NCBI GenBank assembly: GCA_963764165.1
Contig: CAVXRD010000004.1
Location: 723,812 to 787,811 of the forward strand
Reading direction: 5' to 3'
Length of the DNA: 64,000 nucleotides
From: an uncultured Verrucomicrobiae bacterium
GTDB taxonomy: Bacteria > Verrucomicrobiota > Verrucomicrobiia > Limisphaerales > Palsa-1400
Under the pieces are notes generated by a model, which was given only the letters and a program-made list of their open reading frames with translations, was not told the DNA's origin and did no database searches. This document shows, one piece after another, positions 1 to 64,000 of the stretch (its first letter is position 1; the number at the start of each line of letters is the position of its first letter). Both the position numbers and the translations under genes were made by a program.

Positions 1-693
1 ACCGATGACACTGGCAAAGTTGTGCCTATCTCCGGCATCTCCTGCGAATCCTGCCATAGCGCCGGCAAGGATTGGATCAAGATCCATAGCGCCACCAACG
101 AACCCGGCCATCTTGAAAAAGCCGAAAAGCTCGGGATGCTTTTGCCCAGCAATTTCTATGCGGTTGCCGCCAACTGCTTCTCTTGTCACACGGTGCCAGA
201 AGAGAAACTTGTCAATGTTGGCGGACACAAGGCCGGCAGTGATTTCGAGTTGGTTTCGTGGCTGTCGGGCGAAGTCCGCCACAATCTTCAAAAATCCGGC
301 GGCAAAGTGAATGCGGAAATTCCGGTCGAGCGCCGCAGGATGTTTTATATCATTGGCCGCGCCCTTGATTTGGAATTCAGCCTGCGCGGCCTGGCCAAAG
401 CGACCGAGGATGGCGCGTATGCAAAGGCGATGCTCGCGCGGGTTGCCGACTCTCAGGCGAAGATGGCAGAAATCGCAAAAGCGTCCGATTTGCCGGAGGT
501 CAAGAAGATGCTGGATACCGTCAAAGCGGACGATTTGAAACCCGGAAACGCGGACAAGGTAACGAAAATGGCTGATGAAATAAGCGGGATCAGCAGCGGA
601 TTGGCAAAGAGCCAGGACGGATCCAAGCTCGCCTCGGTTGACGGGCTGATTCCGGGACCGGATAAATACAAAGGGACCCCTTACAAACCGTAG
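1..693 (+). CDS. Multiheme c-type cytochrome, 5'-truncated by the window edge
   Basis: Frame is open from base 1 (TDDTGKVVPISGISCESCH). Two CxxCH motifs are visible (CESCH, CFSCH). Confidence 0.8.
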   Translation, partial: TDDTGKVVPISGISCESCHSAGKDWIKIHSATNEPGHLEKAEKLGMLLPSNFYAVAANCFSCHTVPEEKLVNVGGHKAGSDFELVSWLSGEVRHNLQKSGGKVNAEIPVERRRMFYIIGRALDLEFSLRGLAKATEDGAYAKAMLARVADSQAKMAEIAKASDLPEVKKMLDTVKADDLKPGNADKVTKMADEISGISSGLAKSQDGSKLASVDGLIPGPDKYKGTPYKP

Positions 694-859
694 CTGGGTT
701 CAATGGGGCCGGCCAGGTATGAACTTTTGCCGCCGCGGTGGCGTCATTCACAGGCTGGTCAGACGGGTTGCGGATGCTTTGCAGACCCCCAACTGCATGG
801 CGTCCCTTCGCGCAAATTTAACTCGGATCAATCGAATTTAATGACGAAGCTGTCTGGTT

Positions 860-2602
860 ATGGCCGAAGATTCTCAAGGCATTAAGCGCCCAAGACGCTG
901 GGATGTTCCATTCCAAAGCGAGTTGGCGGAGACGGCGGCCAATCCGATGTCCGAACAGGACGTGGAGCGGTTGATGCAAATCCCTCTTTTTAAGAAGATG
1001 GATCCGAATCGTTTCCCGCCGACCACGCCGTTGCGCGACATTCTTATCAACGACGGCCGGTTGCGCCGTTTCAAATCCGGGGACATTATAGTCCGCCAAG
1101 GGGACTATGGAAATTCGGCCTTCATTGTGCTTTCTGGTTCGGCGACTGTCGTTCTCGACAAACTCGGAGACGAAGTCACTGGGCGCAAGCAGCCGACCCG
1201 CAAAAGCTTTTTCGACGCCCTGGCGCAGTTGTGGACCAACCCTAAACTGCCTGAAGTTCGCAACCTGACGGAACGCCGCGCTCCGCGGCCGGTTGGCCAG
1301 ACGGACATCATCCCCAAGTCCGAAGCGGTGTTCGTCCAAGACATCAACGTCATCATCAAGGACAAGAAAAAAGTGAACTTGCCGGCGGGCGAATTGTTCG
1401 GTGAAATCGCCGCCCTAAGCCGCACGCCGCGCACGACGACCGTGATCGCCGGCGCCGATTCGGAGATGCTGGAGATTCGATGGCAAGGATTGCGGGAAAT
1501 CCGAATGCATGCCCCGCAATTCAAAGCGTACGTGGACAAACTCTACCGCGATAACAGCCTTATAAATCATCTGCGCGAAACCGCGATGTTCAGCCGTCTG
1601 GACGACGCGGCCTTGGAGCGCGTCGCCGCCTCGACCGAGTTCCTGACGTTTGGAAATTTTGAATGGTATGCCGCCTACTCAAAAATTCGCGAGGCCACCG
1701 CTTCGGAACGAATCCACGAAGAGCCCATTGTCGCGCAGGAAGGCCATTATCCCAACGGCGTTTACCTGATACGCAGCGGATTCGCCCGCTTGAGCGAAGC
1801 GTATAATAATGTCGAACGCACTGTCAGCTATTTGGGTCGCGGACAGACGTTTGGTTTTGAGGAAGCCGCGACAAATTGGAAGAAAAAGTCGGATGTGCCA
1901 TTTCAGCGCACGCTCCGGGCGGTCGGCTATGTGGACGTTTTGTTTGTGCCAACGTCCGTCCTGGAACAGCATGTTTTCCCAACGATTCCCGCCGCTGAGA
2001 TTCCGCAGGTGGAAGAGCGCGCTGGCAGCCGCGGATGGAGCCCGGAAAGCCCCGACACGAAAATCAGCAGCGAGATGATGGAATTCGTCGTTGAGCAGAG
2101 GTTCATCAACGGAACCGCTGCCATGATCATCGACATGGAGCGCTGCACGCGCTGCGACGATTGCGTCAGAGCCTGCGCCGCCACGCATGACAATAATCCG
2201 CGCTTCCTGCGGCATGGGCCTATTCAAGACGGGTTCATGATCGCCAACGCCTGCATGCACTGCCAGGATCCTGTCTGCATGATTGGATGCCCCACTGGAG
2301 CGATCCACCGCGAATCCGCGCATGGCCGCGTCGTTATCAACGATCAGACTTGCATCGGATGCGCCACCTGCGCGAATAGTTGCCCTTACAATAATATTCA
2401 AATGGTGACCGCGCGAAATAAAGATGGCCGCCCTTTTTTCGACCAAGCCACGAATCAACCAATTCAGAAGGCTGCCAAATGCGACCTTTGTTCAACGCAG
2501 ATCACCGGCCCGGCGTGCGCCAACGCCTGCCCGCATGACGCTCTTGTCCGGATGGATATGAGGAGCGTCGACAAATTGGCGGAATGGACGGGCCGCCGAT
2601 GA
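860..2602 (+). CDS. Protein with tandem cyclic-nucleotide-binding domains and a C-terminal 4Fe-4S (DmsB/NrfC-like) domain
   Basis: cNMP signatures IVRQGDYG...FGEIAALSRTPRTTTV and a second VAQEG...FGFEE. Cys clusters CTRCDDCVRAC, CMHCQDPVC..CP, CIGCATCANSCP and KCDLC...PACANACP. Confidence 0.9.
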   Translation: MAEDSQGIKRPRRWDVPFQSELAETAANPMSEQDVERLMQIPLFKKMDPNRFPPTTPLRDILINDGRLRRFKSGDIIVRQGDYGNSAFIVLSGSATVVLDKLGDEVTGRKQPTRKSFFDALAQLWTNPKLPEVRNLTERRAPRPVGQTDIIPKSEAVFVQDINVIIKDKKKVNLPAGELFGEIAALSRTPRTTTVIAGADSEMLEIRWQGLREIRMHAPQFKAYVDKLYRDNSLINHLRETAMFSRLDDAALERVAASTEFLTFGNFEWYAAYSKIREATASERIHEEPIVAQEGHYPNGVYLIRSGFARLSEAYNNVERTVSYLGRGQTFGFEEAATNWKKKSDVPFQRTLRAVGYVDVLFVPTSVLEQHVFPTIPAAEIPQVEERAGSRGWSPESPDTKISSEMMEFVVEQRFINGTAAMIIDMERCTRCDDCVRACAATHDNNPRFLRHGPIQDGFMIANACMHCQDPVCMIGCPTGAIHRESAHGRVVINDQTCIGCATCANSCPYNNIQMVTARNKDGRPFFDQATNQPIQKAAKCDLCSTQITGPACANACPHDALVRMDMRSVDKLAEWTGRR

Positions 2603-3408
2603 CGCTCGTCGCGCGCCGATATCTTGGCTGGGGGGTTTTGCTGGCGGCTGCTGGCGCTGCATGGCTTGGAGATTTTGCTTTGCGGGTTCATTTGCGGCGG
2701 AGCGAGCTGCGGACCGGCGTCGCCCTTTTCGCGACAGTCATTTTATTGACGCTTTTCAACGCGCGGAAAAAGCTGCCCTTCCTCCCGCTGCTTCGCGCTT
2801 CCACATGGATGCAAATTCATATTTACGCGGGGTTGTTTAGCTGCGTTTTGTTCGCGCTCCACGTCGGGTGGAGATTTCCGCGCGGCACCCTTGAGACGGT
2901 CCTCGCGGTGCTGTTTTGTTTGGTGTCGGCTAGCGGCGTGGTTGGGCTGGTGCTTTCCCGGCGGTTGCCTTCCCAGCTTAATACCTCTGGGGAAAACGTC
3001 ATATTTGAGCGAATCCCGGCCTTGCGCGCGGCGCTGAGGAGCGAAGTGGAAGCGTTAGTTCTCGAATCCGTCGCTAAAACTCAATCCTCCACCATCGCGG
3101 ATTTCTACCAGCTTAAGCTGCAAGGCTATTTTGCCCGCCAGCGCCATGTCTGGCAGCACGTCGCCGGATACGATAAACCAATCTTCAAACTGGTTTCCGA
3201 AGTGCAGGCGCTCGATCGCTATCTAAACCTGGAGGAGCGTGGCATCATGACATCTGTGCTGGAGAAAGTTTTGGCCAAAAACCACCTGGATGTCCAACTC
3301 GCCCGGCAAGGCCTGCTCAAAGGCTGGCTCTTTGTGCACATCCCACTCACCTACTCAATGATTCTCGTGGCAACAGTGCACGGGTTCGTGGCGTGGAAAC
3401 TTTCATGA
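2599..3408 (+). CDS. Multi-pass membrane protein with conserved His residues (possible heme b subunit)
   Basis: Several hydrophobic helices, motifs WMQIHIYAG, LHVG and WLFVHIPL. Start overlaps the upstream stop (ATGA). Confidence 0.75.
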   Translation: MTLVARRYLGWGVLLAAAGAAWLGDFALRVHLRRSELRTGVALFATVILLTLFNARKKLPFLPLLRASTWMQIHIYAGLFSCVLFALHVGWRFPRGTLETVLAVLFCLVSASGVVGLVLSRRLPSQLNTSGENVIFERIPALRAALRSEVEALVLESVAKTQSSTIADFYQLKLQGYFARQRHVWQHVAGYDKPIFKLVSEVQALDRYLNLEERGIMTSVLEKVLAKNHLDVQLARQGLLKGWLFVHIPLTYSMILVATVHGFVAWKLS

Positions 3409-3418
3409 GGCTTCCCTG

Positions 3419-5556
3419 ATGCGCCGCCTCCAGGAATTCGGTTTCGAACAGAGCTCTTACGAGCGGCCCAATCAAAAGTGGATCTGCGGGCGCGCATGCG
3501 AGGGCAAATGCTGCCTGGCCGGGCCGGATGCCAAGGGCAACTGCAACGCTTCCGCCGAATGCCGCCCCTTGCGAAAGGGCGACCGCTGGCAATGCGCGCG
3601 CCCGGCATTTCTTGGCGGCCCGTGCGCCGACGGCCCGCTGCCGGATGGCAAATGCTGCCGGGCCATTCCCAAATGCACACCGATTCGCAGCTTGCGTTCC
3701 TGGCGGGGAATTGCGGTCTCTCTCGTTGTGGCCATCACACTGGGATTTCTCTTGCTTGCCTTCGGCTCGCGGCGTGGAAGCCAAGTGCTCTCCCCTGGTG
3801 AGCTCACATTTTCGCACAGCTTCATGGGCGACGATTGCACAAGCTGCCATGGCGCGGCGGGCGGGCGTCCGGCCGCTTGGGGGGCGGTGACAGCAGGCTC
3901 GATAGGAGCCCACGACAACAGCGCGCTTTGCCTCAACTGCCACAGCGTTGGCGCCGCGCCTCTCCAGCCGCACTCCTTATCGTCTGCGCAGCTGCAAAGC
4001 TTGAATCGTTCGCTTGTCAATCGGGACGGGTCGGGCAAGCCCCCCCTCACCTTGGCGCTGGCATCATTTGTGTCGCACCCGAATCCGCACGGCGAAGAGG
4101 GCGCCGCAGGCCTCGCATGCGCATCCTGCCACAAGGAGCATCGCGGAAAGGATGCGGATCTCCGGAAACTTTCCAACGATCAATGCCAGAACTGCCACGC
4201 CACTCAATTCAAGAACTTTGCCAGCGGACATCCGCCATTTTCCCACTATCCCACGACCCGCCGCACGCGCATCATCTTCGACCATCTGTCTCATTTGAAC
4301 ACGCATTTTAAGGATGCGTCTGTGGCGAAATTCGCTCCCGGCTCCTGCCTGGATTGCCACCAAACCGACCTGCGGGGCCAAACAATGGTCGTCAAATCGT
4401 TTGAAGCAGCGTGCGCGTCCTGCCATGACGACCAGATCAAGGGCAAATCCGCTGTCAAGACTGGTATCCCGTTCATTAACATTCCTCGCATGGACGACCG
4501 CGCGCTCTCTGGCGAATTTTCCATTGGCGAATGGCCCGAAGATGCGGATCAGCCAATTACGCCGTTTTTGCGATTTCTTCTTTCGTCCGATCCAGCGATG
4601 CGCGATTCCCTGGCGAAACTCAAGGGAACTGATCTTTCAAATTTGCCAAAGACCAATGCGGTAATATTGAAAGCCGCCCAGACGGTCGCTTGGGGCGTGA
4701 AATCACTCATCCTCGATCTCGAAACGCAGGGGCAGCCTGAGATGGTGAAGCGCGCCGCCTCGTCCTTGAATCGCACACTTTCCGATCACGAAATTGAGGG
4801 GCTCGTGGCATTTCTCGGCACAGAATCGCTGCGGGCCGCGTTCCAATCAGCCTTTCCGAATCTGCAAAAGGAACTTCTCGATTACCGCAAGAACTCAAAG
4901 CCCGCCGCGACGAAATTGGTATCGTCACCAGAATTGGCGGCTCCCGGTCCGATTAAGCCTCCGCCCGCAGATGTGCAGGTGGGACAAGGCGGTTGGTATA
5001 GCGCGGATGGTTCGTTCACGCTATCCTACCACCCGCGCGGACACGCAGACCGTTTTCTCAGCTCGTGGATGAGCTTGACGGTGGACGCCAGCAAGACGAC
5101 TGATCCGGCGAGCGCGAGTGCGCTCTTTAACGACCTTTCCGCGCCGAAGGCGGTTGGCCTCTGCGCCAAGTGCCATAGCATTGACGATGCGCCAGTGAAA
5201 TTGGTCAATTGGATGCCGCTGGAACCCGATCAAACAGAGCACGGTTTCACCCGCTTCGCGCATTCGCCACACCTCAGTTTGCTCGACAACAGGGGATGTT
5301 TGACTTGCCATTCGTGGGCGACATCAGATGGAACGGGCAAAGATTCCTACGCCGCCGCATTCGATCCAGGCCAGCGCGATCCTTCCATATTTCACAGCAA
5401 TTTTCAAACGATCGACAAATCCCGGTGCGCGAGCTGCCACCAGCCCCACCAAGTGCGTGAGGATTGCCTGCTCTGCCACAATTATCACATCGGAAACTTC
5501 AAGCCCGTCGTGGCTCACGCAAAGTTCATTCCCGCCACGCCCGCCAGAATTGCTAA

Positions 5557-5560
<4 letters not shown>
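3419..5560 (+). CDS. Membrane-anchored decaheme cytochrome c with a Cys-rich N-terminus
   Basis: Ten CxxCH motifs counted (CTSCH, CLNCH, CASCH, CQNCH, CLDCH, CASCH, CAKCH, CLTCH, CASCH, CLLCH) after a TM helix GIAVSLVVAITLGFLLLAF. Confidence 0.9.
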
Positions 5561-8256
<2,696 letters not shown>

Positions 8257-8433
8257 TGGGGGGGTGCAAACGATTGAGTTACAAAGAGGTTAAATCCCAG
8301 CGAATCTCAGACCGATCCTCCATTCGATTTGCTCTTTGGCCAAATCTGGCAAGGTTCGCGTGTTTTAATGAGCGCCTGGAGATATTTCGGAACGGCAATT
8401 TTAAACTTCACACATGCAACAACTTACATCGCA

Positions 8434-8446
8434 TGGCGGAAGGGGT
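8434..8446 (+). repeat. Left att core, TGGCGGAAGGGGT
   Basis: Identical to 56052..56064, the reverse complement of the last 13 nt of tRNA-Ser including CCA. Confidence 0.9.
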
Positions 8447-8685
8447 TGTTTCCGCGCCCCTTTTGTCATTTAATGATCCGGGCCATAAGGCACGATTCGC
8501 CTCCGCCCTCCGAGTTCATTTCCAAGTTACTGTTAGATAAACGGTTGCACGCGAATCTTACGCAGAAACAACTCGCTTCCAAACTTGGAGTCAGTGTTAA
8601 AACGGTAAAGAATTGGGAATCCGGTCGCACGAAGCCCGGCTTGGAAATCCGGCGCGAGCTCATGCATTTCTTCTGCGATGCATGA
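8434..8685 (+). CDS. XRE-family HTH coding segment starting at the att core; predicted C-terminal domain of the recombinase in the excised form (standalone start possible at ATG 8473)
   Basis: WRKGLFPRPFCHL...KRLHANLTQKQLASKLGVSVKTVKNWESGRTKP is a clear XRE HTH. WRKG is encoded by the att core. Confidence 0.8.
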   Translation, partial: WRKGLFPRPFCHLMIRAIRHDSPPPSEFISKLLLDKRLHANLTQKQLASKLGVSVKTVKNWESGRTKPGLEIRRELMHFFCDA

Positions 8686-9168
8686 TCATCCTCCGTCGAG
8701 AATCCATGCATTCGGCATAGAAATTCGCCCGGCTTGGCCAAAGTTCAATGCGTTGCAAAAATTGAAACAGAAGCTTTTGCGCGCAGTCCACCATCCGTCG
8801 TGCGCGATGTTGCCTTTTTGCGACCGCACCGTAAGGGCTTTGACGAGTCGGCTCGGGTCTTGCACCTCAGCTCCGCCGGCCTGCCGACCTGCTTCCCGCA
8901 CCACTTTGCCCAGCACCGTACGCGCGTCATAGAGTCGCAGACAGCGGCAGGTGTGCGATCCCGATTCGCAAAAGAGGCGTACAACCGGCGGGCTTTTAAT
9001 CGCTCGCTGCACTGTTGGTCAAAAAATCGGCCGAACTTCTAAAAAGAAGTTCAGCCAGACAACAATCGGTCTGAGATTGCCGCCGCGTTTGATCTGCAAA
9101 AAATGCAGAAATGCAGGCATTCGGCCCGCTCAGTTACTTAATCGGCGGATTTAAAATAAACTTTAGGG

Positions 9169-11688
9169 CTAAATTTCTGGTGCACGCTCAATGGCCGCAC
9201 GCTTGCCGATATTCTTAATTGCGCTCGCAAGTGCCTTTTGTTTGTCTTCCTCAAATGCCGCCGAAACAGCGGGCATAATGTCGTCGGCGTCATTCAGTAA
9301 GAATTCACCCTTTTCGCGGGCTTCATCTGTCTGAAGATACCGGACAAAAGCGGTCGCACGATCCAGTCGCGACGTCATCCGGTTTCGACGTTCAACATTC
9401 GTTCCCGCAATCCGTTCACTAACAGCAGCTTTGCAGAAGGAATGATAAAGGCTTTCGTCTGCCAAGCCGCAATCCAACGAAACCATTTCCAAATACGTAA
9501 ACGTCCGGGAAAGATGTTCCAGCATATAAATACCGAACGCGGTTATTCGAATCTCATCAGCGTAAATTAATTCTTTACCGTCGGTCCCAGCTTTTTCAAC
9601 CGAATACGAATCCAAGCGGTTATTGGCTTCAACAAGCCCATGACGCAAAAGCACATCAAGCGCAGATTCGCAGTCCTGGCGCATTCCGAATTTACTTTCG
9701 AATTCGTCGATCAGACCATCCACGCGCCAATACCCACCCGAATCTGGCGACATTCCGGTGCCATGTCTTAACATCCGCAAAAGCCGAACCGTTGTGAAAT
9801 GTGAACCGTGCTGGGGCGTTCTACATTGATAAATGTTCGGTATTAAGCTCTTATTCTCGTCGTAATTAAACCTTTGTGGCACCATCATCGGCTTAATTAC
9901 TTGATGGCTGATCACCGTCCAGTGAATGTTGTTAATCATCTCTTCCACATGGGTATATCCTGAGGATACAAACTGACCGAAAAACTCCAGGGCAAGACGC
10001 GTGTTATCGCGGGAGCATTCTTCGAGAAACCGCCTGAATGCGTTGTTCCTGTCGCGAAACTGGAGCAGGCACGCAATAAAAAACTTCTTTAGTTCTTCAA
10101 AGGGAGCGTCTTCAGGAAGAGTCTCTAATATGCTGGTGCGCCCCTGCGCCGCAAGGTCCGTGATTACCATCCGAATTCTTTTCGTGAAGACGCCTGCCAA
10201 ATCTGGCGCGGCGAGATGATACCCTGCATTCTGATACGCGTCCAACACCCCCACCGTTCGCGCCCGACAATATCGCTCTTCCCGCATAGAGATAATCCCG
10301 ACACACTCTAATTCTCGAGAAATGTTCTGCGCCAAGAGAAAACAATGATCCTGCAAAACGGGCGGAAGTTGATCCGTGTTGTCAAAAGCAATGATCAGCT
10401 TCTTGCCATTCCGAAGCCAGTAATTTTTGAGTCGCTGAGCCACATAAACTTTGTCTTCCTTCCATTTGACAGCCAATGCATTCCGCGCGCGAATGAAGCC
10501 TCCACTTCCCATTCCGTACCCAGCAAGCTCCTGTTTCTTAGCAATCTCAAATTTATCTTCAAAAAGCTGCAAAAGACTCTCCATTGAACCATCCAATAGC
10601 CCGTCCTGATCTAAGGCAATAGTAATTTTGTTCCAAATGTATGTTGTTAGATCATTTTTTTCCTGTGGGGCCCGAAGGCAATCGACAATGATTGGAAAGC
10701 CACGAAGCACCAGCTGTGTTGGCGCATCGTGATATAGCAATCGCCTTAAAAACGTCGATTTCCCGGCTCCTTTGCCTCCATATAATATTAAAACCTCGCC
10801 GCCGGAATTCCTTTGAAGTGACCGTGCGATTCGGTCACTCAATTTTCCACCCGTTCTCACATTCGCAATATTCTCGGCCCCATCGGCTTTGAAAAAAGTT
10901 GTTAGATCGTCCGTTAGCCGTGTTTTCATTCCTTGCTCAACTTGCCGCGTTCCACGGGCAAAGACGTAACAATGATCCATCATTCTTTTGTCAGTGGAGG
11001 CTATTTCTCCAAAATATTTTCGGGAAATCGGCTCAAGGAATTTTGCAAATGGGTTCTTCTGTACGGTGGCATCATAGTGTGTGATACCATTTTTTGCATA
11101 ATATAACTCACGACCGACGTCCCGCCCGAAACCAAAGGCCAACTGAAGTGAACGGTCACTCGTTATTGCCTGGCACCCAAGGAGGTTATAAGCCTCTGTA
11201 AATTTATCAGAAAAAAAGGCTAAATCGTATATTACCAAGGCGTCGGCATCCATGAAATGCTTTCCAGGAATGAAACTCCGAAAAATTATAAACTCGTGGC
11301 CATTCGTCACACATGCGTATTGGCATCCGATGTCTGGACAATATTGCGCTGCCTGCTGTACTGCACTGGCAGTGCTTGCGTCGGTCGCAAGTGTCCGCAG
11401 GCGAACCGTCCGAACATCGTGCCGTTGTTTACCCGCCCTGGTTGGCAATTTGAAATAGTCGCCCTCTCTTTTCGCCTCGATTAGCAAAACGGAACGATCA
11501 GCTTTGTCGCGTAAGACATAATCGATGTAACCGGGATGCACATGCTGCTCGCACTTTACGCTTTCGCGAGGCCAAGCCAGAACTTCATGCAAAAGAGGAT
11601 CAACGATCTGGTGTCTCGTGTCGGCTTCATTAAGGTCACGAGTGCCAAATTTTTTTACAAGCTCCGCAGCGATTTCCCGTCCCGTCAT
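9169..11688 (-). CDS. HsdR_N-like PD-(D/E)xK nuclease fused to a P-loop NTPase; putative defence protein
   Basis: N-terminal NEADTR...IDYVL...LIEAKR and TNGHEF. Walker A GGKGAGKST, Walker B IIAFDNTDQ. Confidence 0.75.
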   Translation of the reverse strand: MTGREIAAELVKKFGTRDLNEADTRHQIVDPLLHEVLAWPRESVKCEQHVHPGYIDYVLRDKADRSVLLIEAKREGDYFKLPTRAGKQRHDVRTVRLRTLATDASTASAVQQAAQYCPDIGCQYACVTNGHEFIIFRSFIPGKHFMDADALVIYDLAFFSDKFTEAYNLLGCQAITSDRSLQLAFGFGRDVGRELYYAKNGITHYDATVQKNPFAKFLEPISRKYFGEIASTDKRMMDHCYVFARGTRQVEQGMKTRLTDDLTTFFKADGAENIANVRTGGKLSDRIARSLQRNSGGEVLILYGGKGAGKSTFLRRLLYHDAPTQLVLRGFPIIVDCLRAPQEKNDLTTYIWNKITIALDQDGLLDGSMESLLQLFEDKFEIAKKQELAGYGMGSGGFIRARNALAVKWKEDKVYVAQRLKNYWLRNGKKLIIAFDNTDQLPPVLQDHCFLLAQNISRELECVGIISMREERYCRARTVGVLDAYQNAGYHLAAPDLAGVFTKRIRMVITDLAAQGRTSILETLPEDAPFEELKKFFIACLLQFRDRNNAFRRFLEECSRDNTRLALEFFGQFVSSGYTHVEEMINNIHWTVISHQVIKPMMVPQRFNYDENKSLIPNIYQCRTPQHGSHFTTVRLLRMLRHGTGMSPDSGGYWRVDGLIDEFESKFGMRQDCESALDVLLRHGLVEANNRLDSYSVEKAGTDGKELIYADEIRITAFGIYMLEHLSRTFTYLEMVSLDCGLADESLYHSFCKAAVSERIAGTNVERRNRMTSRLDRATAFVRYLQTDEAREKGEFLLNDADDIMPAVSAAFEEDKQKALASAIKNIGKRAAIERAPEI

Positions 11689-11794
11689 ATAGGATTATAG
11701 TCAGAATGGAAAACAATTCACAACGCCGGAAACGAAGTTTTTTGCAAGTTTCGTTCATAATTGAACCGAACTCCGGCCCTGGCCCCTCGACCGC

Positions 11795-11954
11795 CGCCTC
11801 GCCGGGTTGGATGCGAATTCGGGTTTGTTCGCCGCGCCCTCGTCCCATTTTACCATCCGGTCAAGGTCGTTCCGGATCAGCCCGGTCGAAGGCGTTCCAC
11901 CGCGCTCGCCCAGCCTTGACTTCGGACAATGCATCCAGAGGGCGGGCGGTGACC
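11795..11954. repeat. ~160-bp imperfect direct repeat, copy 1
   Basis: Shares identical blocks ATTCGGGTTTGTTCGCCGCGCCCTC, CAGCCCGGTCGAAGGCGTT and TGACTTCGGAC with 14911..15073. Confidence 0.85.
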
Positions 11955-11984
11955 GTGCCTCCTTTCCAGAATCCTCCCGCGCCT

Positions 11985-12275
11985 GGCGTGTGGTGGGTAT
12001 ACGTATGCGACGTTAAGAAACTTGATGCAGGGCGGGCGTCTCACAAGGAATTGGCGGAAATCGCCGTGGCCAAAACCGCCGCAGTCGAACAAAATATCCG
12101 GACGGCGCAGCAACTGGCGAATTCGAGAGGAAACGTCGAAACGGTCGACTACGCCTCAGGAACAGCAAAACCGAGGTCAAGCGCTGGGGACAGTGTATAC
12201 GTCCAAGGCTACTATCGAAAGAATGGCACCTATGTGTCGTCGTATACCCGCAGCGCACCGTCACATCATCGTTAG
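11985..12275 (+). pseudogene. C-terminal gene fragment with a VxGYYRxNGTYV motif
   Basis: Ends VYVQGYYRKNGTYVSSYTRSAP. The upstream part of the tracked ORF runs through the DNA repeat and looks non-coding. Confidence 0.45.
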
Positions 12276-12278
12276 TGG

Positions 12279-12737
12279 TTATTGGCAGCTTGATGGAACC
12301 TTTACCAACGCCCCGGACCCGTCCCAAACGTATACTCGGAACGCCCGAGGCCAGCTCCGATAAATCAAAGAAATAGGATGCTTTGTTGGCGAAAACTTGA
12401 AATTCGCCATTGTTTTCATAGCGGACGTGTCATGTATGCTCGGATTTAAGGAGACGCCCGGATGCTTGTGCCAGTCTCCGACATAGTCAATCTTCCCGTT
12501 CGATTCACGACTAACATTATCGCAAAACCTCTGAGCGTGCTCACCATCAATCGTTACACTGAAGCGCTCCAAAACCGACTTCGGCCCTGGACCGATTGCA
12601 TCAACAACAATGAGCACACGGTTTTCGGTAACGTATCCCGCTAATGGCCCGCCAGTTTCAGTCCTCCACACCTTTCGAGCCTCAGTTTTGATAATATCGA
12701 GGCACTTTTTCAATATGATGACGCGGTCGAAATCCAT
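12279..12737 (-). CDS. Prokaryotic JAB/MPN+ isopeptidase (Cap3-like)
   Basis: ETGG and YVGDWHKHP...PSIHD metalloprotease motif. ATG lies 1 nt after the E2-E1 stop. Confidence 0.9.
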   Translation of the reverse strand: MDFDRVIILKKCLDIIKTEARKVWRTETGGPLAGYVTENRVLIVVDAIGPGPKSVLERFSVTIDGEHAQRFCDNVSRESNGKIDYVGDWHKHPGVSLNPSIHDTSAMKTMANFKFSPTKHPISLIYRSWPRAFRVYVWDGSGALVKVPSSCQ

Positions 12738-12738
12738 G

Positions 12739-14418
12739 CTACGCGACGGCACACCAACATTCCTTTTGAAAGTCTGTCGAAAGCGCTTCTGTCAAGAAGA
12801 TCTGATTCCCGTCTTTGTCCCTGCCAGACCAGCGAATGTAGTTCTTCGACAAATCAGTTTTCTCGCCGCCTGACAAAAGTGTTTCCACACACATCGAGGT
12901 TGCCAACCCGGCCACTATTCCCAGATCGTAGGTTGTACCTGTAAACGTGGGTTGGTCACAACCCGGGGCAAAAACTTCTCCTTTCGCTAACGGAGCCGAT
13001 GGCGGCTTGTGGTTATAGTATTGATCCAGCCAACAAAGGTAACAGGGCGTTTTCCCCGGCACCATTCTAATAATTTCGCCAGCCCATGCGCCATTCGTCA
13101 CCGAAGCAACCACTAATGGTATCCCCCTCTCGAACGAAATTTCATTCAGAAAGTGCCTCGCAGAATGAACACCCGAACAGTCAATCATAATGTCAGCGTC
13201 TTTTAGCAAATCGTAGAATTGCTGTTCCAGGGCTACGGAGCCAATCCCGCCCACTTGGAACGTAAGAGTGCTGGAATGTTCAGCGACGACAGGATTCAAC
13301 GAACAGAGGCGTTCCAGCAACGCCTTTTCCTTGTTCATGCCGAAATACTCAATACCGAGTTCGTGACGAACAGAATTATTGGGTTCAAAGTAATCAAAGT
13401 CCACTAACCCGAAGCGATTCACACCGGATGCTGCTAAATTCGCAGCAATCTTTGATCCTAAGCTGCCGCAACCAATCAGCACTGCTCGCTTTTGTTCAAG
13501 GCCGTCCAAGTCGGGAATTCGAACGTAGCGCTCCTGTTGTATGTATGGAAATGTCCGCACCAAGTGGGGGTGTCCCGTCGAATTTGTCCTGATAACCATC
13601 CAAGTGAGTCGAGTTCGATTTTGCGCTCCCACCTCTTCTTGGAAAACTAGCGCAATCCAGTAAAAATCCGCCTTCTTAGAACCCTGTACCTTCTGAAAGC
13701 ACTTTTTTACGACTTCTGGTAGGTTTTCCTGTGTGGGCGGTTCTTCGAGGTAAAACCATTCACCAGCAATGTCTTTACCGTGATTGCGGAGCAAGCCTGA
13801 GAATTGCGAGAAACATTTTATTGTTTCGGCTCCAAAATCGGCTTCGAATACTATTCCGCGCCCCTTCGTTTCCTTTTTTTGGTCTCCTTCATGTACAAAC
13901 TTCCCCCGAAATTTACCGCTCTTATGCTTGAGCTGCCCAAATCCCTCGTATGTCGAGATTGGCGGTGGGACCAACATGGCGGTTTCAGGAATATGAAAAA
14001 CGGAACGGGTCAGCGGTTCCGGGGGTTGATGTTCAACCGATACGCCTACATCTTTGAATTCTGCGATAAGTTGTTCGGCCTCGACGAGCGCGTCTTTGAC
14101 CGAGAGTGTCGCGCACCATCGACTTTCGTCAAAACCAAAAAGACAGAGCTGTCGAGAATCGATTCGATGATGTCGAATTAGCAATTTACTAGGGTGCGAA
14201 TCATAAACTTTTGGAGCGGAGGAAGGAAACGTCTCGGGAAAAACGACAATTAACTTCCTTCCCGGATCGCTCTTGGAATGCCCTACGAATTGGATCGCCC
14301 CTTCGTCGAAGGTTTCGCGAACAAGTGCGAAACCGGCGGCTTCAAGAATTTCCTGCTGTTGAGCAAACAACGGCGGGTCTTTCTCAAACCACCGCTTGTA
14401 ATCCCGATTCACACTCAT
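12739..14418 (-). CDS. E2-E1 (ThiF) fusion ubiquitin-transferase-like protein (Cap2-like architecture)
   Basis: N-terminal E2-like FPETFPSSAPKV...HH...LCL. C-terminal ThiF GCGSLGS, DFD...NSVRH, CYLC, PGCDQPTF and CWC. Confidence 0.9.
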   Translation of the reverse strand: MSVNRDYKRWFEKDPPLFAQQQEILEAAGFALVRETFDEGAIQFVGHSKSDPGRKLIVVFPETFPSSAPKVYDSHPSKLLIRHHRIDSRQLCLFGFDESRWCATLSVKDALVEAEQLIAEFKDVGVSVEHQPPEPLTRSVFHIPETAMLVPPPISTYEGFGQLKHKSGKFRGKFVHEGDQKKETKGRGIVFEADFGAETIKCFSQFSGLLRNHGKDIAGEWFYLEEPPTQENLPEVVKKCFQKVQGSKKADFYWIALVFQEEVGAQNRTRLTWMVIRTNSTGHPHLVRTFPYIQQERYVRIPDLDGLEQKRAVLIGCGSLGSKIAANLAASGVNRFGLVDFDYFEPNNSVRHELGIEYFGMNKEKALLERLCSLNPVVAEHSSTLTFQVGGIGSVALEQQFYDLLKDADIMIDCSGVHSARHFLNEISFERGIPLVVASVTNGAWAGEIIRMVPGKTPCYLCWLDQYYNHKPPSAPLAKGEVFAPGCDQPTFTGTTYDLGIVAGLATSMCVETLLSGGEKTDLSKNYIRWSGRDKDGNQIFLTEALSTDFQKECWCAVA

Positions 14419-14657
14419 TTTGCGTGTGTCCGATTCGGCTGGGGTGGACGGTCATGATGCCGTCGTGGATGTTCATCGTGATGAGCGTGCTCTTGCTTCT
14501 CGCATTCCAGGCAGTGCTTTTTTCCGCCGTCCCCCTCTACCCGGTGCTCGGGCTTGATTCGGCGCCCGTCGGGACAGGTGTCCGTATCGTGATAAACCTC
14601 GCGATGAGTTGGGGCATGTTCGTGCGAATTTGTATGAAATGGTTTTACTTTTGCCAT
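14415..14657 (-). CDS. Small (80 aa) His/Cys putative metal-binding protein
   Basis: FH..., VYHDTDTCPDG...CLEC followed by a His/Pro/Arg tail. ATGA overlap with the E2-E1 start. Confidence 0.75.
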   Translation of the reverse strand: MAKVKPFHTNSHEHAPTHREVYHDTDTCPDGRRIKPEHRVEGDGGKKHCLECEKQEHAHHDEHPRRHHDRPPQPNRTHAK

Positions 14658-14910
14658 AAACTTTTGATGTTTCAAATTATGTTTTTAGGGGGCGTTTCGC
14701 CCCAAAACCTAAATCCCTTTTGAAAGCATCACGGATGCCAATAGTGCAAATAGCCCCACTAATAGGTAGTATATTGCTCGCCAACAACAACATCTAGCGG
14801 TCAGGCAATACCCGCACGAACCGTTCAGGTGAGTCATTAAGGCTCTTAATGATTGTCGCATGTCTCACATTTGGGGACAATTTGACTCACTTATTACCAA
14901 TTCCCGCTGT

Positions 14911-15073
14911 CGCCTCGCCGGATTCGAAATGCCGATTCGGGTTTGTTCGCCGCGCCCTCTTACCAATACACCGTCCGGTCAAAGTCGTTCCAGCCCAGCC
15001 CGGTCGAAGGCGTTTCACCACGCACGAATACGCCCTGACTTCGGACGGTGCGTCCAGCGTGCGAGCGGCGACC
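14911..15073. repeat. ~160-bp imperfect direct repeat, copy 2
   Basis: Aligns colinearly with 11795..11954. Confidence 0.85.
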
Positions 15074-15327
15074 CTGAGGGCCAGAGCGCGATAACGTGGA
15101 GAAACCGCCGTGGCGCTCCATTTATTTGAATCGGCCAAGAGCAGGCAATGAACGATGGAAACGATAGCACGGAGCTATGTAAAAATCGCCCCACAATTCC
15201 GGCCGCAACAAGCCGACGCCCAACACGGAATTACAGCCCCAAACCCCAAGCTTTCGTTTATTCTTTGGTGCATGGCACTAATGAATAATATCTCAGAGAA
15301 CTCCAGTTACCTCATCAATCTCTTTGA

Positions 15328-15837
15328 TCACGATCCCCTGCTCCTCAGAAAATGCTCTGCGAGCGCTACTGCATCAAAAATGTCCATCCGGCAGTCTTCG
15401 TTCATCCCGCACTTGCGCTTTGGCGGTAGGTCATCGGCGAGATCAGCCGCAAAGCGGGAGGCCAGATTCTCGGCCAACGCATACTTCGACCCCGTCGCAT
15501 CTTTGATAAACGCAAGATTCAACTGTTTGCGTGAATATTGCTTCACATCGCGGTGTTCGCCTTCGGCCAATGCGACGATTTCTTTGGTGAGCGCCTGCAC
15601 CCGAGAGCGCCGCCTTGATCCGGGCGACCCGGTGTCTTCCAGGGCGATTGCGTTTGGCTCATACTGCGCTATAAGATTGGCTACATTCGACAGGGAGCGA
15701 TTATTTTTGTCCCCTTTCACCGTCTTGACACCCCAATCCACCAAGATGTTCTTCCCCTCCATCACGGCATAGCCGACGCCGCGCGACGACGCCACAATTC
15801 CCAAGACCCTTATATGTTTTTCTTGACGATGACTCAT
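15328..15837 (-). CDS. RuvC/RNase H-fold resolvase-like protein, possibly inactive
   Basis: VLGIVASSRGVGYAV...DWG, IALE and IFDAVALA. The usual first catalytic Asp position reads Val. Confidence 0.6.
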   Translation of the reverse strand: MSHRQEKHIRVLGIVASSRGVGYAVMEGKNILVDWGVKTVKGDKNNRSLSNVANLIAQYEPNAIALEDTGSPGSRRRSRVQALTKEIVALAEGEHRDVKQYSRKQLNLAFIKDATGSKYALAENLASRFAADLADDLPPKRKCGMNEDCRMDIFDAVALAEHFLRSRGS

Positions 15838-15848
15838 GTTTGTTTTGA

Positions 15849-16193
15849 TTATTTCTTAAAATCTACGCAAGCAATTGCTGCGAGGGTCCGGCGCCTGCGG
15901 ATGGAACCCTGGTTTCGTGTGCCATTGCCTTTTCTCCCCATCAGTGTTTTTGCCCGCGCTCGCACTTCTGCTTCAATCCTGTGATACGGGCCCGGGAAAA
16001 GCTCCGAAACCATGCACTGGAATATCGCTTCATAGGCGAGGGCGGTGTAAAGCCCCGGCTCCCGCGTGAACCGTTCGTACCTACTGACCTTGGAGGCGCT
16101 GACGACACCCAACAGGTAGGCCACGTCCTTTTGGGACAGCGCGGAGCGCTTGCGATATTTCCGCACATGATTGGAAAGATGTTGCGAAGCCAT
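15849..16193 (-). CDS. XRE-family HTH regulator
   Basis: RKYRKRSALSQKDVAYLLG....VSRYE....P. Confidence 0.85.
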   Translation of the reverse strand: MASQHLSNHVRKYRKRSALSQKDVAYLLGVVSASKVSRYERFTREPGLYTALAYEAIFQCMVSELFPGPYHRIEAEVRARAKTLMGRKGNGTRNQGSIRRRRTLAAIACVDFKK

Positions 16194-16620
16194 GAAGTGA
16201 TTATGAAAGAACTCAGCCTGCGAGTTCAGAACTCCAGACTAAACGAATAATGGCGGAGGCGGTAGGAGGGAAAATTTGCCGTGCGCGGCAACTTTCCACA
16301 AAAACAGCGAGCCTGTGAGGCCCGTCCTTGCACAATATATTAAAACACAAAATTCGCGGTCTGAAAAATGACGAGTTGAGGATATTTGGGAACCACAGGG
16401 AACGATGGGCTGTGCGCTTTGGAACTTTAGCTAAGTCTGCCGATGGCCACGCAAAACCAGACATTTCTTAAATTATGGCTCGGTTGACGTACCGATTGGG
16501 TACGTTAGCATGGCAGTCAGGGTATCTGTTGGAGCGTATAGCCAACCTGAATTAAAATTTGCCGCAAAGCGCAAGAAGTCCCTCCTTCCGCCGTTCCCAC
16601 GTTTCGTTACAATCGGTGGT

Positions 16621-16911
16621 ATGGATGATCAATTTTCACCCGAATCCCCGGACAGCTTGCTCACGAACGAGCAACCAACTGGCTCACGCGAAGTCCATAA
16701 TGGTCAGCCAGGTAATCGTGTCCAATTCACCAACGAAACCATAGAATCCTTGCGCGAGTATGGCGAGGTTTTACGGGCGATACATAATCGGCTCATTTCT
16801 GAAGGGTTCACCATTCGGGAAGGCAAAATATGGAAGGAACCAGCATCACCCATCATCAATGGAGATAATCGACACAGAACGCCAAACACTCAAAGACATC
16901 GTCGCGGGTAA
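16621..16911 (+). CDS. Small hypothetical protein upstream of the serine recombinase
   Basis: Plausible helical core FTNETIESLREYGEVLRAIHNRLISEGF; overlaps the recombinase start. Confidence 0.5.
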   Translation: MDDQFSPESPDSLLTNEQPTGSREVHNGQPGNRVQFTNETIESLREYGEVLRAIHNRLISEGFTIREGKIWKEPASPIINGDNRHRTPNTQRHRRG

Positions 16912-18622
16912 ATACCGGAACTGCTATCTCGTGTACGCCCGCAAGAGCACCGACGAACCAGACAATCAGAAGAATTCGATAAAGTATCAGCGAGGGGAAA
17001 ACACCAAGTTCGCGCAACGGGAAAGCCTGGCCATCGCGCCCGTCACGCTCAAAGGATTCTCCGTGGATGGAATCGTTTCCGAGCGGCATTCCGGCTTCAA
17101 GGAAGACAATGAAATCAGCATGACGGCGAGCGGCATGGTTCAATACCGCATCGAAAGGCCGAAGTTTCAGCGGCTCATTCAATTCCTCAGCAGGGGCTCG
17201 TTCAAGGGAATCATCGTCCTCTGCTGGGATCGTGTAAGCCGCAACCGAGGCGACGACACCGTGGTCCGAAAGCTGATGAAGAAGGGCGTCGATGTACGTT
17301 TTGTCTATGCCACCTACGAAAAAACGAGCGCGGGCGCGCTTCACATGGACATAGATGGCATGTTTGCGGAGCATCATTCCCGGGTCACGGCTGAAAAAGT
17401 GACCAAAACGATGGCAAGCTTGCGTGAGCGCGGCATCTGCACTTACAAAGCCCCCATCGGGTATCTCAATGAAGGCAGGATGGAACACAAGCCATTCGAT
17501 CCGGTGAGGTCCCCAATTATCAAGCGGATGTTCGAGATCCTTGCCGCCAAAGAGTGGAGTCTCTCTGATTTAACGGCTTGGGCGAACCAGCAGGGGTTGA
17601 CCACCGTGCCCTCAAGGCGCAGGAGAACCCCGGATGAAATGCTCGCGGAGGAAGAAGACGATATTGAAATCGAAGCGCTTTCACGACCGATGACCATAAC
17701 GAAGGTCCACAGAATCCTGACCAATCCATTCTATACAGGCAAGATTTTGGGAATTGACGGCACATACATACCGAGCACGAGCCATCAGCCGTTGGTAACG
17801 GAACAGCTTTTCAACAAAGCCCACCAGGCGCTCAATCGAAAAAGATCGAGCGTGCATTATGCCGAGACGCTGGACTTGCCGGCTCGCGGGCTGGTCCGTT
17901 GCGCCGATTGCCGGCGAGTATATACTCCGTACACAAAAAAGGGAATCTACTACTTTTATGCGCGGTGCCAACCCAACTGCCCAAACAAGCACAAGAACTT
18001 CAACTTGGATTTTTTGGAGCGGGAAATCACCAAGTCCTTGTCAGGCCTTTCATTCACCGATGATGAACTCGCCAACTTGGAGGCTCTCACCAAAACCGAT
18101 ATTTCCATCCTCGAGAACAAACGTCATGCGGAGCTTGAGGAAGGCGAACGCTGCAAGAAGAAGCTCCGAGAGGACCTGGCATATTTGAGGGCCAACAAGC
18201 TGTCTCTCCTTAAAACCGGCGTGTATTCGCCGGAAAGCTTCATGGAAGAGGAGAATTCGCTCAACGCGAGCCTCACTTCCCTTCACGCCGCCGAGGAAGC
18301 ATCCGACGCCTCAATGCACGAGGTTATCAAGGACCTGGTAAAACTTTCAGAACTCGTGAAATATGGCTCAGGCTATTACGAAATGGCGAATTCCAGAGAA
18401 AAAGAGCAATTGGCGCGAATAATCTTTTCAGAACTTTCCGTTTCCGGAAATACCCTTATTTACCAATGTAAAAACGGATTCAAGGCTCTTCAAAACCGAT
18501 TTAGCCCTGTTTGTGACCATACAGAGTGGCTTTCAGAAGCAGTGCGAAATAACAACCACATCCAGGACAGCATCGAATCGTTGATGGCAATGACCTGCAA
18601 GAGTCCACTTTGCGGGCCATGA
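16859..18622 (+). CDS. Large serine recombinase (second, internal)
   Basis: YARKST catalytic Ser, RPKFQRL, DRVSRN, PIGY, ILTNPFYTG, Zn ribbon CADC...C...C and a coiled coil. ATG 16859 preferred over 16760. Confidence 0.9.
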   Translation: MEIIDTERQTLKDIVAGKYRNCYLVYARKSTDEPDNQKNSIKYQRGENTKFAQRESLAIAPVTLKGFSVDGIVSERHSGFKEDNEISMTASGMVQYRIERPKFQRLIQFLSRGSFKGIIVLCWDRVSRNRGDDTVVRKLMKKGVDVRFVYATYEKTSAGALHMDIDGMFAEHHSRVTAEKVTKTMASLRERGICTYKAPIGYLNEGRMEHKPFDPVRSPIIKRMFEILAAKEWSLSDLTAWANQQGLTTVPSRRRRTPDEMLAEEEDDIEIEALSRPMTITKVHRILTNPFYTGKILGIDGTYIPSTSHQPLVTEQLFNKAHQALNRKRSSVHYAETLDLPARGLVRCADCRRVYTPYTKKGIYYFYARCQPNCPNKHKNFNLDFLEREITKSLSGLSFTDDELANLEALTKTDISILENKRHAELEEGERCKKKLREDLAYLRANKLSLLKTGVYSPESFMEEENSLNASLTSLHAAEEASDASMHEVIKDLVKLSELVKYGSGYYEMANSREKEQLARIIFSELSVSGNTLIYQCKNGFKALQNRFSPVCDHTEWLSEAVRNNNHIQDSIESLMAMTCKSPLCGP

Positions 18623-18695
18623 TGGGGAAGGTTTGCCGTTAAAGGCAACTCTTCCCTCCTTTTTCTCTTTTACCATTCCGTTATTATAACATCAT

Positions 18696-19043
18696 ATGAT
18701 ACCAAAAATACAAAAATATCCCAACACACTTCGAGAGCATCGCAAAAGGGCTGGATTGCGCCAGCATGAGGTTGCTCACCTTCTCGGGCTCGATGGAAGC
18801 ACAGAGCGAATTTCCAAGTGGGAGAATGGATCAGCGGTTCCACACTTGGCTAATGTGTTCAAGCTCTCGTTGATTTACAAGGTCTCGCCGCAGGACCTGT
18901 ATTCCGAGATGTTCAAAACGATTGCGACTGGCGGGAGCCTTTCTGATCTACGAGTTTCACCTCCTTCGCCGGAGGCAGGCATATCCTGCTATTGCGGACG
19001 GTGCTGCTCTCCTTCTCCGCAATCGGCACCCGCGTCGGATTGA
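18696..19043 (+). CDS. XRE-family HTH regulator; 3' end runs into the IS4 remnant
   Basis: LREHRKRAGLRQHEVAHLLG...ISKWENG..P. Confidence 0.8.
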   Translation: MIPKIQKYPNTLREHRKRAGLRQHEVAHLLGLDGSTERISKWENGSAVPHLANVFKLSLIYKVSPQDLYSEMFKTIATGGSLSDLRVSPPSPEAGISCYCGRCCSPSPQSAPASD

Positions 19044-19667
19044 TCTTCTTTTTCAGGGCATTGCAGCCTTTGAACTGTTTGCGGGTCCAAAACTTGATGG
19101 CCGCCAGTCCCAGGGGCAGTCCGTCCAGGGTGATGGCCAGAGTGCTGTGCATTAGAATGCCGCGCACCGTAATGAATTTAATGCGTCCGTCCTTGCCCTT
19201 GCCGCAGGCGGGCCGGCCAAGGAGCCCGATCTTGGAATCCTTGTCCCGCTGAAACGAGAACTCGCAGGTGTCATGGAGCATCAGAATCTTCTGGCCGGAC
19301 TGCGCGAGCCGCCCGCGGGTGGCCTGAAAATGCCCCGCCATGATCTGGTCCTCGCTCACCGATTCATTGGAGAAAAAGCGGTAAGCCGCCTTGGTATTGG
19401 CCCAATCCTGGCAGGCATACGGGACGCTTTCGCCGATTCCCTCCGACATCATCCCCAGAAGTTTGTTGAACCGCTTGGCCAACCGCACGTCCTTAAAGTC
19501 GCACCCTTCCACTTCGTTATCAATCCAGGTGCTGGCGGGAATTATCTCTGACTTCGTAACCGAATTCTTGGTTTGCATCCCAAGGTTCCACCACAAGTGG
19601 CTAAATTTGTACATTTATTTCGCAAACAATCTTCATTCTTCATCGAATACTTGTGGGTAATTGAAAG
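19000..19667 (-). mobile_element. Truncated IS4-family (IS50/Tn5-like) element with one end and the 5' part of the transposase
   Basis: DVRLAKRF, ACQDWANTKAAYRFF, HDT, GILMHSTLA and RVPIAEKES, after which similarity stops. IS4-like terminus CTTTCAATTACCCACAAGT ends at 19667. Confidence 0.8.
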
Positions 19668-19898
19668 GGCTCGTGTGACGCTTACAAATGAACGGATCGG
19701 ATGCAGCCTGTAAAGAAGACTTTTGCAGCGAGGGAAAAGCTGAATAAGAAAATTGAGGACGGAAGCGTCTTATCTATTGACTCAATGTCCTACTCGGTGA
19801 CTCCCCTTTGTGTGTTATTTGATTGTAAGCGTCACGCGACGCACCGTGTGACTGAACTAGAGTTTTGTAGAGACGCCAGAGGCAGCTATCTCTGACAT

Positions 19899-21440
19899 CT
19901 ACGCTGCTTTTGCAGAGGGGCGGCGAGATTTGGCCCAAGCTCCTGGGGTGACTTCTGGTATTCGGTGGTTGGTCATTCGAGGCAGGCGGGCGAGAACATC
20001 GCAGAGGTATGCGTATGGATCGATGTTTCGGCGGCGGCAGCTTTCGATGATGCTGTAAACAATCGCTCCGCGCTGGCCAGCGCCGGCTTCTCCGACAAAG
20101 AGCCAGTTTTTCTTTCCAACCGCCGTGGGACGAATGGAATTCTCGACTAAATTGTTGTCTATTTCAACGCTTCCTTTTTCAAGGTAGACGCTCAGGGTTG
20201 GCCATTGGCCCAAGGCATAATCCATGGCCTGGCCCAGCAGACTTTGCGGCAGATAGCGATGGCTGGCCTTGAGCCGGACCAGGGCGCGTTGAAGTCGCTG
20301 AACGACCGGCTTGCTTTGGCTGGCCCGGTGGGCGGCGCGCAAGTTCGGACCCGCTCGATGCTCTCTCAGCTTGGCTTCGACTCGATAAAGTTGCTGGATT
20401 TGACCCAGGAACCAAGCCGCCGTGCGAGGCGATTGCTCCAGGGCCTCGTAAAACTTGCGCCGAACATGGGCCCAGCAACCTGTCAACTGGACGGTTCCAT
20501 TGCGGCTGTCGGCAAAGGAGCGATAGGCCGAGTAGCCATCACACTGGATGACTCCCCGAAAATTAACCGGGATCAAATTGTTCAGGCACTGCGTTCCGCG
20601 ACTGGTTTCCCACCGAAAGACGACATCACCTCCCGGACGGCTGCAGGTCCAAAAATAACCTTGCCGGGTTTTCCCATGGCCTGGTTCCAGGAACTGGATT
20701 GGCGTTTCGTCCACTTGCACGTAGCCGCCAGCCATCACTCCGGTGAGGATTTGTTCATAAATGGGTCGCAGCCAATCCGCCGCCAGTTCCACCCAGCGGG
20801 CCAGCGTCTGCCGGGGCAGTGCAACGCCGTGGCGCTGCCGATACATCTGTTCCTGCCGGTAAAGCGGCATGTGGTCGCAATACTTGCTGACCAGCACATG
20901 GGCCAGCAATCCCGGCGCGGCCATGCCGCGCTCCAGCAAACACTCAGGCAGCGGCGCCACAATAGGCGGGCGATCCTGGTCCTGCCGGTGAACATACTTG
21001 CGGCGAATGGTGCGGCGGCGCAGAAAACGGCCCGGCTCGTAATCCAGTTGTTCGCTCACCTCCTGGCCAATGTAACGCCAGAGTTGCGGTTGAGCTTTGA
21101 CCACGTCTGGATCAATGACTTCTTCCACCACCGGCAGGTTTTCCGGCAAGCGGGGTTTGCTTTCAGTGGCGGCGGGCTTGGATGGTTTAACCGTCGGAGC
21201 GATGGTTGGCGGAACATCAACGACCGATTTGATTGGCTCCGGTCCTTGCAACAAGAACTGCAACTGGGCCGGATTTATCTGCTCGCTGCTGGAGCCAAAC
21301 ACCCGGCGGACCAAGGCATCCACCTTTTGCCGAAGGACGGTGTTTTCCCGCCGGAGGGCTTCCTCCCTCCGCAGCGATTCAGTCAAGGCCTGCTGGCATT
21401 TTTCCAGCAGTTGGGCCAGTTGAAGTTCCTGCTCCGTCAC
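19899..21440 (-). CDS. tnpC: IS66 transposase
   Basis: PLYRQ, VDETP, QCDGYSAY, CWAHVRRKF and IDNNLVENSIR. Confidence 0.95.
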   Translation of the reverse strand: MTEQELQLAQLLEKCQQALTESLRREEALRRENTVLRQKVDALVRRVFGSSSEQINPAQLQFLLQGPEPIKSVVDVPPTIAPTVKPSKPAATESKPRLPENLPVVEEVIDPDVVKAQPQLWRYIGQEVSEQLDYEPGRFLRRRTIRRKYVHRQDQDRPPIVAPLPECLLERGMAAPGLLAHVLVSKYCDHMPLYRQEQMYRQRHGVALPRQTLARWVELAADWLRPIYEQILTGVMAGGYVQVDETPIQFLEPGHGKTRQGYFWTCSRPGGDVVFRWETSRGTQCLNNLIPVNFRGVIQCDGYSAYRSFADSRNGTVQLTGCWAHVRRKFYEALEQSPRTAAWFLGQIQQLYRVEAKLREHRAGPNLRAAHRASQSKPVVQRLQRALVRLKASHRYLPQSLLGQAMDYALGQWPTLSVYLEKGSVEIDNNLVENSIRPTAVGKKNWLFVGEAGAGQRGAIVYSIIESCRRRNIDPYAYLCDVLARLPRMTNHRIPEVTPGAWAKSRRPSAKAA

Positions 21441-21507
21441 GACAGAGCAAGGGTTTAACGGAAAACGCCCCTACAGTCAAGTATAATTAAGAAAATCCCT
21501 CACTTTT

Positions 21508-21864
21508 TTATGGCTGCCGCTCATACCACGGCCGCAAGGTGCCGCCCCGCAAATCAACGCCATCAGTCAGCATCGCCAAAGCCTGCGGCGTCAGCGACAT
21601 TTTCTTTTGCCCGGCATCCACCGTCTGCGGCCAGAAGAAAGTGCCATTTTCGAGGCGCTTCGTCAGAAGCCAAAGTCCGGTGCCATCCCAGCAGAGCATT
21701 TTGAGCCGGGTTCGGCGGCGGTTGGTAAACACAAAGATCGCGCCTTGGCGGGGATCCTCGCCCAGCCGCTCGGTGACCAGACCATGGAGGCCATTAAAAC
21801 TCTTGCGCAGATCGCACGGCTCCATCGCCAGCAACACTTTGATGCTTCCGGAAAAACTCAGCAT
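21508..21864 (-). CDS. tnpB: IS66 accessory protein
   Basis: DLRKSFNGL, FVFTNRRR, WDGTG and KRLE. Confidence 0.95.
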   Translation of the reverse strand: MLSFSGSIKVLLAMEPCDLRKSFNGLHGLVTERLGEDPRQGAIFVFTNRRRTRLKMLCWDGTGLWLLTKRLENGTFFWPQTVDAGQKKMSLTPQALAMLTDGVDLRGGTLRPWYERQP

Positions 21865-22268
21865 CGCGATGGTGTGTTAAGAGCCAGCAACAGCGCCGCC
21901 GCCAGCTCGGCTTGCCGGGCATCGGCAATCTCGGCGCGAGCGTCTTTGCCGAAATAGACTTTCAGCACGGATGTCTCCTTGGAAGTCGCGACCCTGGCCT
22001 GATCGACCATCGCCTCCAACCACTGCACCTGGGCCTTTTCCTCGGGACCCTTGGCCAGCGGGGCTTCCGTGGAACGACTCCGCTTGCGCCTGGCCACCCA
22101 GGCGGCGAAGGTCGAATACTTAACCCCTGACAGCCCAGCAAATTTAGGACAACTCAACCCGCTGCGCTCAAACTCATCCAGCAACTGCTCTTTGCGCAGT
22201 CGGGGCGTCTGAAGGCGCGCCAATGAATCGGTTTTAAGAATCTGACCAGAGCTCTGTGTAGATGTCAT
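21858..22268 (-). CDS. tnpA: IS66 accessory HTH protein
   Basis: FERSGLS..KFA...GVKYSTF..W; first ORF inside the IS66 end. Confidence 0.9.
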   Translation of the reverse strand: MTSTQSSGQILKTDSLARLQTPRLRKEQLLDEFERSGLSCPKFAGLSGVKYSTFAAWVARRKRSRSTEAPLAKGPEEKAQVQWLEAMVDQARVATSKETSVLKVYFGKDARAEIADARQAELAAALLLALNTPSRC

Positions 22269-22362
22269 AGCAAAAGGCTATGACGAAAATGCTGTCTTGT
22301 TACAGAGGCGCTCGGCGTGACGCTTACATTTGATTAAACTACAACCCAAATGTAATTACAGT

Positions 22363-22782
22363 TCATTCTGGGATTGTCCTGCACCAATGGCAACCATGGC
22401 AGATAGGACAGCTTGAATCTCCTAAACCCCAGCAAAATTGACACTCGTTTTCAGTAAATTGAATTAACCAATTGCCATTCGATAGCGCCAAGTGAAAACG
22501 TCGCCGATGCATCTGCTTCTCGTCTTTATAAAATGGATTCCTATGAACAGTAATGACTACTGCCTCCAAATTCAAATCGGTGATATTGACAATAGCCTCA
22601 GATTGGAGCATCTGCAATCTGTATGTGCTTCGGTTTAACCGGTACTCCTCACAATAATATTTTTCTAAAAACGGAGTGCGGCTTGCGAAGTGTCGTTGCT
22701 CTTCAACACATCGCGAGTGAAGGAACTCGCGCATAAACTCTTCAATTGATGGCATACTTGCTGTGATCTGAGACGTGTACAT
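22363..22782 (-). CDS. Hypothetical protein with a C-terminal Cys cluster; candidate RHS immunity protein
   Basis: Directly downstream of the RHS C-terminus on the same strand. Ends CQFCWG...CPICHG..W. Confidence 0.55.
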   Translation of the reverse strand: MYTSQITASMPSIEEFMREFLHSRCVEEQRHFASRTPFLEKYYCEEYRLNRSTYRLQMLQSEAIVNITDLNLEAVVITVHRNPFYKDEKQMHRRRFHLALSNGNWLIQFTENECQFCWGLGDSSCPICHGCHWCRTIPE

Positions 22783-22882
22783 GCTTGCGCTTAACTTCTG
22801 GTCATAAATTAAAAAAGTATCTCGGCGGCCTTATCTGACTAATTCCACTTCTCAAATACATAACAGAGCCTCAACGTGAGAA

Positions 22883-25800
22883 TCATGGGATAGGTATAAG
22901 ATTGCGCGGAGGAAAAAGACGCGATACCTCACTACAGACCCAATAGGTCACCGTGCCAACTGTTGTCCAAAAGCAAAACTGCTTCTGTTGTTCTGTAACC
23001 GGCGGCAAAGTTATAACATTTGTCGGGCACGCGGGAACGGGAACTGGCACTGTGGGCGGTTTGGGTGGCGAAGGCGGTTTACACGCGTTTCGCATAGCGT
23101 TGGCTAGTCCAGCAACAGCTAGCACCTCCTGCATGGTTGGATCGTCTTTATCGTGTAATGCATTCACTGCGTCTTGATAGTTTTTAGTGGCTAGCGCACA
23201 AGCGAAACTATTAGGACCAGTCTGAGGGGTCGTTCCGTCTAAGCCGAGCGCATCATAGCCCTCTGTTGGCTGATTTTGTATGAACTCAAATAAATTATTA
23301 CCACCAATTATCTGAAGCAGTGCAATCACTCGAAGCATAACGCCGTTCCGAAATCTACGCAGCTCAAACCCGCTCTCTCCAATTGGGTCCCTATTTAGCC
23401 ACCTCTGAAGATTTGGATCATAATAGCGATAAGGATAATACATTAATCCGGAATTAAGGTGAGCCTCTTTTCCGGAAAAGCGATATAGATTTGCATCCGC
23501 AAGAATGCCGGCTTTCATCAGGCTGTTTCCGAAGGCATCATAAAGATATTCGGCAACAACGAAATTGGACGAATTAACCATCATTGTGACGTTGCCATTT
23601 GCATCAGAGTGGTAAAATGCAGCTTGGCCGGTTGTCATATCCGTTCGGGCAAGAAGTCCGCCAATGCCGCCGGCGCCCGTTAAACTCCCGCTCAAATCAC
23701 TGCCGCATGTGTAGGTCACGCTCGGCACATTATTTGCGTTGCGCTCCTGCACAACCTCGTTGCCGTCATAGACGTAATACACAATGTTTGTTTGAATCCA
23801 TGCTCCACCCTGGGACGTATATTCCTGTCGGATTCGGCGGCGCATTTTTCCATCGTACGTAAACTGGCTAAGCCATTGATTGGAAATTGAAACTTGAATC
23901 AGTTGGTTTTCGTCGTCATATGCGAAATTGCGCAAACCGTCGTTGGTCAGGTTGCCATTCCCATCGGTACTGAAAGATCCTGTTGGTGGAAAGGTTGACG
24001 GAGATGGTGTTGGTCGAGTGCCGCCCATAACTGTCAGACGCGATTGCGGTGTAGCCGGTTGTCAGCGGCATGTTCGCCGCCGCAAATGTTGCGTCGCCGT
24101 AACGCGCGGCGTTCGTGCCGTTGACTGCAACACTTGTTGCGGTTGAAGTGGTCATGCCCACAACAGTCAATGTGCCACTACCAGTGTTAGAGGTCAACTC
24201 GTTCAAATTGTTCACCTGAAACTTCTGGATCAAAGCGTTGTTCGTTCGGTAGGCAAGATTTCCAGCGGGGTCGAAGTTGTAGCCCAACTGTTCATTTAGG
24301 CGTAATGTGCCGCCAACGGCCTCGTAGGCCTGATCGCCGATTACTTGGCCTATGGCGTCGTAGGTGTAGTCAACAGAATTCTCACCGCCGCGTGTTACCT
24401 GAGTTCGTTGGTTTCCGTTATTGTACGTGTAGGCGTACAAATCCAGGTTCGTGCCACCGCGGTTGGCCAATGAGGTGACAATTGTTCTGCCATTCCCATC
24501 AAATGCGTTTGTGATGGCAGCGCCGCTTGGCAAAGCGATCTGCGAAACCAAGCGGCTTGCCGTCGTGGCTCCGCCGAGACCCGGATTGTAAGTGTAGGCG
24601 AAATTCCCGGCTGGTGAGCTGATGCTGCTCATGCGATTGACGCGGTCAAAACCGATAATCTGCGTCCAATCGGCAGTGTTAGGCTGTTGCAGGTCCAGCT
24701 TCCACCGCAGTCGGTCTGAATACGAGTACGACACAGTGTCGCTCGCCCAAGGGCCATCCTCGGAGGCAAGTTGTCCGGCCGGTGTGTACGTAAAGGTCGT
24801 TATGCCGACTCCGTCGGACATGCTGGTCATCCAGTTCATGGCATTATATGTGTTCGTAATCGGGTGGGAGGCCGCGTAGACAACGCTCGCCAAATTGCCC
24901 AGCGCATCGTAAGCATAAGTGGTATTCCCCTTAGCCAGGCTCCACCGGTTGGTCAGACGATTGTCCGCATCATAGCCGTAAGTTAATATCGTTGTTGCTG
25001 TCGCATCCACTTTGTTTGTAACGCGTCCGCAGAAATCGTATCCCCATGACGTAGTGGATCCATTTTGATCAATCAACGTACTCAAATTCCCCGCCGAGTC
25101 GTAGCTGTATCGGACAACGTTTAGCAAGGCGTTTGTTTCAGTAGTTTTCCTTCCGGCAGGGTCATATCCAAATAAGGTCGCATTTCCTAACTGATTCGTG
25201 TAAGCAGTTAATCCAAAGGGCGAATAGACGAAGCTTTCTGTTCCCCCATCAGCATAGGTACATGAGAGTATTCTTCCCAGTAGATCAAAAGCCGAAGACA
25301 TCATCACGCCATTCATATTCACCGAATTTGTCAATCTATCATTGATATCGTATGATTTGCGGTAGACCTGCCCGGCACTGTTGCCGGCGACATATCCAAG
25401 ACCCGTTTCATAGTTGTACAAGTTTGTGGTGCTAACGCCCGCCGAGTCAATGAAGTTCGTCCCCATGCCCCACGAGTCAAAATTCTGTAAAATCTCGTAT
25501 CCGTCAGGATAAATGACGCTGATCTGCCGACCAGCGTTGTCGTAGGAGAATGTCGTCAGGTTTCCGTTTGCATCCTGAATTGAATCCAATGCTCCGCACG
25601 AGCAGTAATTGTAAAGTGAGTAATATCCCAACGCATTTGTCACCGCGATTCCACGACGAACGCCGTCGTATCCAAAATACGTTGTATTTGTCAAAGGATC
25701 TGTCACAGCGGCGAGATCAAGTTTATTGTATGAATACGAAATCGTTCCGCGCGAATCGGAGGAACTCGTTACGCGCTGCAATGCATCGTATTCATAAGTC

Positions 25801-26175
25801 GTGGTTAAGCCCAGCGGATCTGTATATGTTAGGACCGTGTCATTGGAATAGGTAAATGAATTGCTTCTGCCAATTTGAATGGCGGTTGTTGATTGAACCC
25901 AATTCGAGTAAGGCCCGCCTGAGGTGTAATAATTGCTCGTAGTAAGGCTAGATGGCGATACTGTTGTAATCAGACGATTCTGTGCGTCATAAGTATAGGA
26001 TGTGACGTATCCAACCGCATTTGTATAATAGGTTAGTTGATGGTTCGAGTTATATGAGTAGCCTTCATCGATATTTCCTGTAGGCCCGATGTGGCCAATC
26101 AAATCCACTCCATTTGTTGAATAGATATACCGATTCGTCCGGAATAATGGCGTTACGGTCGTTGAGTCCGTGTAA
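22883..26175 (-). pseudogene. RHS/YD-repeat polymorphic toxin, 5'-truncated and frameshifted at ~23966
   Basis: Many YD repeats and core end RYYDPNLQRWLNRDPIG...YDALGL, then a variable tail. One extra base breaks FQYDGNGNLT. No N-terminus upstream of ~26175. Confidence 0.85.
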
Positions 26176-26316
26176 GGTTGGCTCCAATGCGGGAAAACGC
26201 GCGGCAGAATCCGCGCTGATTGCTCTCAGATTCCAAACTGTTCCTTCGGCGTAGCCGACATTGAAGTAATGGCTGCCTTTCTTTCGGGCTTCGGAGGCTG
26301 TAGAAAAGAATTCGAT

Positions 26317-28785
26317 TTAAAATAAACTCACTGCCGTTATTATCCCCAATTCTAATGTTTCTTTACCTATCTCAGCACCTAGCTGTTTTTTTATTTCTTC
26401 TACTGCATCCAGCCGTTCCTTTTCTAAGCCGGCTTCGACGAGACATCGCTTGATTTGCCACCAACCAGCATCCCAATGTTCGACTTTGTATTTCGCGGTC
26501 GGTAGATCTTTGAAATTCTCGAAGAAGGTTTTGTAAATTTCCAGGCCAAGCTCCAGAAGTTTTTCACTGGGTGCGTCCAGCTTTTGTTCCGTCAACCATT
26601 TGGCGACAAAGCGGTCATCTGGATCACGCTCAAGCGAGCGCGAAATATCAGAATCGGAAATCTTCCACTTCTCCACGGCGGAAACTTTATACGGGAAAAA
26701 GTGATTGATAATTTGAAAGGTTTTGTCTTTATATTGGACATTGCGAAGAGAAGCAGTGTGGTTGGAATCGGCAAAAAGACTCCATACGGCACACTGTCTT
26801 ACGAAACTAATACCGGGTTTTGTCTTCGGTTGAAGAAATTGGTCGCGGTCATTGATCCAGTTTTTCTTCACATTCTTACGGGCGGCGTGGACAACCATCG
26901 CCTTATCGAAATTCTCCGACACAACAGATAACGCGCCCGCGCTTACATACGGGCCGGAGAGTAATGCGACGTTGTTGTAATGTTGTACATCATTACCATT
27001 GCACATGAGCGAGGCGAGAAAACCTTTTGCGACACGGTCACGCACGTCGCCGTTGTCGCCTTTCACGGAAATCGCACTGCCAAGAGGAGGAAAAATTTCC
27101 GTGGCCGGCAGCCGTTCAATCCATTTACTCAAGAAGCGGTCGCGATGTTCGGCCACAATTAGCTTGCGGCCAATTTTGCTGGTATCGTCGTCCAGCACCG
27201 AGACTTCTATTTTTTGTGCTTCGAGTTTTTTCGGCTTTGCCAAATCCCAAACAAGAAAGCCGACCGGAAACGAATTGGTTTGTTGCGTGCCGGAAAATGT
27301 CGCCGATGAAAATACAAAGCCTTCCTCGAATCCAAATTGAAAAACATTGTCGCGGAATTTCTGGTCGTTGTTGGCGTTGATGTATTTCAGCGTGGAGAAA
27401 AGTCCGAGATGCGCTTGCTTGCCGGCAAACTCCTGCCGGATGCGAAAAAGAAATTGTGCGAAAAGCTCGCGCGAAACTTCGCCTAGGTCCCACTTGTGCA
27501 TGAGTGGTTGAATTTTTGTCCCGCTCACGCCCTTCTTGCTTTCGCCGGAGTAGCCCGCCTTCTGCGACGTGGCGAACGGCGGATTGATAAAGATGATCCA
27601 CTTGATGCTCGTGTCGTTAAGGTCGCGGATCAGATTCGACGGGCGTTTGCTTTGATGGTCAAATAAGGACTGGCTATCAAAGACTGTTTCCACATCGTCG
27701 TTGAGGTAGTCGTATTGGAAAACCGTCGCGCCTGGGAAAACTCGTTTGCAATGCTGCACATCCTCATGATGAAGTGTCGAAAGATAGATGCTTTTGTAGG
27801 CGTCCGCCGGAAGAAACCACTCCAGATTGCCGGTGCCCGCAGCCATGTCCCACAGCCGGTAATTTTTTGTCCACCATTTGGGCCCGATCACTTTTTCTAA
27901 ATAGCCATGTGCCTTTCGTGCGAATGCGACTGGCGTGAAAAATTCGCCGGTGAATCGGCGAATCGGCTCATCGGTCAGTCGGTCAACTTTTGCGAGAATG
28001 TTTCGAATGGCAGCGGCGTCTGTTATTTTGTCGTAATTAGACCAGAACCATTCGTATTCCTTTGGCAATATTTTCTTCGCACGGTTTTCATCTGGCCCGA
28101 TGTGGAATACCACCTTGTTTTCCTTCCGATCGTAGGTCGAACCGTCTGGTCTGATGTCACACAGAAAGTAACGCGAAGATTTCGTTCCATTACGAACGGC
28201 GTCGCCGAAACATTGATTCCAATAGTCATAAACCTCCTCGAAATTTTCCTCCGTGATGAGTTTCTTGACACGAAAATCTAAAGTGAGCTGTTCCGCGCGA
28301 TGATGCGTGAGGTTTTGGCTAAACAATTCGTATTCTGCTGCTTCAAGAACATCAAAAACCTTGATGGACTCCGTCTCCGCAAAAGCGTTGAGGTCGGTAA
28401 CCAGTTTGCCGTCAGGTTGGCTTGGCGCGAGTTCCCAATCATATTTTTTCTCATTGTCATAAAACTTCTGCCACTTTTTAGTTTCCGTAAAAAATGCGTG
28501 CTGCCCATCAGCAACGCAAACAACTGGCGGAACCACCTTGGTTGCATGGCCGAGGCGCAGCCGTCGAATGTAATACATCACTTGTGCGAGAACGGCGGCA
28601 CGGGAATTACGTTTCTGTAAGCTGCGGGAGAATTTGAATTCAAAAAATATTTCAGGTGAATAAAGGTCGTGACGAAATTCCGTGTCGTAATCCAATCCAA
28701 AATGTTCGGCGTAGGCGTGTTTCACTTCCTCTTCGGTCTTTGCTTTGACGAGTGCCTTATTGAAACTGGAAAATGTTTTTGCCAT
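26317..28785 (-). CDS. Type IIG-like restriction-modification fusion (nuclease plus N6-adenine methyltransferase)
   Basis: N-terminal EEEVK...D...EFK, GEFFTP, motif I WDMAAGTGNL, motif IV INPPF. Confidence 0.75.
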   Translation of the reverse strand: MAKTFSSFNKALVKAKTEEEVKHAYAEHFGLDYDTEFRHDLYSPEIFFEFKFSRSLQKRNSRAAVLAQVMYYIRRLRLGHATKVVPPVVCVADGQHAFFTETKKWQKFYDNEKKYDWELAPSQPDGKLVTDLNAFAETESIKVFDVLEAAEYELFSQNLTHHRAEQLTLDFRVKKLITEENFEEVYDYWNQCFGDAVRNGTKSSRYFLCDIRPDGSTYDRKENKVVFHIGPDENRAKKILPKEYEWFWSNYDKITDAAAIRNILAKVDRLTDEPIRRFTGEFFTPVAFARKAHGYLEKVIGPKWWTKNYRLWDMAAGTGNLEWFLPADAYKSIYLSTLHHEDVQHCKRVFPGATVFQYDYLNDDVETVFDSQSLFDHQSKRPSNLIRDLNDTSIKWIIFINPPFATSQKAGYSGESKKGVSGTKIQPLMHKWDLGEVSRELFAQFLFRIRQEFAGKQAHLGLFSTLKYINANNDQKFRDNVFQFGFEEGFVFSSATFSGTQQTNSFPVGFLVWDLAKPKKLEAQKIEVSVLDDDTSKIGRKLIVAEHRDRFLSKWIERLPATEIFPPLGSAISVKGDNGDVRDRVAKGFLASLMCNGNDVQHYNNVALLSGPYVSAGALSVVSENFDKAMVVHAARKNVKKNWINDRDQFLQPKTKPGISFVRQCAVWSLFADSNHTASLRNVQYKDKTFQIINHFFPYKVSAVEKWKISDSDISRSLERDPDDRFVAKWLTEQKLDAPSEKLLELGLEIYKTFFENFKDLPTAKYKVEHWDAGWWQIKRCLVEAGLEKERLDAVEEIKKQLGAEIGKETLELGIITAVSLF

Positions 28786-29284
28786 TTGTATCGCGCATGG
28801 GTTTAGCAGCCAGCACGGCAAAGTGCGAGAGAGAAATTTATCGTCGTTAATTTCCGCCTCTGTTCCAAAGGAAGCGGCTGCATCGTTTGGTGTGGGCTAC
28901 TTGCACTGTAACCAAGCGTGTGGCTCGTGCGCCAGCCCATTTGTGACGAAAGCGGCGTTGGGTTCGCAGCCCTTTAGCGGAGAATTCGACGCCCCGCTGG
29001 TAGCACCATTCAGTTTCTAGGAGGGACAAAACTTGCCTGTCGGAATGGAGCGCCAAACAGGGCGGAGCCGAGCGGTGGCTTGGGGGGGGCGGGCGCCTTT
29101 TGACGCGACGGGCGAGCACACAAGCGGAACGCAGGCTAGATTGACGCGCAATCGAGGCTGCCGAGTTTGGTCACGACTTCCTGGCGCATCTCAAGGTGAA
29201 CACGAATGGTGAATCTCCCGCCATGCGAAGCGCGCACAAAATGGTTTTAATAAATTCGCCGATGCAGGTGGCGGGCCTGACGGG

Positions 29285-29962
29285 ATGGGAGCCTGTCCAA
29301 AAAGCCTGTTTGACAAAATGGAAGCAGACGTTAGCATCCGCACAATTGAAATGAACGCTCGTGGTCCAAATCATGATGATTTCATGGTAAGCAGTTATCC
29401 AGTCGAAGTGACTGTGGGACAACTGAAGTCGTGGATTGCACAAAATGATGCGGCCTCCAAGAAAAACCTGTTGGATTTCATATATAACCGACTCAACTAT
29501 AGATATATCGAGCCATTGTTGCATGTTGCTCCGAAGGAATTTAAAAGCGGCTTTTTGATGATGGCATCTGCTTGCTTAATGATAGAGACACTGGAGTCGT
29601 TTTATGATGGAAGGGATGAAACGGAGTGGAAGGATGGCGGGCCGTCGTTTAAAAGGTTTTTTGAAAGGGAGAAGGTTTTCTTCCCAGGCTTCGCCGATGA
29701 TGGAGTTGATTTTTACAGCAACATACGATGTGGCATTCTCCACCAGGGAGAAACAAAAGGCGGGTATCGAATTCTAAGGAACGACGGGCCACTTCTCGAT
29801 TCCAATGCAAAATCGATTGAAGCAAATAAATTTTTGACAGCTCTAAAGAATTGCCTAGTCAACTATATTTACATCTTGACGGAAGCATCAAAAACCGGCT
29901 CGGAACGCTGGACAAAGGCAGTGGATAAGATCAATTTCATCTGCGGAAATTGCAAACGTTAG
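29285..29962 (+). CDS. HEPN-like protein (start uncertain; 29318 or 29383 also possible)
   Basis: All-helical prediction with CLMIETL and an RxxxxH motif, IRCGILHQ. Confidence 0.6.
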   Translation: MGACPKSLFDKMEADVSIRTIEMNARGPNHDDFMVSSYPVEVTVGQLKSWIAQNDAASKKNLLDFIYNRLNYRYIEPLLHVAPKEFKSGFLMMASACLMIETLESFYDGRDETEWKDGGPSFKRFFEREKVFFPGFADDGVDFYSNIRCGILHQGETKGGYRILRNDGPLLDSNAKSIEANKFLTALKNCLVNYIYILTEASKTGSERWTKAVDKINFICGNCKR

Positions 29963-30127
29963 GCGTGCTGGGTCTCGAAAAAACCTTCAACGATCTCTTC
30001 AATAACCGTGCGGAAAGGGTGCCTCACGACCCACAAACATGGTTTGTAGGGGCTCTCGCCCGTCACGATTGCCTTCCACGGCTTAACCGCCGCACCACTT
30101 GCTCCCAACGTGTCGTCCGGCTATCGC

Positions 30128-30204
30128 CCGACTTAAAAGCGTTCCCAAGGGCTGGCGGGTGCAGGTCATCTAGCCGATGTCCTTTACCAACGCTTTTAAG
30201 TCGG
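30128..30204. repeat. Perfect 16-bp inverted repeat with a 45-bp spacer
   Basis: CCGACTTAAAAGCGTT (30128..30143) and AACGCTTTTAAGTCGG (30189..30204). Confidence 0.9.
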
Positions 30205-30550
30205 CCGGCACAGTCCGATTGTCCTTTAGCCGCCGACACGTTGGGGGACTGGTATAGGACAAGGCGCTATCGCACCCACGACCGACCCGCTATCGCGACC
30301 GGTTCACGCGGGAAGCGTGGAGCACGAGCGTCGTTCGCGCTGAGGCGCGGAGTACGACGGGTTCGACACGGTCGTGCGGGCGATGCACCATAGGTAGCCC
30401 GCATGAGGAAACAGTTTTGCCGCCACTGCGGCCCGAAGAACAGCCGCGCCACCAAGCGCGACCTTTTCCGCGCGCCGGCCAGAAAACTTGCCTCTCGCGG
30501 CAACTTTACCGGACTACTCCAATCACTTTAAGGGCGTATCCTAGTGGTAT

Positions 30551-30787
30551 ATGAAAAAAACAAACAAAAGGAAAGGAGACGCGCCAAACGCATCGCAGAA
30601 GAAGCCGGGAAAAAGGGGTCGAGTTACAAAATTGCCCAAGATGGAGATGTATACGGTTTTGGGACTCGAACTGAGCAAAACCATTCTCGAGAAAGTTGCA
30701 GAAGTTGAGAAATCCGTGGAGATCCTGGCTCGTCAGAAGAAGCGGGAATTGGACTTGGAAGAAGCTGAGAGCGGAACAGATCAATAG
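30551..30787 (+). CDS. Small hypothetical coiled-coil protein
   Basis: ATG-started 78-aa ORF preceding the coupling-protein gene; no recognised motif. Confidence 0.4.
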   Translation: MKKTNKRKGDAPNASQKKPGKRGRVTKLPKMEMYTVLGLELSKTILEKVAEVEKSVEILARQKKRELDLEEAESGTDQ

Positions 30788-30945
30788 CCCCAATTCGGAT
30801 TTCAATACCAGCCGCCCTTACCTCGTCGGCTCGTCCCAAAAGCGGTTGTCGGCGTTCGCGCCCGGCAACGGGAGCGAGCCACAACGAAATTTCAAACGAC
30901 ACGGGGAATTTCGGCCTGGCAGGAGTGGCGGCTGGTCTTGGAACC

Positions 30946-32229
30946 ATGAATCCTGACGCATCCATTTTAATCGGAGATCGGCACGGGTGGGCAGACGCCT
31001 ACCCTTTCGGCATTTCCGCTGCCGATCATTGCCACCATGTGTATATTATCGGCAAGACCGGTTCAGGCAAAACGACGCTGCTCCGCAATTTGCTCATTCA
31101 GCATATCACCCTCGGTCATGGCGTCGGCCTCATTGACCCCCACGGCGACCTTGCCGAAGAACTCCTCAATCACATCCCGCCACCGCGAGCCGATCATCTG
31201 GTATATTTCAATCCCGGCGATCTTGAATTCCCCATTGGCCTCAATTTGCTCGCCAATGTCGAGCCGGACGACCGCCATCTGGTGGCCTCCGGCATTGTCG
31301 GGGCTTTCAAAAACATCTGGCGCGACTCATGGGGGCCGCGACTTGAATACATTTTATATAACGCCATAGCGGCTCTCTTGGATTGTCCCAACACGTCCCT
31401 TTTGGGCGTCAACCGGATGCTCACGGATGACAACTACCGTTCATGGGTCATCCGCCAGATCAAAGACCCGTTCATCCGCGCATTCTGGGCGGAGGAATAC
31501 GCAAGCTACGATCCCCGGTTCCAGCGTGAAGCCATCGCCCCGATTCAGAACAAACTGGGTCAATTTCTCTTAAATCCGGTGGTGCGAAATATTTTAGGCC
31601 AGGTCGCATCGAAAGTGAGCATCCCGTTTGTCATGGACAACAGCCGCCTCTTCATCGCCAATCTCTCCAAAGGCCGACTCGGGGCTGACAAGGCAAACCT
31701 GCTTGGTGCCCTGCTCACGACACAATTCCAACTTGGCGCGATGGCTCGGGCAAAGCGACCCGAATCCGAGCGACTGCCATTTTACCTCTACATCGACGAG
31801 TTCCAGAATTTCTCCACCGACGCGTTTGCCTCCATTTTAGCCGAGGCTCGCAAGTATCGTCTGTGCCTCACCATTTCCCACCAATATATCGACCAACTTA
31901 CGCTTCCGGTCCGTCAGGCGGTGTTTGGCAATGTGGGCACCTTGATTTCATTTCGCATTGGATATGCCGACGCGGAAGTCCTGGAGAAGGAGTTTGGCAA
32001 CACCTTTCCTCCGAGCGCCATTGCCGACCTTGCGCAATATGAAGCGATGGTGAAATTGCTTGAGGATGGAACCAACCGGGAACCGTTTCGGGCGAGAATG
32101 CGTGCGCCCTTGGAGAGCCGGGTGGGCCGTCGCGAGAAACTGATCGCCCGGTCACGGGAGCGGTTTGCAACTCCGCGAAGCAGTATCGAAGAAAAGTTGA
32201 ATCGCTGGATCGAAACGGATGCACATTGA
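30946..32229 (+). CDS. VirD4/TraD-like type IV coupling ATPase (short, no TM)
   Basis: HVYIIGKTGSGKT, IDPHGD, LYIDEFQNF and EARKY...HQ. Confidence 0.85.
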   Translation: MNPDASILIGDRHGWADAYPFGISAADHCHHVYIIGKTGSGKTTLLRNLLIQHITLGHGVGLIDPHGDLAEELLNHIPPPRADHLVYFNPGDLEFPIGLNLLANVEPDDRHLVASGIVGAFKNIWRDSWGPRLEYILYNAIAALLDCPNTSLLGVNRMLTDDNYRSWVIRQIKDPFIRAFWAEEYASYDPRFQREAIAPIQNKLGQFLLNPVVRNILGQVASKVSIPFVMDNSRLFIANLSKGRLGADKANLLGALLTTQFQLGAMARAKRPESERLPFYLYIDEFQNFSTDAFASILAEARKYRLCLTISHQYIDQLTLPVRQAVFGNVGTLISFRIGYADAEVLEKEFGNTFPPSAIADLAQYEAMVKLLEDGTNREPFRARMRAPLESRVGRREKLIARSRERFATPRSSIEEKLNRWIETDAH

Positions 32230-32236
32230 ACGCCCG

Positions 32237-32689
32237 TTATCCCAAACTCCGGCACGATTCAACGAATGCAACGAAATCGTCGTTTTGGAAAATCTTTGAT
32301 TTCTCCCACACCGCGTGCGGGATTGGCAGCGAGAAAAACGAGCAGACATCCCGGCGCAATCCCTCCAACTTGATGACGATGCCATCCTTTGTGGCGTAAT
32401 ATGCGCTCGAAAGATGCAGGATGACAAAGTTCACAAACTCCGCCTCGTCCGCAGTGACGGGCTTGTCTGTCAGATCAGCGGAGGGATCAAGAACACGCGC
32501 CAATACAGAGCGGCTGGAAAAGTGCTTCCAAATTTCTCGATGATTCGTCGTGATGGTGAGCAGATTGGCAATGCGCTGCGTTTTGGCTCCCGACCGAAGC
32601 GCAGCGGCTGTAAAGAGAAGACTGCCGACGATGCCGACAGCGTTTAAGAGATTCACCCAATTGTCGGCTATCCAACGAGGGCCTTCCAT
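32237..32689 (-). CDS. Hypothetical protein with an N-terminal TM helix
   Basis: LLNAVGIVGSLLFTA followed by a helical domain. Confidence 0.65.
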   Translation of the reverse strand: MEGPRWIADNWVNLLNAVGIVGSLLFTAAALRSGAKTQRIANLLTITTNHREIWKHFSSRSVLARVLDPSADLTDKPVTADEAEFVNFVILHLSSAYYATKDGIVIKLEGLRRDVCSFFSLPIPHAVWEKSKIFQNDDFVAFVESCRSLG

Positions 32690-32734
32690 GGCCCCATCCT
32701 ACCATAATCGGGTGAAATCAGAAAGACGGCTTAG

Positions 32735-34241
32735 CCGGAACGATGTAGTTGAAAAAAAGCCACCGATCGGGAACTGATTGGTGGTATATGAAATCAACAC
32801 AATCGTCGGACACACGCCCGGTTCACCAAACGGTGGCTGAACAATTTGAGATCAAAACCGGCGGCAAGACAATGGCAATTGGATTTACCGGGCAGCGGCT
32901 GAGTCCTCATGCTGGCAGCGCAACTTTTTGGGGATGGCTGCGGGAAACGGATTGGTCTGAACGCCTTGGGTCTGCTCTTCCGCATTCACTGCCTTTGTCC
33001 AACAACAATCTGCTGCCTCTGGAAAAAGCCCTGGCCTTTACTCATGGATTGCTGTGCGACGCGCGCAAGCTGACCCATGTCTCTTATTTGCGCCGTGATC
33101 CGGTGGCCCCTGAGTTAATCGGCGTCCGGCGAGTGGCCAGCCAATCGGTGCTTTCGCGCTTTTTTGCAAAGTTTGATTCGGCGGGGGGCCAACCTGCGAT
33201 GTTTTCGTCCGCTGTGGCATTGGGGCATGAAGCGGTTGCCCAGCGCCAAGGAGGGCTACACGCTGGATTTGGATTCGACGCGTTTGCTGCACGAGGATGG
33301 TCATCAGCAGGGAGTGGCGGTGGGATATACCCGAGTGGGACTCAAGCCCTGTTTGCATCCGCTGTTGGCTGTTCTGGCCGAAGTGAGGGTGGTGGCGCAA
33401 CTGTGGTTGCGCCCCGGCAACACTTCCTGTGGCAACAATGTCGCGGCGTTCTTTCTGGATTTATGGGAAAACTTGCCCACCCACCTCCGCCTGGGCGGGG
33501 TGCGGGCCGATTCGGGATTTTGCCTGCCTGAGTTATTGGCTTTGTGGGAGCAGCTAAACTTGCCGTATGTGGTGGTGGCGCAACTGAGCCAGCCCATCAA
33601 GAGCATCCTGCGCAGCGGCTTGGTCTGGACCCAGACCGAGGTGACGGGAACGGAAGTCGCCGAGTTGATGTATCAGAGCCTGCATTGGCCGCACCCGCGG
33701 CGTCTGGTCCTGATCCGTCATCGGGTGGCGGACAAAGACCGGGCGGGCGGCAAGAAACTCATCGACGTGCCGGGCTATCTGTTTCAAGCCCTGGTCACCA
33801 GCCTGCCGACAACCACCGCTCCATTGGAAGTGTGGCGCCACTACAACGGCCGGGCCGATTGTGAAAATGTGATCAAGGAACTGCGAGAGGGGTTTGCCCT
33901 GCCAACGCTGTGCCTGAAAAAGTTCTGGGCGACGGAGGCCGCCTTGAGCCTGGCCGCCATGACTTACAATCTGACGGTGTTATTTCAACGCCATTTGGGC
34001 TGGCAGAAAAAAGTCACTATCCAGACCCTGCGTTTCTGGTTGTTCATCACCGCCGGAGTGTTGAGTCATCCCGGCGGAAAAACCACCATCAAACTGGCGG
34101 TTCCACCTCGTGAACGGGCTTGGTGGGGACGATTATGGGAAAAAATCCTCAGTCCATTTCCCAACTGCAATGCAGTAGAAAATCGCCCCGCATTCAGTGG
34201 ATGAAATCTGTGAAAAATCAATCTCTACTACATGGTTCCGG
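32735..34241 (+). mobile_element. IS1380-family element
   Basis: Inverted repeats CCGGAACGATGTAGT / ACTACATGGTTCCGG (14 of 15 match) and a 5-bp duplication CTTAG on both sides. Confidence 0.92.
32788..34204 (+). pseudogene. IS1380 transposase with a +1 frameshift in the G6 run at 33183..33188
   Basis: LDLDST, LRPGN, RADSGF and YNGRADCENVIKELR. The two tracked ORFs join if one G is removed. Confidence 0.85.
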
Positions 34242-34242
34242 C

Positions 34243-34485
34243 TTAGAGCCGGTCAGGAATGGCCGACTTGGCAAGCACCAAGGTTTTGCGTGGAATTCTT
34301 ACCATGCGTTCATCGGGCCCGCATCCGGCCGAGGGCGGCAGCGCCCCTGCCAAATCCGTTATGTCGGCGCCGATAACGGCGAAATCGCCGCCGTCCAATT
34401 CCCAAATATCCGGGCAGCCGTGGCAGCCGGGCGTCTTCGCTCCGTTCTCATGCGGGTCCGGGCCAATGCGTTTGATAAAAATCAT
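34243..34485 (-). CDS. Small conserved hypothetical protein (CxxCPDIWEL motif)
   Basis: GCHGCPDIWELDGGDFAVIG. Its TAA stop lies in the IS1380 target duplication. Confidence 0.7.
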   Translation of the reverse strand: MIFIKRIGPDPHENGAKTPGCHGCPDIWELDGGDFAVIGADITDLAGALPPSAGCGPDERMVRIPRKTLVLAKSAIPDRL

Positions 34486-34553
34486 GCGGAACTATTACCA
34501 ATGCATTGGTAAAAAGCAAGAACTTTTTCCATCGGCCATATCATGCAGCACGT

Positions 34554-34781
34554 ATGGGCAGAACACCCAAATCGCGGCGTGATGTTTTTGGAGCGTGGTT
34601 GCACCACTTGCGAACGGAGCAGGAATTGACGCAACAGAAACTGGCCGATTTAACCGGAATTTCCCAGCGTAACATCGCGTATTGGGAACGCTCCGGGAAA
34701 CTCAAGGGCCGCACGGAGATTCTCAAGTTGGCAAAAGCCCTGGGCGTCTCGGTGAAGGTGCTGCTGCGGGCGGATCGATAG
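34554..34781 (+). CDS. XRE-family HTH regulator
   Basis: LRTEQELTQQKLADLTGISQRNIAYWE...LAKALGVSV. Confidence 0.85.
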   Translation: MGRTPKSRRDVFGAWLHHLRTEQELTQQKLADLTGISQRNIAYWERSGKLKGRTEILKLAKALGVSVKVLLRADR

Positions 34782-35115
34782 CAAAGGGTGACATGCGCGC
34801 CCTCTCTTCAAAACTGCGTGCCTCCTGGCGCGACGCAGGCTCCTTATCCCACTTGGCGCAATAGTTCTCGTTCAAATCCGTCATCCGTCTCCAGTATTCG
34901 ACGGGATCGTTCTCCTTTAATTCCAAGAGTCTCGCCAGTTGAGCCGAGCTTTCGATCATCAGTGTCTTTATCTCCGCGTCCGTCATTCTCGAAAGCTCCG
35001 GCTTTTCAAGAAGCTCCGAATATCCACCCTCGTGCAGTCGTTCCAAGTAGCCACTGCGAAAGGCGTTGCAGGTCAGGGCATTGGCTTCTTCTCGTATAGT
35101 CATGGGTCGTTTCAT
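34723..35115 (-). CDS. Hypothetical protein
   Basis: Protein-like ORF (REEANALTCNAFRSGYLERLH...); function unknown. Confidence 0.55.
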   Translation of the reverse strand: MKRPMTIREEANALTCNAFRSGYLERLHEGGYSELLEKPELSRMTDAEIKTLMIESSAQLARLLELKENDPVEYWRRMTDLNENYCAKWDKEPASRQEARSFEERARMSPFAIDPPAAAPSPRRPGLLPT

Positions 35116-35269
35116 TGCATCTCGAATATTAACGAAGCATGTCAACAATTACAACTTGCCGACGTATTGCACATTTTGAAAATGAACTTGTCAATGCTGA
35201 CCTCAAACTTGCCTCAAAGCGCAACTCTTGACGCCTACCGCGCCATTTCCCTGCTGATATTCTGGAGTG

Positions 35270-36187
35270 ATGGAGTCCAATCGTCTGCCCCGTTTCAATC
35301 GCGCCGCCGCCGTTGCCCCGATGCAGTTGACGGAACGTGACCGTGGCATCATCAAATGGGTGCGCGAGCACCGGCTTTTGCGTTCATCGCATATCGTGTC
35401 ACTCGCGGACGGAAGCCCCCAGCAGGTATTGCGGCGCCTGCAATTGCTGTATCATCACGGATTCCTGGAGCGTCCGCGCACACAGATTGAATATTACCAC
35501 CAAGGGGGTTCCCGCTCGGTCGTGTACGGCCTCGGAAAGGAAGGCGCGTCCGTATTGAATCGAAAGGCTGGAGGGGATAGCCAATTTTTCCAATCCGGCG
35601 GAAAGCCGCCTCCTGTGAGCCGACTCTTTTTTGAACATACCCTGTTTGTTTCCGACATCATGGTGGGTCTCGAACTGGCCTGCCGCAAAGCGGAGGGCAT
35701 CCGCCTGCTTGCGGGAGAGGAATTGCCCATCGCAGGCGGTCGCCAAAAGACATTCAAATTGAGAGTCAAGGTGAATAGCCAAGTCTCACTCGGCATCATT
35801 CCTGACTGCGTGTTTGCCATCGCCTTCGACGAGGAATCGCCCGACCGATCCCCCACCGTATATTTCCTCGAAGCCGACCGGGGGACGATGCCCATTGTCC
35901 GCACCAATCTTTCGCAGACCTCATTCTACCGGAAACTCCTCGCCTACCAGGCGGCATGGTCACAAGGCCTGCATCGTTCTCAATGCGGAATTCATCGGTT
36001 CCGGGTGCTCACGGTGACGACGAGCGCAGAGAGGGTGGAATCAATGATAGCTGCATGTTCAGAGTTGAAAAGCGGGCATGGCCTCTTTCTCTTTTGCGAT
36101 TGGGCTGCGTTGCAACAACACGGCCATATGCTCAGTGCGCCTTGGAAAACCGGCAGACGCGGAGAAGCCGCCAGTTTGTTGCCGTAG
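35270..36187 (+). CDS. Replication-relaxation (Replic_Relax) family protein
   Basis: LTERDRGII...HR wHTH start, EHTL, PD..F and FLEADRGT. Confidence 0.85.
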   Translation: MESNRLPRFNRAAAVAPMQLTERDRGIIKWVREHRLLRSSHIVSLADGSPQQVLRRLQLLYHHGFLERPRTQIEYYHQGGSRSVVYGLGKEGASVLNRKAGGDSQFFQSGGKPPPVSRLFFEHTLFVSDIMVGLELACRKAEGIRLLAGEELPIAGGRQKTFKLRVKVNSQVSLGIIPDCVFAIAFDEESPDRSPTVYFLEADRGTMPIVRTNLSQTSFYRKLLAYQAAWSQGLHRSQCGIHRFRVLTVTTSAERVESMIAACSELKSGHGLFLFCDWAALQQHGHMLSAPWKTGRRGEAASLLP

Positions 36188-36188
36188 A

Positions 36189-36296
36189 CGGCAATTCTTC
36201 CCTCCTACCGCGAACCCATTCCAAGGGATACCATATTCCCCGGAGACGGTGCATTTCGTGAGCCGCAATCAGTTCTTCATTAGCTCGTTGACAATT
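36189..36296 (+). promoter_or_regulatory. 108-bp repeated leader/promoter element, copy 1
   Basis: Gap-free alignment to 37686..37793; upstream of the WGR-ligase gene. Confidence 0.65.
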
Positions 36297-36404
36297 CACA
36301 CCAGAAATTCGAACTGATTGAATCGCGTCAGATCAGCGGCGCGAGAGGAATAGGATGCTCTGCTCTCCGGTCATTCAACAAAAACAACCCCACGAAGGGA
36401 AAAC

Positions 36405-37499
36405 ATGAACGCAACTATGAATCCGCCCGAGGCGGAATCCATCACCCTGTATTACCGAGAGGGTTCCTCGGACAAGGTATATCAATGCAGCATTGAGCCA
36501 AGCGGGCAATTATTCGTCGTCACCTTCGCCTACGGGCGCAGAGGCGCGACGATGCAGACGGGGACCAAAACATCAGCGCCGGTCGATTACGAGACGGCCA
36601 AGGGGATCTATCACAAACTCATCCGGGAGAAAACTGCCAAAGGGTACACCCCCGGCGCAGATGGCACGCCGCATTGGCAAACCAGAAATGAAGGGCGTGC
36701 CACAGAGATTCGACCGCAACTTCTCAACCCGATTGCGGAGCATGAGGTCGAAGGGTTCATCAAAGACACGGCCTGGTGCATGCAGGAGAAAAAGGATGGA
36801 AGGCGCATCTTGCTGCAAAAGCAAGGGGCTGCCATCCACGGGATCAACAAGAAGGGGCTGCTTGTCGGGTTGCCCTCACCGATAGTTCATCAGGCAGGTA
36901 AATTCGGGAGCGATGTCATCATCGATGGTGAAGGCGTCGGAGACGTGTTGTACGCGTTTGATCTGTTGAAACTCGGTGATCAATCCCTGGTCAGCCGACC
37001 CTACCAGGCACGTCTGGCATTGTTGACCGAATTGCTGAATGCCCCGTTCGTCACGTTCATTGAGGTGGTTGACACAGCCTTCGCCCCTGCCGAGAAGGCG
37101 ATCCTCTTCAACCGGCTCACGGAGGGCAGAAAAGAGGGCGTCGTGTTCAAGCGATTGGACGCGCCGTACACGCCGGGGAGGCCGGGAAGCGGCGGCACAC
37201 AACTCAAACACAAGTTCTGCGCCACCCTCTCAGCCGTTGTGGCAAAGGTCAACGCGCAACGCAGCGTAGAGGTCCGACTGTTCTCTCCCGACGGGTGGGT
37301 GACTGCCGGAAACGTCACCATTCCACCGAACCATGATGTTCCGAAGATCGGCGCAGTCGCGGAGATTAAATACCTCTACGCCATGCCGGCAAGCGGCTGT
37401 CTGTATCAGACGGTGTACTTGGGTGTGCGCACCGACGTGGAGACACATGAATGCGTCGTCTCGCAGTTGAAGTTCAGAGGGGATGACGACGAGGGATGA
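36405..37499 (+). CDS. WGR domain plus ATP-dependent DNA ligase-like protein
   Basis: SDKVY...YGRRG...KGY WGR domain; ligase motifs EKKDG, DGE, AFDLL and EGVVFK. Confidence 0.85.
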   Translation: MNATMNPPEAESITLYYREGSSDKVYQCSIEPSGQLFVVTFAYGRRGATMQTGTKTSAPVDYETAKGIYHKLIREKTAKGYTPGADGTPHWQTRNEGRATEIRPQLLNPIAEHEVEGFIKDTAWCMQEKKDGRRILLQKQGAAIHGINKKGLLVGLPSPIVHQAGKFGSDVIIDGEGVGDVLYAFDLLKLGDQSLVSRPYQARLALLTELLNAPFVTFIEVVDTAFAPAEKAILFNRLTEGRKEGVVFKRLDAPYTPGRPGSGGTQLKHKFCATLSAVVAKVNAQRSVEVRLFSPDGWVTAGNVTIPPNHDVPKIGAVAEIKYLYAMPASGCLYQTVYLGVRTDVETHECVVSQLKFRGDDDEG

Positions 37500-37588
37500 A
37501 CGTCAATGCTCATCCGAGCAACCGCACGCAGCCGCTCATACACAGGCAAAACAATCTTCTAACGCGTCTTGAATTCGAGAGATTCCAT

Positions 37589-37628
37589 AGCGCCAAACTT
37601 CACCGTGGAGGTGGGTCTGGCGCTTTTT
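37589..37628 (+). terminator. Probable intrinsic terminator
   Basis: Imperfect hairpin AGCGCCAAACTTCACC / GGTGGGTCTGGCGCT followed by a T run. Confidence 0.55.
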
Positions 37629-37685
37629 CTTAGAACGTGCGGAGTCTATTGCTGGTTGATTTATTGAGCCAATACTTGCCGTCGG

Positions 37686-37793
37686 CGGCAATTCTTACCT
37701 CCTACCCCGCTTCCGTTCCAGGGCATACTATATTCCCCGGAGACAGTTCATTTCGTGAGCCGTCCCTAGTTCTTCACCAGTTCGTTGACAATT
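37686..37793 (+). promoter_or_regulatory. 108-bp repeated leader/promoter element, copy 2
   Basis: Matches 36189..36296 and ends 16 nt before the primase ATG. Confidence 0.65.
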
Positions 37794-37809
37794 AACCCAA
37801 GGAATACCC

Positions 37810-38838
37810 ATGCCAAAAACAAAGTTCGTTGACTTCAAGGCCGTCAAATCAGCCATCACCATGGAGCAGGTGCTCAGGCACTACAACTTGCTTGATACGT
37901 TCAAGCGGAGTGGTGACAGCCTCTCCGGCCCATGCCCCATCCACAAAGGATCAAACCCGACGCAGTTTCGAGTGAGCGTTTCCAAGAATGTGTGGAATTG
38001 CTTTTCGGAATGTAAACATGGCGGCAACACCCTCGACTTCATCGCGAGGATGGACAATGTGAGCATCCACGCGGCGGCAGTCAGGGCCGTCGAATGGTTC
38101 AACCTCGATGCCGATGCTGTGGCTGCGGATTCCGAACCGGAACCCGAGGAAACCAATGGCAGATCGCATTCCGCAGAAAGCCCACGTCCGCGTCCGGCCT
38201 CAAGCACGCCAGTATTAGACAACGTCCCGCCCAACAAACCACTGAAATTCAAGTTGGACAAATTAGACCAGAATCATCCCGCGCTTGCGGAGCGCAAACT
38301 GACGCCCGAAACCATCAATGATTTCGGAATCGGTTTTTGTGCCAAAGGTATGATGGCGGATCGAATCGCCATCCCCATCCGCAATGCGGAGGGAGCGGTC
38401 GTTGCCTATGCAGGACGCTGGCCAGGAGAACCGGCAGAGGATACTCCCAAATACAAGCTGCCGCAGGGTTTCCGCAAATCGCTCGAACTGTTCAACATTG
38501 ATCGGGCGATCAAGGAACCGAGCGAGTTGCCTCTCGTCATCGTTGAGGGATTCTTCGGCACGATGACGCTCCACCAGCACGGCTGCCGCAAGGTCGTCGC
38601 CCTCATGGGCAGCACCATGTCGGCCGCCCAGGAGGGGTTGCTACGAAAGCATACCACGGCCAACAGCCAGGTCATCGTCATGCTGGACGAGGACGATGCG
38701 GGCCGGGCGGGACGCGAGGACATCGCGGTGCGCCTCTCCAGGTTCCTCTATGTGAAGGTTCATGCCTTCGCTGAGGAGGGACGGCAGCCGGAAAGCCTCA
38801 GCGCGGAAGAATTACTGGCCATATATCCGAAGGCATGA
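37810..38838 (+). CDS. DnaG-like primase (CHC2 zinc finger plus TOPRIM)
   Basis: CPIH...CFSEC, IVEGFF and MLDEDDAG. Confidence 0.9.
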   Translation: MPKTKFVDFKAVKSAITMEQVLRHYNLLDTFKRSGDSLSGPCPIHKGSNPTQFRVSVSKNVWNCFSECKHGGNTLDFIARMDNVSIHAAAVRAVEWFNLDADAVAADSEPEPEETNGRSHSAESPRPRPASSTPVLDNVPPNKPLKFKLDKLDQNHPALAERKLTPETINDFGIGFCAKGMMADRIAIPIRNAEGAVVAYAGRWPGEPAEDTPKYKLPQGFRKSLELFNIDRAIKEPSELPLVIVEGFFGTMTLHQHGCRKVVALMGSTMSAAQEGLLRKHTTANSQVIVMLDEDDAGRAGREDIAVRLSRFLYVKVHAFAEEGRQPESLSAEELLAIYPKA

Positions 38839-38841
38839 TCT

Positions 38842-39168
38842 ATGGACGTTCATTGTTCTACCTGCGGCGAGCCGTGGGATGTCTATCATCTCTGGCACGA
38901 CGCCATTTATGACGTGTTGCCGGATGACGAGGCTAAAGCCTGGTGTTCGCTTCCTCGTGAGAAAAAGCTCACGGAGGATTATCGGAAGGAATTCCGCAGC
39001 GCCGGCTGGGAATTCGGGCGGTCTATCATTAATGTCATCCGCTGCCCGGCGTGTCCCAAGGACACGAAGCCGGACGAGGAGAAAGTCCAAACCAAAGCTG
39101 CTATCGAGGAACTCTTGGGCGGCGACGAGGATGGATTGGCCGCCACATTCGAGGACTTCGGCCTATGA
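38842..39168 (+). CDS. Small Zn-finger hypothetical protein
   Basis: CSTCGEPWD...CPAC and DEDG. Confidence 0.7.
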   Translation: MDVHCSTCGEPWDVYHLWHDAIYDVLPDDEAKAWCSLPREKKLTEDYRKEFRSAGWEFGRSIINVIRCPACPKDTKPDEEKVQTKAAIEELLGGDEDGLAATFEDFGL

Positions 39169-39249
39169 ATCCCGAATGCACAAGCGAGAACCTCTCAGTT
39201 CTTCGTCGCGTCATCAGCACGGCTAAACCAAACAAGCCGAAAGGGCCAG

Positions 39250-39804
39250 ATGACGTTGCCCGAGGAACGCGGGGAGTTTCAGGGTGCCAGCGTGCGGCTC
39301 TATCAAGCCTTCAACTTGGAGACGCTGCTTGCCTATCCGTATGACTATTTCGGCGACATTCTCGCTGAGAATCGTCACGGACGCCACCTTGGCTTCTATC
39401 CCACCCCCATGGATGTCTCTGTCCTCATGGCAGAGATGACCTTGGGCGAGGAGGATGCGCGGGCCAAGAGCATCTGCGATCCGTGTGTCGGAACCGGACG
39501 GCTGCTCCTTGCGGCTTCAAATCGTTCCTACCGCCTCTATGGCAACGACATCAATCCAACGGTCATCAAGGCCACGCTCGTCAACGGCTTCCTCTATGCG
39601 CCGTGGCTCGTGCGTCCCTTCCCGTTTCTTGACCCGCCGCTCTGTGATCCGTCGCAAAGCCAGGAGGTGAGCGATGCCATCGCGGCCCAGGCGAACATCC
39701 AAGGCACCGAGCACGACGCTCGCGAGCAATGGAAGTTCGAGCCGATCAAAAAGCGACGACGAATCGGAGAGCCTGCTTCAGAGCAAGGCATTCTGTTTGG
39801 CTGA
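39250..39804 (+). CDS. N-6 DNA methylase-like protein, probably a fragment
   Basis: GFYPTP and DPCVGTGRLL SAM-binding motif; no NPPY/F motif seen. Confidence 0.6.
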   Translation: MTLPEERGEFQGASVRLYQAFNLETLLAYPYDYFGDILAENRHGRHLGFYPTPMDVSVLMAEMTLGEEDARAKSICDPCVGTGRLLLAASNRSYRLYGNDINPTVIKATLVNGFLYAPWLVRPFPFLDPPLCDPSQSQEVSDAIAAQANIQGTEHDAREQWKFEPIKKRRRIGEPASEQGILFG

Positions 39805-39967
39805 TTCAAACAACCTCTTTCCCACGGAAGAGGTTGCCCTTTTTCCAACGTGGCAGGGACTCCGCCACCATACCTCTCGCTGTCAACAAAGCGCCGTCCG
39901 CGCTTCCAGCAAGAGTATCTAACCAGAAGCAACCCGCAGGAACGGGTGGACGGCACAAGGAGAGTAT

Positions 39968-40219
39968 ATGGAACAGCAACCCGCGTTCAAGAGAGATGAC
40001 GGAAATCCACCCTCGAATCCGATAATCCCGTCAGATCGGACACCATCCCGTTCCCTCAAAGTCGAGGCGGACGGAGGCCGGTATGACAGGGCCATCAAAC
40101 CCAAAATACGGTTGAGGGGCAACTGGCTCGAACGGGCCGGATTCAAACCGGGAAGCCGGGTCAGTATAGTCTGCGTGGCTTCCGGCTTCATCGAATTGCG
40201 TTCGCAGGAGGCGGCATGA
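39968..40219 (+). CDS. SymE-like (AbrB-fold) toxin family protein
   Basis: PKIRLRGNWLERAGFKPG signature. Confidence 0.75.
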   Translation: MEQQPAFKRDDGNPPSNPIIPSDRTPSRSLKVEADGGRYDRAIKPKIRLRGNWLERAGFKPGSRVSIVCVASGFIELRSQEAA

Positions 40220-40525
40220 ATGAAAACCAAACGCAAACCCCATCAACCCAACCTGAACCAGCCGGAACTGGTCGGGTTGGTCTGGCGGCCACGGCAATTC
40301 CAGTTCCGACTCCGCGTCGGCGATGTCGTTCGCTTGGACAATCGGCTTTGCCGTGTTGTCAGGGTGAACGAATGCGCGGCGGTTCTCTTAATGAACCAGC
40401 CCGCGCGCCAGTTCAAGACCCGCTTTGACCGGCCCGTTAGGTTCGAGCTGCCACCATCATTGACGCGGGTTTCGTCCAACGCCGACCTTGAAATCCTGAA
40501 CCGCAAAGAAAGGAAATCCAGATGA
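40220..40525 (+). CDS. Hypothetical protein
   Basis: Starts immediately after the SymE-like stop; beta-rich SH3-like pattern LRVGDVV. Confidence 0.5.
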   Translation: MKTKRKPHQPNLNQPELVGLVWRPRQFQFRLRVGDVVRLDNRLCRVVRVNECAAVLLMNQPARQFKTRFDRPVRFELPPSLTRVSSNADLEILNRKERKSR

Positions 40526-40531
40526 GCACCA

Positions 40532-40795
40532 ATGCGTATGACCGAGAAAGGGGGCTTTGGTTCTGACCCGTATTGCCGGGAGGAACTGATCGCCGAAATC
40601 GGGGCAGCGTTTCTCTGCGGAGAGGCGGAGATGGGCGAGCGCACCATCGACAATTCGGCAGCGTATGTCGCTGAATGGTTGAAACGTCTCAAAGAGGACA
40701 AGAAACTGATCATTCAGGCGGCAGCACAAGCCCAACGGGCGGCGGACTTCGTTCTGGGTAGGATATTCGACGACAGCGCGTCGGCCCAAGACTGA
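40532..40795 (+). pseudogene. ardC: C-terminal fragment of an ArdC-like antirestriction/ssDNA-binding protein
   Basis: FGSDPYCREELIAEIGAAFLC...NSAAYV..WL...AAAQAQRAADF; the N-terminal domain is absent. Confidence 0.8.
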
Positions 40796-40911
40796 ACTGC
40801 CCATACGAGAGACGTCAGTGATGTCGCACTCGGCGGGCGATGAATAATCTGTCCCAGATGTCTTTGCGGCCTCACATGGATGCAAGTTGAGCTTCCAACC
40901 CAAATACACCT

Positions 40912-40943
40912 AACCCCGCCCAAACAGGGCGGGGTTCTTTTTT
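40912..40943 (+). terminator. Intrinsic terminator
   Basis: Perfect 10-bp stem AACCCCGCCC / GGGCGGGGTT with a 5-nt loop, then CTTTTTT. Confidence 0.85.
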
Positions 40944-41119
40944 GGCCGACATTACAATTACTCAATGCCGCGGAATCCACGATAAATGCAAATCTAAGGA
41001 CTTTAGGAGAAACCGGCGCAGTTAAAGAAAAGACAACGACTTCTTGACTGGACAAAGTCGACCGACTTGGATAGACACTAGGAATACCGGTCTGTTTTTG
41101 GACGAAAACGTGTGCGAAA

Positions 41120-41899
41120 ATGAGTCAAATAGCGAAACAATTCTTTCTGTTCCTTATAATGGCCATTGTGCTCGGTGGAGCAGTTAGGCTTGTTCGCACC
41201 CAATCCACGACGATCTCAGCTAGCCAACCGGCTCGCGCGCCAGCCTTGGCACCGGCGGCGGTTCCTACGAGCCATCCAACTGCACCCCGGCAAGCGTCTG
41301 TCTCCATTGATCAAAACGGATGGTGCGAGCCCATCGTCATTCCGAAAGGTCTGCGTGTTAAATGGCATATCAGTGATCCTAATGCTTGGCTTGATATGAG
41401 GATCAATGGGTCTCAAGAATATCGTCAGCCGCCATTCAATGATGCTCGATGGAAGGCGACTCGAATCAGCAACCGTATCGATAGTCTAGAGTTTATGATC
41501 CCTACCGGCACTCGAGTTAAAAACGCTCTGGTTCAATACGCCGTGGGAATATCTCTCACAAATGTTCAGCTTCCAAGTCTTCAGCCTCCCCCAAAAAAAG
41601 ATACGTCGTGGCCAATCGGAGATCTTCCCACGCGCGAGATCACTATTCCGCCTCCTGGTTATGTATTCGGAACTGAGGTGACGGATACGATTTACCCTAT
41701 CGAGGATGTGTATTACCGCATTGAGCCTGATTGGGCTGCCACACCAAATGCAGACACAGGCGCGAACTCTATTCAAATCGCTCCGCTTAAGGGAGGGATA
41801 CGGAGTTCTGTTAACAACCAATGCGACGGATTACGCATTCGAGTTTCGGCTCCAGGAATGAATCCCGTTACGATTCGCTTTTCTTTTGCCCCGCAATAG
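41120..41899 (+). CDS. Hypothetical exported or membrane-anchored protein
   Basis: N-terminal hydrophobic helix, Pro/Ala linker and beta-rich domains. Confidence 0.65.
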   Translation: MSQIAKQFFLFLIMAIVLGGAVRLVRTQSTTISASQPARAPALAPAAVPTSHPTAPRQASVSIDQNGWCEPIVIPKGLRVKWHISDPNAWLDMRINGSQEYRQPPFNDARWKATRISNRIDSLEFMIPTGTRVKNALVQYAVGISLTNVQLPSLQPPPKKDTSWPIGDLPTREITIPPPGYVFGTEVTDTIYPIEDVYYRIEPDWAATPNADTGANSIQIAPLKGGIRSSVNNQCDGLRIRVSAPGMNPVTIRFSFAPQ

Positions 41900-42021
41900 G
41901 ACGAAAGCAAATTTCGCCACGTTCGCAGCCCAGATAGCAATATCAATTTCGCCCCCAAAAAGATAAATATCAGATCTTGCTTTGAGCAAACTGGTAAAAT
42001 TGCTCCAACGTGTCACGCGCG

Positions 42022-42237
42022 TCAGCCGAGTTCTCGACGTGCAGTGGCCAACTCCAATTCTAACGCATCCAAACATGCGAAAAAGGAATGACACTCGTCC
42101 TGCCAGGGACCTATAAATCTCGCCTGAAATTGTATCGCAACCTCATCCTTCCACGCGGCCTGGCATTCCAACCACGATGCCATAAATTGTGACCATTCTC
42201 GCCTAATCTCCTCATGTGTATCGGACGCATTACCCAT
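42022..42237 (-). CDS. Short WXG100-like protein
   Basis: Helix-WKD-helix (AAWKDEVAIQF); last gene of the FtsK cluster. Confidence 0.6.
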   Translation of the reverse strand: MGNASDTHEEIRREWSQFMASWLECQAAWKDEVAIQFQARFIGPWQDECHSFFACLDALELELATARRELG

Positions 42238-42316
42238 TTAATTTCCTATTTACGCAATTTAAAATACACGTCATAAACCAGTCGGCACTTCAAGCACTAC
42301 GTTGAATTTGCCAGCC

Positions 42317-42655
42317 TCATTTGTCATATTGATTGCCCCCTTGCTCATCAACTTCCTTCGGATGGCTAACGCGAACCAATCCCTTGAAACGGTTAGGCAA
42401 AGCGTCAAAAAACACACGCCCGTCACTTGGATATACACGGCGTGGTCCTGGCCCCCAAATCCCCTCCTTGATCAGCGATTTTGCGGTTAAGGGGTTGTCG
42501 AATGTTACCCCTTGTTTCTGGGACCACCACACCTTAGCCCTAACTTTAGGAGGGGTATGTTGATAATCCACTATATCTAGTTGTAAGATTTCGTCTCTCA
42601 TGGGCTCCGTTAGCGTATCATAAAAATTGGGACGGCGCAAGGCCCGACAGAACAT
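42317..42655 (-). CDS. Hypothetical protein; candidate immunity protein of the kinase effector
   Basis: TAATG stop/start overlap with the kinase gene (alternative start MRDEIL). Confidence 0.55.
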   Translation of the reverse strand: MFCRALRRPNFYDTLTEPMRDEILQLDIVDYQHTPPKVRAKVWWSQKQGVTFDNPLTAKSLIKEGIWGPGPRRVYPSDGRVFFDALPNRFKGLVRVSHPKEVDEQGGNQYDK

Positions 42656-43845
42656 TACCTGGTCAAATATCGGCCCCTTTCGAGAAGCAATGTGGCACGA
42701 TTTATCATGTGTCGAACGGCGTCACTGCCAACCAACTCCCTCAACTCGGGAGTCCATACGTTTTGAGTCTTCAAAAAGTGTGTTAGTCGATCGCGGCTCG
42801 CACGACTGATTTCCTCCCCGGCGGCCGGAGCCATCCGCCAATCAACTTCTCCGCTGGAGCTCAAGCAGTCCCCATTATCGATTAAAGCCAAGTCAATGCC
42901 GTCCGGTCGTTTTCGGAGCATCCAGTTGTCCCCGTGTCGATCAACGTGGCCGATAATCTCATCGAGGAGCTGCCAATCGTGGCGCTGCTCTTTACAAAGT
43001 CTATCGAGAACTGTATCGTCGAATTCACCAAGATCCTCCAGTTCTCCAAATGTTAGGTATCCACTTTGGAACAACTGCGCGCTACCAGTTCTGTTATTGT
43101 AGCGAATCACCTCGGTCGGTGGAACTAAGTGAAGGCCAAGAATGTCGTCTACTAGAGATGCTGCCTTTTCACGAAGATATCTTGTTCCTGGTGCGATACC
43201 GGGAAAATACCCTGATTGTTCACCATCACCCGGTTTAAATATCACTTGCAGATCATTCCTATCACTCGTTAGGCGGAAGGAATCATTTGCGTTATGCCCT
43301 TCGATCCGTTCGGCGGTAGTGAATCTAGCGTCTCTAATTTTCGCCCGAACACCTGGAGCCGTAATACTGAAGAGCAGGTTATCCATTGCGCACGAGTTAA
43401 AGATTGGAATCGATAACTCAGGTGCATCAATGTCCGCCTTTAAATAGGCTTCTAAATCCTCACCCGCACGATTCAAGAAGTCGCGAGCCTTGACCGAGTG
43501 TTCATCTGCCAAAGCCAACATTGTTCTGGAGTGCCGTCGATACGCATTGGACGCGACCGAAAGATCGTTGATCCTACGTTTGATACTGTCAAGATCTTCC
43601 TCAACTCCTTCAAGTCGCCTCTGCTGCCATCTCGTGTCTTCATCTTCGTCCGCGGAATCAATTTGATCTTGCAGGTTAGAAATCTTGCGATGTAAGTCAC
43701 TTCGCCGATCTTCCAAGTCGTCCATCACGCGCTGGATTTGAGTGTCTATGAATAGCAAGCGCTCTTTAACGGAAGTTGCCCACCGGCGGCAGGCATTTTC
43801 CATGTTTTGAATTGCCTCGACACTGGCATTGACTCCGTCGCTCAT
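42655..43845 (-). CDS. WXG/LXG-like helical N-terminus fused to a PI3K/PI4K/HipA-like kinase domain; candidate effector
   Basis: ~135-aa coiled coil, then IFKP, REKAA, VPPT, GSAQLF, DRHGDNW and LIDNG. Confidence 0.8.
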   Translation of the reverse strand: MSDGVNASVEAIQNMENACRRWATSVKERLLFIDTQIQRVMDDLEDRRSDLHRKISNLQDQIDSADEDEDTRWQQRRLEGVEEDLDSIKRRINDLSVASNAYRRHSRTMLALADEHSVKARDFLNRAGEDLEAYLKADIDAPELSIPIFNSCAMDNLLFSITAPGVRAKIRDARFTTAERIEGHNANDSFRLTSDRNDLQVIFKPGDGEQSGYFPGIAPGTRYLREKAASLVDDILGLHLVPPTEVIRYNNRTGSAQLFQSGYLTFGELEDLGEFDDTVLDRLCKEQRHDWQLLDEIIGHVDRHGDNWMLRKRPDGIDLALIDNGDCLSSSGEVDWRMAPAAGEEISRASRDRLTHFLKTQNVWTPELRELVGSDAVRHMINRATLLLERGRYLTR

Positions 43846-43859
43846 GGAAGCAAATAGAT

Positions 43860-44138
43860 TTAACGTCTATGCAAATATTTTTCGGCTAAAGATGCTTTCT
43901 CCCTGAGAAAGTCGGCATATTTGGTGCCGAGGCTATTCAGCTTATTGATGTCATCAATACAAGACTCCAGTCTTCGCCTAAAAACCGTGTATTTATCATC
44001 CTTCCAGACGGCATTCGCGGTAGCTACGGCTTCTCGCATTTGTTTCGTGCGACCGCGAAGGCGTTTGATCGATTCTTCCAACGAATCGGCGAAATGTTTA
44101 ACATGTGCCGGGGAAACGATAGCAGTTTGAGAGCTCAT
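43860..44138 (-). CDS. WXG100-like protein
   Basis: 92-aa helical hairpin with central WKD and C-terminal AEKYL. Confidence 0.8.
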   Translation of the reverse strand: MSSQTAIVSPAHVKHFADSLEESIKRLRGRTKQMREAVATANAVWKDDKYTVFRRRLESCIDDINKLNSLGTKYADFLREKASLAEKYLHRR

Positions 44139-44425
44139 AGCGTATCTGGGGCCTTTTTCAAATAGTTGAACAAAAGAAGTGCATCCTCCCTGAGCTCCGG
44201 TTCCCGCTTCTTGATTTCCTCGCTCAAGTGCTCGATCTCCGTTTTACTTCGGTCAACAAGTTGTTTGAATTTTTCGTAGCCTTCATCTTGCCATGTGGTG
44301 CCGAGGCTCTTCAGGCCATTGTCAAGTGTGCCCATTTCTGTGATGATCCCATTCACGAAATCACGAAGATCATCAGCCAGCGAAATGAGCCGTTCCGGGT
44401 TAGCGTGGAGTTCTTCTTCTGTCAT
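44135..44425 (-). CDS. WXG100-like protein
   Basis: 96 aa; ANPERL...LGTTWQDEGYEKF. ATGA overlap with the next gene. Confidence 0.85.
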   Translation of the reverse strand: MTEEELHANPERLISLADDLRDFVNGIITEMGTLDNGLKSLGTTWQDEGYEKFKQLVDRSKTEIEHLSEEIKKREPELREDALLLFNYLKKAPDTL

Positions 44426-44447
44426 AGCAATTCAGTTTAGCGATTCA

Positions 44448-47400
44448 TCAGATTGACTCTTTTGGGCGGGATTGGAGACGGACGGCAAGTTTCTCGATCC
44501 AGGGCACTGTCGGCATCGCATACGGACGAAATGTCAAAAACTGGCCAGGTCGATCTTCGTCGCTGAAAATCATTCGATGCGGCTTAGAAAGTCGCGACGC
44601 TATGGGACTGTCAAAAACGTTCATAGAATCCTCAGCAGACATCACTCCGCCAGTGCGAAGACCGAATTCTCCAAATCTCTTCCGCCCAATCCCCCGCGTG
44701 GCGTTCGCCCATGTGTCTGCCCAAGCGATAACATGCACACCCAACTCCGGGCCGTCACGCAAAATCGCGCTGAAAAGTTCGACGGCATTATGTCCGTCCT
44801 CATCGTCGCCATCTTCCCGCAATGATTTAATCCTATGCATCCCACGGAGGACGAGGTAGATGCTCTCGCGGCGCTCGGGCTTATCGCTCCGAATGCGAAG
44901 TTCTTGTTCAATTTCTGACAACATTGAAGCGACTTCGCGTTGCAAGTTGACGATTCTGAAAGTGGCCGAAAAGGACCGCCGAATAGCCTCGATTTGATCC
45001 CTCCCTTCGCTATCGGGACTTGAGAAATCCGCAACAATAATTCGCACCCTATCAGGCAAATGCTGAAGGAGAATACTCAGAATCACAAGCAAACTCGCGC
45101 ATGCCCCTTCGCTCTCATCACGAGAAACGATCATTAAGTTGCGTCCGCTTTGACGGCGGATCCGGGCGGTCACAGGAGGGCGTATTGCAATGGCCTCACC
45201 CAAAAGAAGATCGATGCTCGTTGATTGAACGGGCCAAGTGGTCAGGTTGATTAACCCGTTCAGGAAAGCACATTCATCAACTTTTGCGAGTTCGTTGCCC
45301 TCAAAAACTATCGGCCTGGCAAGAACGCCTCGCTCGCGCGCCAATCGCGAAATCGTTTCCAGGCACTTTTGTCGATCCTCATCTTTGAAGAGTGCGACCT
45401 GGAACAAACTGTTGCCTTCAATTGTGCCCGTGCTGGCATTGTAGATTGCTTCACCAGGCCGCGAGAGCATTCGTGCCGCGGCGTTGTCGCTGGCCAAAAC
45501 CAAATGAGAGTCCGTTTCGCTGCATTGCATCGCAATCCGAATTCCCATTTGATCAATAGTTGTCCTAGGCAGGTTTTGGGCGCCGCCAAGCGTTTGCGAC
45601 CCGAGAAGCACATGCAATCCAAAAGCCCGGCCTTGGCGCACCAGTCGATCCAAAAGCAAGGCAGCCTCTCGTGCTACAGCGTCGTCTTCCGCGAACAATT
45701 CTTGGAACTCATCAATTAGAAGCAATACACGAGGAGTGCGCACGTTCGAACTTTTCTTGCGAAATTCAGAAATATTCGCCACCCCGGCGGCGCGGAATCG
45801 ATCCCCGCGCTCCTTCAATTCGTTATCGAGCCGTTGGATAACGCTTAGACCGAATTCGCGCTCGCTTTCCACCGCAATGGTGAGCGCGTGAGGCAGCTTG
45901 TGATCGGCATACGCCTTAAATTCGACACCTTTCTTAAAGTCGATAAGATAAAACTGTATCTCATCCGGAGGATAGAAGAGAGCCAACGTCGTGATAATGA
46001 CGTGCATCAAATTGCTCTTTCCCGAGCCAGGGCGTCCCACAATCAATCCATGGTGGCCAAGGCCCTCACCCATAACCAAATACTGCAATTTTCCCGCCCC
46101 GGCAGGCCCGATAGGTATCTTCAACGACGATGCCGTGCTGCCCCGCCACCATTTACTTTCATTAAGCTCCGCCAACGCAAGCAGCTTTTCATAAGGCACC
46201 TCAACCTTCATTTTTGACTTCGCTTCTGATCCAGATTCTGACACAATGAACTTCAGGAGCGGTTTGGGAGGCGGTTGGTCTAACATGAGCGTGCATTCCT
46301 TCATGCCCGCCTCGTCCCATACAAAGTGCTCAGCTTGGAAACCCTCTGAGCTTGCGCGATCTTCTGGCATCGCGATTTTGATACTGCTCGCCGCGCCGGC
46401 ATCGCGAAGCTTCTTCATTGCCTGCTCCGCCTCAGCCGACGAAAGCCCACGAACCACGATCTCTTTTTCTTGTAACAGGCGCAGCGTAGCCTGTTCATGG
46501 CTCAAACCTGAATTGATTTCGGAAAGCGCAACCGACACATTTTCCCTCGCCCCAACTGGCACGGGTTTTATCCGAACATCAAAAGTGATGTTCGGCTCCG
46601 TTGCCTCGTTTTGGGCTCGGTCCGATGAAATAACATTATCCGTGCTTTCTACAATGCGCGTTGCACACGTCTCTAAGTCGGCCACGTTAAATTTATGCGG
46701 CACCGGTGCATTAACGTCTCGGACGATAAGGGTAAATACGCCGCACCGAGGTCCATTCTTTACAATGCTGACCAATCTTCGCACCGCGTCGTCCGAAAAA
46801 TTTACCGGGAAGTCAAAGATAATGAGAAAGCGAAAAGGTTCTGCAACATCTTGCGCCTCCTTGTTGTATTCCGTAATTGAAGGAAAATCGTTCCGAAGAT
46901 ACTTTTGGATAACGGTTTCCATATGGTCAGACAACTCGCTAAGACGAGTTTCAATGTGTCGTGGCTCTGTCCATGCCCTTCCGCTAATCAATGCCTCCTC
47001 GTGATCGGCAAGTGACATGTAGTCCGCCACGTTTTGCCCCAAACCCACCGGATCAATGAATGTGAAACGCAACTTGCCCGGAGGAGTATTGGCAAGCATC
47101 CGCAGCATAACCGACTGGACGGCTTTCCCGGCAATGTCCTTCGCCCTGCCTTTTGCTTCCAATAACAGACAACGGCCCTCAACAAACGGAATTAAGGCGG
47201 GCAGGCAAAAGTCGAACGTGATGGTCGGCAATTTTTGTTTCAAGTCAGGTGCCTCTATCGATAAAGTTCCAATGCGGGCAGCAAACTCAGGTGAAGGGTC
47301 TGGAAACCAATTTTCCCAATTTTTTGAATGCCAATCATCTCCAGCATACAAACTCATTTGCTTGAGTGTCTCAGTTTCCTTATGGAGTGCATTTGCACAA

Positions 47401-48326
47401 TTTCCAAAATAAGTGGCGATTTCCAAAACCTCCGAATCGTGTTTGTCTATGACACATTGGGCCTCCCGTTCGAATTCACTGTTGGCCTGCGTTGTCATCC
47501 GCGTGCATTCATCCTCCGCAGCATCCAACCCCGCACTACAGATAAGCTTCGCTGGCATCAAACGGCTATCCTCAAGGGACTTCACCGCGGTGTCGAATGC
47601 TGTTTGTAGCTGACCCAGCAAGGGCTTTAACATTATATGATTTCTCGAACACAAATTAACCACGCGACAATACTGGCCCTGTATTGCTTTTTCCCAGAAT
47701 AACTGCCAAATGAATACCAGTGCAACCCATGTCAGAACTAAGGGGGGGAAGATTAAGAGCAAGATCGCTGATACAATCACAATGGCCCATCGCCAACCGG
47801 TCTCCTTTGGCCAATATATAGGTTTTCTGCTATAAAATAGTTCTTTAAACCTTTTATCAAATGTTTCTATTTCCGCGAGTCTAGTGTCGATTTCGGCATC
47901 TGTTGTAATTACAACGGACGACGAATCTTCCTGTGCCGCCATTTGCAGCGCTTTCTTCCCGAGAAGGCTTTTTGCTTCATTGGGGAGCTGGATGGTGATT
48001 GCGATTGCGGCCTTGACCCGCGCCTCTTTTCGATGATACTCGGCCTTCAAATCCTCCAAGGCGGCCCGATAGGCATTCTCCGCCCGCGAAAAATCTCTTT
48101 TTACGTTGTTAACGGTTTCCGAGCGCTTTGCTTGTGCGGCTTGCAGGGCCGCGTCACGTTGTGTTTCTGCAGCACTCAAGCCCCTATCTTTATTTTTTTC
48201 TGCATCTTCCAATCTCTTCCGGCATGGAGCAATTAAGTCCGTGAGGATTCGAGTGACAAGCACCCGCATCTGGATTGGCAACTTGAATTCTGATACACCG
48301 TCATAAGGTTGTTTCGTTGTTGTCAT
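44448..48326 (-). CDS. FtsK/SpoIIIE (EccC/EssC-like) multi-domain ATPase with a TM hairpin
   Basis: Coiled coil plus TM, degenerate domain 1 (FIDPVGLG), intact domain 2 (GRPGSGKS, LIDFKKG, IDEFQ, RQGRAFGLH..L.SQ) and degenerate domain 3. Confidence 0.9.
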   Translation of the reverse strand: MTTTKQPYDGVSEFKLPIQMRVLVTRILTDLIAPCRKRLEDAEKNKDRGLSAAETQRDAALQAAQAKRSETVNNVKRDFSRAENAYRAALEDLKAEYHRKEARVKAAIAITIQLPNEAKSLLGKKALQMAAQEDSSSVVITTDAEIDTRLAEIETFDKRFKELFYSRKPIYWPKETGWRWAIVIVSAILLLIFPPLVLTWVALVFIWQLFWEKAIQGQYCRVVNLCSRNHIMLKPLLGQLQTAFDTAVKSLEDSRLMPAKLICSAGLDAAEDECTRMTTQANSEFEREAQCVIDKHDSEVLEIATYFGNCANALHKETETLKQMSLYAGDDWHSKNWENWFPDPSPEFAARIGTLSIEAPDLKQKLPTITFDFCLPALIPFVEGRCLLLEAKGRAKDIAGKAVQSVMLRMLANTPPGKLRFTFIDPVGLGQNVADYMSLADHEEALISGRAWTEPRHIETRLSELSDHMETVIQKYLRNDFPSITEYNKEAQDVAEPFRFLIIFDFPVNFSDDAVRRLVSIVKNGPRCGVFTLIVRDVNAPVPHKFNVADLETCATRIVESTDNVISSDRAQNEATEPNITFDVRIKPVPVGARENVSVALSEINSGLSHEQATLRLLQEKEIVVRGLSSAEAEQAMKKLRDAGAASSIKIAMPEDRASSEGFQAEHFVWDEAGMKECTLMLDQPPPKPLLKFIVSESGSEAKSKMKVEVPYEKLLALAELNESKWWRGSTASSLKIPIGPAGAGKLQYLVMGEGLGHHGLIVGRPGSGKSNLMHVIITTLALFYPPDEIQFYLIDFKKGVEFKAYADHKLPHALTIAVESEREFGLSVIQRLDNELKERGDRFRAAGVANISEFRKKSSNVRTPRVLLLIDEFQELFAEDDAVAREAALLLDRLVRQGRAFGLHVLLGSQTLGGAQNLPRTTIDQMGIRIAMQCSETDSHLVLASDNAAARMLSRPGEAIYNASTGTIEGNSLFQVALFKDEDRQKCLETISRLARERGVLARPIVFEGNELAKVDECAFLNGLINLTTWPVQSTSIDLLLGEAIAIRPPVTARIRRQSGRNLMIVSRDESEGACASLLVILSILLQHLPDRVRIIVADFSSPDSEGRDQIEAIRRSFSATFRIVNLQREVASMLSEIEQELRIRSDKPERRESIYLVLRGMHRIKSLREDGDDEDGHNAVELFSAILRDGPELGVHVIAWADTWANATRGIGRKRFGEFGLRTGGVMSAEDSMNVFDSPIASRLSKPHRMIFSDEDRPGQFLTFRPYAMPTVPWIEKLAVRLQSRPKESI

Positions 48327-48420
48327 GACTTGAGTGCGTTGCCACGCTTTAATTCGCGCGTCGTTGCGCTACATATTATATCCAAAACGCAAAAATCAAT
48401 CCTTTTCTTCTGCGATTGGT

Positions 48421-50331
48421 TTATTTTTGTTGGGCCTGGTGACCGGTTGCCGTTTGAATCCGATCAATTACCATTTTCGCCCCCTCTTCCATTTGAGCCT
48501 TTAACTTTGCGGTGATATTGCCGACCCTCGACTCGTGAATAGGCAGATATCTTACCTCCGTCGGAGCACCAATAACCGCCCCAATGCTCAGTTTATTGAC
48601 CGCCTCCGCCTTATACTCCAGCACTTTGTAAAAAATGTCCGTTTCTTCGTTTTGCGCTTGCGCTCCGACGATGACGCAGATGCGGCGGCCTGCGCGTGTG
48701 GCAAGAGCAGTAAGCAATTCCTGCTCGGCAACAATTTCAAAGGTGTCTAGCGTGGGCGACTTTGATTTTGTAACGTGAAAAGAGGGTTGAATCTTGAGTG
48801 CCTCCAATATCGCCGTTTCGACCTCCCTGACGGGTTTTGAGGTCTTAAATTCTTGGCTTTCAAACAAGCTGGCATCGGGGATGCGGGCCAAAGCGGCATT
48901 GAAGAGGTTCTTCCCACGGGCCAGACGTTCTTCCCGAAGCCGTTCCAATTGTTCAGTCTCTTGCGGTTTGAAGTCAGAAAATAACTGTTTCGCCTCTTCG
49001 CAATCCGGCACGGACTGAAGTGCCGCTTCCAGCTCCCTGTCAGCAGCGATATAATCTCCGCGTTTGCCAAAAAGCTCTGCCTGCCTTATATGCCGTCTCC
49101 CTTGTGCTTCCCTTTGGATCGCGCTGGCTTCCGGATCGTCTTTTTTGACTTCTAATGCAGAGCCAGCTTCCGAGAATGCTCTGTCATACTCCCCGGCAAT
49201 TAAATCTTTTCGGGCCGCGTCCATCGCTCTGGCATAGCTGAGACTCACCAAATTTGTGCGGAGAATATTCGTTTGTTGCGCGACTACGTCCACAATCACA
49301 TCCGCAGGCAAATAGCCGTTCAGCCGCACTTGAAATTTCTGCCGGCCTGGCGTCAGTTCGGACACGACGAGGGGTGTCACGCCGAATTCTGAACTCCCGA
49401 TGAAAACAGCGGCCCCCGGCGGGTCGCTTTCCAAATGTGCAGTCCCGTACACGAATTCAATTTCCGCGTTGTTGGTAATTCCGGCTGAGATGGTAATTGA
49501 TCTCTCGTTCTTGTGTTTGTGATGCCATCCAATCAGTTTGTAGTCGCCTTGCGGCACATCAAGAACGTGTGCGGGCAATTCTCCCGCTTCCAATAATTGT
49601 CCGTCGGCTTTGAACAATTGAAATGAGGCGTCCGGCTGGTTGCAGGACAATTCCACGTGGCCGATTCGTGGCGTAAAGGAGCATTTGCCTTGGACAACAG
49701 AGGCAACGTCAACTTCCTGCGTTTGCTGCCAGTGGCCGTAAGACGCAACGACTGTGTAACGATCAGTTGGAAGATTGGTTGTGATGCCGCTGCTATTGGT
49801 CAGCAGCAGTGAAAACTCTGGTCCCTGAATTGTGAGCACCGGGACTGGCGGACTGGCACTAACATTCAAACGCCCGTGGCTGCGCTTCAGTCCGAGATTG
49901 CCCAGGTTGTGTAGTCCATACCAAACAAACAGGTTCGTCGAGTATGGTTCCGCTTTCGGGTGCCTCAGCGTGAATGCGTGCCAGCCAAGCGGAATTCGCC
50001 CTCCGCTTTCAATCCGTTGCTTGTCAAAAATCGCTATCATTTCATCCTCAACGGGTCTCCCTTCTAACGTAGCAGAAAACTCAATTCGCGTGCCTTCCAA
50101 CAGACGTTCGTGTGTTCGGATTCCAAAGAGAATGCAGACGATAAGCGACCACCAAGCCAACGGTCGCAGAACACGGCACCAGTGTCTGAGCCATTTCCCT
50201 TCCGCAGCGGAGGATTCTGCGCCAACGGTTGCCATTGTTTGGCTTGTTTCGCCGCTGCCTAGCATGATCCCAATCAAACCAGCAACGAACTCATTTCGGA
50301 GCTTTCGCCTTTCGGATTTTGATGTTGACAC
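48421..50331 (-). CDS. Membrane-anchored PEGA-domain / TPR-like protein (start may be downstream)
   Basis: TM helix, PEGA signature ESDPPGAAVFI...GVTPL...G...V...GY, then TPR-like helices. Confidence 0.8.
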   Translation of the reverse strand: MSTSKSERRKLRNEFVAGLIGIMLGSGETSQTMATVGAESSAAEGKWLRHWCRVLRPLAWWSLIVCILFGIRTHERLLEGTRIEFSATLEGRPVEDEMIAIFDKQRIESGGRIPLGWHAFTLRHPKAEPYSTNLFVWYGLHNLGNLGLKRSHGRLNVSASPPVPVLTIQGPEFSLLLTNSSGITTNLPTDRYTVVASYGHWQQTQEVDVASVVQGKCSFTPRIGHVELSCNQPDASFQLFKADGQLLEAGELPAHVLDVPQGDYKLIGWHHKHKNERSITISAGITNNAEIEFVYGTAHLESDPPGAAVFIGSSEFGVTPLVVSELTPGRQKFQVRLNGYLPADVIVDVVAQQTNILRTNLVSLSYARAMDAARKDLIAGEYDRAFSEAGSALEVKKDDPEASAIQREAQGRRHIRQAELFGKRGDYIAADRELEAALQSVPDCEEAKQLFSDFKPQETEQLERLREERLARGKNLFNAALARIPDASLFESQEFKTSKPVREVETAILEALKIQPSFHVTKSKSPTLDTFEIVAEQELLTALATRAGRRICVIVGAQAQNEETDIFYKVLEYKAEAVNKLSIGAVIGAPTEVRYLPIHESRVGNITAKLKAQMEEGAKMVIDRIQTATGHQAQQK

Positions 50332-50383
50332 GCCACCCTGTCAAACATCACAGTGCTCTAAGAGTCCGATTCTTGACACCATT

Positions 50384-51139
50384 ATGGCGGAAATCAAGCC
50401 AAAAAAATACGAATTTTTCCGAGACATTTTTGACTTCGTTTTTGGAATCGAAAACAAACGAGGCGATATTCTGGATCACTGGATTACCTTTATTGACAGC
50501 TTTAGCTTCCCGCCGCAGGACTTCTACGCAGCCATCGAAAAAGAGTTGGAATCCAGAAAAATCCCCAGCATGGCAATGTTTCGGGAAGAATTCGCCGAGG
50601 GTGGAGTGCTCTCAGACAAACGCATTTATTTGAGGATGTTTCGCGAACGCCTCGCGATATATAGCTGCGCCATGCCATTTGGCAGCGGCTATGTTTTTTC
50701 CTGCCGCACGATCTACGTTCCCGCCCTCGTAAGGCTTTGGCACATCCTCGCGACACTCGTCTTTTTCTCGATTGTCGGCGGACTGTTACAAATGCTGTTA
50801 GGGACGACGTTCGCCGTCATCGCCACCGTTGGCTTGGTGTTCGCATTGGCCGGAGTGTTTCGCAATGCCGCCGCTTCAGCAGTGACCAATCTTGATGCTG
50901 TGCTCCTGCGGATACCCGTCGTATCTACAATTTATGAGGACTGGTTCAGGGAAGAGACGTATTACCGCGTTGACACGAGACTCGTGTATTTGAAGCGCAT
51001 CCCGGAATTAATCCGGGAGACGGCAGAGCACATCGTTGCTGCTAAAGGTGCGAGTTTGACCGATCAATTCGAACGCACGCCCATCTTTGGCGATCTTTAC
51101 AAGCGTCGGATGCCGGCAAGCCCGGAAGAAAAGACCTGA
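50384..51139 (+). CDS. Hypothetical membrane protein coupled to the large VirD4-like gene
   Basis: ATG 50384, two TM helices, stop 1 nt before the next ATG. Confidence 0.7.
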   Translation: MAEIKPKKYEFFRDIFDFVFGIENKRGDILDHWITFIDSFSFPPQDFYAAIEKELESRKIPSMAMFREEFAEGGVLSDKRIYLRMFRERLAIYSCAMPFGSGYVFSCRTIYVPALVRLWHILATLVFFSIVGGLLQMLLGTTFAVIATVGLVFALAGVFRNAAASAVTNLDAVLLRIPVVSTIYEDWFREETYYRVDTRLVYLKRIPELIRETAEHIVAAKGASLTDQFERTPIFGDLYKRRMPASPEEKT

Positions 51140-51140
51140 T

Positions 51141-54100
51141 ATGCCGGACGCGCATGAGCAGTTCTCCGAACAGTTTCGCACATGGGAGCGGCGAGGACGG
51201 GGCTGGCAGGTATTTCCGGAACCAATTTCGCCAGAGCCGCCTTTTCGCCCATTCACCGGGCACTTTCTTACCGAAACCGCAGCTATTGATGATGGGCGAA
51301 GGCCCACATTCCTCAGCTCTCTCGTTCGGAAATTAGGGCGAAGGCTTTCCACGCTGCCAGAGCCGACGCCAGTTCCGGCACAGCCGGAGACGGAACCCGA
51401 ACCAGACCTGCTTGAGCGCGACACCTTAGTTGAATTGCAAACTTCTTTGCCAGCCGAGCTTGATATTCATCGGGACGCTTTTGAAGAGTTTTTCTTGAGC
51501 CTGTCTTTTTGCGAGGAGCCTATTGCCTTTGAATTGCTTGGCGTTCCCGACCGTATCACGGCGCAATTTGTCGCGAATTCCGGCGACGCTTCCCTTGTGC
51601 AGCGTCAGCTCCGGTCGTATTTCCCCGAAGCTGTGTTCCAGCCACACGCAAACACACTCATTGACGCGTGGAATTCGTGCGCGGCGGAAGAATCATTGGT
51701 CATCGAATTTGGCCTTCGCCGCGAATTCATGTTTTCCTTGCGAAGCGGCAAGCTTGATCCCTTTATCGGCATTGTAGGGGCACTTTCGGAACTTCAAGAG
51801 AATGAATTCGGCCTGTTTCAAGTGATATGGCAGCCTGCCCGCCATCCGTGGCAGGAAAGCATTCTGAATTCAGTTTTGGGTGGCGATGGCAAACCATTTT
51901 TTGTCAATGTCCCCGAACTGGCCAAGGCTGCGGAGTCAAAATCTGCGCTTCCTATATTTGCCGCCGTCGTGCGCGTCCTAATATGCGCCGAAAGTTTTCC
52001 GAGAACCCTCAAATTGGCTCGCGATCTTGCAGGCGCACTCTCGGTATTTTCCGATCCGTCCGGGAATGAATTGATTCCCCTCAACAACGAGGATTATCCC
52101 CTGCCCGAACATATTGAGGACACGCTGCGCCGTCAGTCGAGACGGACAGGAATGATTCTCAACAGCGACGAACTCATCGGACTCGTCCATTTGCCGGGCA
52201 GTGCCGTTCAATCGCCAGCTTTTCAGCGACAGGGCGGCACGACAAGAGCAGCCCCTGCAACCGTCCGGCACGACAAGGGTTTGTTTCTTGGATACAACGA
52301 CCACATCGGCGAGTCGGTTGCTGTGCAACTTTCGCCGGAACAACGGGTTCGTCATATGCACGTCATCGGCGCAAGCGGAACCGGAAAATCGACGCTGCTT
52401 TTCAATATTATCAAACAAGGCATTGAAGACGGCGAGGGCATTGCTGTTTTCGACCCTCATGGTGATTTGGTAGAGAGAGTTCTGGGAATCGTGCCGGAAG
52501 CCCGTATTGATGACGTAGTCCTTGTTGACCCATCCGACGAACACTATGCCGTGGGATTCAATGTTCTGGCGGCGCATTCCGAGCTTGAAAAGACGCTCCT
52601 GGCATCCGACTTGGTATCTGTCTTTCAACGCTTGAGCACGTCTTGGGGCGATCAAATGACGAGTGTGCTACAGAATGCGATCTTGGCGTTTTTGGAAAGT
52701 GGCGTAGGCGGGACAATTGCCGACTTGCGCCGTTTCCTTATCGAGCCCGCCTTCCGCGCCCAATTCCTGAAATCGGTTCAGGATTCCGAAGTCGTGTATT
52801 ACTGGAAGCAAGGATTTCCGCACTTAACTGGCACGAAATCCATCGGCCCAATTCTCATCCGGCTTGATACGTTGCTCGCCAAGAAGCCTATCCGCCACAT
52901 GGTTTCTCAAGGGGAAAATCGCCTCGACTTTGCCCACATCATGGATTCTGGAAAAATATTTCTGGCAAAATTGCCGGAAGGGCTTTTAGGCCGGGAAAAC
53001 TCTCATCTCATCGGCTCGCTTCTCATTTCAAAATTCCAGCAGACAGCCATGAGCCGCCAGGCGCAGCATATCGCCGCCCGCCGTGACTACTGGATCGTAA
53101 TCGACGAGTTCGCCAATTTTATCACGCCGTCGATGGCGGAGATCCTTTCCGGCGCACGCAAATACCGGATTGGCCTCACGCTCGCGCACCAGGAATTGCA
53201 TCAGTTGCAGCGCAGTTCGGACGTGGCGAGCGCGGTCATGTCGCATCCCTTCACCCGTGTTGTTTTCCGTGTCGGGGATGACGACGCCAAAAAGCTCGCG
53301 GAAGGTTTTTCACATTTTGAAGCGAAAGATTTGCGCAATCTCGAAACTGGCCACGCACTTTGCCGTGTGGAGCGCAGCGACTTCGATTTTAATCTTCGCG
53401 TCCCGCTTCCCTCACCAGCGAACGATGAAGAGGCGGCTTCGCGGCGCGAGGAAGTCATCACGGCTTCGAGAAATAAATATGGGCGTCTCAAATCAGAAAT
53501 CGAGGCGCAATTGCGGGCCAAGCTTGAAACGGCTTCCTCAGAGAACCAAAGCTCGAAAACTGCACATCAGTCGGTTCGGAAAGATGCGGAACCGAAACCT
53601 GTTCCGATGCCTGCGGAAGTTCCGAAAACAGTCATCACGGAACTTCTCGCAAGAAGCGCGGAGCCGCAACCGGTGGCTTCCGAAACCAAAGTTGTCAATC
53701 CCGAAGCCAACGTGGCGCGGGACTTGGGGCGCGGCGGGGCGCAACATCAAGCAATCCAGCAGAGAATCAAAACAGCAGCGGAGGAACAAGGCTTTCGGGC
53801 AACCATCGAAAGGCAAGTTCTCGACGGATTAGGAAGTATTGATTTGCTGTTGGAACGTTCAGACCAGACCATCGCTTGTGAGATTACCATTACCACGTCA
53901 ATAGACCAAGAGGTCGGAAACATTTCAAAGTGTGCTCGCGCCGGATTTGAAGAAATCGCGATGATTTCGGTCGCCGAAGATAAGCTGCGAAAAATCGAAT
54001 CGGCAGTGGCGGCAAGTCTTGGGCCTGACGCTGCGAGAAGGGTCAAATATTTCCTGCCCGATGCGTTCATCGAGCGGCTACGTATGACGCCTCCAGTCCC

Positions 54101-54251
54101 AAAGCCAGCCGCAGAACCGGAGGTTTTCGAAAGTCGCGGGCGCCGCATCAGACGCTCATTGGCGACGATGCCGCCCGCAGAACAGAAAAGACGAGACGAG
54201 GAAGCACGCCGAGCGATGGCCGAGGCAATGCGAACGAAGCCTAAGCCATGA
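51141..54251 (+). CDS. Large VirD4/TraD-like coupling ATPase with N- and C-terminal extensions
   Basis: HMHVIGASGTGKS, FDPHGD, IDEFANF and ARKY...HQ. C-terminal PD-(D/E)xK-like H...IDLLL...IACE. Confidence 0.85.
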   Translation: MPDAHEQFSEQFRTWERRGRGWQVFPEPISPEPPFRPFTGHFLTETAAIDDGRRPTFLSSLVRKLGRRLSTLPEPTPVPAQPETEPEPDLLERDTLVELQTSLPAELDIHRDAFEEFFLSLSFCEEPIAFELLGVPDRITAQFVANSGDASLVQRQLRSYFPEAVFQPHANTLIDAWNSCAAEESLVIEFGLRREFMFSLRSGKLDPFIGIVGALSELQENEFGLFQVIWQPARHPWQESILNSVLGGDGKPFFVNVPELAKAAESKSALPIFAAVVRVLICAESFPRTLKLARDLAGALSVFSDPSGNELIPLNNEDYPLPEHIEDTLRRQSRRTGMILNSDELIGLVHLPGSAVQSPAFQRQGGTTRAAPATVRHDKGLFLGYNDHIGESVAVQLSPEQRVRHMHVIGASGTGKSTLLFNIIKQGIEDGEGIAVFDPHGDLVERVLGIVPEARIDDVVLVDPSDEHYAVGFNVLAAHSELEKTLLASDLVSVFQRLSTSWGDQMTSVLQNAILAFLESGVGGTIADLRRFLIEPAFRAQFLKSVQDSEVVYYWKQGFPHLTGTKSIGPILIRLDTLLAKKPIRHMVSQGENRLDFAHIMDSGKIFLAKLPEGLLGRENSHLIGSLLISKFQQTAMSRQAQHIAARRDYWIVIDEFANFITPSMAEILSGARKYRIGLTLAHQELHQLQRSSDVASAVMSHPFTRVVFRVGDDDAKKLAEGFSHFEAKDLRNLETGHALCRVERSDFDFNLRVPLPSPANDEEAASRREEVITASRNKYGRLKSEIEAQLRAKLETASSENQSSKTAHQSVRKDAEPKPVPMPAEVPKTVITELLARSAEPQPVASETKVVNPEANVARDLGRGGAQHQAIQQRIKTAAEEQGFRATIERQVLDGLGSIDLLLERSDQTIACEITITTSIDQEVGNISKCARAGFEEIAMISVAEDKLRKIESAVAASLGPDAARRVKYFLPDAFIERLRMTPPVPKPAAEPEVFESRGRRIRRSLATMPPAEQKRRDEEARRAMAEAMRTKPKP

Positions 54252-54491
54252 CTATTTCTTCCGTTCGAGCCAAAACCCAGGGCCACACACCCGATACGGA
54301 GAGCATGCCTCGATGATGCGCACACGTAACTTGGTGAGGCTCTGTTCAGGGTTTTCTTCCGCAAGCTGGATTGATGGTCTTGCCGCACGAAGTTCCCGCG
54401 CAATATCCGCTTTCCGTTTGCCGGACTTGATTCGCCATTTCTTTGCGAGGGCAGCCAAGTCGGATTCCTGAATTATGTTTCGTTTCCGCAT
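54252..54491 (-). CDS. Small HTH protein divergent from the integrase
   Basis: LAKKWRIKSGKRKADIARELRAARPSI, XRE-like. Confidence 0.65.
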   Translation of the reverse strand: MRKRNIIQESDLAALAKKWRIKSGKRKADIARELRAARPSIQLAEENPEQSLTKLRVRIIEACSPYRVCGPGFWLERKK

Positions 54492-54572
54492 TCCACGAGG
54501 GTGCATAAAGTTAGGTGAATTGCAAACTTTTTTCTTGCATGTTCAGTGTGTTTTTTGATAGGAAGTAGTGGT

Positions 54573-56084
54573 ATGAAGGAAAATAGTGCTCAGACGACGG
54601 TCGCGATTCCTGTTGCCATCTGGATTCGAGTGTCAACCGAAGACCAAGCCAAAGGAGAAAGCCCGGAGCGGCACGAGGCGCGTGCTCGGCTGTATGCCGA
54701 GGCCAAAGGCTGGAATGTCGTCCAGGTCTATCATCTTGAGGGCGTCAGCGGGAAATCAGTAACCGAGCATCCCGAGTGCCGCAAGATGCTTGAAGACGTT
54801 CGTTCAGGGCGGATTAAGGCTTTGATCTTCTCGAAGCTTGCGCGGCTGGCGCGAAATACTCGTGAATTGCTGGATTTCGCTGATATTTTTCGAGATTGCA
54901 ACTGCGACCTCATTTCGCTGCAAGAGTCGATTGACACATCGACCCCTGCTGGCCGCCTATTTTACACAATGATCGCTGCGATGGCCCAATGGGAGCGCGA
55001 GGAAACTGTTGAACGTGTCAAAGCATCAGTCGTCATTCGGGCCAAGCTCGGAAGCCCGCTCGGTGGCCCAGCCCCATTCGGATACCACTGGAAAGAGAAG
55101 AAGCTTGCGCCGCACCCGAGTGAAGCGCCTGTGCGCAAGCTGATATATGACCTGTTCCTTGAGCACAAGCGTAAGAAAACTGTCGTCCGGCTGCTGAACG
55201 ATGCAGGCCACCGCACGCGCAATGGAAGCCGGTTCACTGCCAAGACGGTGGGCAGGCTGCTGCAAGACCCCACCGCCAAGGGCATCCACCGAGCCAACTA
55301 CACCACTCGTGACGGCAAGGCCAAACGCTGGCACCTTAAGGACGAAAGCCATTGGGTTACGACGCCCGTTGATCCAATTGTCAGCACCGAGCTTTGGGAT
55401 CAATGCAATGCGATTTTGGAACAGACGACATGCGGCGAACGCCGAGCGACCAAGAAAGCGGTGCAACTGTTCGCTGGAATCGCCCATTGTGATTGCGGCG
55501 AGAAGATGTATGTGCCGGTCAATTCACCCAAATATGTTTGCCGAAAGTGCCGAAACAAAATTCCCGTCGTCGATCTCGAAGGTTTCTTTGCCGACGAAAT
55601 CAAGGCATTTTCCCTCTCGCCGGAGCAAATCAACGCTCACCTGTGCGAAGCGGACAAAACCATTGCGGAAAAAGAAGAGTTGCTCCGGCTGCAACTTGCC
55701 GACCAAAGGAAATTGCAGGGGGAGATAACGAACGTCTATCGGCTGTTTCAGGAAGGCCAGATCGATTCGAAGGGCTTCGGCAAATTTTATCAGCCTTTGG
55801 ACGAGCGCGGAAAACAATTGGAACAGAGCATCCCGAAGCTCCAAGCCGAGATTGACCTCGCGAAAGTGAATGGCGCATCAGCCGAGGAAGTGGTTTCCGA
55901 AGCCCGGAACCTCGCCGATCATTGGCCTCAGATGGACACCGCCGAAAAGCGCACCATCGTTGAAACAATCACCGAGAAGATCACCATCGGCAAAAAAGAC
56001 ATCGCGTTCAGCTTCTACTACCTCCCTCACGGGAAAGAAGTGACAAAAGGGTGGCGGAAGGGGTGGGATTCGAACCCACGTTAG
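54573..56084 (+). CDS. Large serine recombinase (integrase of the island); last codons overlap tRNA-Ser antisense
   Basis: WIRVSTEDQ, RLARN, PFGY, CDCG...CRKC and a coiled coil; ends WRKGWDSNPR. Confidence 0.93.
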   Translation: MKENSAQTTVAIPVAIWIRVSTEDQAKGESPERHEARARLYAEAKGWNVVQVYHLEGVSGKSVTEHPECRKMLEDVRSGRIKALIFSKLARLARNTRELLDFADIFRDCNCDLISLQESIDTSTPAGRLFYTMIAAMAQWEREETVERVKASVVIRAKLGSPLGGPAPFGYHWKEKKLAPHPSEAPVRKLIYDLFLEHKRKKTVVRLLNDAGHRTRNGSRFTAKTVGRLLQDPTAKGIHRANYTTRDGKAKRWHLKDESHWVTTPVDPIVSTELWDQCNAILEQTTCGERRATKKAVQLFAGIAHCDCGEKMYVPVNSPKYVCRKCRNKIPVVDLEGFFADEIKAFSLSPEQINAHLCEADKTIAEKEELLRLQLADQRKLQGEITNVYRLFQEGQIDSKGFGKFYQPLDERGKQLEQSIPKLQAEIDLAKVNGASAEEVVSEARNLADHWPQMDTAEKRTIVETITEKITIGKKDIAFSFYYLPHGKEVTKGWRKGWDSNPR

Positions 56085-56141
56085 GGTTTCCCCTAAGCCT
56101 GATTTCGAGTCAGGTGCCTTCAACCACTCAGCCACCCTTCC
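56052..56141 (-). tRNA. tRNA-Ser (CGA)
   Basis: GGAAGGGTGGCTGAGTGGTTGAAGGCACCTGACTCGAAATCAGG, long variable arm, GGTTCGAATCC and CCA end. Confidence 0.97.
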
Positions 56142-56319
56142 TTCGCTAGAAATGCAGCGCCATTATGTCGCACGGCCTCCCAAAAACCGCAAGCGGATTC
56201 GCTCACGGCAGAATGGCCACAGATGGGCAACGCGCCCAATTCATCCCCGCCACCGCCGCCATCGTTATCGCCTCGCTGTCGGCTCTCGTTGCGGGCTTTT
56301 TGATTGGGAAATTTCTGGT

Positions 56320-57382
56320 ATGAATGGACTGTCCCATTTTACGACGGAACTGTCTGCGTTGACGTCGCTCTTTTGGCGGCAATTGCTGCACGCGCCACTC
56401 TCGTGGAAACTGGCTGGATTGTTTGGCGTTGGCTTTTTTGTCGCCCTCTTTACCGCCCGCCGATCCGATCACAACCCCATTGTTCGGCTGAATGGGCTTT
56501 CTTGGTCACGAGACGATTTTTGCCGGGGCTGGCTGATAACCGGCGACACGGGTTCCGGCAAAACTCGCTCCGGTATCAACCAACTTCTGTTTCAAGTTTT
56601 TCAAAATGAACCGCGCTGGGGAGGACTCTGCATTGACGACAAGGGAATTTATTGGGAAACGCTGGTGGCGATGGCCAAGCACTTCAATCGCGAACGGGAT
56701 ATGGTTTTATTGCAGGTCAGACCAGACAACGCACGTTCGGACTGGAAACCAACCCAGACGTACAACCTGACTTCTGCCCCCGGCATTCCGTTCAGTACAT
56801 TTGCCAAATTCGTCGTGGATTCGGCCAGCAGCTTAGGGCAACAGAACGACAAAGGATTTTTCAAAAGCCAGGTCCAAACCCATCTCACCCTTGCATTGGA
56901 GTTGATCTACGAAATCGAGGGCGATGTGACGCTGGAAAACGCGCAGAACGTCTTGCTCGACCGCAAGGACATGGAGGAGGCGATGAAAACCCTGTCCGAA
57001 AGTCATCAGACCCAACGACGAATCGAGTTGCGTGACCATTTCATCAACCGCTACCTGAATCAGCCGCCCGAACAGATGGGCGGTGTCCGTGAGACCATTG
57101 GGAATTAATCTTCAAAGCCGCCGACGAACTAGGGGTGTTGACAGCGCCGATTTCCTGGGACAGAAAAAAGTCACCAAGCGGAGTTGGGGATATTCAAACG
57201 GCATGATGTCGCGCAATTACCACGAGCAGGAAGAGCACAAAATTAAGGCTTACGAATTAAGGCACATGAAAAAACACCAATGCGTCCTCACCCATTGCGA
57301 GAAGGGTTTCAAAAAATCCGTTCTTCCACCTTTGGAACCGGATGGGAAAATCTCCTCTTGGTACAAACGAAATTGGTTCTGA
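56320..57382 (+). pseudogene. Internally deleted TraG/VirD4-like coupling protein remnant
   Basis: TM helix plus GDTGSGKT and IDDKG, stop at 57108. A C-terminal piece (SADFLG...) follows in another frame. Confidence 0.65.
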
Positions 57383-57580
57383 GCCGATGCCCCTCCATTC
57401 GTGACACCGCGTTCAACATCATGGTAGGTCGTCTCGTCTCGGACATTCATCGGTGCCCAATAATTGAGTGAAAACGAACAGAATCTTGCAAAGGCCAATC
57501 TGGAAACGGAGCGCCAGTGCCGTTCAATACGCGATTGAACGGGAGGCGACCGGCGCTTTTCAACGCGAGGGAGGTCGAGC

Positions 57581-58982
57581 ATCAGCAAGCTGCGGGTATT
57601 CGTCAGTTCCGTTCAAAAGGAGTTGGAAATCGAGAGAGTTGCCATTGCCTCGCTCATCACCACCGATCCTTGTTTGTTGCAGCACTGCGAACCGGTTTTG
57701 TTCGAGAAGGAACCGGCCCCGGCCCGCAAATCGAGCCAGCCGTACCTGAAATGCCTCGAAAGCTGCCAAATTTACCTACTCCTCATTCACAAGGAATACG
57801 GCAAACCCGATGGTTCTTTGTCGGCCACTCACCACGAGTACCGGCGCGCACAGAAATTGGGCCTGCCTTCGCTCATTTTCATTAAGGGTGAAAGCCCTGT
57901 TGACGATGAGCGTGCGTCTGACACCAAGGCGTTTTTTGCCGAAATCCGAAAGGACAAGCACACGTACAAGCGGTTCCTGGATCGGTTGGACTTGCGGGCG
58001 GAGGTCCGCCGCGCCTTGCTTCAATTGCTCAAGGATGATTTTCAAATCGAGCCTTCCAGCGAGGAAGCCGCTGGCGGAAAGGAACTGATCGATGCTGCGT
58101 CCGCTTTTGAATCCACTCCGTTGAATGACATCCACTGGAAATCATTGGATGAGCAAATGGTTGGAGCCTTTGCAGCCAAAGTGGTGGAGAGTCCCGGTTT
58201 GCGTGTCTTCGATGAATCCGTATTCCAAGCGCTTCACTCTCGCGGCTTGCTTTGGCGCAAGGGTGAAAAGGGCGACCACGTTGCCACCGCCGCCGGTTTC
58301 CTGCTCTTTGGCGTCCGTCCGGGCGACCGTTACCCCCAATGCGAAATCCTCGTTGACGCCTACGCCGACACGAAAATCTCCGGCAAGCCGCGCGGACAGG
58401 TCAACATCAATGCCGCCTTACCCAAGGCCATTGACCAAATTCTCGAATTTGTGGCCAAACACACGTTTCACCCGGCTCGTGTCGTCGGCATCAATAATAT
58501 CGCGCTGGATGAATACCCGCAGCGGGCGCTCCGCGAAGCCCTCGTCAATGCCGTCGCACACCGCAATTATGAGGACGCCAGCCGCAAAATTGCCGTCCAA
58601 ATTTTTTCCGACCGCATTGTCGTGGCCAGTCCCGGTTATCCCCCATCGCCTCTGACGTTGGCAAAACTCCGTCGCGGCAACTATCGTCCTTGCTCTCGCA
58701 ATTCCGTGACTGCTCAAGCCCTTGCGACGATGAACCTCATGGAACAGCGTGGCAGCGGTTTTGCCCGAATGCGCGACACAATGCTCGACCACGGATTGGA
58801 CGCCCCTCTTTACGGTCAGCAAGACGGTTTTTTCGTCATCACCTTCCACGGCCCAAACGGCAATTACGAGCGGCTAAAATTGCCCGAAGGCGCAACCGGC
58901 TCTATCACTCCTGCTGTTGAAGCGCAGTTGAGTGCGCGCCAGCGGAAGATGGTGTCCATTATGGTCCGCGGAGAATCGCTTA
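57581..58982 (+). pseudogene. DUF4062 plus RecG-C/HATPase_c_4-like protein, C-terminally truncated
   Basis: KLRVFVSSVQKEL, EY..A, REALVNAVAHRNY and EQRGSG. The expected start reads ATC at 57581 after GGGAGG. The final wHTH is cut off where the convergent gene ends. Confidence 0.7.
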
Positions 58983-60482
58983 TCAGGTGCAATTATTCCA
59001 TTTCGTGGTATGCATGTTGCCGGTTTCCGCGAATGCGAGATGCATGCCGAAAGCGGAGCGAAGAGTCTGGGGGGAATGCGTGGTGCCGGCCACGGCCAGG
59101 TATTCGCGCAAGAGTTCGCGGTAATCTGGATGGACGCAGTTCCCAATGATGGCTGCGGCGCGTTCCGCCGGACATTTTCCGCGCAGGTCGGCGATGCCTT
59201 GCTCGGTGATGACAACCTGCACTGAGTGCTCGCTGCTGTCCAGATGGCTGACCATGGGAACAATCGTGCTGATTTTTCCGCCTTTGGCGGTGGATGGGCA
59301 AGTAAAGATGGAGAGGAAAGCGTTGCGGGCAAAATCGCCGGAGCCGCCGATGCCGTTCATCATGCTGCGGCCAAGGACGTGCGTGCTGTTGACGTTGCCG
59401 CCGATGTCCACCTCAATCGCCGTGTTAATGGAAATAATTCCCAGCCGGCGGACGATTTCCGGGCTGTTGCTGATTTCCTGCGGGCGGAGGAGAAGTTTGG
59501 GACGGAAATAATCCAGGTTGGCGTAAATATCGCGCAGAACCGGATTGCTGACAGTCAGGGAACAGCCGCTCGCGAAACGAACCTTGTCTTCTTTCACCAA
59601 CGCAATGACTGCGTCCTGAATGACTTCAGTGTACATGTCGAACGTGGGGATATCTGGATGGCTGCCCATGGCTTTGAGCACGGCGTTGGCGGTATCGCCG
59701 ACACCCGACTGAATGGGAAGAAAGGAGGCCGGGATGAGTCCGCGTTTAAGTTCAGTGGCGAGGAAGTTGGCCACATTTTCCCCGATGCGGGCCGTCGTTT
59801 CAGAGCTGTCCGCGAAGGAGCCAATCTCGTCCGGCAGATCGGTTTCGACAATGCCGGCGATTTTCTTCGGATTAACTTTGACTGTTAGCGAGCCGATGCG
59901 ATCGCTGGGGCGAAGAAGGGGCAATGGTTTGCGGTACGGCGGGTCTTCCGGTTGATAGTTGTCGTGGAAACCGCGAAGCTCCCGTGGGTGAAAGCGGTTT
60001 AATTCAATCAGGATTTTGTCCGCCACCTGGCAAAAAGTCGGCGCGGATCCGACGGATGAAGTGAGAGTGATCTCGCCGTCGGGCGTGACGTCGCAGGCTT
60101 CTATTACTGCCCAATGGACCGGCCCAAGGAACCCGTAGCGAACCGCCTGGGGCAACTGCGAGAGGTGCATGTCATAGAATTTGGTCCGCCCCGCGTTGAT
60201 GCTTTTGCGCAAGTCAGGATCATTTTGGTAGGGCGTTCGGAAAAGAATGGCGTCCGCCCGCGCAAGTTCGCCGTCAAGCGAATGGCCTGTGGAAGCTCCC
60301 GTGATCACGCCAATGCGAAACGGCTGTCCGGAATTTTTAATTGCGGTGGCGCGAGCGGCGATGGCTCTGGGAATTTCTTTTGGCGCGCCAGCAGGAGTAA
60401 AACCGCTGAAGGCAACGGTTTGGCCGTTTTGAATCTGCGCCGCGGCTTCGGCCGGGGTGAGGCGCGGGTATGAGTCTCTCAT
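58983..60482 (-). CDS. Acetyl-CoA hydrolase / succinate CoA-transferase family protein
   Basis: SGFTPAG, QSGVG, NSTHVLG..MMNGIGGSGDF and TEQGIADLRG. Confidence 0.93.
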   Translation of the reverse strand: MRDSYPRLTPAEAAAQIQNGQTVAFSGFTPAGAPKEIPRAIAARATAIKNSGQPFRIGVITGASTGHSLDGELARADAILFRTPYQNDPDLRKSINAGRTKFYDMHLSQLPQAVRYGFLGPVHWAVIEACDVTPDGEITLTSSVGSAPTFCQVADKILIELNRFHPRELRGFHDNYQPEDPPYRKPLPLLRPSDRIGSLTVKVNPKKIAGIVETDLPDEIGSFADSSETTARIGENVANFLATELKRGLIPASFLPIQSGVGDTANAVLKAMGSHPDIPTFDMYTEVIQDAVIALVKEDKVRFASGCSLTVSNPVLRDIYANLDYFRPKLLLRPQEISNSPEIVRRLGIISINTAIEVDIGGNVNSTHVLGRSMMNGIGGSGDFARNAFLSIFTCPSTAKGGKISTIVPMVSHLDSSEHSVQVVITEQGIADLRGKCPAERAAAIIGNCVHPDYRELLREYLAVAGTTHSPQTLRSAFGMHLAFAETGNMHTTKWNNCT

Positions 60483-60486
60483 AAAA

Positions 60487-61233
60487 TCAGTTCAGTTCTT
60501 TCAAATGCCGAACCTGGCAGGCTTGGTGCGACGTCGTTTCTCCGGTGTCGTTCAACAGAATCAGTTCACCGGCCCTTCCGATTCCGCCGAACATTCCGCA
60601 GCGCAATTCACCATCGAGATCAAGTTCAACCTTGCGCGGTTTTCCCCAGAGTTTGTTGACACGCGGAAGAATGGCCGCGAAGCCGTTCGGCCGCATGTCC
60701 TCCACCACGTCGCGCAAACGGCGGAGGACAATTTGCGTTAGAGTCCGCAGCGGCGGCGTTGAGGGAATCAAATCCGCCAGCCGCACCGTTTGATTTTTCA
60801 ACTCCGGGTCGCAATTTTCCGGGTGGTTGAGAACATTGATGCCAATGCCTGCCACTGCCGCGACCGGATGAAATCGCTCCACCAGGAGACCCGCCAGCTT
60901 TCGATCGTCGACAAGAATGTCGTTTGGCCAGCGCACGCGAAAGCGCTTCAAGCCGAGGCTCCGCAGGGAGTCGCACACGGCGAGCCCCACCGCCAGCGGC
61001 AATGCCGCGGCGTCCGCCCCGGCTGGCACCACGGCGGAAAGCCACAGGCCGCCTTCGTCGGAAACCCAGCCGCGCTGGAAGCGCCCGCGCCCCGCCGTCT
61101 GGCGATCGGCGCGCATCGCTTCCCAAACGGGAAGAGTCGCGGCGGCGAGATTTGTAGATGCGGTGACCGGGACTTCGTGAACGGCCCAGCCGTCGCTGAC
61201 GTACGTGGGTTCGGTTACAGCGGGGGTGATCAT
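60487..61233 (-). CDS. birA: Biotin--protein ligase (no HTH)
   Basis: STN, QTAGRGR, WPND, KLAGLL and GIGIN. Confidence 0.9.
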   Translation of the reverse strand: MITPAVTEPTYVSDGWAVHEVPVTASTNLAAATLPVWEAMRADRQTAGRGRFQRGWVSDEGGLWLSAVVPAGADAAALPLAVGLAVCDSLRSLGLKRFRVRWPNDILVDDRKLAGLLVERFHPVAAVAGIGINVLNHPENCDPELKNQTVRLADLIPSTPPLRTLTQIVLRRLRDVVEDMRPNGFAAILPRVNKLWGKPRKVELDLDGELRCGMFGGIGRAGELILLNDTGETTSHQACQVRHLKELN

Positions 61234-61237
61234 AATT

Positions 61238-61639
61238 CTAACTCAGCCGGATGAGCGCCTGGCCTTCGTCGACCGCGGAGCCAACCGTGGTCAGAATTTC
61301 GGCGACCGTGCCGGCCTTGGGCGAGTTGACAGAGGTGTTCATTTTCATCGCCTCGACCGTGAGAAGGTTGTCGCCTTCCTTCACGGCCTGGCCCACTTGA
61401 ACGGCGATGGCAATAATGCGGCCCGCCAGCGGGCTTTTGACATCGTCTGCGCCGTTGCCTGCGGGCGACGGTGTTGTTGTGACAGCAGATGGTGGGGGAG
61501 TCGCCGGCGCCACGAGCGCCGGGACAGGCGCGGAAATGGGAGGCAGCGCGGGCGCGGCCGATGCGCCATTTTCATCGGGCACTTCAACACTGACGTCGTA
61601 AGATTTGCCATCCACTGTTACACGAAGTTTCTTGATCAT
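61238..61639 (-). CDS. Biotin carboxyl carrier subunit
   Basis: EAMKM motif and Pro/Ala linker. Confidence 0.93.
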   Translation of the reverse strand: MIKKLRVTVDGKSYDVSVEVPDENGASAAPALPPISAPVPALVAPATPPPSAVTTTPSPAGNGADDVKSPLAGRIIAIAVQVGQAVKEGDNLLTVEAMKMNTSVNSPKAGTVAEILTTVGSAVDEGQALIRLS

Positions 61640-61657
61640 AACTTTTGTCGGCAATGG

Positions 61658-62083
61658 TTAACGAACTCTGTGGGACAAGAATTGTTCCACGCGGCCTTCG
61701 AGCGCCCAGACGTTCAGTTCGGGCGTGCGGACGCTGCCTTCCTGCACAGCGAGAACGCGATGGGGCCGGCCAATTACTACCGCAACCGCTGCCGCGATGA
61801 CAGCCAGGATTTCCGGAGCAACCGCTTCAGCCTTGCTTGATGCTTTCTTGACAGTCTCCGCCGCCGGGACTGTCATCGCGACGAGAGCGGGGGCGGGCGG
61901 CAGCGCTGGCGGAGGATTCACGACAATCTGAGGCGGCGGCGCCACCACTTGCGGCGGATTGACCGTGACGTTAACAACGGGCGGTGGAGTGACGGCTTGC
62001 TTTCTTTCCGTAGCCCAAATGTGGTAAATCAGAACCACCACCGCCGATATGATCAATTGGACAAGTATTGTTGTAATGCTCAT
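61658..62083 (-). CDS. OadG/MmdD-like small membrane subunit
   Basis: N-terminal TM, Pro-rich linker, LAVIAAAV and W..EGR. Confidence 0.7.
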   Translation of the reverse strand: MSITTILVQLIISAVVVLIYHIWATERKQAVTPPPVVNVTVNPPQVVAPPPQIVVNPPPALPPAPALVAMTVPAAETVKKASSKAEAVAPEILAVIAAAVAVVIGRPHRVLAVQEGSVRTPELNVWALEGRVEQFLSHRVR

Positions 62084-62088
62084 GGTGT

Positions 62089-63639
62089 TTAGAGCGGAAT
62101 GGTGCCGTGCTTTTTGGGCGGGCGCGTTTCGCGTTTGGTGAGTGTGCTGCGAAGAGCCATCGAAACTCGGGCGCGTGTTTCTGAAGGCGCGATGACATCG
62201 GTAATCATGGCTTTCTTGGCGGCTTCGTAGGGCGAGCAGAATTTCTCGCGATACTCTCTGACCAATTCCGCTTCCCTGGCTTTCGGATCCTTGGCGGCGG
62301 CGATTTCGCGCTTGAAGAGGATTTTCACCGCGCCTTCCGCTCCCATCACGGCGATTTCCGCCGTTGGCCATGCGAAGACGTAATCCGCGCCCATGTCGCC
62401 GCTGCACATGGCGAGATACGCGCCGCCGTAGGCTTTGCGCAAAATGACGGTGATCTTTGGAACGGTGGCGGAGGCGTAGGCGAAGAGCATTTTTGCGCCG
62501 TGGCGGATGATGCCGCCGCGCTCCTGCTGAACACCCGGCATGAAGCCGGGAATGTCCACCAGCGTCACCAGCGGGATGTTGAAGACGTTGCAGAAACGAA
62601 TGAACCGGGCGCCTTTGTCGGACGAATCGATGTCCAGCGTTCCGGCTTTCACTTCCGGATTGTTGGCGATGATGCCGACCACGATTCCCTGGATGCGCGC
62701 GAATCCAACCACGATGTTCCTGGCGAATTCCGCGTGGACTTCAAGCATTTCTCCGTTGTCAACCAAACGCGCGATGACTTTGTGAACATTGAGCGGCTCC
62801 TTGCTCGTCGCCGGCAGGAGGGCGTCCATCTCGGGATCGGCGCCCAAGTCAATGTCCTTGGCCGGTGATGCGGCGGGTCTTGCAGATTGTTCGAAGGGAG
62901 ATAGCTCAGCAGACGCCGCGCGATTTGGATCGCCTCGGTGTCATTGGCGGCGATGAAGTGGACGTTGCCGCTGACGCTGGCGTTGGCGGTGGCGCTGCCG
63001 ATTTCTTCCATCGTGCATTTCTGGCCGGTGACGGCCTGAATCACTTCCGGGCCGCAAATGAACATATTGGCCACGCCCTTGATCATGATGATGAAATCCA
63101 TCAACGCGGGCGAATATGCCGCGCCGCCCGCGCAAGGCCCGGCGATGATCGCGATTTGCGGCACCACGCCGGAAATCAGCACGTTCCGAAAAAATACTTG
63201 ACCATAAGCGGCGAGCGAATCGAAGCCTTCCTGGATGCGCGCCCCGCCCGAATCGTTGAAAGCGACCACGGGGCAGCCGGTTTTAAGCGCGTGATCCATC
63301 ACGTCGCAGATTTTTTTGGAGTGAATGCGTCCGAGCGCCCCGCCGCCGACGGTGAAATCCTGGCTGAAGGCCGCCACCTGCCGTCCATCCACAATCCCAG
63401 TGCCGGTGACGACGGCGTCAGCGGGGAGAGCCTTTTCCTCCAGGCCGAAGTTGTGGCAATCGTGCGTGGCGTGCAGGCCGGATTCCTGAAATGTCCCGGC
63501 CTGGAACAGCGTGTCAATGCGATCACGCGCGGTCATCACGCCCTTCTTCCGGCGGGCGTCCAATTTGTCCTGGCCGCCGCCGGCTTTGGCCGTGGCCCGC
63601 CTTTTTCTCGAGGTCTTCCAACAATGCTTTCTGTATCAT
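62089..63639 (-). CDS. Methylmalonyl/propionyl-CoA carboxyltransferase subunit; two apparent 1-nt frameshifts (~63604, ~62860)
   Basis: DSGGARIQEG, GPCAGGAAYSPAL, RKAYGGAY and KKHGTIPL. The pieces join on removing one base and adding one base. Confidence 0.9.
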
Positions 63640-63657
63640 AAATTCTCCGCGCGTTCC

Positions 63658-64000
63658 TTAGGAAGGTTTGGGCATGCACAATTCGGTAAGCACGCCGAAG
63701 GTGGATTTGGGATGAAGAAACGCGACCAATTTGCAGCCCGCGCCCTCCACCGGATTTTCGTTGATCAATCTCACTCCCGCGCCGGAAGCCTGCGCAAGCT
63801 GGCCTGCCACATCGCTGGAGCCAAACGCGACATGATGAATTCCGCCGGAAGGATTTTTTTCCAAAAACTTCGCGATGGGGCTGTCCGGGCTGGTGGGCTC
63901 GAGCAATTCCAAATGAACTTCACCGACTCGAAAAAAGGCGGTGCGAACTTTTTGCGAGGCAACTTCCTCGCGATGCTCGCATTTCAAGCCAAGCGCCTTT
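63658..64000 (-). CDS. mce: Methylmalonyl-CoA epimerase, 5' end beyond the window
   Basis: QKVRTAF, ELLEP, GIHHVAF and FLHPKSTFGVLTE; consistent gene context. Confidence 0.9.
   Translation of the reverse strand, partial: KALGLKCEHREEVASQKVRTAFFRVGEVHLELLEPTSPDSPIAKFLEKNPSGGIHHVAFGSSDVAGQLAQASGAGVRLINENPVEGAGCKLVAFLHPKSTFGVLTELCMPKPS

Follow-up and report, generated by a model that had tools for sequence, protein, structure and literature searches.

The large serine integrase gene at the right end of this island contains a state switch that, as read from the sequences, is common to many of its relatives: integration interrupts the reading frame inside the gene and removes a C-terminal XRE HTH domain from the protein, and excision would restore it. 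We call the whole 64,000-nt stretch of DNA analyzed here the window (features in Table 1). When the circle was formed in silico by joining position 56064 to 8447, the integrase extended to 576 aa and gained an HTH_3 domain at its C-terminus. The sequence-only reading of this DNA had proposed a 503-aa frame from ATG 54573 ending in WRKG-WDSNPR and a 576-aa product with a C-terminal HTH in the circle. Both were reproduced, the second by in-silico joining and a Pfam match (PF01381, 41.4 bits against a cut-off of 23). Integration leaves the tail 47.6 kb away, and the comparisons below identify the remaining short protein as the whole canonical integrase body.

Table 1. Features of the window, with positions counted from its first letter
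Feature	Position	Strand	Remarks
Integrative element, 47,618 bp	8447..56064	.	52% GC vs 57% in flanks
Left copy of 13-bp repeat (attL): displaced tRNA-Ser 3' end plus crossover dinucleotide GT at 8445-8446	8434..8446	+	
Tail reading frame, 79 codons: beta-strand linker and XRE/Cro-C1 HTH (Pfam HTH_3 at about 8536-8649)	8446..8685	+	In frame with integrase in circle
P' arm: element-derived right arm of attP, doubling as first tail codons	8447..8471	+	19/25 symmetry with integrase-side arm
Stretch outside att arm with low synonymous divergence (tRNA-Ser clade) and starts ATG/GTG/TTG	8473..8505	+	Candidate accessory site, start codon or promoter
Protein of the replication-relaxation family; candidate relaxase of the element	35267..36187	+	Pfam PF13814, E 1.4e-19
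Coupling-protein-like (TrwB/VirD4) ATPase of element backbone	51087..54251	+	Below NCBIfam cut-offs
Divergent 79-aa XRE-like ORF; longest ORF from 54506	54252..54491	-	May be a regulator or a directionality factor in its own right
Large serine integrase of 503 aa, the short form encoded when integrated; catalytic Ser20, four-Cys zinc domain, coiled coil	54573..56084	+	Last six codons are tRNA antisense
Left attP arm and crossover GT (56063-56064), within integrase coding sequence	56038..56064	+	Also rebuilds tRNA acceptor end
tRNA-Ser(CGA), target	56052..56141	-	Intact after integration

Two Pfam domains of the integrase exceed their cut-offs, PF00239 (Resolvase, E 9.6e-34) and PF07508 (Recombinase, E 1.5e-17), and the R19-V20-S21 region and the cysteines C306, C308, C323 and C326 are invariant across 61 homologues. 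The protein stays below the cut-offs of the curated NCBIfam recombinase families (CcrA/B/C, XisF), with best scores of 127 bits against 900 for CcrB and 115 against 375 for XisF. Its nearest homologues are Verrucomicrobiota records, which points to a host in that phylum. The plasmid and phage collections yielded no close relatives, the matches listed being at most about 30% identical.

The two ends of the island carry the only exact copies of the 13-mer in the 64-kb window and in the 7.0-Mb genome (8434-8446 and 56052-56064). The right copy is the 3' end of the tRNA-Ser(CGA) gene on the minus strand, and in-silico joining gave identical tRNA sequences before and after integration. The repeat is 13 bp long, rather than 2, because the last codons of the integrase also supply the tRNA acceptor end. 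At the joined site (56064 to 8447), 19 of 25 base pairs are symmetric around the GT at 56063-64/8445-46. Across 127,950 window positions this score was reached only by the arm itself and by the 25 nt to the right of the left repeat, and attB, attL and attR scored 7, 10 and 9 of 25, so the attP dyad is beyond chance. A dyad attP of about 50 bp with a shared central dinucleotide, the mark of a large serine integrase, is thus present in the window (GT), and in relatives the dinucleotide is CA. The sequence-only reading had made the fusion depend on a crossover within the 13-bp repeat. That part has to be corrected: in-register crossovers from -6 to +6 all yield the same 576-aa frame, so the exact crossover position is not decisive for the fusion.

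To assess how widely the arrangement is kept, we scanned GTDB genomes and found 338 stretches with integrase relatives, of which the best 80 (55-65% identity) were analyzed. The integrase 3' end lies antisense in the N-half of comM in 49 of these 80 loci, runs into the sense C-half of comM in four, lies at a tRNA gene in seven and is naturally fused to a tail in seven; 13 were unclear or incomplete. We take comM/yifB (TIGR00368) to be the gene elsewhere named magnesium chelatase/ATP-dependent protease, and relatives enter it at one Cys codon. The comM C-half was searched in 50 genomes and matched in 46; two further loci were left out, and 50 far-end loci were taken from 71 match rows. In-silico excision of these 50 loci, with all three frames scanned alike, gave 38 tails from 36 genomes; all are read in the integrase frame, and the two remaining frames yielded no tail. 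Among the 38, one tail carries a truncated HTH and another is interrupted by a contig end. The att dyads of the 38 have a median of 16.5/25 around CA. The other 12 loci comprised four with intact comM, three with no attR called, two at a contig end and three lacking a tail (one an uninterrupted comM with a 534-codon frame, two with no junction motif).

Other groups of loci gave similar results. All five genomes of the tRNA-Ser clade had matching tails, with seven far ends in frame and one truncated remnant. The tail is in integrase phase in two more tRNA-Ser genomes, G194 and G320, which brings the in-frame genomes of this type to seven besides the source; in G276 it is out of phase, and the integrase there is partial (match to residues 339-498 only). 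A paralogue in the source genome (C1), 55% identical to the window's integrase, sits at the end of a 59,245-bp island in comM, and its in-silico fusion runs in frame to a tandem HTH, giving 664 aa. Among five loci at tRNA-Ala, tRNA-Asp or other targets (L007, L030, L059, L076, L010), three of the five genomes contained tail-like matches and no far end was paired with a junction.

Because the 38 in-frame tails share ancestry, they are not 38 independent tests, and we therefore looked for independent changes that preserved the frame. The shared att DNA is read in codon phase 2 in 27 tails and in phase 0 in 11. In a quick 80-row tree, from which two short loci were removed and to which the window and its paralogue were added, the phase-0 tails form one clade with support 99, which indicates that a single double frameshift near the att site left integrase and HTH in frame with each other. 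Inside this clade, L065 shows a second, opposite shift back to phase 2 that is again compensated. One subclade has exchanged the central CA for TG and inserts in inverted orientation, and 5/5 elements still fuse in frame. In the window's own clade the target moved from comM to tRNA-Ser and the last integrase codons were recoded while the fusion frame was kept. A survey of homologues, as the earlier reading had proposed, thus finds the phase conserved and not random (38/38 comM-type tails; 5/5 inverted elements). The sequences show that the in-frame joint of integrase and tail has been kept by selection across the family.

The tail itself is also under purifying selection. In seven close Acidobacteria elements, dN/dS was 0.29 for the linker, 0.20 and 0.18 for the HTHs and 0.09 for the integrase. 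Together with the conserved phase and the natural occurrence of fused and split forms, this supports the proposal that the recombinase rewrites its own C-terminus.

Both forms were indeed found by comparing homologues. An unsplit integrase-tail gene is present in seven of the best 80 loci, one with an early stop, and their junctions carry the same dyad around CA. Of 338 candidates in a targeted search, 14 proved to be fused proteins, the query itself included. The five fused genomes that were checked contain one family integrase each, and comM is intact in four of them. Three fused contigs were examined, and in two of them the island that holds the fused gene is delimited by a different serine recombinase, located at a tRNA; we interpret such a gene as a circle that another enzyme has inserted. 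For the tRNA-Ser subtype, the searches turned up no intact fused gene. The window's tail was absent from longer proteins (0/105 candidates in a weak search), and the attP-junction pattern had no match in viral contigs. Three metagenome junctions of the tRNA-Ser type were recovered: two represent one decayed integrase with a full tail, and the third an intact integrase that has lost the HTH. One public RNA run, with 0.09 of words, gave contigs that covered nothing beyond the tRNA and the conserved 5' portion of the integrase; it contained no joint and is uninformative. In G472, the flank of an empty tRNA-Ser site agrees with G055's attL flank at 109 of 112 nt. Four genomes of the same genus carry a tRNA-Ser lacking the element, and their flanks differ from the window's left flank, so the empty site of the window's own element was not found among them.

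The circle would encode one long protein consisting of integrase body, linker and XRE HTH. As the long form is all that an incoming circle can encode, it must be the one that performs attP x attB; an integrated element encodes only the short form, which would accordingly be the one that performs attL x attR. The tail would be a DNA-binding module that exists only in the excised state. Its target may be an accessory site next to attP or promoters of the element itself, and such binding would favor integration or damp the integrase and transfer genes until insertion, which would strip the tail in a single step. The short form would then excise alone or with a separate factor. We think that the odds slightly favor this reading, in which the long form integrates and the tail acts in cis as a DNA-binding module in the excised state. 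No operator emerged for the tail. The tails keep typical repressor HTH features, often in tandem, and resemble the P22 c2 and 434 repressors.

A separate factor could be encoded next to the integrase in the window's clade. The HTH ORF at 54252, named in the earlier reading, is real, and its homologues start at Met 54491. It is kept at the same place in six of 80 homologous loci, all in the window's clade, and in the C1 paralogue. We regard it as a candidate RDF or regulator.

We modeled a natural fused relative (L039, 632 aa, 18 sequences, pLDDT 75, pTM 0.35). The model contains long helices at 337-420, a hairpin at 454-469 that ends the integrase, a disordered linker at 471-490, an extra strand at 493-499 and confidently predicted HTH domains. 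Residues 1-471, left of the crossover, cover residues 15-533 of the 535 of the SPbeta integrase (9dxh_A; Z 15.9, rmsd 19.9). This part thus covers a solved serine integrase almost from end to end, which makes the short form, in the model, a complete LSR and the tail an addition. Residues 511-571 superpose on P22 c2 (Z 9.7, rmsd 1.6 over 61 residues).

The same model raises the alternative that the tail acts on the integrase protein, its first strand docking on the zinc/DBD2 domain as a built-in inverse RDF, with the long form integrating and the short form excising. The seven-residue strand at 493-499 is suggestive here: because the HTHs offer no strand to pair with, its pairing with an integrase strand can be inferred (DSSP). 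The alternating pattern of the strand persists across the two targets and the two phases, and known RDFs are described in the available text of PMC11795197 as structurally diverse and predicted to bind the CC/DBD2 junction. However, domain packing in the model is unreliable, given the pTM and the disordered linker before the strand, and the repressor-like features of the tail point to DNA binding. We consider docking rather unlikely. Compared with an RDF, a separate protein at the CC/DBD2 junction, the 38 tails have no consistent start of their own, and one low-confidence model bears on docking. A classical RDF role fits poorly: engineered integrase-RDF fusions perform attL x attR and block attP x attB (available text of PMC12286644), so a tail of this kind would strand the incoming circle. 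A broader claim is that these enzymes form a natural and widespread class of serine integrases that sets direction covalently by recombination, in which the tailed circle enzyme integrates, the tail-less enzyme excises and no classical RDF takes part, the inverse of the integrase-plus-RDF rule. We put this forward tentatively, as possible more than probable.

The HTH might instead be mainly a separate regulator, translated at attL from a non-ATG start of its own, and fusion would be tolerated in the circle but not needed. Several observations agree with this. Of 18 intact tRNA-type tails, 17 have ATG, GTG or TTG as codon 13, and synonymous divergence around this position is low (pS in the tRNA-Ser clade 0.30 in 8473-8505 and 0.77 for the HTH). 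The att motif fixes a TTG in nearly every comM-type tail. Intact tails also occur in three genomes in which the search found no integrase (G160, G168, G342). Yet no intact element examined has a stop between integrase and tail, although a stop would be harmless if the HTH were made separately, and the two compensated frameshifts restored precisely the integrase-tail frame. Among the 38 comM-type tails, a Shine-Dalgarno sequence with a start was seen in only four, a linker ATG in four and a host-side ATG in five, and a scan of 8200-9200 at attL found no consensus promoter. Stranded left ends elsewhere in the source genome are decayed. We therefore judge a separate regulator improbable.

Stand-alone tail ORFs make up 27 of the best 150 database representatives, and their N-termini are mutually unrelated. 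RNA structure as the cause of the conserved stretch at 8473-8505 was rejected (three pairs, none with a compensatory change), and an Rfam scan of 8200-9200 gave no matches. By eye, -35/-10-like spacing spans the arm; the promoter scan does not support it.

Less probable still is an inactive or weak short form (suicidal as in archaea, or milder as in Mx8), with integration locking the element in and excision needing the long enzyme of another copy: it has precedents in the available text of PMC8371274 and PMC6070905, and several genomes have repeated left ends but no integrase of their own, but the catalytic, recombinase, zinc and coiled-coil domains are all kept and integrated copies show the dN/dS of 0.09, which selection in circular phases may however explain.

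The principle of an att site inside a gene is known. The precedents named in the sequence-only reading (SSV1-type split integrases and attP in mycobacteriophage repressors) stand, but the closest bacterial one, phage Mx8, was missed. In Mx8 (and Mx9), attP lies inside int, and integration gives a new 3' end and altered specificity while the enzyme is not inactivated, a "molecular switch" in the available text of PMC6070905. The window has the same layout, with attP inside the coding region of a bacterial integrase that acquires a new C-terminus upon integration. Mx8 is, however, grouped with the tyrosine integrases in the accessible part of PMC4383910, whereas the enzyme of the window belongs to the large serine integrases, what it swaps is an entire XRE HTH module, and it is carried by an island of the mobilizable type rather than by a phage. 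The archaeal 'suicidal' tyrosine integrases of SSV1, pTN3 and pT26-2 also have the att site in the gene and are split on integration, into inactive pieces, a behavior stated to be archaea-only in the text available of PMC8371274. Their catalytic part is split off; in the bacterial serine enzyme of the window, the catalytic and DNA-binding body stays whole. Mycobacteriophage BPs has integration-dependent immunity with attP in the repressor gene, and the part lost is a degradation tag (PMC4557955, in part). There too an attP within a gene gives a DNA-binding protein state-specific C-termini, but BPs splits its repressor, whereas the island adds a repressor-like domain to its integrase or removes it.

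The SPbeta, phiC31, Bxb1 and A118/LI integrases and the RDF fusions resemble the window's system in domain order, in a dyad attP with a central dinucleotide and in a second C-terminal module. Known RDFs, in contrast, are proteins of their own, and the fusions with them are engineered and excise, whereas the fusion described here arises naturally, through the recombination itself, and exists in the state from which integration has to occur. The magnesium chelatase/ATP-dependent protease gene is the target of 12.4% of predicted site-specific LSRs in the available text of PMC10083194. Most of the window's family inserts there as well, and the window's member has moved to tRNA-Ser. That text does not mention att sites inside an LSR gene, and three family motifs were absent from the eight supplementary files of PMC10083194 (searchable text up to 400 characters per cell). 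The accessible portions of PMC4383910, PMC12884075, PMC13626063 and PMC11472951 likewise do not describe a serine integrase with attP in its own gene. We found no such precedent in the literature searched, which mostly left subscription journals uncovered. While the principle is known from the tyrosine integrases of Mx8 and SSV1 and from the BPs repressor, a serine integrase that adds a whole HTH module appears to be undescribed.

Serine integrases are major genome-engineering tools, and the control of their direction is an active question. An enzyme that gains or loses its own DNA-binding domain by recombination would be a different solution to direction control, and the two natural isoforms of one protein would allow a simple test of directionality. 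As genome-mined integrases are the short form with host-derived ends, screens of this integrase family would test the wrong isoform for integration. About 40% of one test set went without an assigned RDF (available text of PMC12286644). With these findings, gene-splitting integrases are no longer confined to tyrosine enzymes, nor to archaea as stated in 2021 (PMC8371274, as available). The window also presents a serine integrase at a tRNA gene, a situation called unknown in the accessible part of a 2014 source (PMC4383910), though later work may differ.

The island as a whole is an integrative and probably mobilizable element. Besides the candidate relaxase and the coupling-protein-like ATPase, it carries a primase, several defense-like genes, IS elements and another, unrelated serine recombinase.

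In the inverted subclade of relatives, in which the central dinucleotide reads TG instead of CA and the element is inserted in the opposite orientation (loci L025, L070, L073 and L077 with L209, L210, L212 and L213), integration produces two in-frame chimeras. One joins the integrase to the C-terminal half of ComM, and the other joins the N-terminal half of ComM to the HTH tail. The source genome (G000) holds a second island of the family, of 59.2 kb (G000:C1:1514805-1574050), which splits comM and has the centre GT; the two HTHs of its tail are separated by a stretch that includes an att-like palindrome. C-terminal halves of comM are present in multiple copies in three other genomes (G001:C4, G036:C204 and G037), some of them adjoined by an intact comM, and the elements there may carry or duplicate pieces of their target.

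Two sister integrases (L030 and L059) have their 3' ends at tRNA-Ala(GGC) and tRNA-Asp(GTC), and the tail was not found in their genomes with the profile used. Upstream of the window's integrase, a promoter-like pattern conserved in the clade lies within 54506-54572. As read by eye, it stops 7-10 nt before the ATG, which suggests that the transcript has a short leader. Its -35-like part, also read by eye, is similar to the attP arm motif.

At the left of the island, 350 bp inward of its end, a second comM-type att-arm remnant is followed by the beginning of a decayed tail (window 8800-8830), and a near-identical counterpart of this remnant is present at G000:C1:1531170. Two more left ends of the tRNA-Ser type, both decayed, lie to the left of the window (G000:C4:710597 and 716661, at spacings of 6 and 15.6 kb), and paired left ends spaced by 4-5 kb also occur in G053, G055 and G342. 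These multiple left ends suggest repeated insertion with imprecise excision that left cargo behind.

Features of the island cargo and of the adjoining region (window coordinates)
Feature	Position	Strand	Content
Ubiquitin-like defence module	9169-14675	minus	86-aa ORF, E1-E2-like protein, JAB protein, 839-aa ATPase-like protein
Second large serine recombinase	16760-18622		Within the island; unrelated to its integrase
RHS-repeat region	22883-28821
Type-VII-like cluster	42317-50331		WXG100, FtsK/EccC-like ATPase, kinase-like and PEGA proteins
ORF across the tRNA from the island	56152-57108		Paralogue on C2; homologues patchy, about 520-590 codons

The ubiquitin-like defence module contains no cyclase match. 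Relatives of the second serine recombinase bound the islands of CPR genomes that hold unsplit genes (integrase and tail naturally fused), and at locus L162 an RHS piece related to the window's RHS region follows the attP junction. The ORF beyond the tRNA looks like a truncated mobile gene. Elsewhere in the source genome, nine tRNA calls are clustered at G000:C2:1559019-1561230, one of them with a stop anticodon.

Follow-up and report, generated by a model that had tools for sequence, protein, structure and literature searches.

Solo-WXG proteins encoded together with a three-domain YueA-like ATPase were described by Zhang et al. in 2012 as 'mobile versions of T7SS' (PMC3482391, Table 1 footnote 6), and relatives of this module are contained in TerY-P and CoCoNuT operons (PMC4978471, PMC11090510), with transmembrane-less versions of the ATPase reported within defence operons by Bell et al. 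2024 (PMC11090510). Comparative genomics has already brought the core of the module to light (Zhang 2012, Uchiyama 2016, Bell 2024), in diderms that include Verrucomicrobia, and a sequence-only reading of the locus studied here overstated how novel the core is. The locus lies in a window of 64 kb, which is the whole stretch of DNA that was analysed, and in its domains, partners, host and mobility it agrees with the mobile solo-WXG/D2-only modules of diderms (Zhang 2012; Bell 2024). New here are the swapping of C-terminal tips in the clade of the window copy and a PI4K-II-like kinase that comes with a linked small-gene family. No experimental reports on such modules were found in the literature. 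The question that they raise is whether protein export needs no more than an EssC-type ATPase and Esx proteins, and by which route it would cross two membranes; it concerns a family whose carriers form more than 3,000 clusters at 50% identity, and the window locus makes it testable, because its six genes supply a read-out in the form of a likely toxin and a likely antidote.

The cassette consists of six minus-strand genes (42022..48326), whose ORF coordinates were confirmed in the window (Table 1), and it forms, as had been recognised before, a single run of an ATPase gene, small WXG100-like genes, a kinase fusion and a coupled small gene. The genes of WxD-1 and WxD-2 share 4 nt, and the stop of the kinase gene overlaps the small gene by 1 nt. 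The cassette is not a chance assembly, since 132 of the 180 loci that were fetched have the same genes. Across the family loci, the carrier and the WXG100-like genes have no further conserved partner, and no accessory or outer-membrane gene recurs beside the core, the biggest neighbour cluster being present in 15 of 169 loci. Scans for promoters and terminators gave signals no better than chance level.

Table 1. Features of the cassette and of the surrounding island (positions in the 64-kb window)
Feature	Position	Strand	Remarks
13-nt copy of tRNA 3' end	8434..8446	-	likely distal attachment site, either of the island or of several nested ones
Mobile backbone	30925..40795	+	TrwB-like ATPase, Replic_Relax protein, ligase, primase, SymE; methylase fragment, ArdC-type peptidase fragment
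WxD-3, short WxD helical hairpin	42022..42237	-	71 aa; conserved partner gene of carrier
Small gene, likely cognate immunity protein of kinase	42317..42655	-	112 aa; 94 aa if started at ATG 42601
Carrier-kinase gene	42655..43845	-	coiled-coil carrier + kinase fusion
PI4K-II-like kinase tip, about residues 160-396	42655..43368	-	fold + conserved catalytic residues
Coiled-coil carrier domain, residues 1-140	43426..43845	-	conserved core component of carrier family
WxD-2, WXG100-family protein, HP0062-like	43860..44138	-	92 aa; family profile vs structures
WxD-1, WXG100-family protein	44135..44425	-	96 aa; PF06013 above cut-off
EssC/EccC-like FtsK ATPase	44448..48326	-	1292 aa; N-terminal helical region, hydrophobic segment, three ATPase-like domains
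Second TrwB/TraD-like coupling ATPase of backbone	51087..54251	+	domain matches
Large serine recombinase	54546..56084	+	3' end overlaps tRNA-Ser end of island
tRNA-Ser(CGA)	56052..56141	-	likely integration site

Like the ATPases of canonical T7SS, the ATPase is related to EccC/EssC and predicted to be membrane-anchored. It matches PF01580 with 121 bits, and EccCa and EssC with E-values of 9e-37 and 8e-29, both of these models staying far under their cut-off. The prediction of the anchor comes from a hydrophobic segment in the N-terminal region (peak 188-206), which is present in 106 of 126 full-length relatives and absent from the other 20. The four C-terminal NTPase domains of canonical T7SS are not there: one Walker A/B pair (764-771 and 867-875) lies in the middle ATPase domain between two degenerate ones, and in all 65 aligned ATPase sequences it is this middle domain that has the Walker A motif, and no other. 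Phage-borne copies of the ATPase were not found among viral contigs, and phage records gave one unannotated partial match.

All three small proteins have W-x-D and not W-x-G, as the sequence-only reading had pointed out, namely W45-Q-D47, W45-K-D47 and W29-K-D31. That this could be a peculiarity of the window locus was ruled out, WxD being the family standard (129/130 and 131/131 family sequences). The proposed kinship with WXG100 proteins, which are a component also of canonical T7SS, is borne out: WxD-1 matches PF06013 with 28.3 bits (cut-off 27.3) and is the sole WXG100 match in the whole genome, the family profile of WxD-2 matches HP0062 (3fx7, E 7e-15) as well as the EsxB and EsxA structures, and in the hairpin model of WxD-3 (pLDDT 92) the W-x-D sits at the turn. 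Foldseek gave no significant match with the WxD-3 model, which is expected for a two-helix hairpin.

The carrier-kinase had been taken for a fusion of a WXG-like protein with a kinase, and only the kinase part of this description stood, as the N-terminus is a 140-aa coiled coil without WxG or WxD motif that weakly resembles WXG100 proteins (hhalign 71%, 39 columns). Used as a lone single-sequence query, the carrier had no matches. A real C-terminal domain is present on 19 of 136 carrier matches, and as these domains are of seven kinds, the polymorphic effector tips for which a check had been proposed do exist, and the family has the conserved N-terminal carrier and the variable C-terminal domains of polymorphic toxins. 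In 116 of the 136 matches a tip is absent, and the core therefore persists without a toxin. Already within the clade of the window copy the tips are exchanged, with ParB-like, ADP-ribosyltransferase, peptidase-like, JAB-like and kinase domains; Pfam confirms the ADP-ribosyltransferase tip of locus L145 and the Tox-GHH tip of locus L153, and three carrier tips are Imm33-like, which is an immunity-type domain. Between the tip and the short WxD gene, a small gene is found in loci L147, L148, L153 and L162, and none in the case of 14 of 18 assessable tips. The corresponding slot of a Helicobacter plasmid holds a WHH nuclease and SMI1/KNR4. Because the carrier profile has no match to the Helicobacter carrier and only a weak one to that of Caballeronia (E 2e-4), these two carriers are regarded as positional equivalents with unproven homology.

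The kinase tip possesses the conserved residues K204, E226, D302-R-H-x-x-N307 and D323, and with its fold and the catalytic Lys, Glu, DRHxxN and DxG motifs it is a PI3K/PI4K-like atypical kinase, the PF00454 match of 25.3 bits being slightly below the cut-off of 27.1. In structure it comes closest to PI4KII alpha/beta (E 3e-12, TM 0.69) and next to H. pylori CtkA, and an exported kinase of this kind might phosphorylate the phosphoinositides of a protist, be it a predator or a host, whose non-self nature would suit the tips without immunity genes. Such an anti-eukaryotic function is very improbable, as at 22% identity the likeness to PI4KII does not fix the substrate, which can possibly be a protein or a lipid, and as a bacterial target is suggested by the small partner that the kinase has for itself and by its occurrence on head proteins of phages. 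Among 37 kinase homologues, 11 are joined to a window-type carrier and 17 to MuF/minor-capsid proteins of phages, and phage portal and polyvalent proteins bear the domain as well. The kinase is likely a toxin.

The small gene is likely the cognate immunity gene of the kinase, as the sequence-only reading had suggested, since its family directly follows the kinase gene in six of six examined loci that are not type VII-like. The inner ATG at 42601 would give a 94-aa product, which is nearer to the length of the relatives than 112 aa. As a lone query the small protein matched only itself, with no Atlas, Pfam or PHROG match, but in a leave-one-out analysis every family member was recovered with E<=3e-4 from a set of 13,784 ORFs, in which the best decoy stood at 0.53, and the two occurrences of the family in 401 genomes of the phylum both adjoin the kinase. 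While this linkage is strong, the co-fold of kinase and small protein supports the pair weakly (score 0.43, best control 0.01); at least 90% of the contacts agree between runs and the partner pLDDT is at least 83, of the 157 solved pairs 116 attained the mark, as did 2 of the 215 mismatches, and scores of at most 0.60 that reach the mark came from just 18 solved pairs and both mismatches. Kinase and small protein define a candidate toxin-immunity family that would be common to phages and the type VII-like module, and no earlier description of it was found in the literature.

The location on a mobile element, which had also been proposed, is confirmed by an island at tRNA-Ser, the likely far attachment site of which is the 13-nt repeat of the 3' end of this tRNA, and a 16S probe match agrees with the suspected Verrucomicrobiota-like host. 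The module was found in none of four genomes of the same genus, and the window copy belongs to a separate clade. EsaA, EssB, EsaB/YukD, EccB and EccD had no matches in the 97% complete genome, with positive controls, so that the claimed lack of T7SS partners holds genome-wide for EsaA, EssB, EccB and EccD; a canonical T7SS elsewhere in the host that completes the module was not found in these genome-wide searches. The mobile backbone is common to the island and two sister elements in the genome, and as the genes that flank the cassette include those of two TrwB-like ATPases and one that is relaxase-like, and the tip repertoire overlaps that of proteins co-delivered with DNA (PMC5512222), the carrier-kinase could be passed to the coupling proteins of the island, or use its own ATPase as coupling protein, and enter a recipient with the DNA to aid establishment, like phage MuF effectors. 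This role in conjugation is very improbable, however, because the cassette is missing from the sister elements, most relatives have non-mobile neighbourhoods, and there are no mating-pair genes among the 54 window ORFs scanned.

It has an even chance, in our view, that the cassette is a minimal, type VII-like export module for polymorphic toxins. Carrier and WxD proteins may assemble into a helical bundle in analogy to LXG-Lap and Esx pairs, and the ATPase would bind this bundle and drive it through the inner membrane, whereas passage of the outer membrane might rely on vesicles, on lysis or on a channel borrowed from the host. The delivered kinase would then act on a presumably cytoplasmic, bacterial target and be toxic to cells without the neighbouring likely immunity protein. 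In favour of this reading are the WXG100 kinship and hairpin model of the small proteins, the hydrophobic segment of most ATPases, the variety of the tips, the small genes next to some of them, and the occurrence of the kinase on phage proteins together with its small-gene family. Against export speak the many tipless carriers (116/136), the 14 of 18 tips without a small gene, the lack of a recurring outer-membrane gene, the 20 of 126 ATPases without hydrophobic segment, the transmembrane-less versions in defence operons (Bell 2024) and the three Imm33-like tips. Several of these observations would suit an intracellular defence or addiction system, the main competing explanation, in which the WxD proteins cage the carrier-toxin until the ATPase frees or activates it upon phage infection or loss of the island, with dormancy or death of the host cell as a result. 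It is in line with this that a Caballeronia plasmid relative lies beside vWA/PP2C/kinase/CARF genes, that JAB and ThiF genes are upstream in locus L147 and a DUF3584 SMC-like gene is downstream in locus L143, that relatives occur in the TerY-P and CoCoNuT operons, and that the matching cargo slot of the sister elements holds DUF3800 and proteasome-fold genes. We nevertheless consider it rather unlikely, as most ATPases including that of the window keep the hydrophobic segment, characterised WXG100 proteins are secreted, the kinase and its small gene are elsewhere associated with MuF, portal and polyvalent proteins, which enter a different cell, and the PADLOC matches were confined to generic ones for ATPases and a weak one for a kinase. 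If the export reading is taken further, it is conceivable, though somewhat doubtful, that one ATPase and a set of three or four small helical proteins suffice as a toxin exporter in bacteria of Gram-negative type and make up a minimal T7SS, which trades toxin/immunity cassettes with phage head proteins, among them a PI4K-like antibacterial kinase that has not been described before and has an inhibitor family to itself.

In comparison with known systems, the module of Zhang et al. agrees with that of the window in host and ATPase, as it is mobile, occurs in diderms including Verrucomicrobia and Planctomycetes, and has three FtsK/HerA domains, of which the middle one alone is active (PMC3482391). 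The operons described by Bell 2024 and Uchiyama 2016 (PMC11090510, PMC4978471) share with the window the D2-only ATPase, two WXG100-like proteins and a coiled coil with a toxin-like domain followed by a small gene, but their ATPases are described without transmembrane helices and their tip is a nuclease in defence operons, whereas the window has a hydrophobic segment, a kinase tip and three WxD proteins, with neither TerY-P nor McrBC genes nearby. H. pylori HP0062/HP0066 also combine a WxD-type WXG100 protein (the 3fx7 match) with an FtsK ATPase, in a different gene order, with an ATPase of another clade and with a linked HNH nuclease instead of the kinase. The LXG toxin-Lap-immunity sets of T7SSb and the T7SSc-j systems (Garrett et al. 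2024, PMC11217815) resemble the window in that a helical carrier bears a tip that varies, is accompanied by small, likewise helical proteins and is followed by an immunity gene, but differ in their monoderm hosts, their four NTPase domains and their extra membrane and ubiquitin-like components, of which none were found in the window host. The polymorphic effectors on phage MuF and portal proteins, finally, have the same kinase domain and downstream small gene, and while they are delivered from the phage head, the kinase of the window is part of an Esx-type module.

The module is real and its core of ATPase, WxD genes and carrier is already known computationally, and the pair formed by the kinase tip and its candidate immunity protein is apparently undescribed. 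All six genes lie where a sequence-only reading had placed them. The ATPase (1292 aa) matches the FtsK_SpoIIIE profile, with matches to the EccCa, EssC and EccCb models all below cut-off, and it possesses a single hydrophobic peak (residues 188-206) and one pair of Walker A and B motifs (764-771 and 867-875). The middle-domain Walker A is kept in 65 of 65 aligned ATPases, about half of the 126 full-length relatives, and the flanking domains have none. The first small protein passes the WXG100 profile cut-off, and a profile of the second, built from 39 sequences, matches the structures of HP0062 (E 7e-15), EsxB and EsxA. For the third (71 aa), the WXG100 hairpin that had been proposed is found in the model (pLDDT 92), where W29-x-D31 sits in the turn between two helices; a WXG profile matches it in hhalign (91%), EsxA matches weakly (E 8e-4), and a Foldseek search with the model gave no significant match. 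Across the family loci, Asp follows W-x in 129/130 short and 131/131 long small proteins.

The suspected Verrucomicrobiota-like host is supported by its sole 16S gene, an exact match to the Verrucomicrobia probe EUB338-III; the two other probes differ from it at one and two positions. Canonical T7SS parts, noted as missing beside the module, were not found in the host genome either (7.0 Mb, 97% complete; no EssB, EsaA, EccB, EccD or YukD match), which has one WXG100 match and only one other ATPase match (25% identical). A ClpV-type ATPase elsewhere in this genome hints at a type VI system.

Among 37 homologues of the kinase tip, 11 are likewise fused to this carrier, and phage MuF or minor-capsid proteins bear a further 17. 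K204, E226, D302, R303 and N307 are invariant in all 38 tips and D323 is kept in 37, and the model (pLDDT 96) structurally resembles PI4KII best, followed by CtkA and Fam20. A single-protein search found no close relative of the small protein, but its family directly follows the kinase in five viral loci, one near-duplicate omitted, and in one genomic locus examined, where the carriers are MuF, portal and polyvalent proteins. Leave-one-out profiles recovered 7/7 members at E<=3e-4 (best decoy 0.53 among 13,784 ORFs), and both occurrences in 401 genomes adjoin this kinase. As it travels with the kinase tip across unrelated carriers, the small protein is most simply read as the immunity protein of the kinase; the co-fold (score 0.43, control 0.01) lends it weak support, and the protein could instead be a chaperone or activator of the kinase.

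Polymorphism of effector tips is seen within the window's own clade, with kinase, ParB-like, ADP-ribosyltransferase and peptidase-like tips. Carrier tails are shorter than 100 aa in 116 of 136 matches; of the 20 longer ones, one is a frameshift artefact, and the 19 real tips comprise two ADP-ribosyltransferase, one Tox-GHH and three Imm33-like domains, seven ParB-like ones recognised by motif (Pfam gave one weak match) and, assigned by eye, HExxH peptidase-like (2), JAB-like (1) and restriction-fold-like (3) domains. The JAB-like locus has the gene order of the window's clade and is not among the rows of that clade as printed. Imm33-like, an immunity-type domain in toxin position, ends the carriers of loci L031 and L063 (both planctomycete) and L179, and of many of the protein matches P0026-P0138. 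A small gene lies between tip and short WxD gene in 4/18 assessable loci. In the tip and small-gene slot, a Helicobacter plasmid has a WHH nuclease and SMI1/KNR4. A Caballeronia plasmid has there a nuclease-like protein with a small gene, and the neighbours include vWA, PP2C, kinase and CARF genes. The carriers of both plasmids match the carrier profile poorly.

Beyond the anatomy of the sequences, all steps of the mechanism are what we infer. By analogy with LXG-Lap complexes, carrier and WxD proteins would form a bundle, which the anchored ATPase would export, and the kinase would act in a rival bacterium; we give this reading an even chance. It lacks an outer-membrane step, and together with the tip-less majority of carriers, the tips without an immunity gene and the 20/126 full-length ATPases without an anchor, this speaks for an intracellular defence or addiction role, the less likely reading.

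The GTDB scan confirmed at least 482 of 600 pattern-matching stretches, the best 80 being mostly Planctomycetota. The coiled-coil carrier is present in 132/180 fetched loci, its profile matches 3,266 clusters, and no other genes recur near the core. With the Rhodococcus plasmid, the module reaches Actinomycetota too. The ATPase has matches in 17/401 genomes of the phylum, in 20/61 relatives (own genome counted) and in 0/4 genomes of the same genus. In a quickly built tree of the last ATPase domain (74 rows, being the window and a selection of the 170 eligible loci; SH-aLRT as sole support measure), the window groups in a 10-row clade (SH-aLRT 99; order ATPase-WxD-WxD-carrier), and 19/20 fetched Verrucomicrobiota loci, with tip-less carriers, in a separate 27-row clade (SH-aLRT 100). 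The module was likely gained from outside the host lineage.

The cassette (49.7% GC; mobile backbone 55.9%, flanks 57%) has on one side a backbone of primase, relaxase-like and coupling-protein genes and on the other a serine recombinase gene that runs into tRNA-Ser(CGA). At 8434, 13 nt of the 3' end of this tRNA recur; the copy is weak by itself, but its flank is repeated upstream of the window (88% over 69 nt), which suggests tandem islands, and as a second recombinase lies at 16760, the island may be nested. Two sister backbones have DUF3800, proteasome-fold and IS genes in place of the cassette. The PEGA gene beside the ATPase was not seen near other loci of the family; the C2 sister element has a copy of it, 56% identical, that is joined to a tyrosine integrase domain in a single ORF. 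The JAB/E1-E2/HsdR-N genes are defence cargo at the island's far end, and the RHS genes are apparently a second, broken polymorphic toxin locus.

Features in the window, the host genome (G000; contigs C1, C2, C5) and a relative locus
Feature	Location	Strand	Remarks
JAB peptidase adjoining E1-E2 (ThiF) gene	window 12279-14418, 9169-11688 (the two stretches together hold JAB, E1-E2 and HsdR-N/ATPase genes)	-/-	E1-E2 matches CBASS Cap2-type models
HsdR-N/ATPase gene	in the same two stretches	-	with JAB and E1-E2 genes
Direct repeats	window 11795-11957, 14911-15076		81% identical; both sides of JAB/E1-E2 genes
Split RHS protein	window 22363-28821	-	several ORFs; small genes downstream; IS66 adjoining
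PEGA-domain membrane protein	window 48421-50331	-	directly upstream of ATPase
Contig-end match	window 58990-64000		99% to ends of C1 and C5, perhaps duplicated sequence or an overlap in the assembly
Sister elements	C1 ~1.554-1.574 Mb; C2 ~0.865-0.877 Mb		same backbone; DUF3800, proteasome-fold protein, ArdC-JAB
ClpV-type ATPase	G000:C2:2507029-2509656		above TIGR03345 cut-off
Ten clustered tRNA-like genes	G000:C2:1559019-1567965		typical of mobile element
Rhodococcus conjugative plasmid	L223:3721-9151		ATPase, carrier with ParB-like tip, two WxD genes

No functional test of the module was found in the mostly open-access literature covered, and no account of the kinase/small-protein pair, which supplements may list. 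In the accessible parts of the sources, systems with only the middle ATPase domain intact are noted in Verrucomicrobia and others, with T7SS-linked toxins confined to three phyla (Zhang 2012, PMC3482391), a minimal set of WxG and FtsK is listed alongside an HNH nuclease (Uchiyama 2016, PMC4978471), a coiled-coil-nuclease version of the module stands in defence operons (Bell 2024, PMC11090510), and the T7SS variants are Gram-positive only (Garrett 2024, PMC11217815). The polyvalent-protein kinase described without a C-terminal subdomain (Iyer 2017, PMC5512222) appears, as far as the accessible text goes, to belong to a different family than the kinase of the window.
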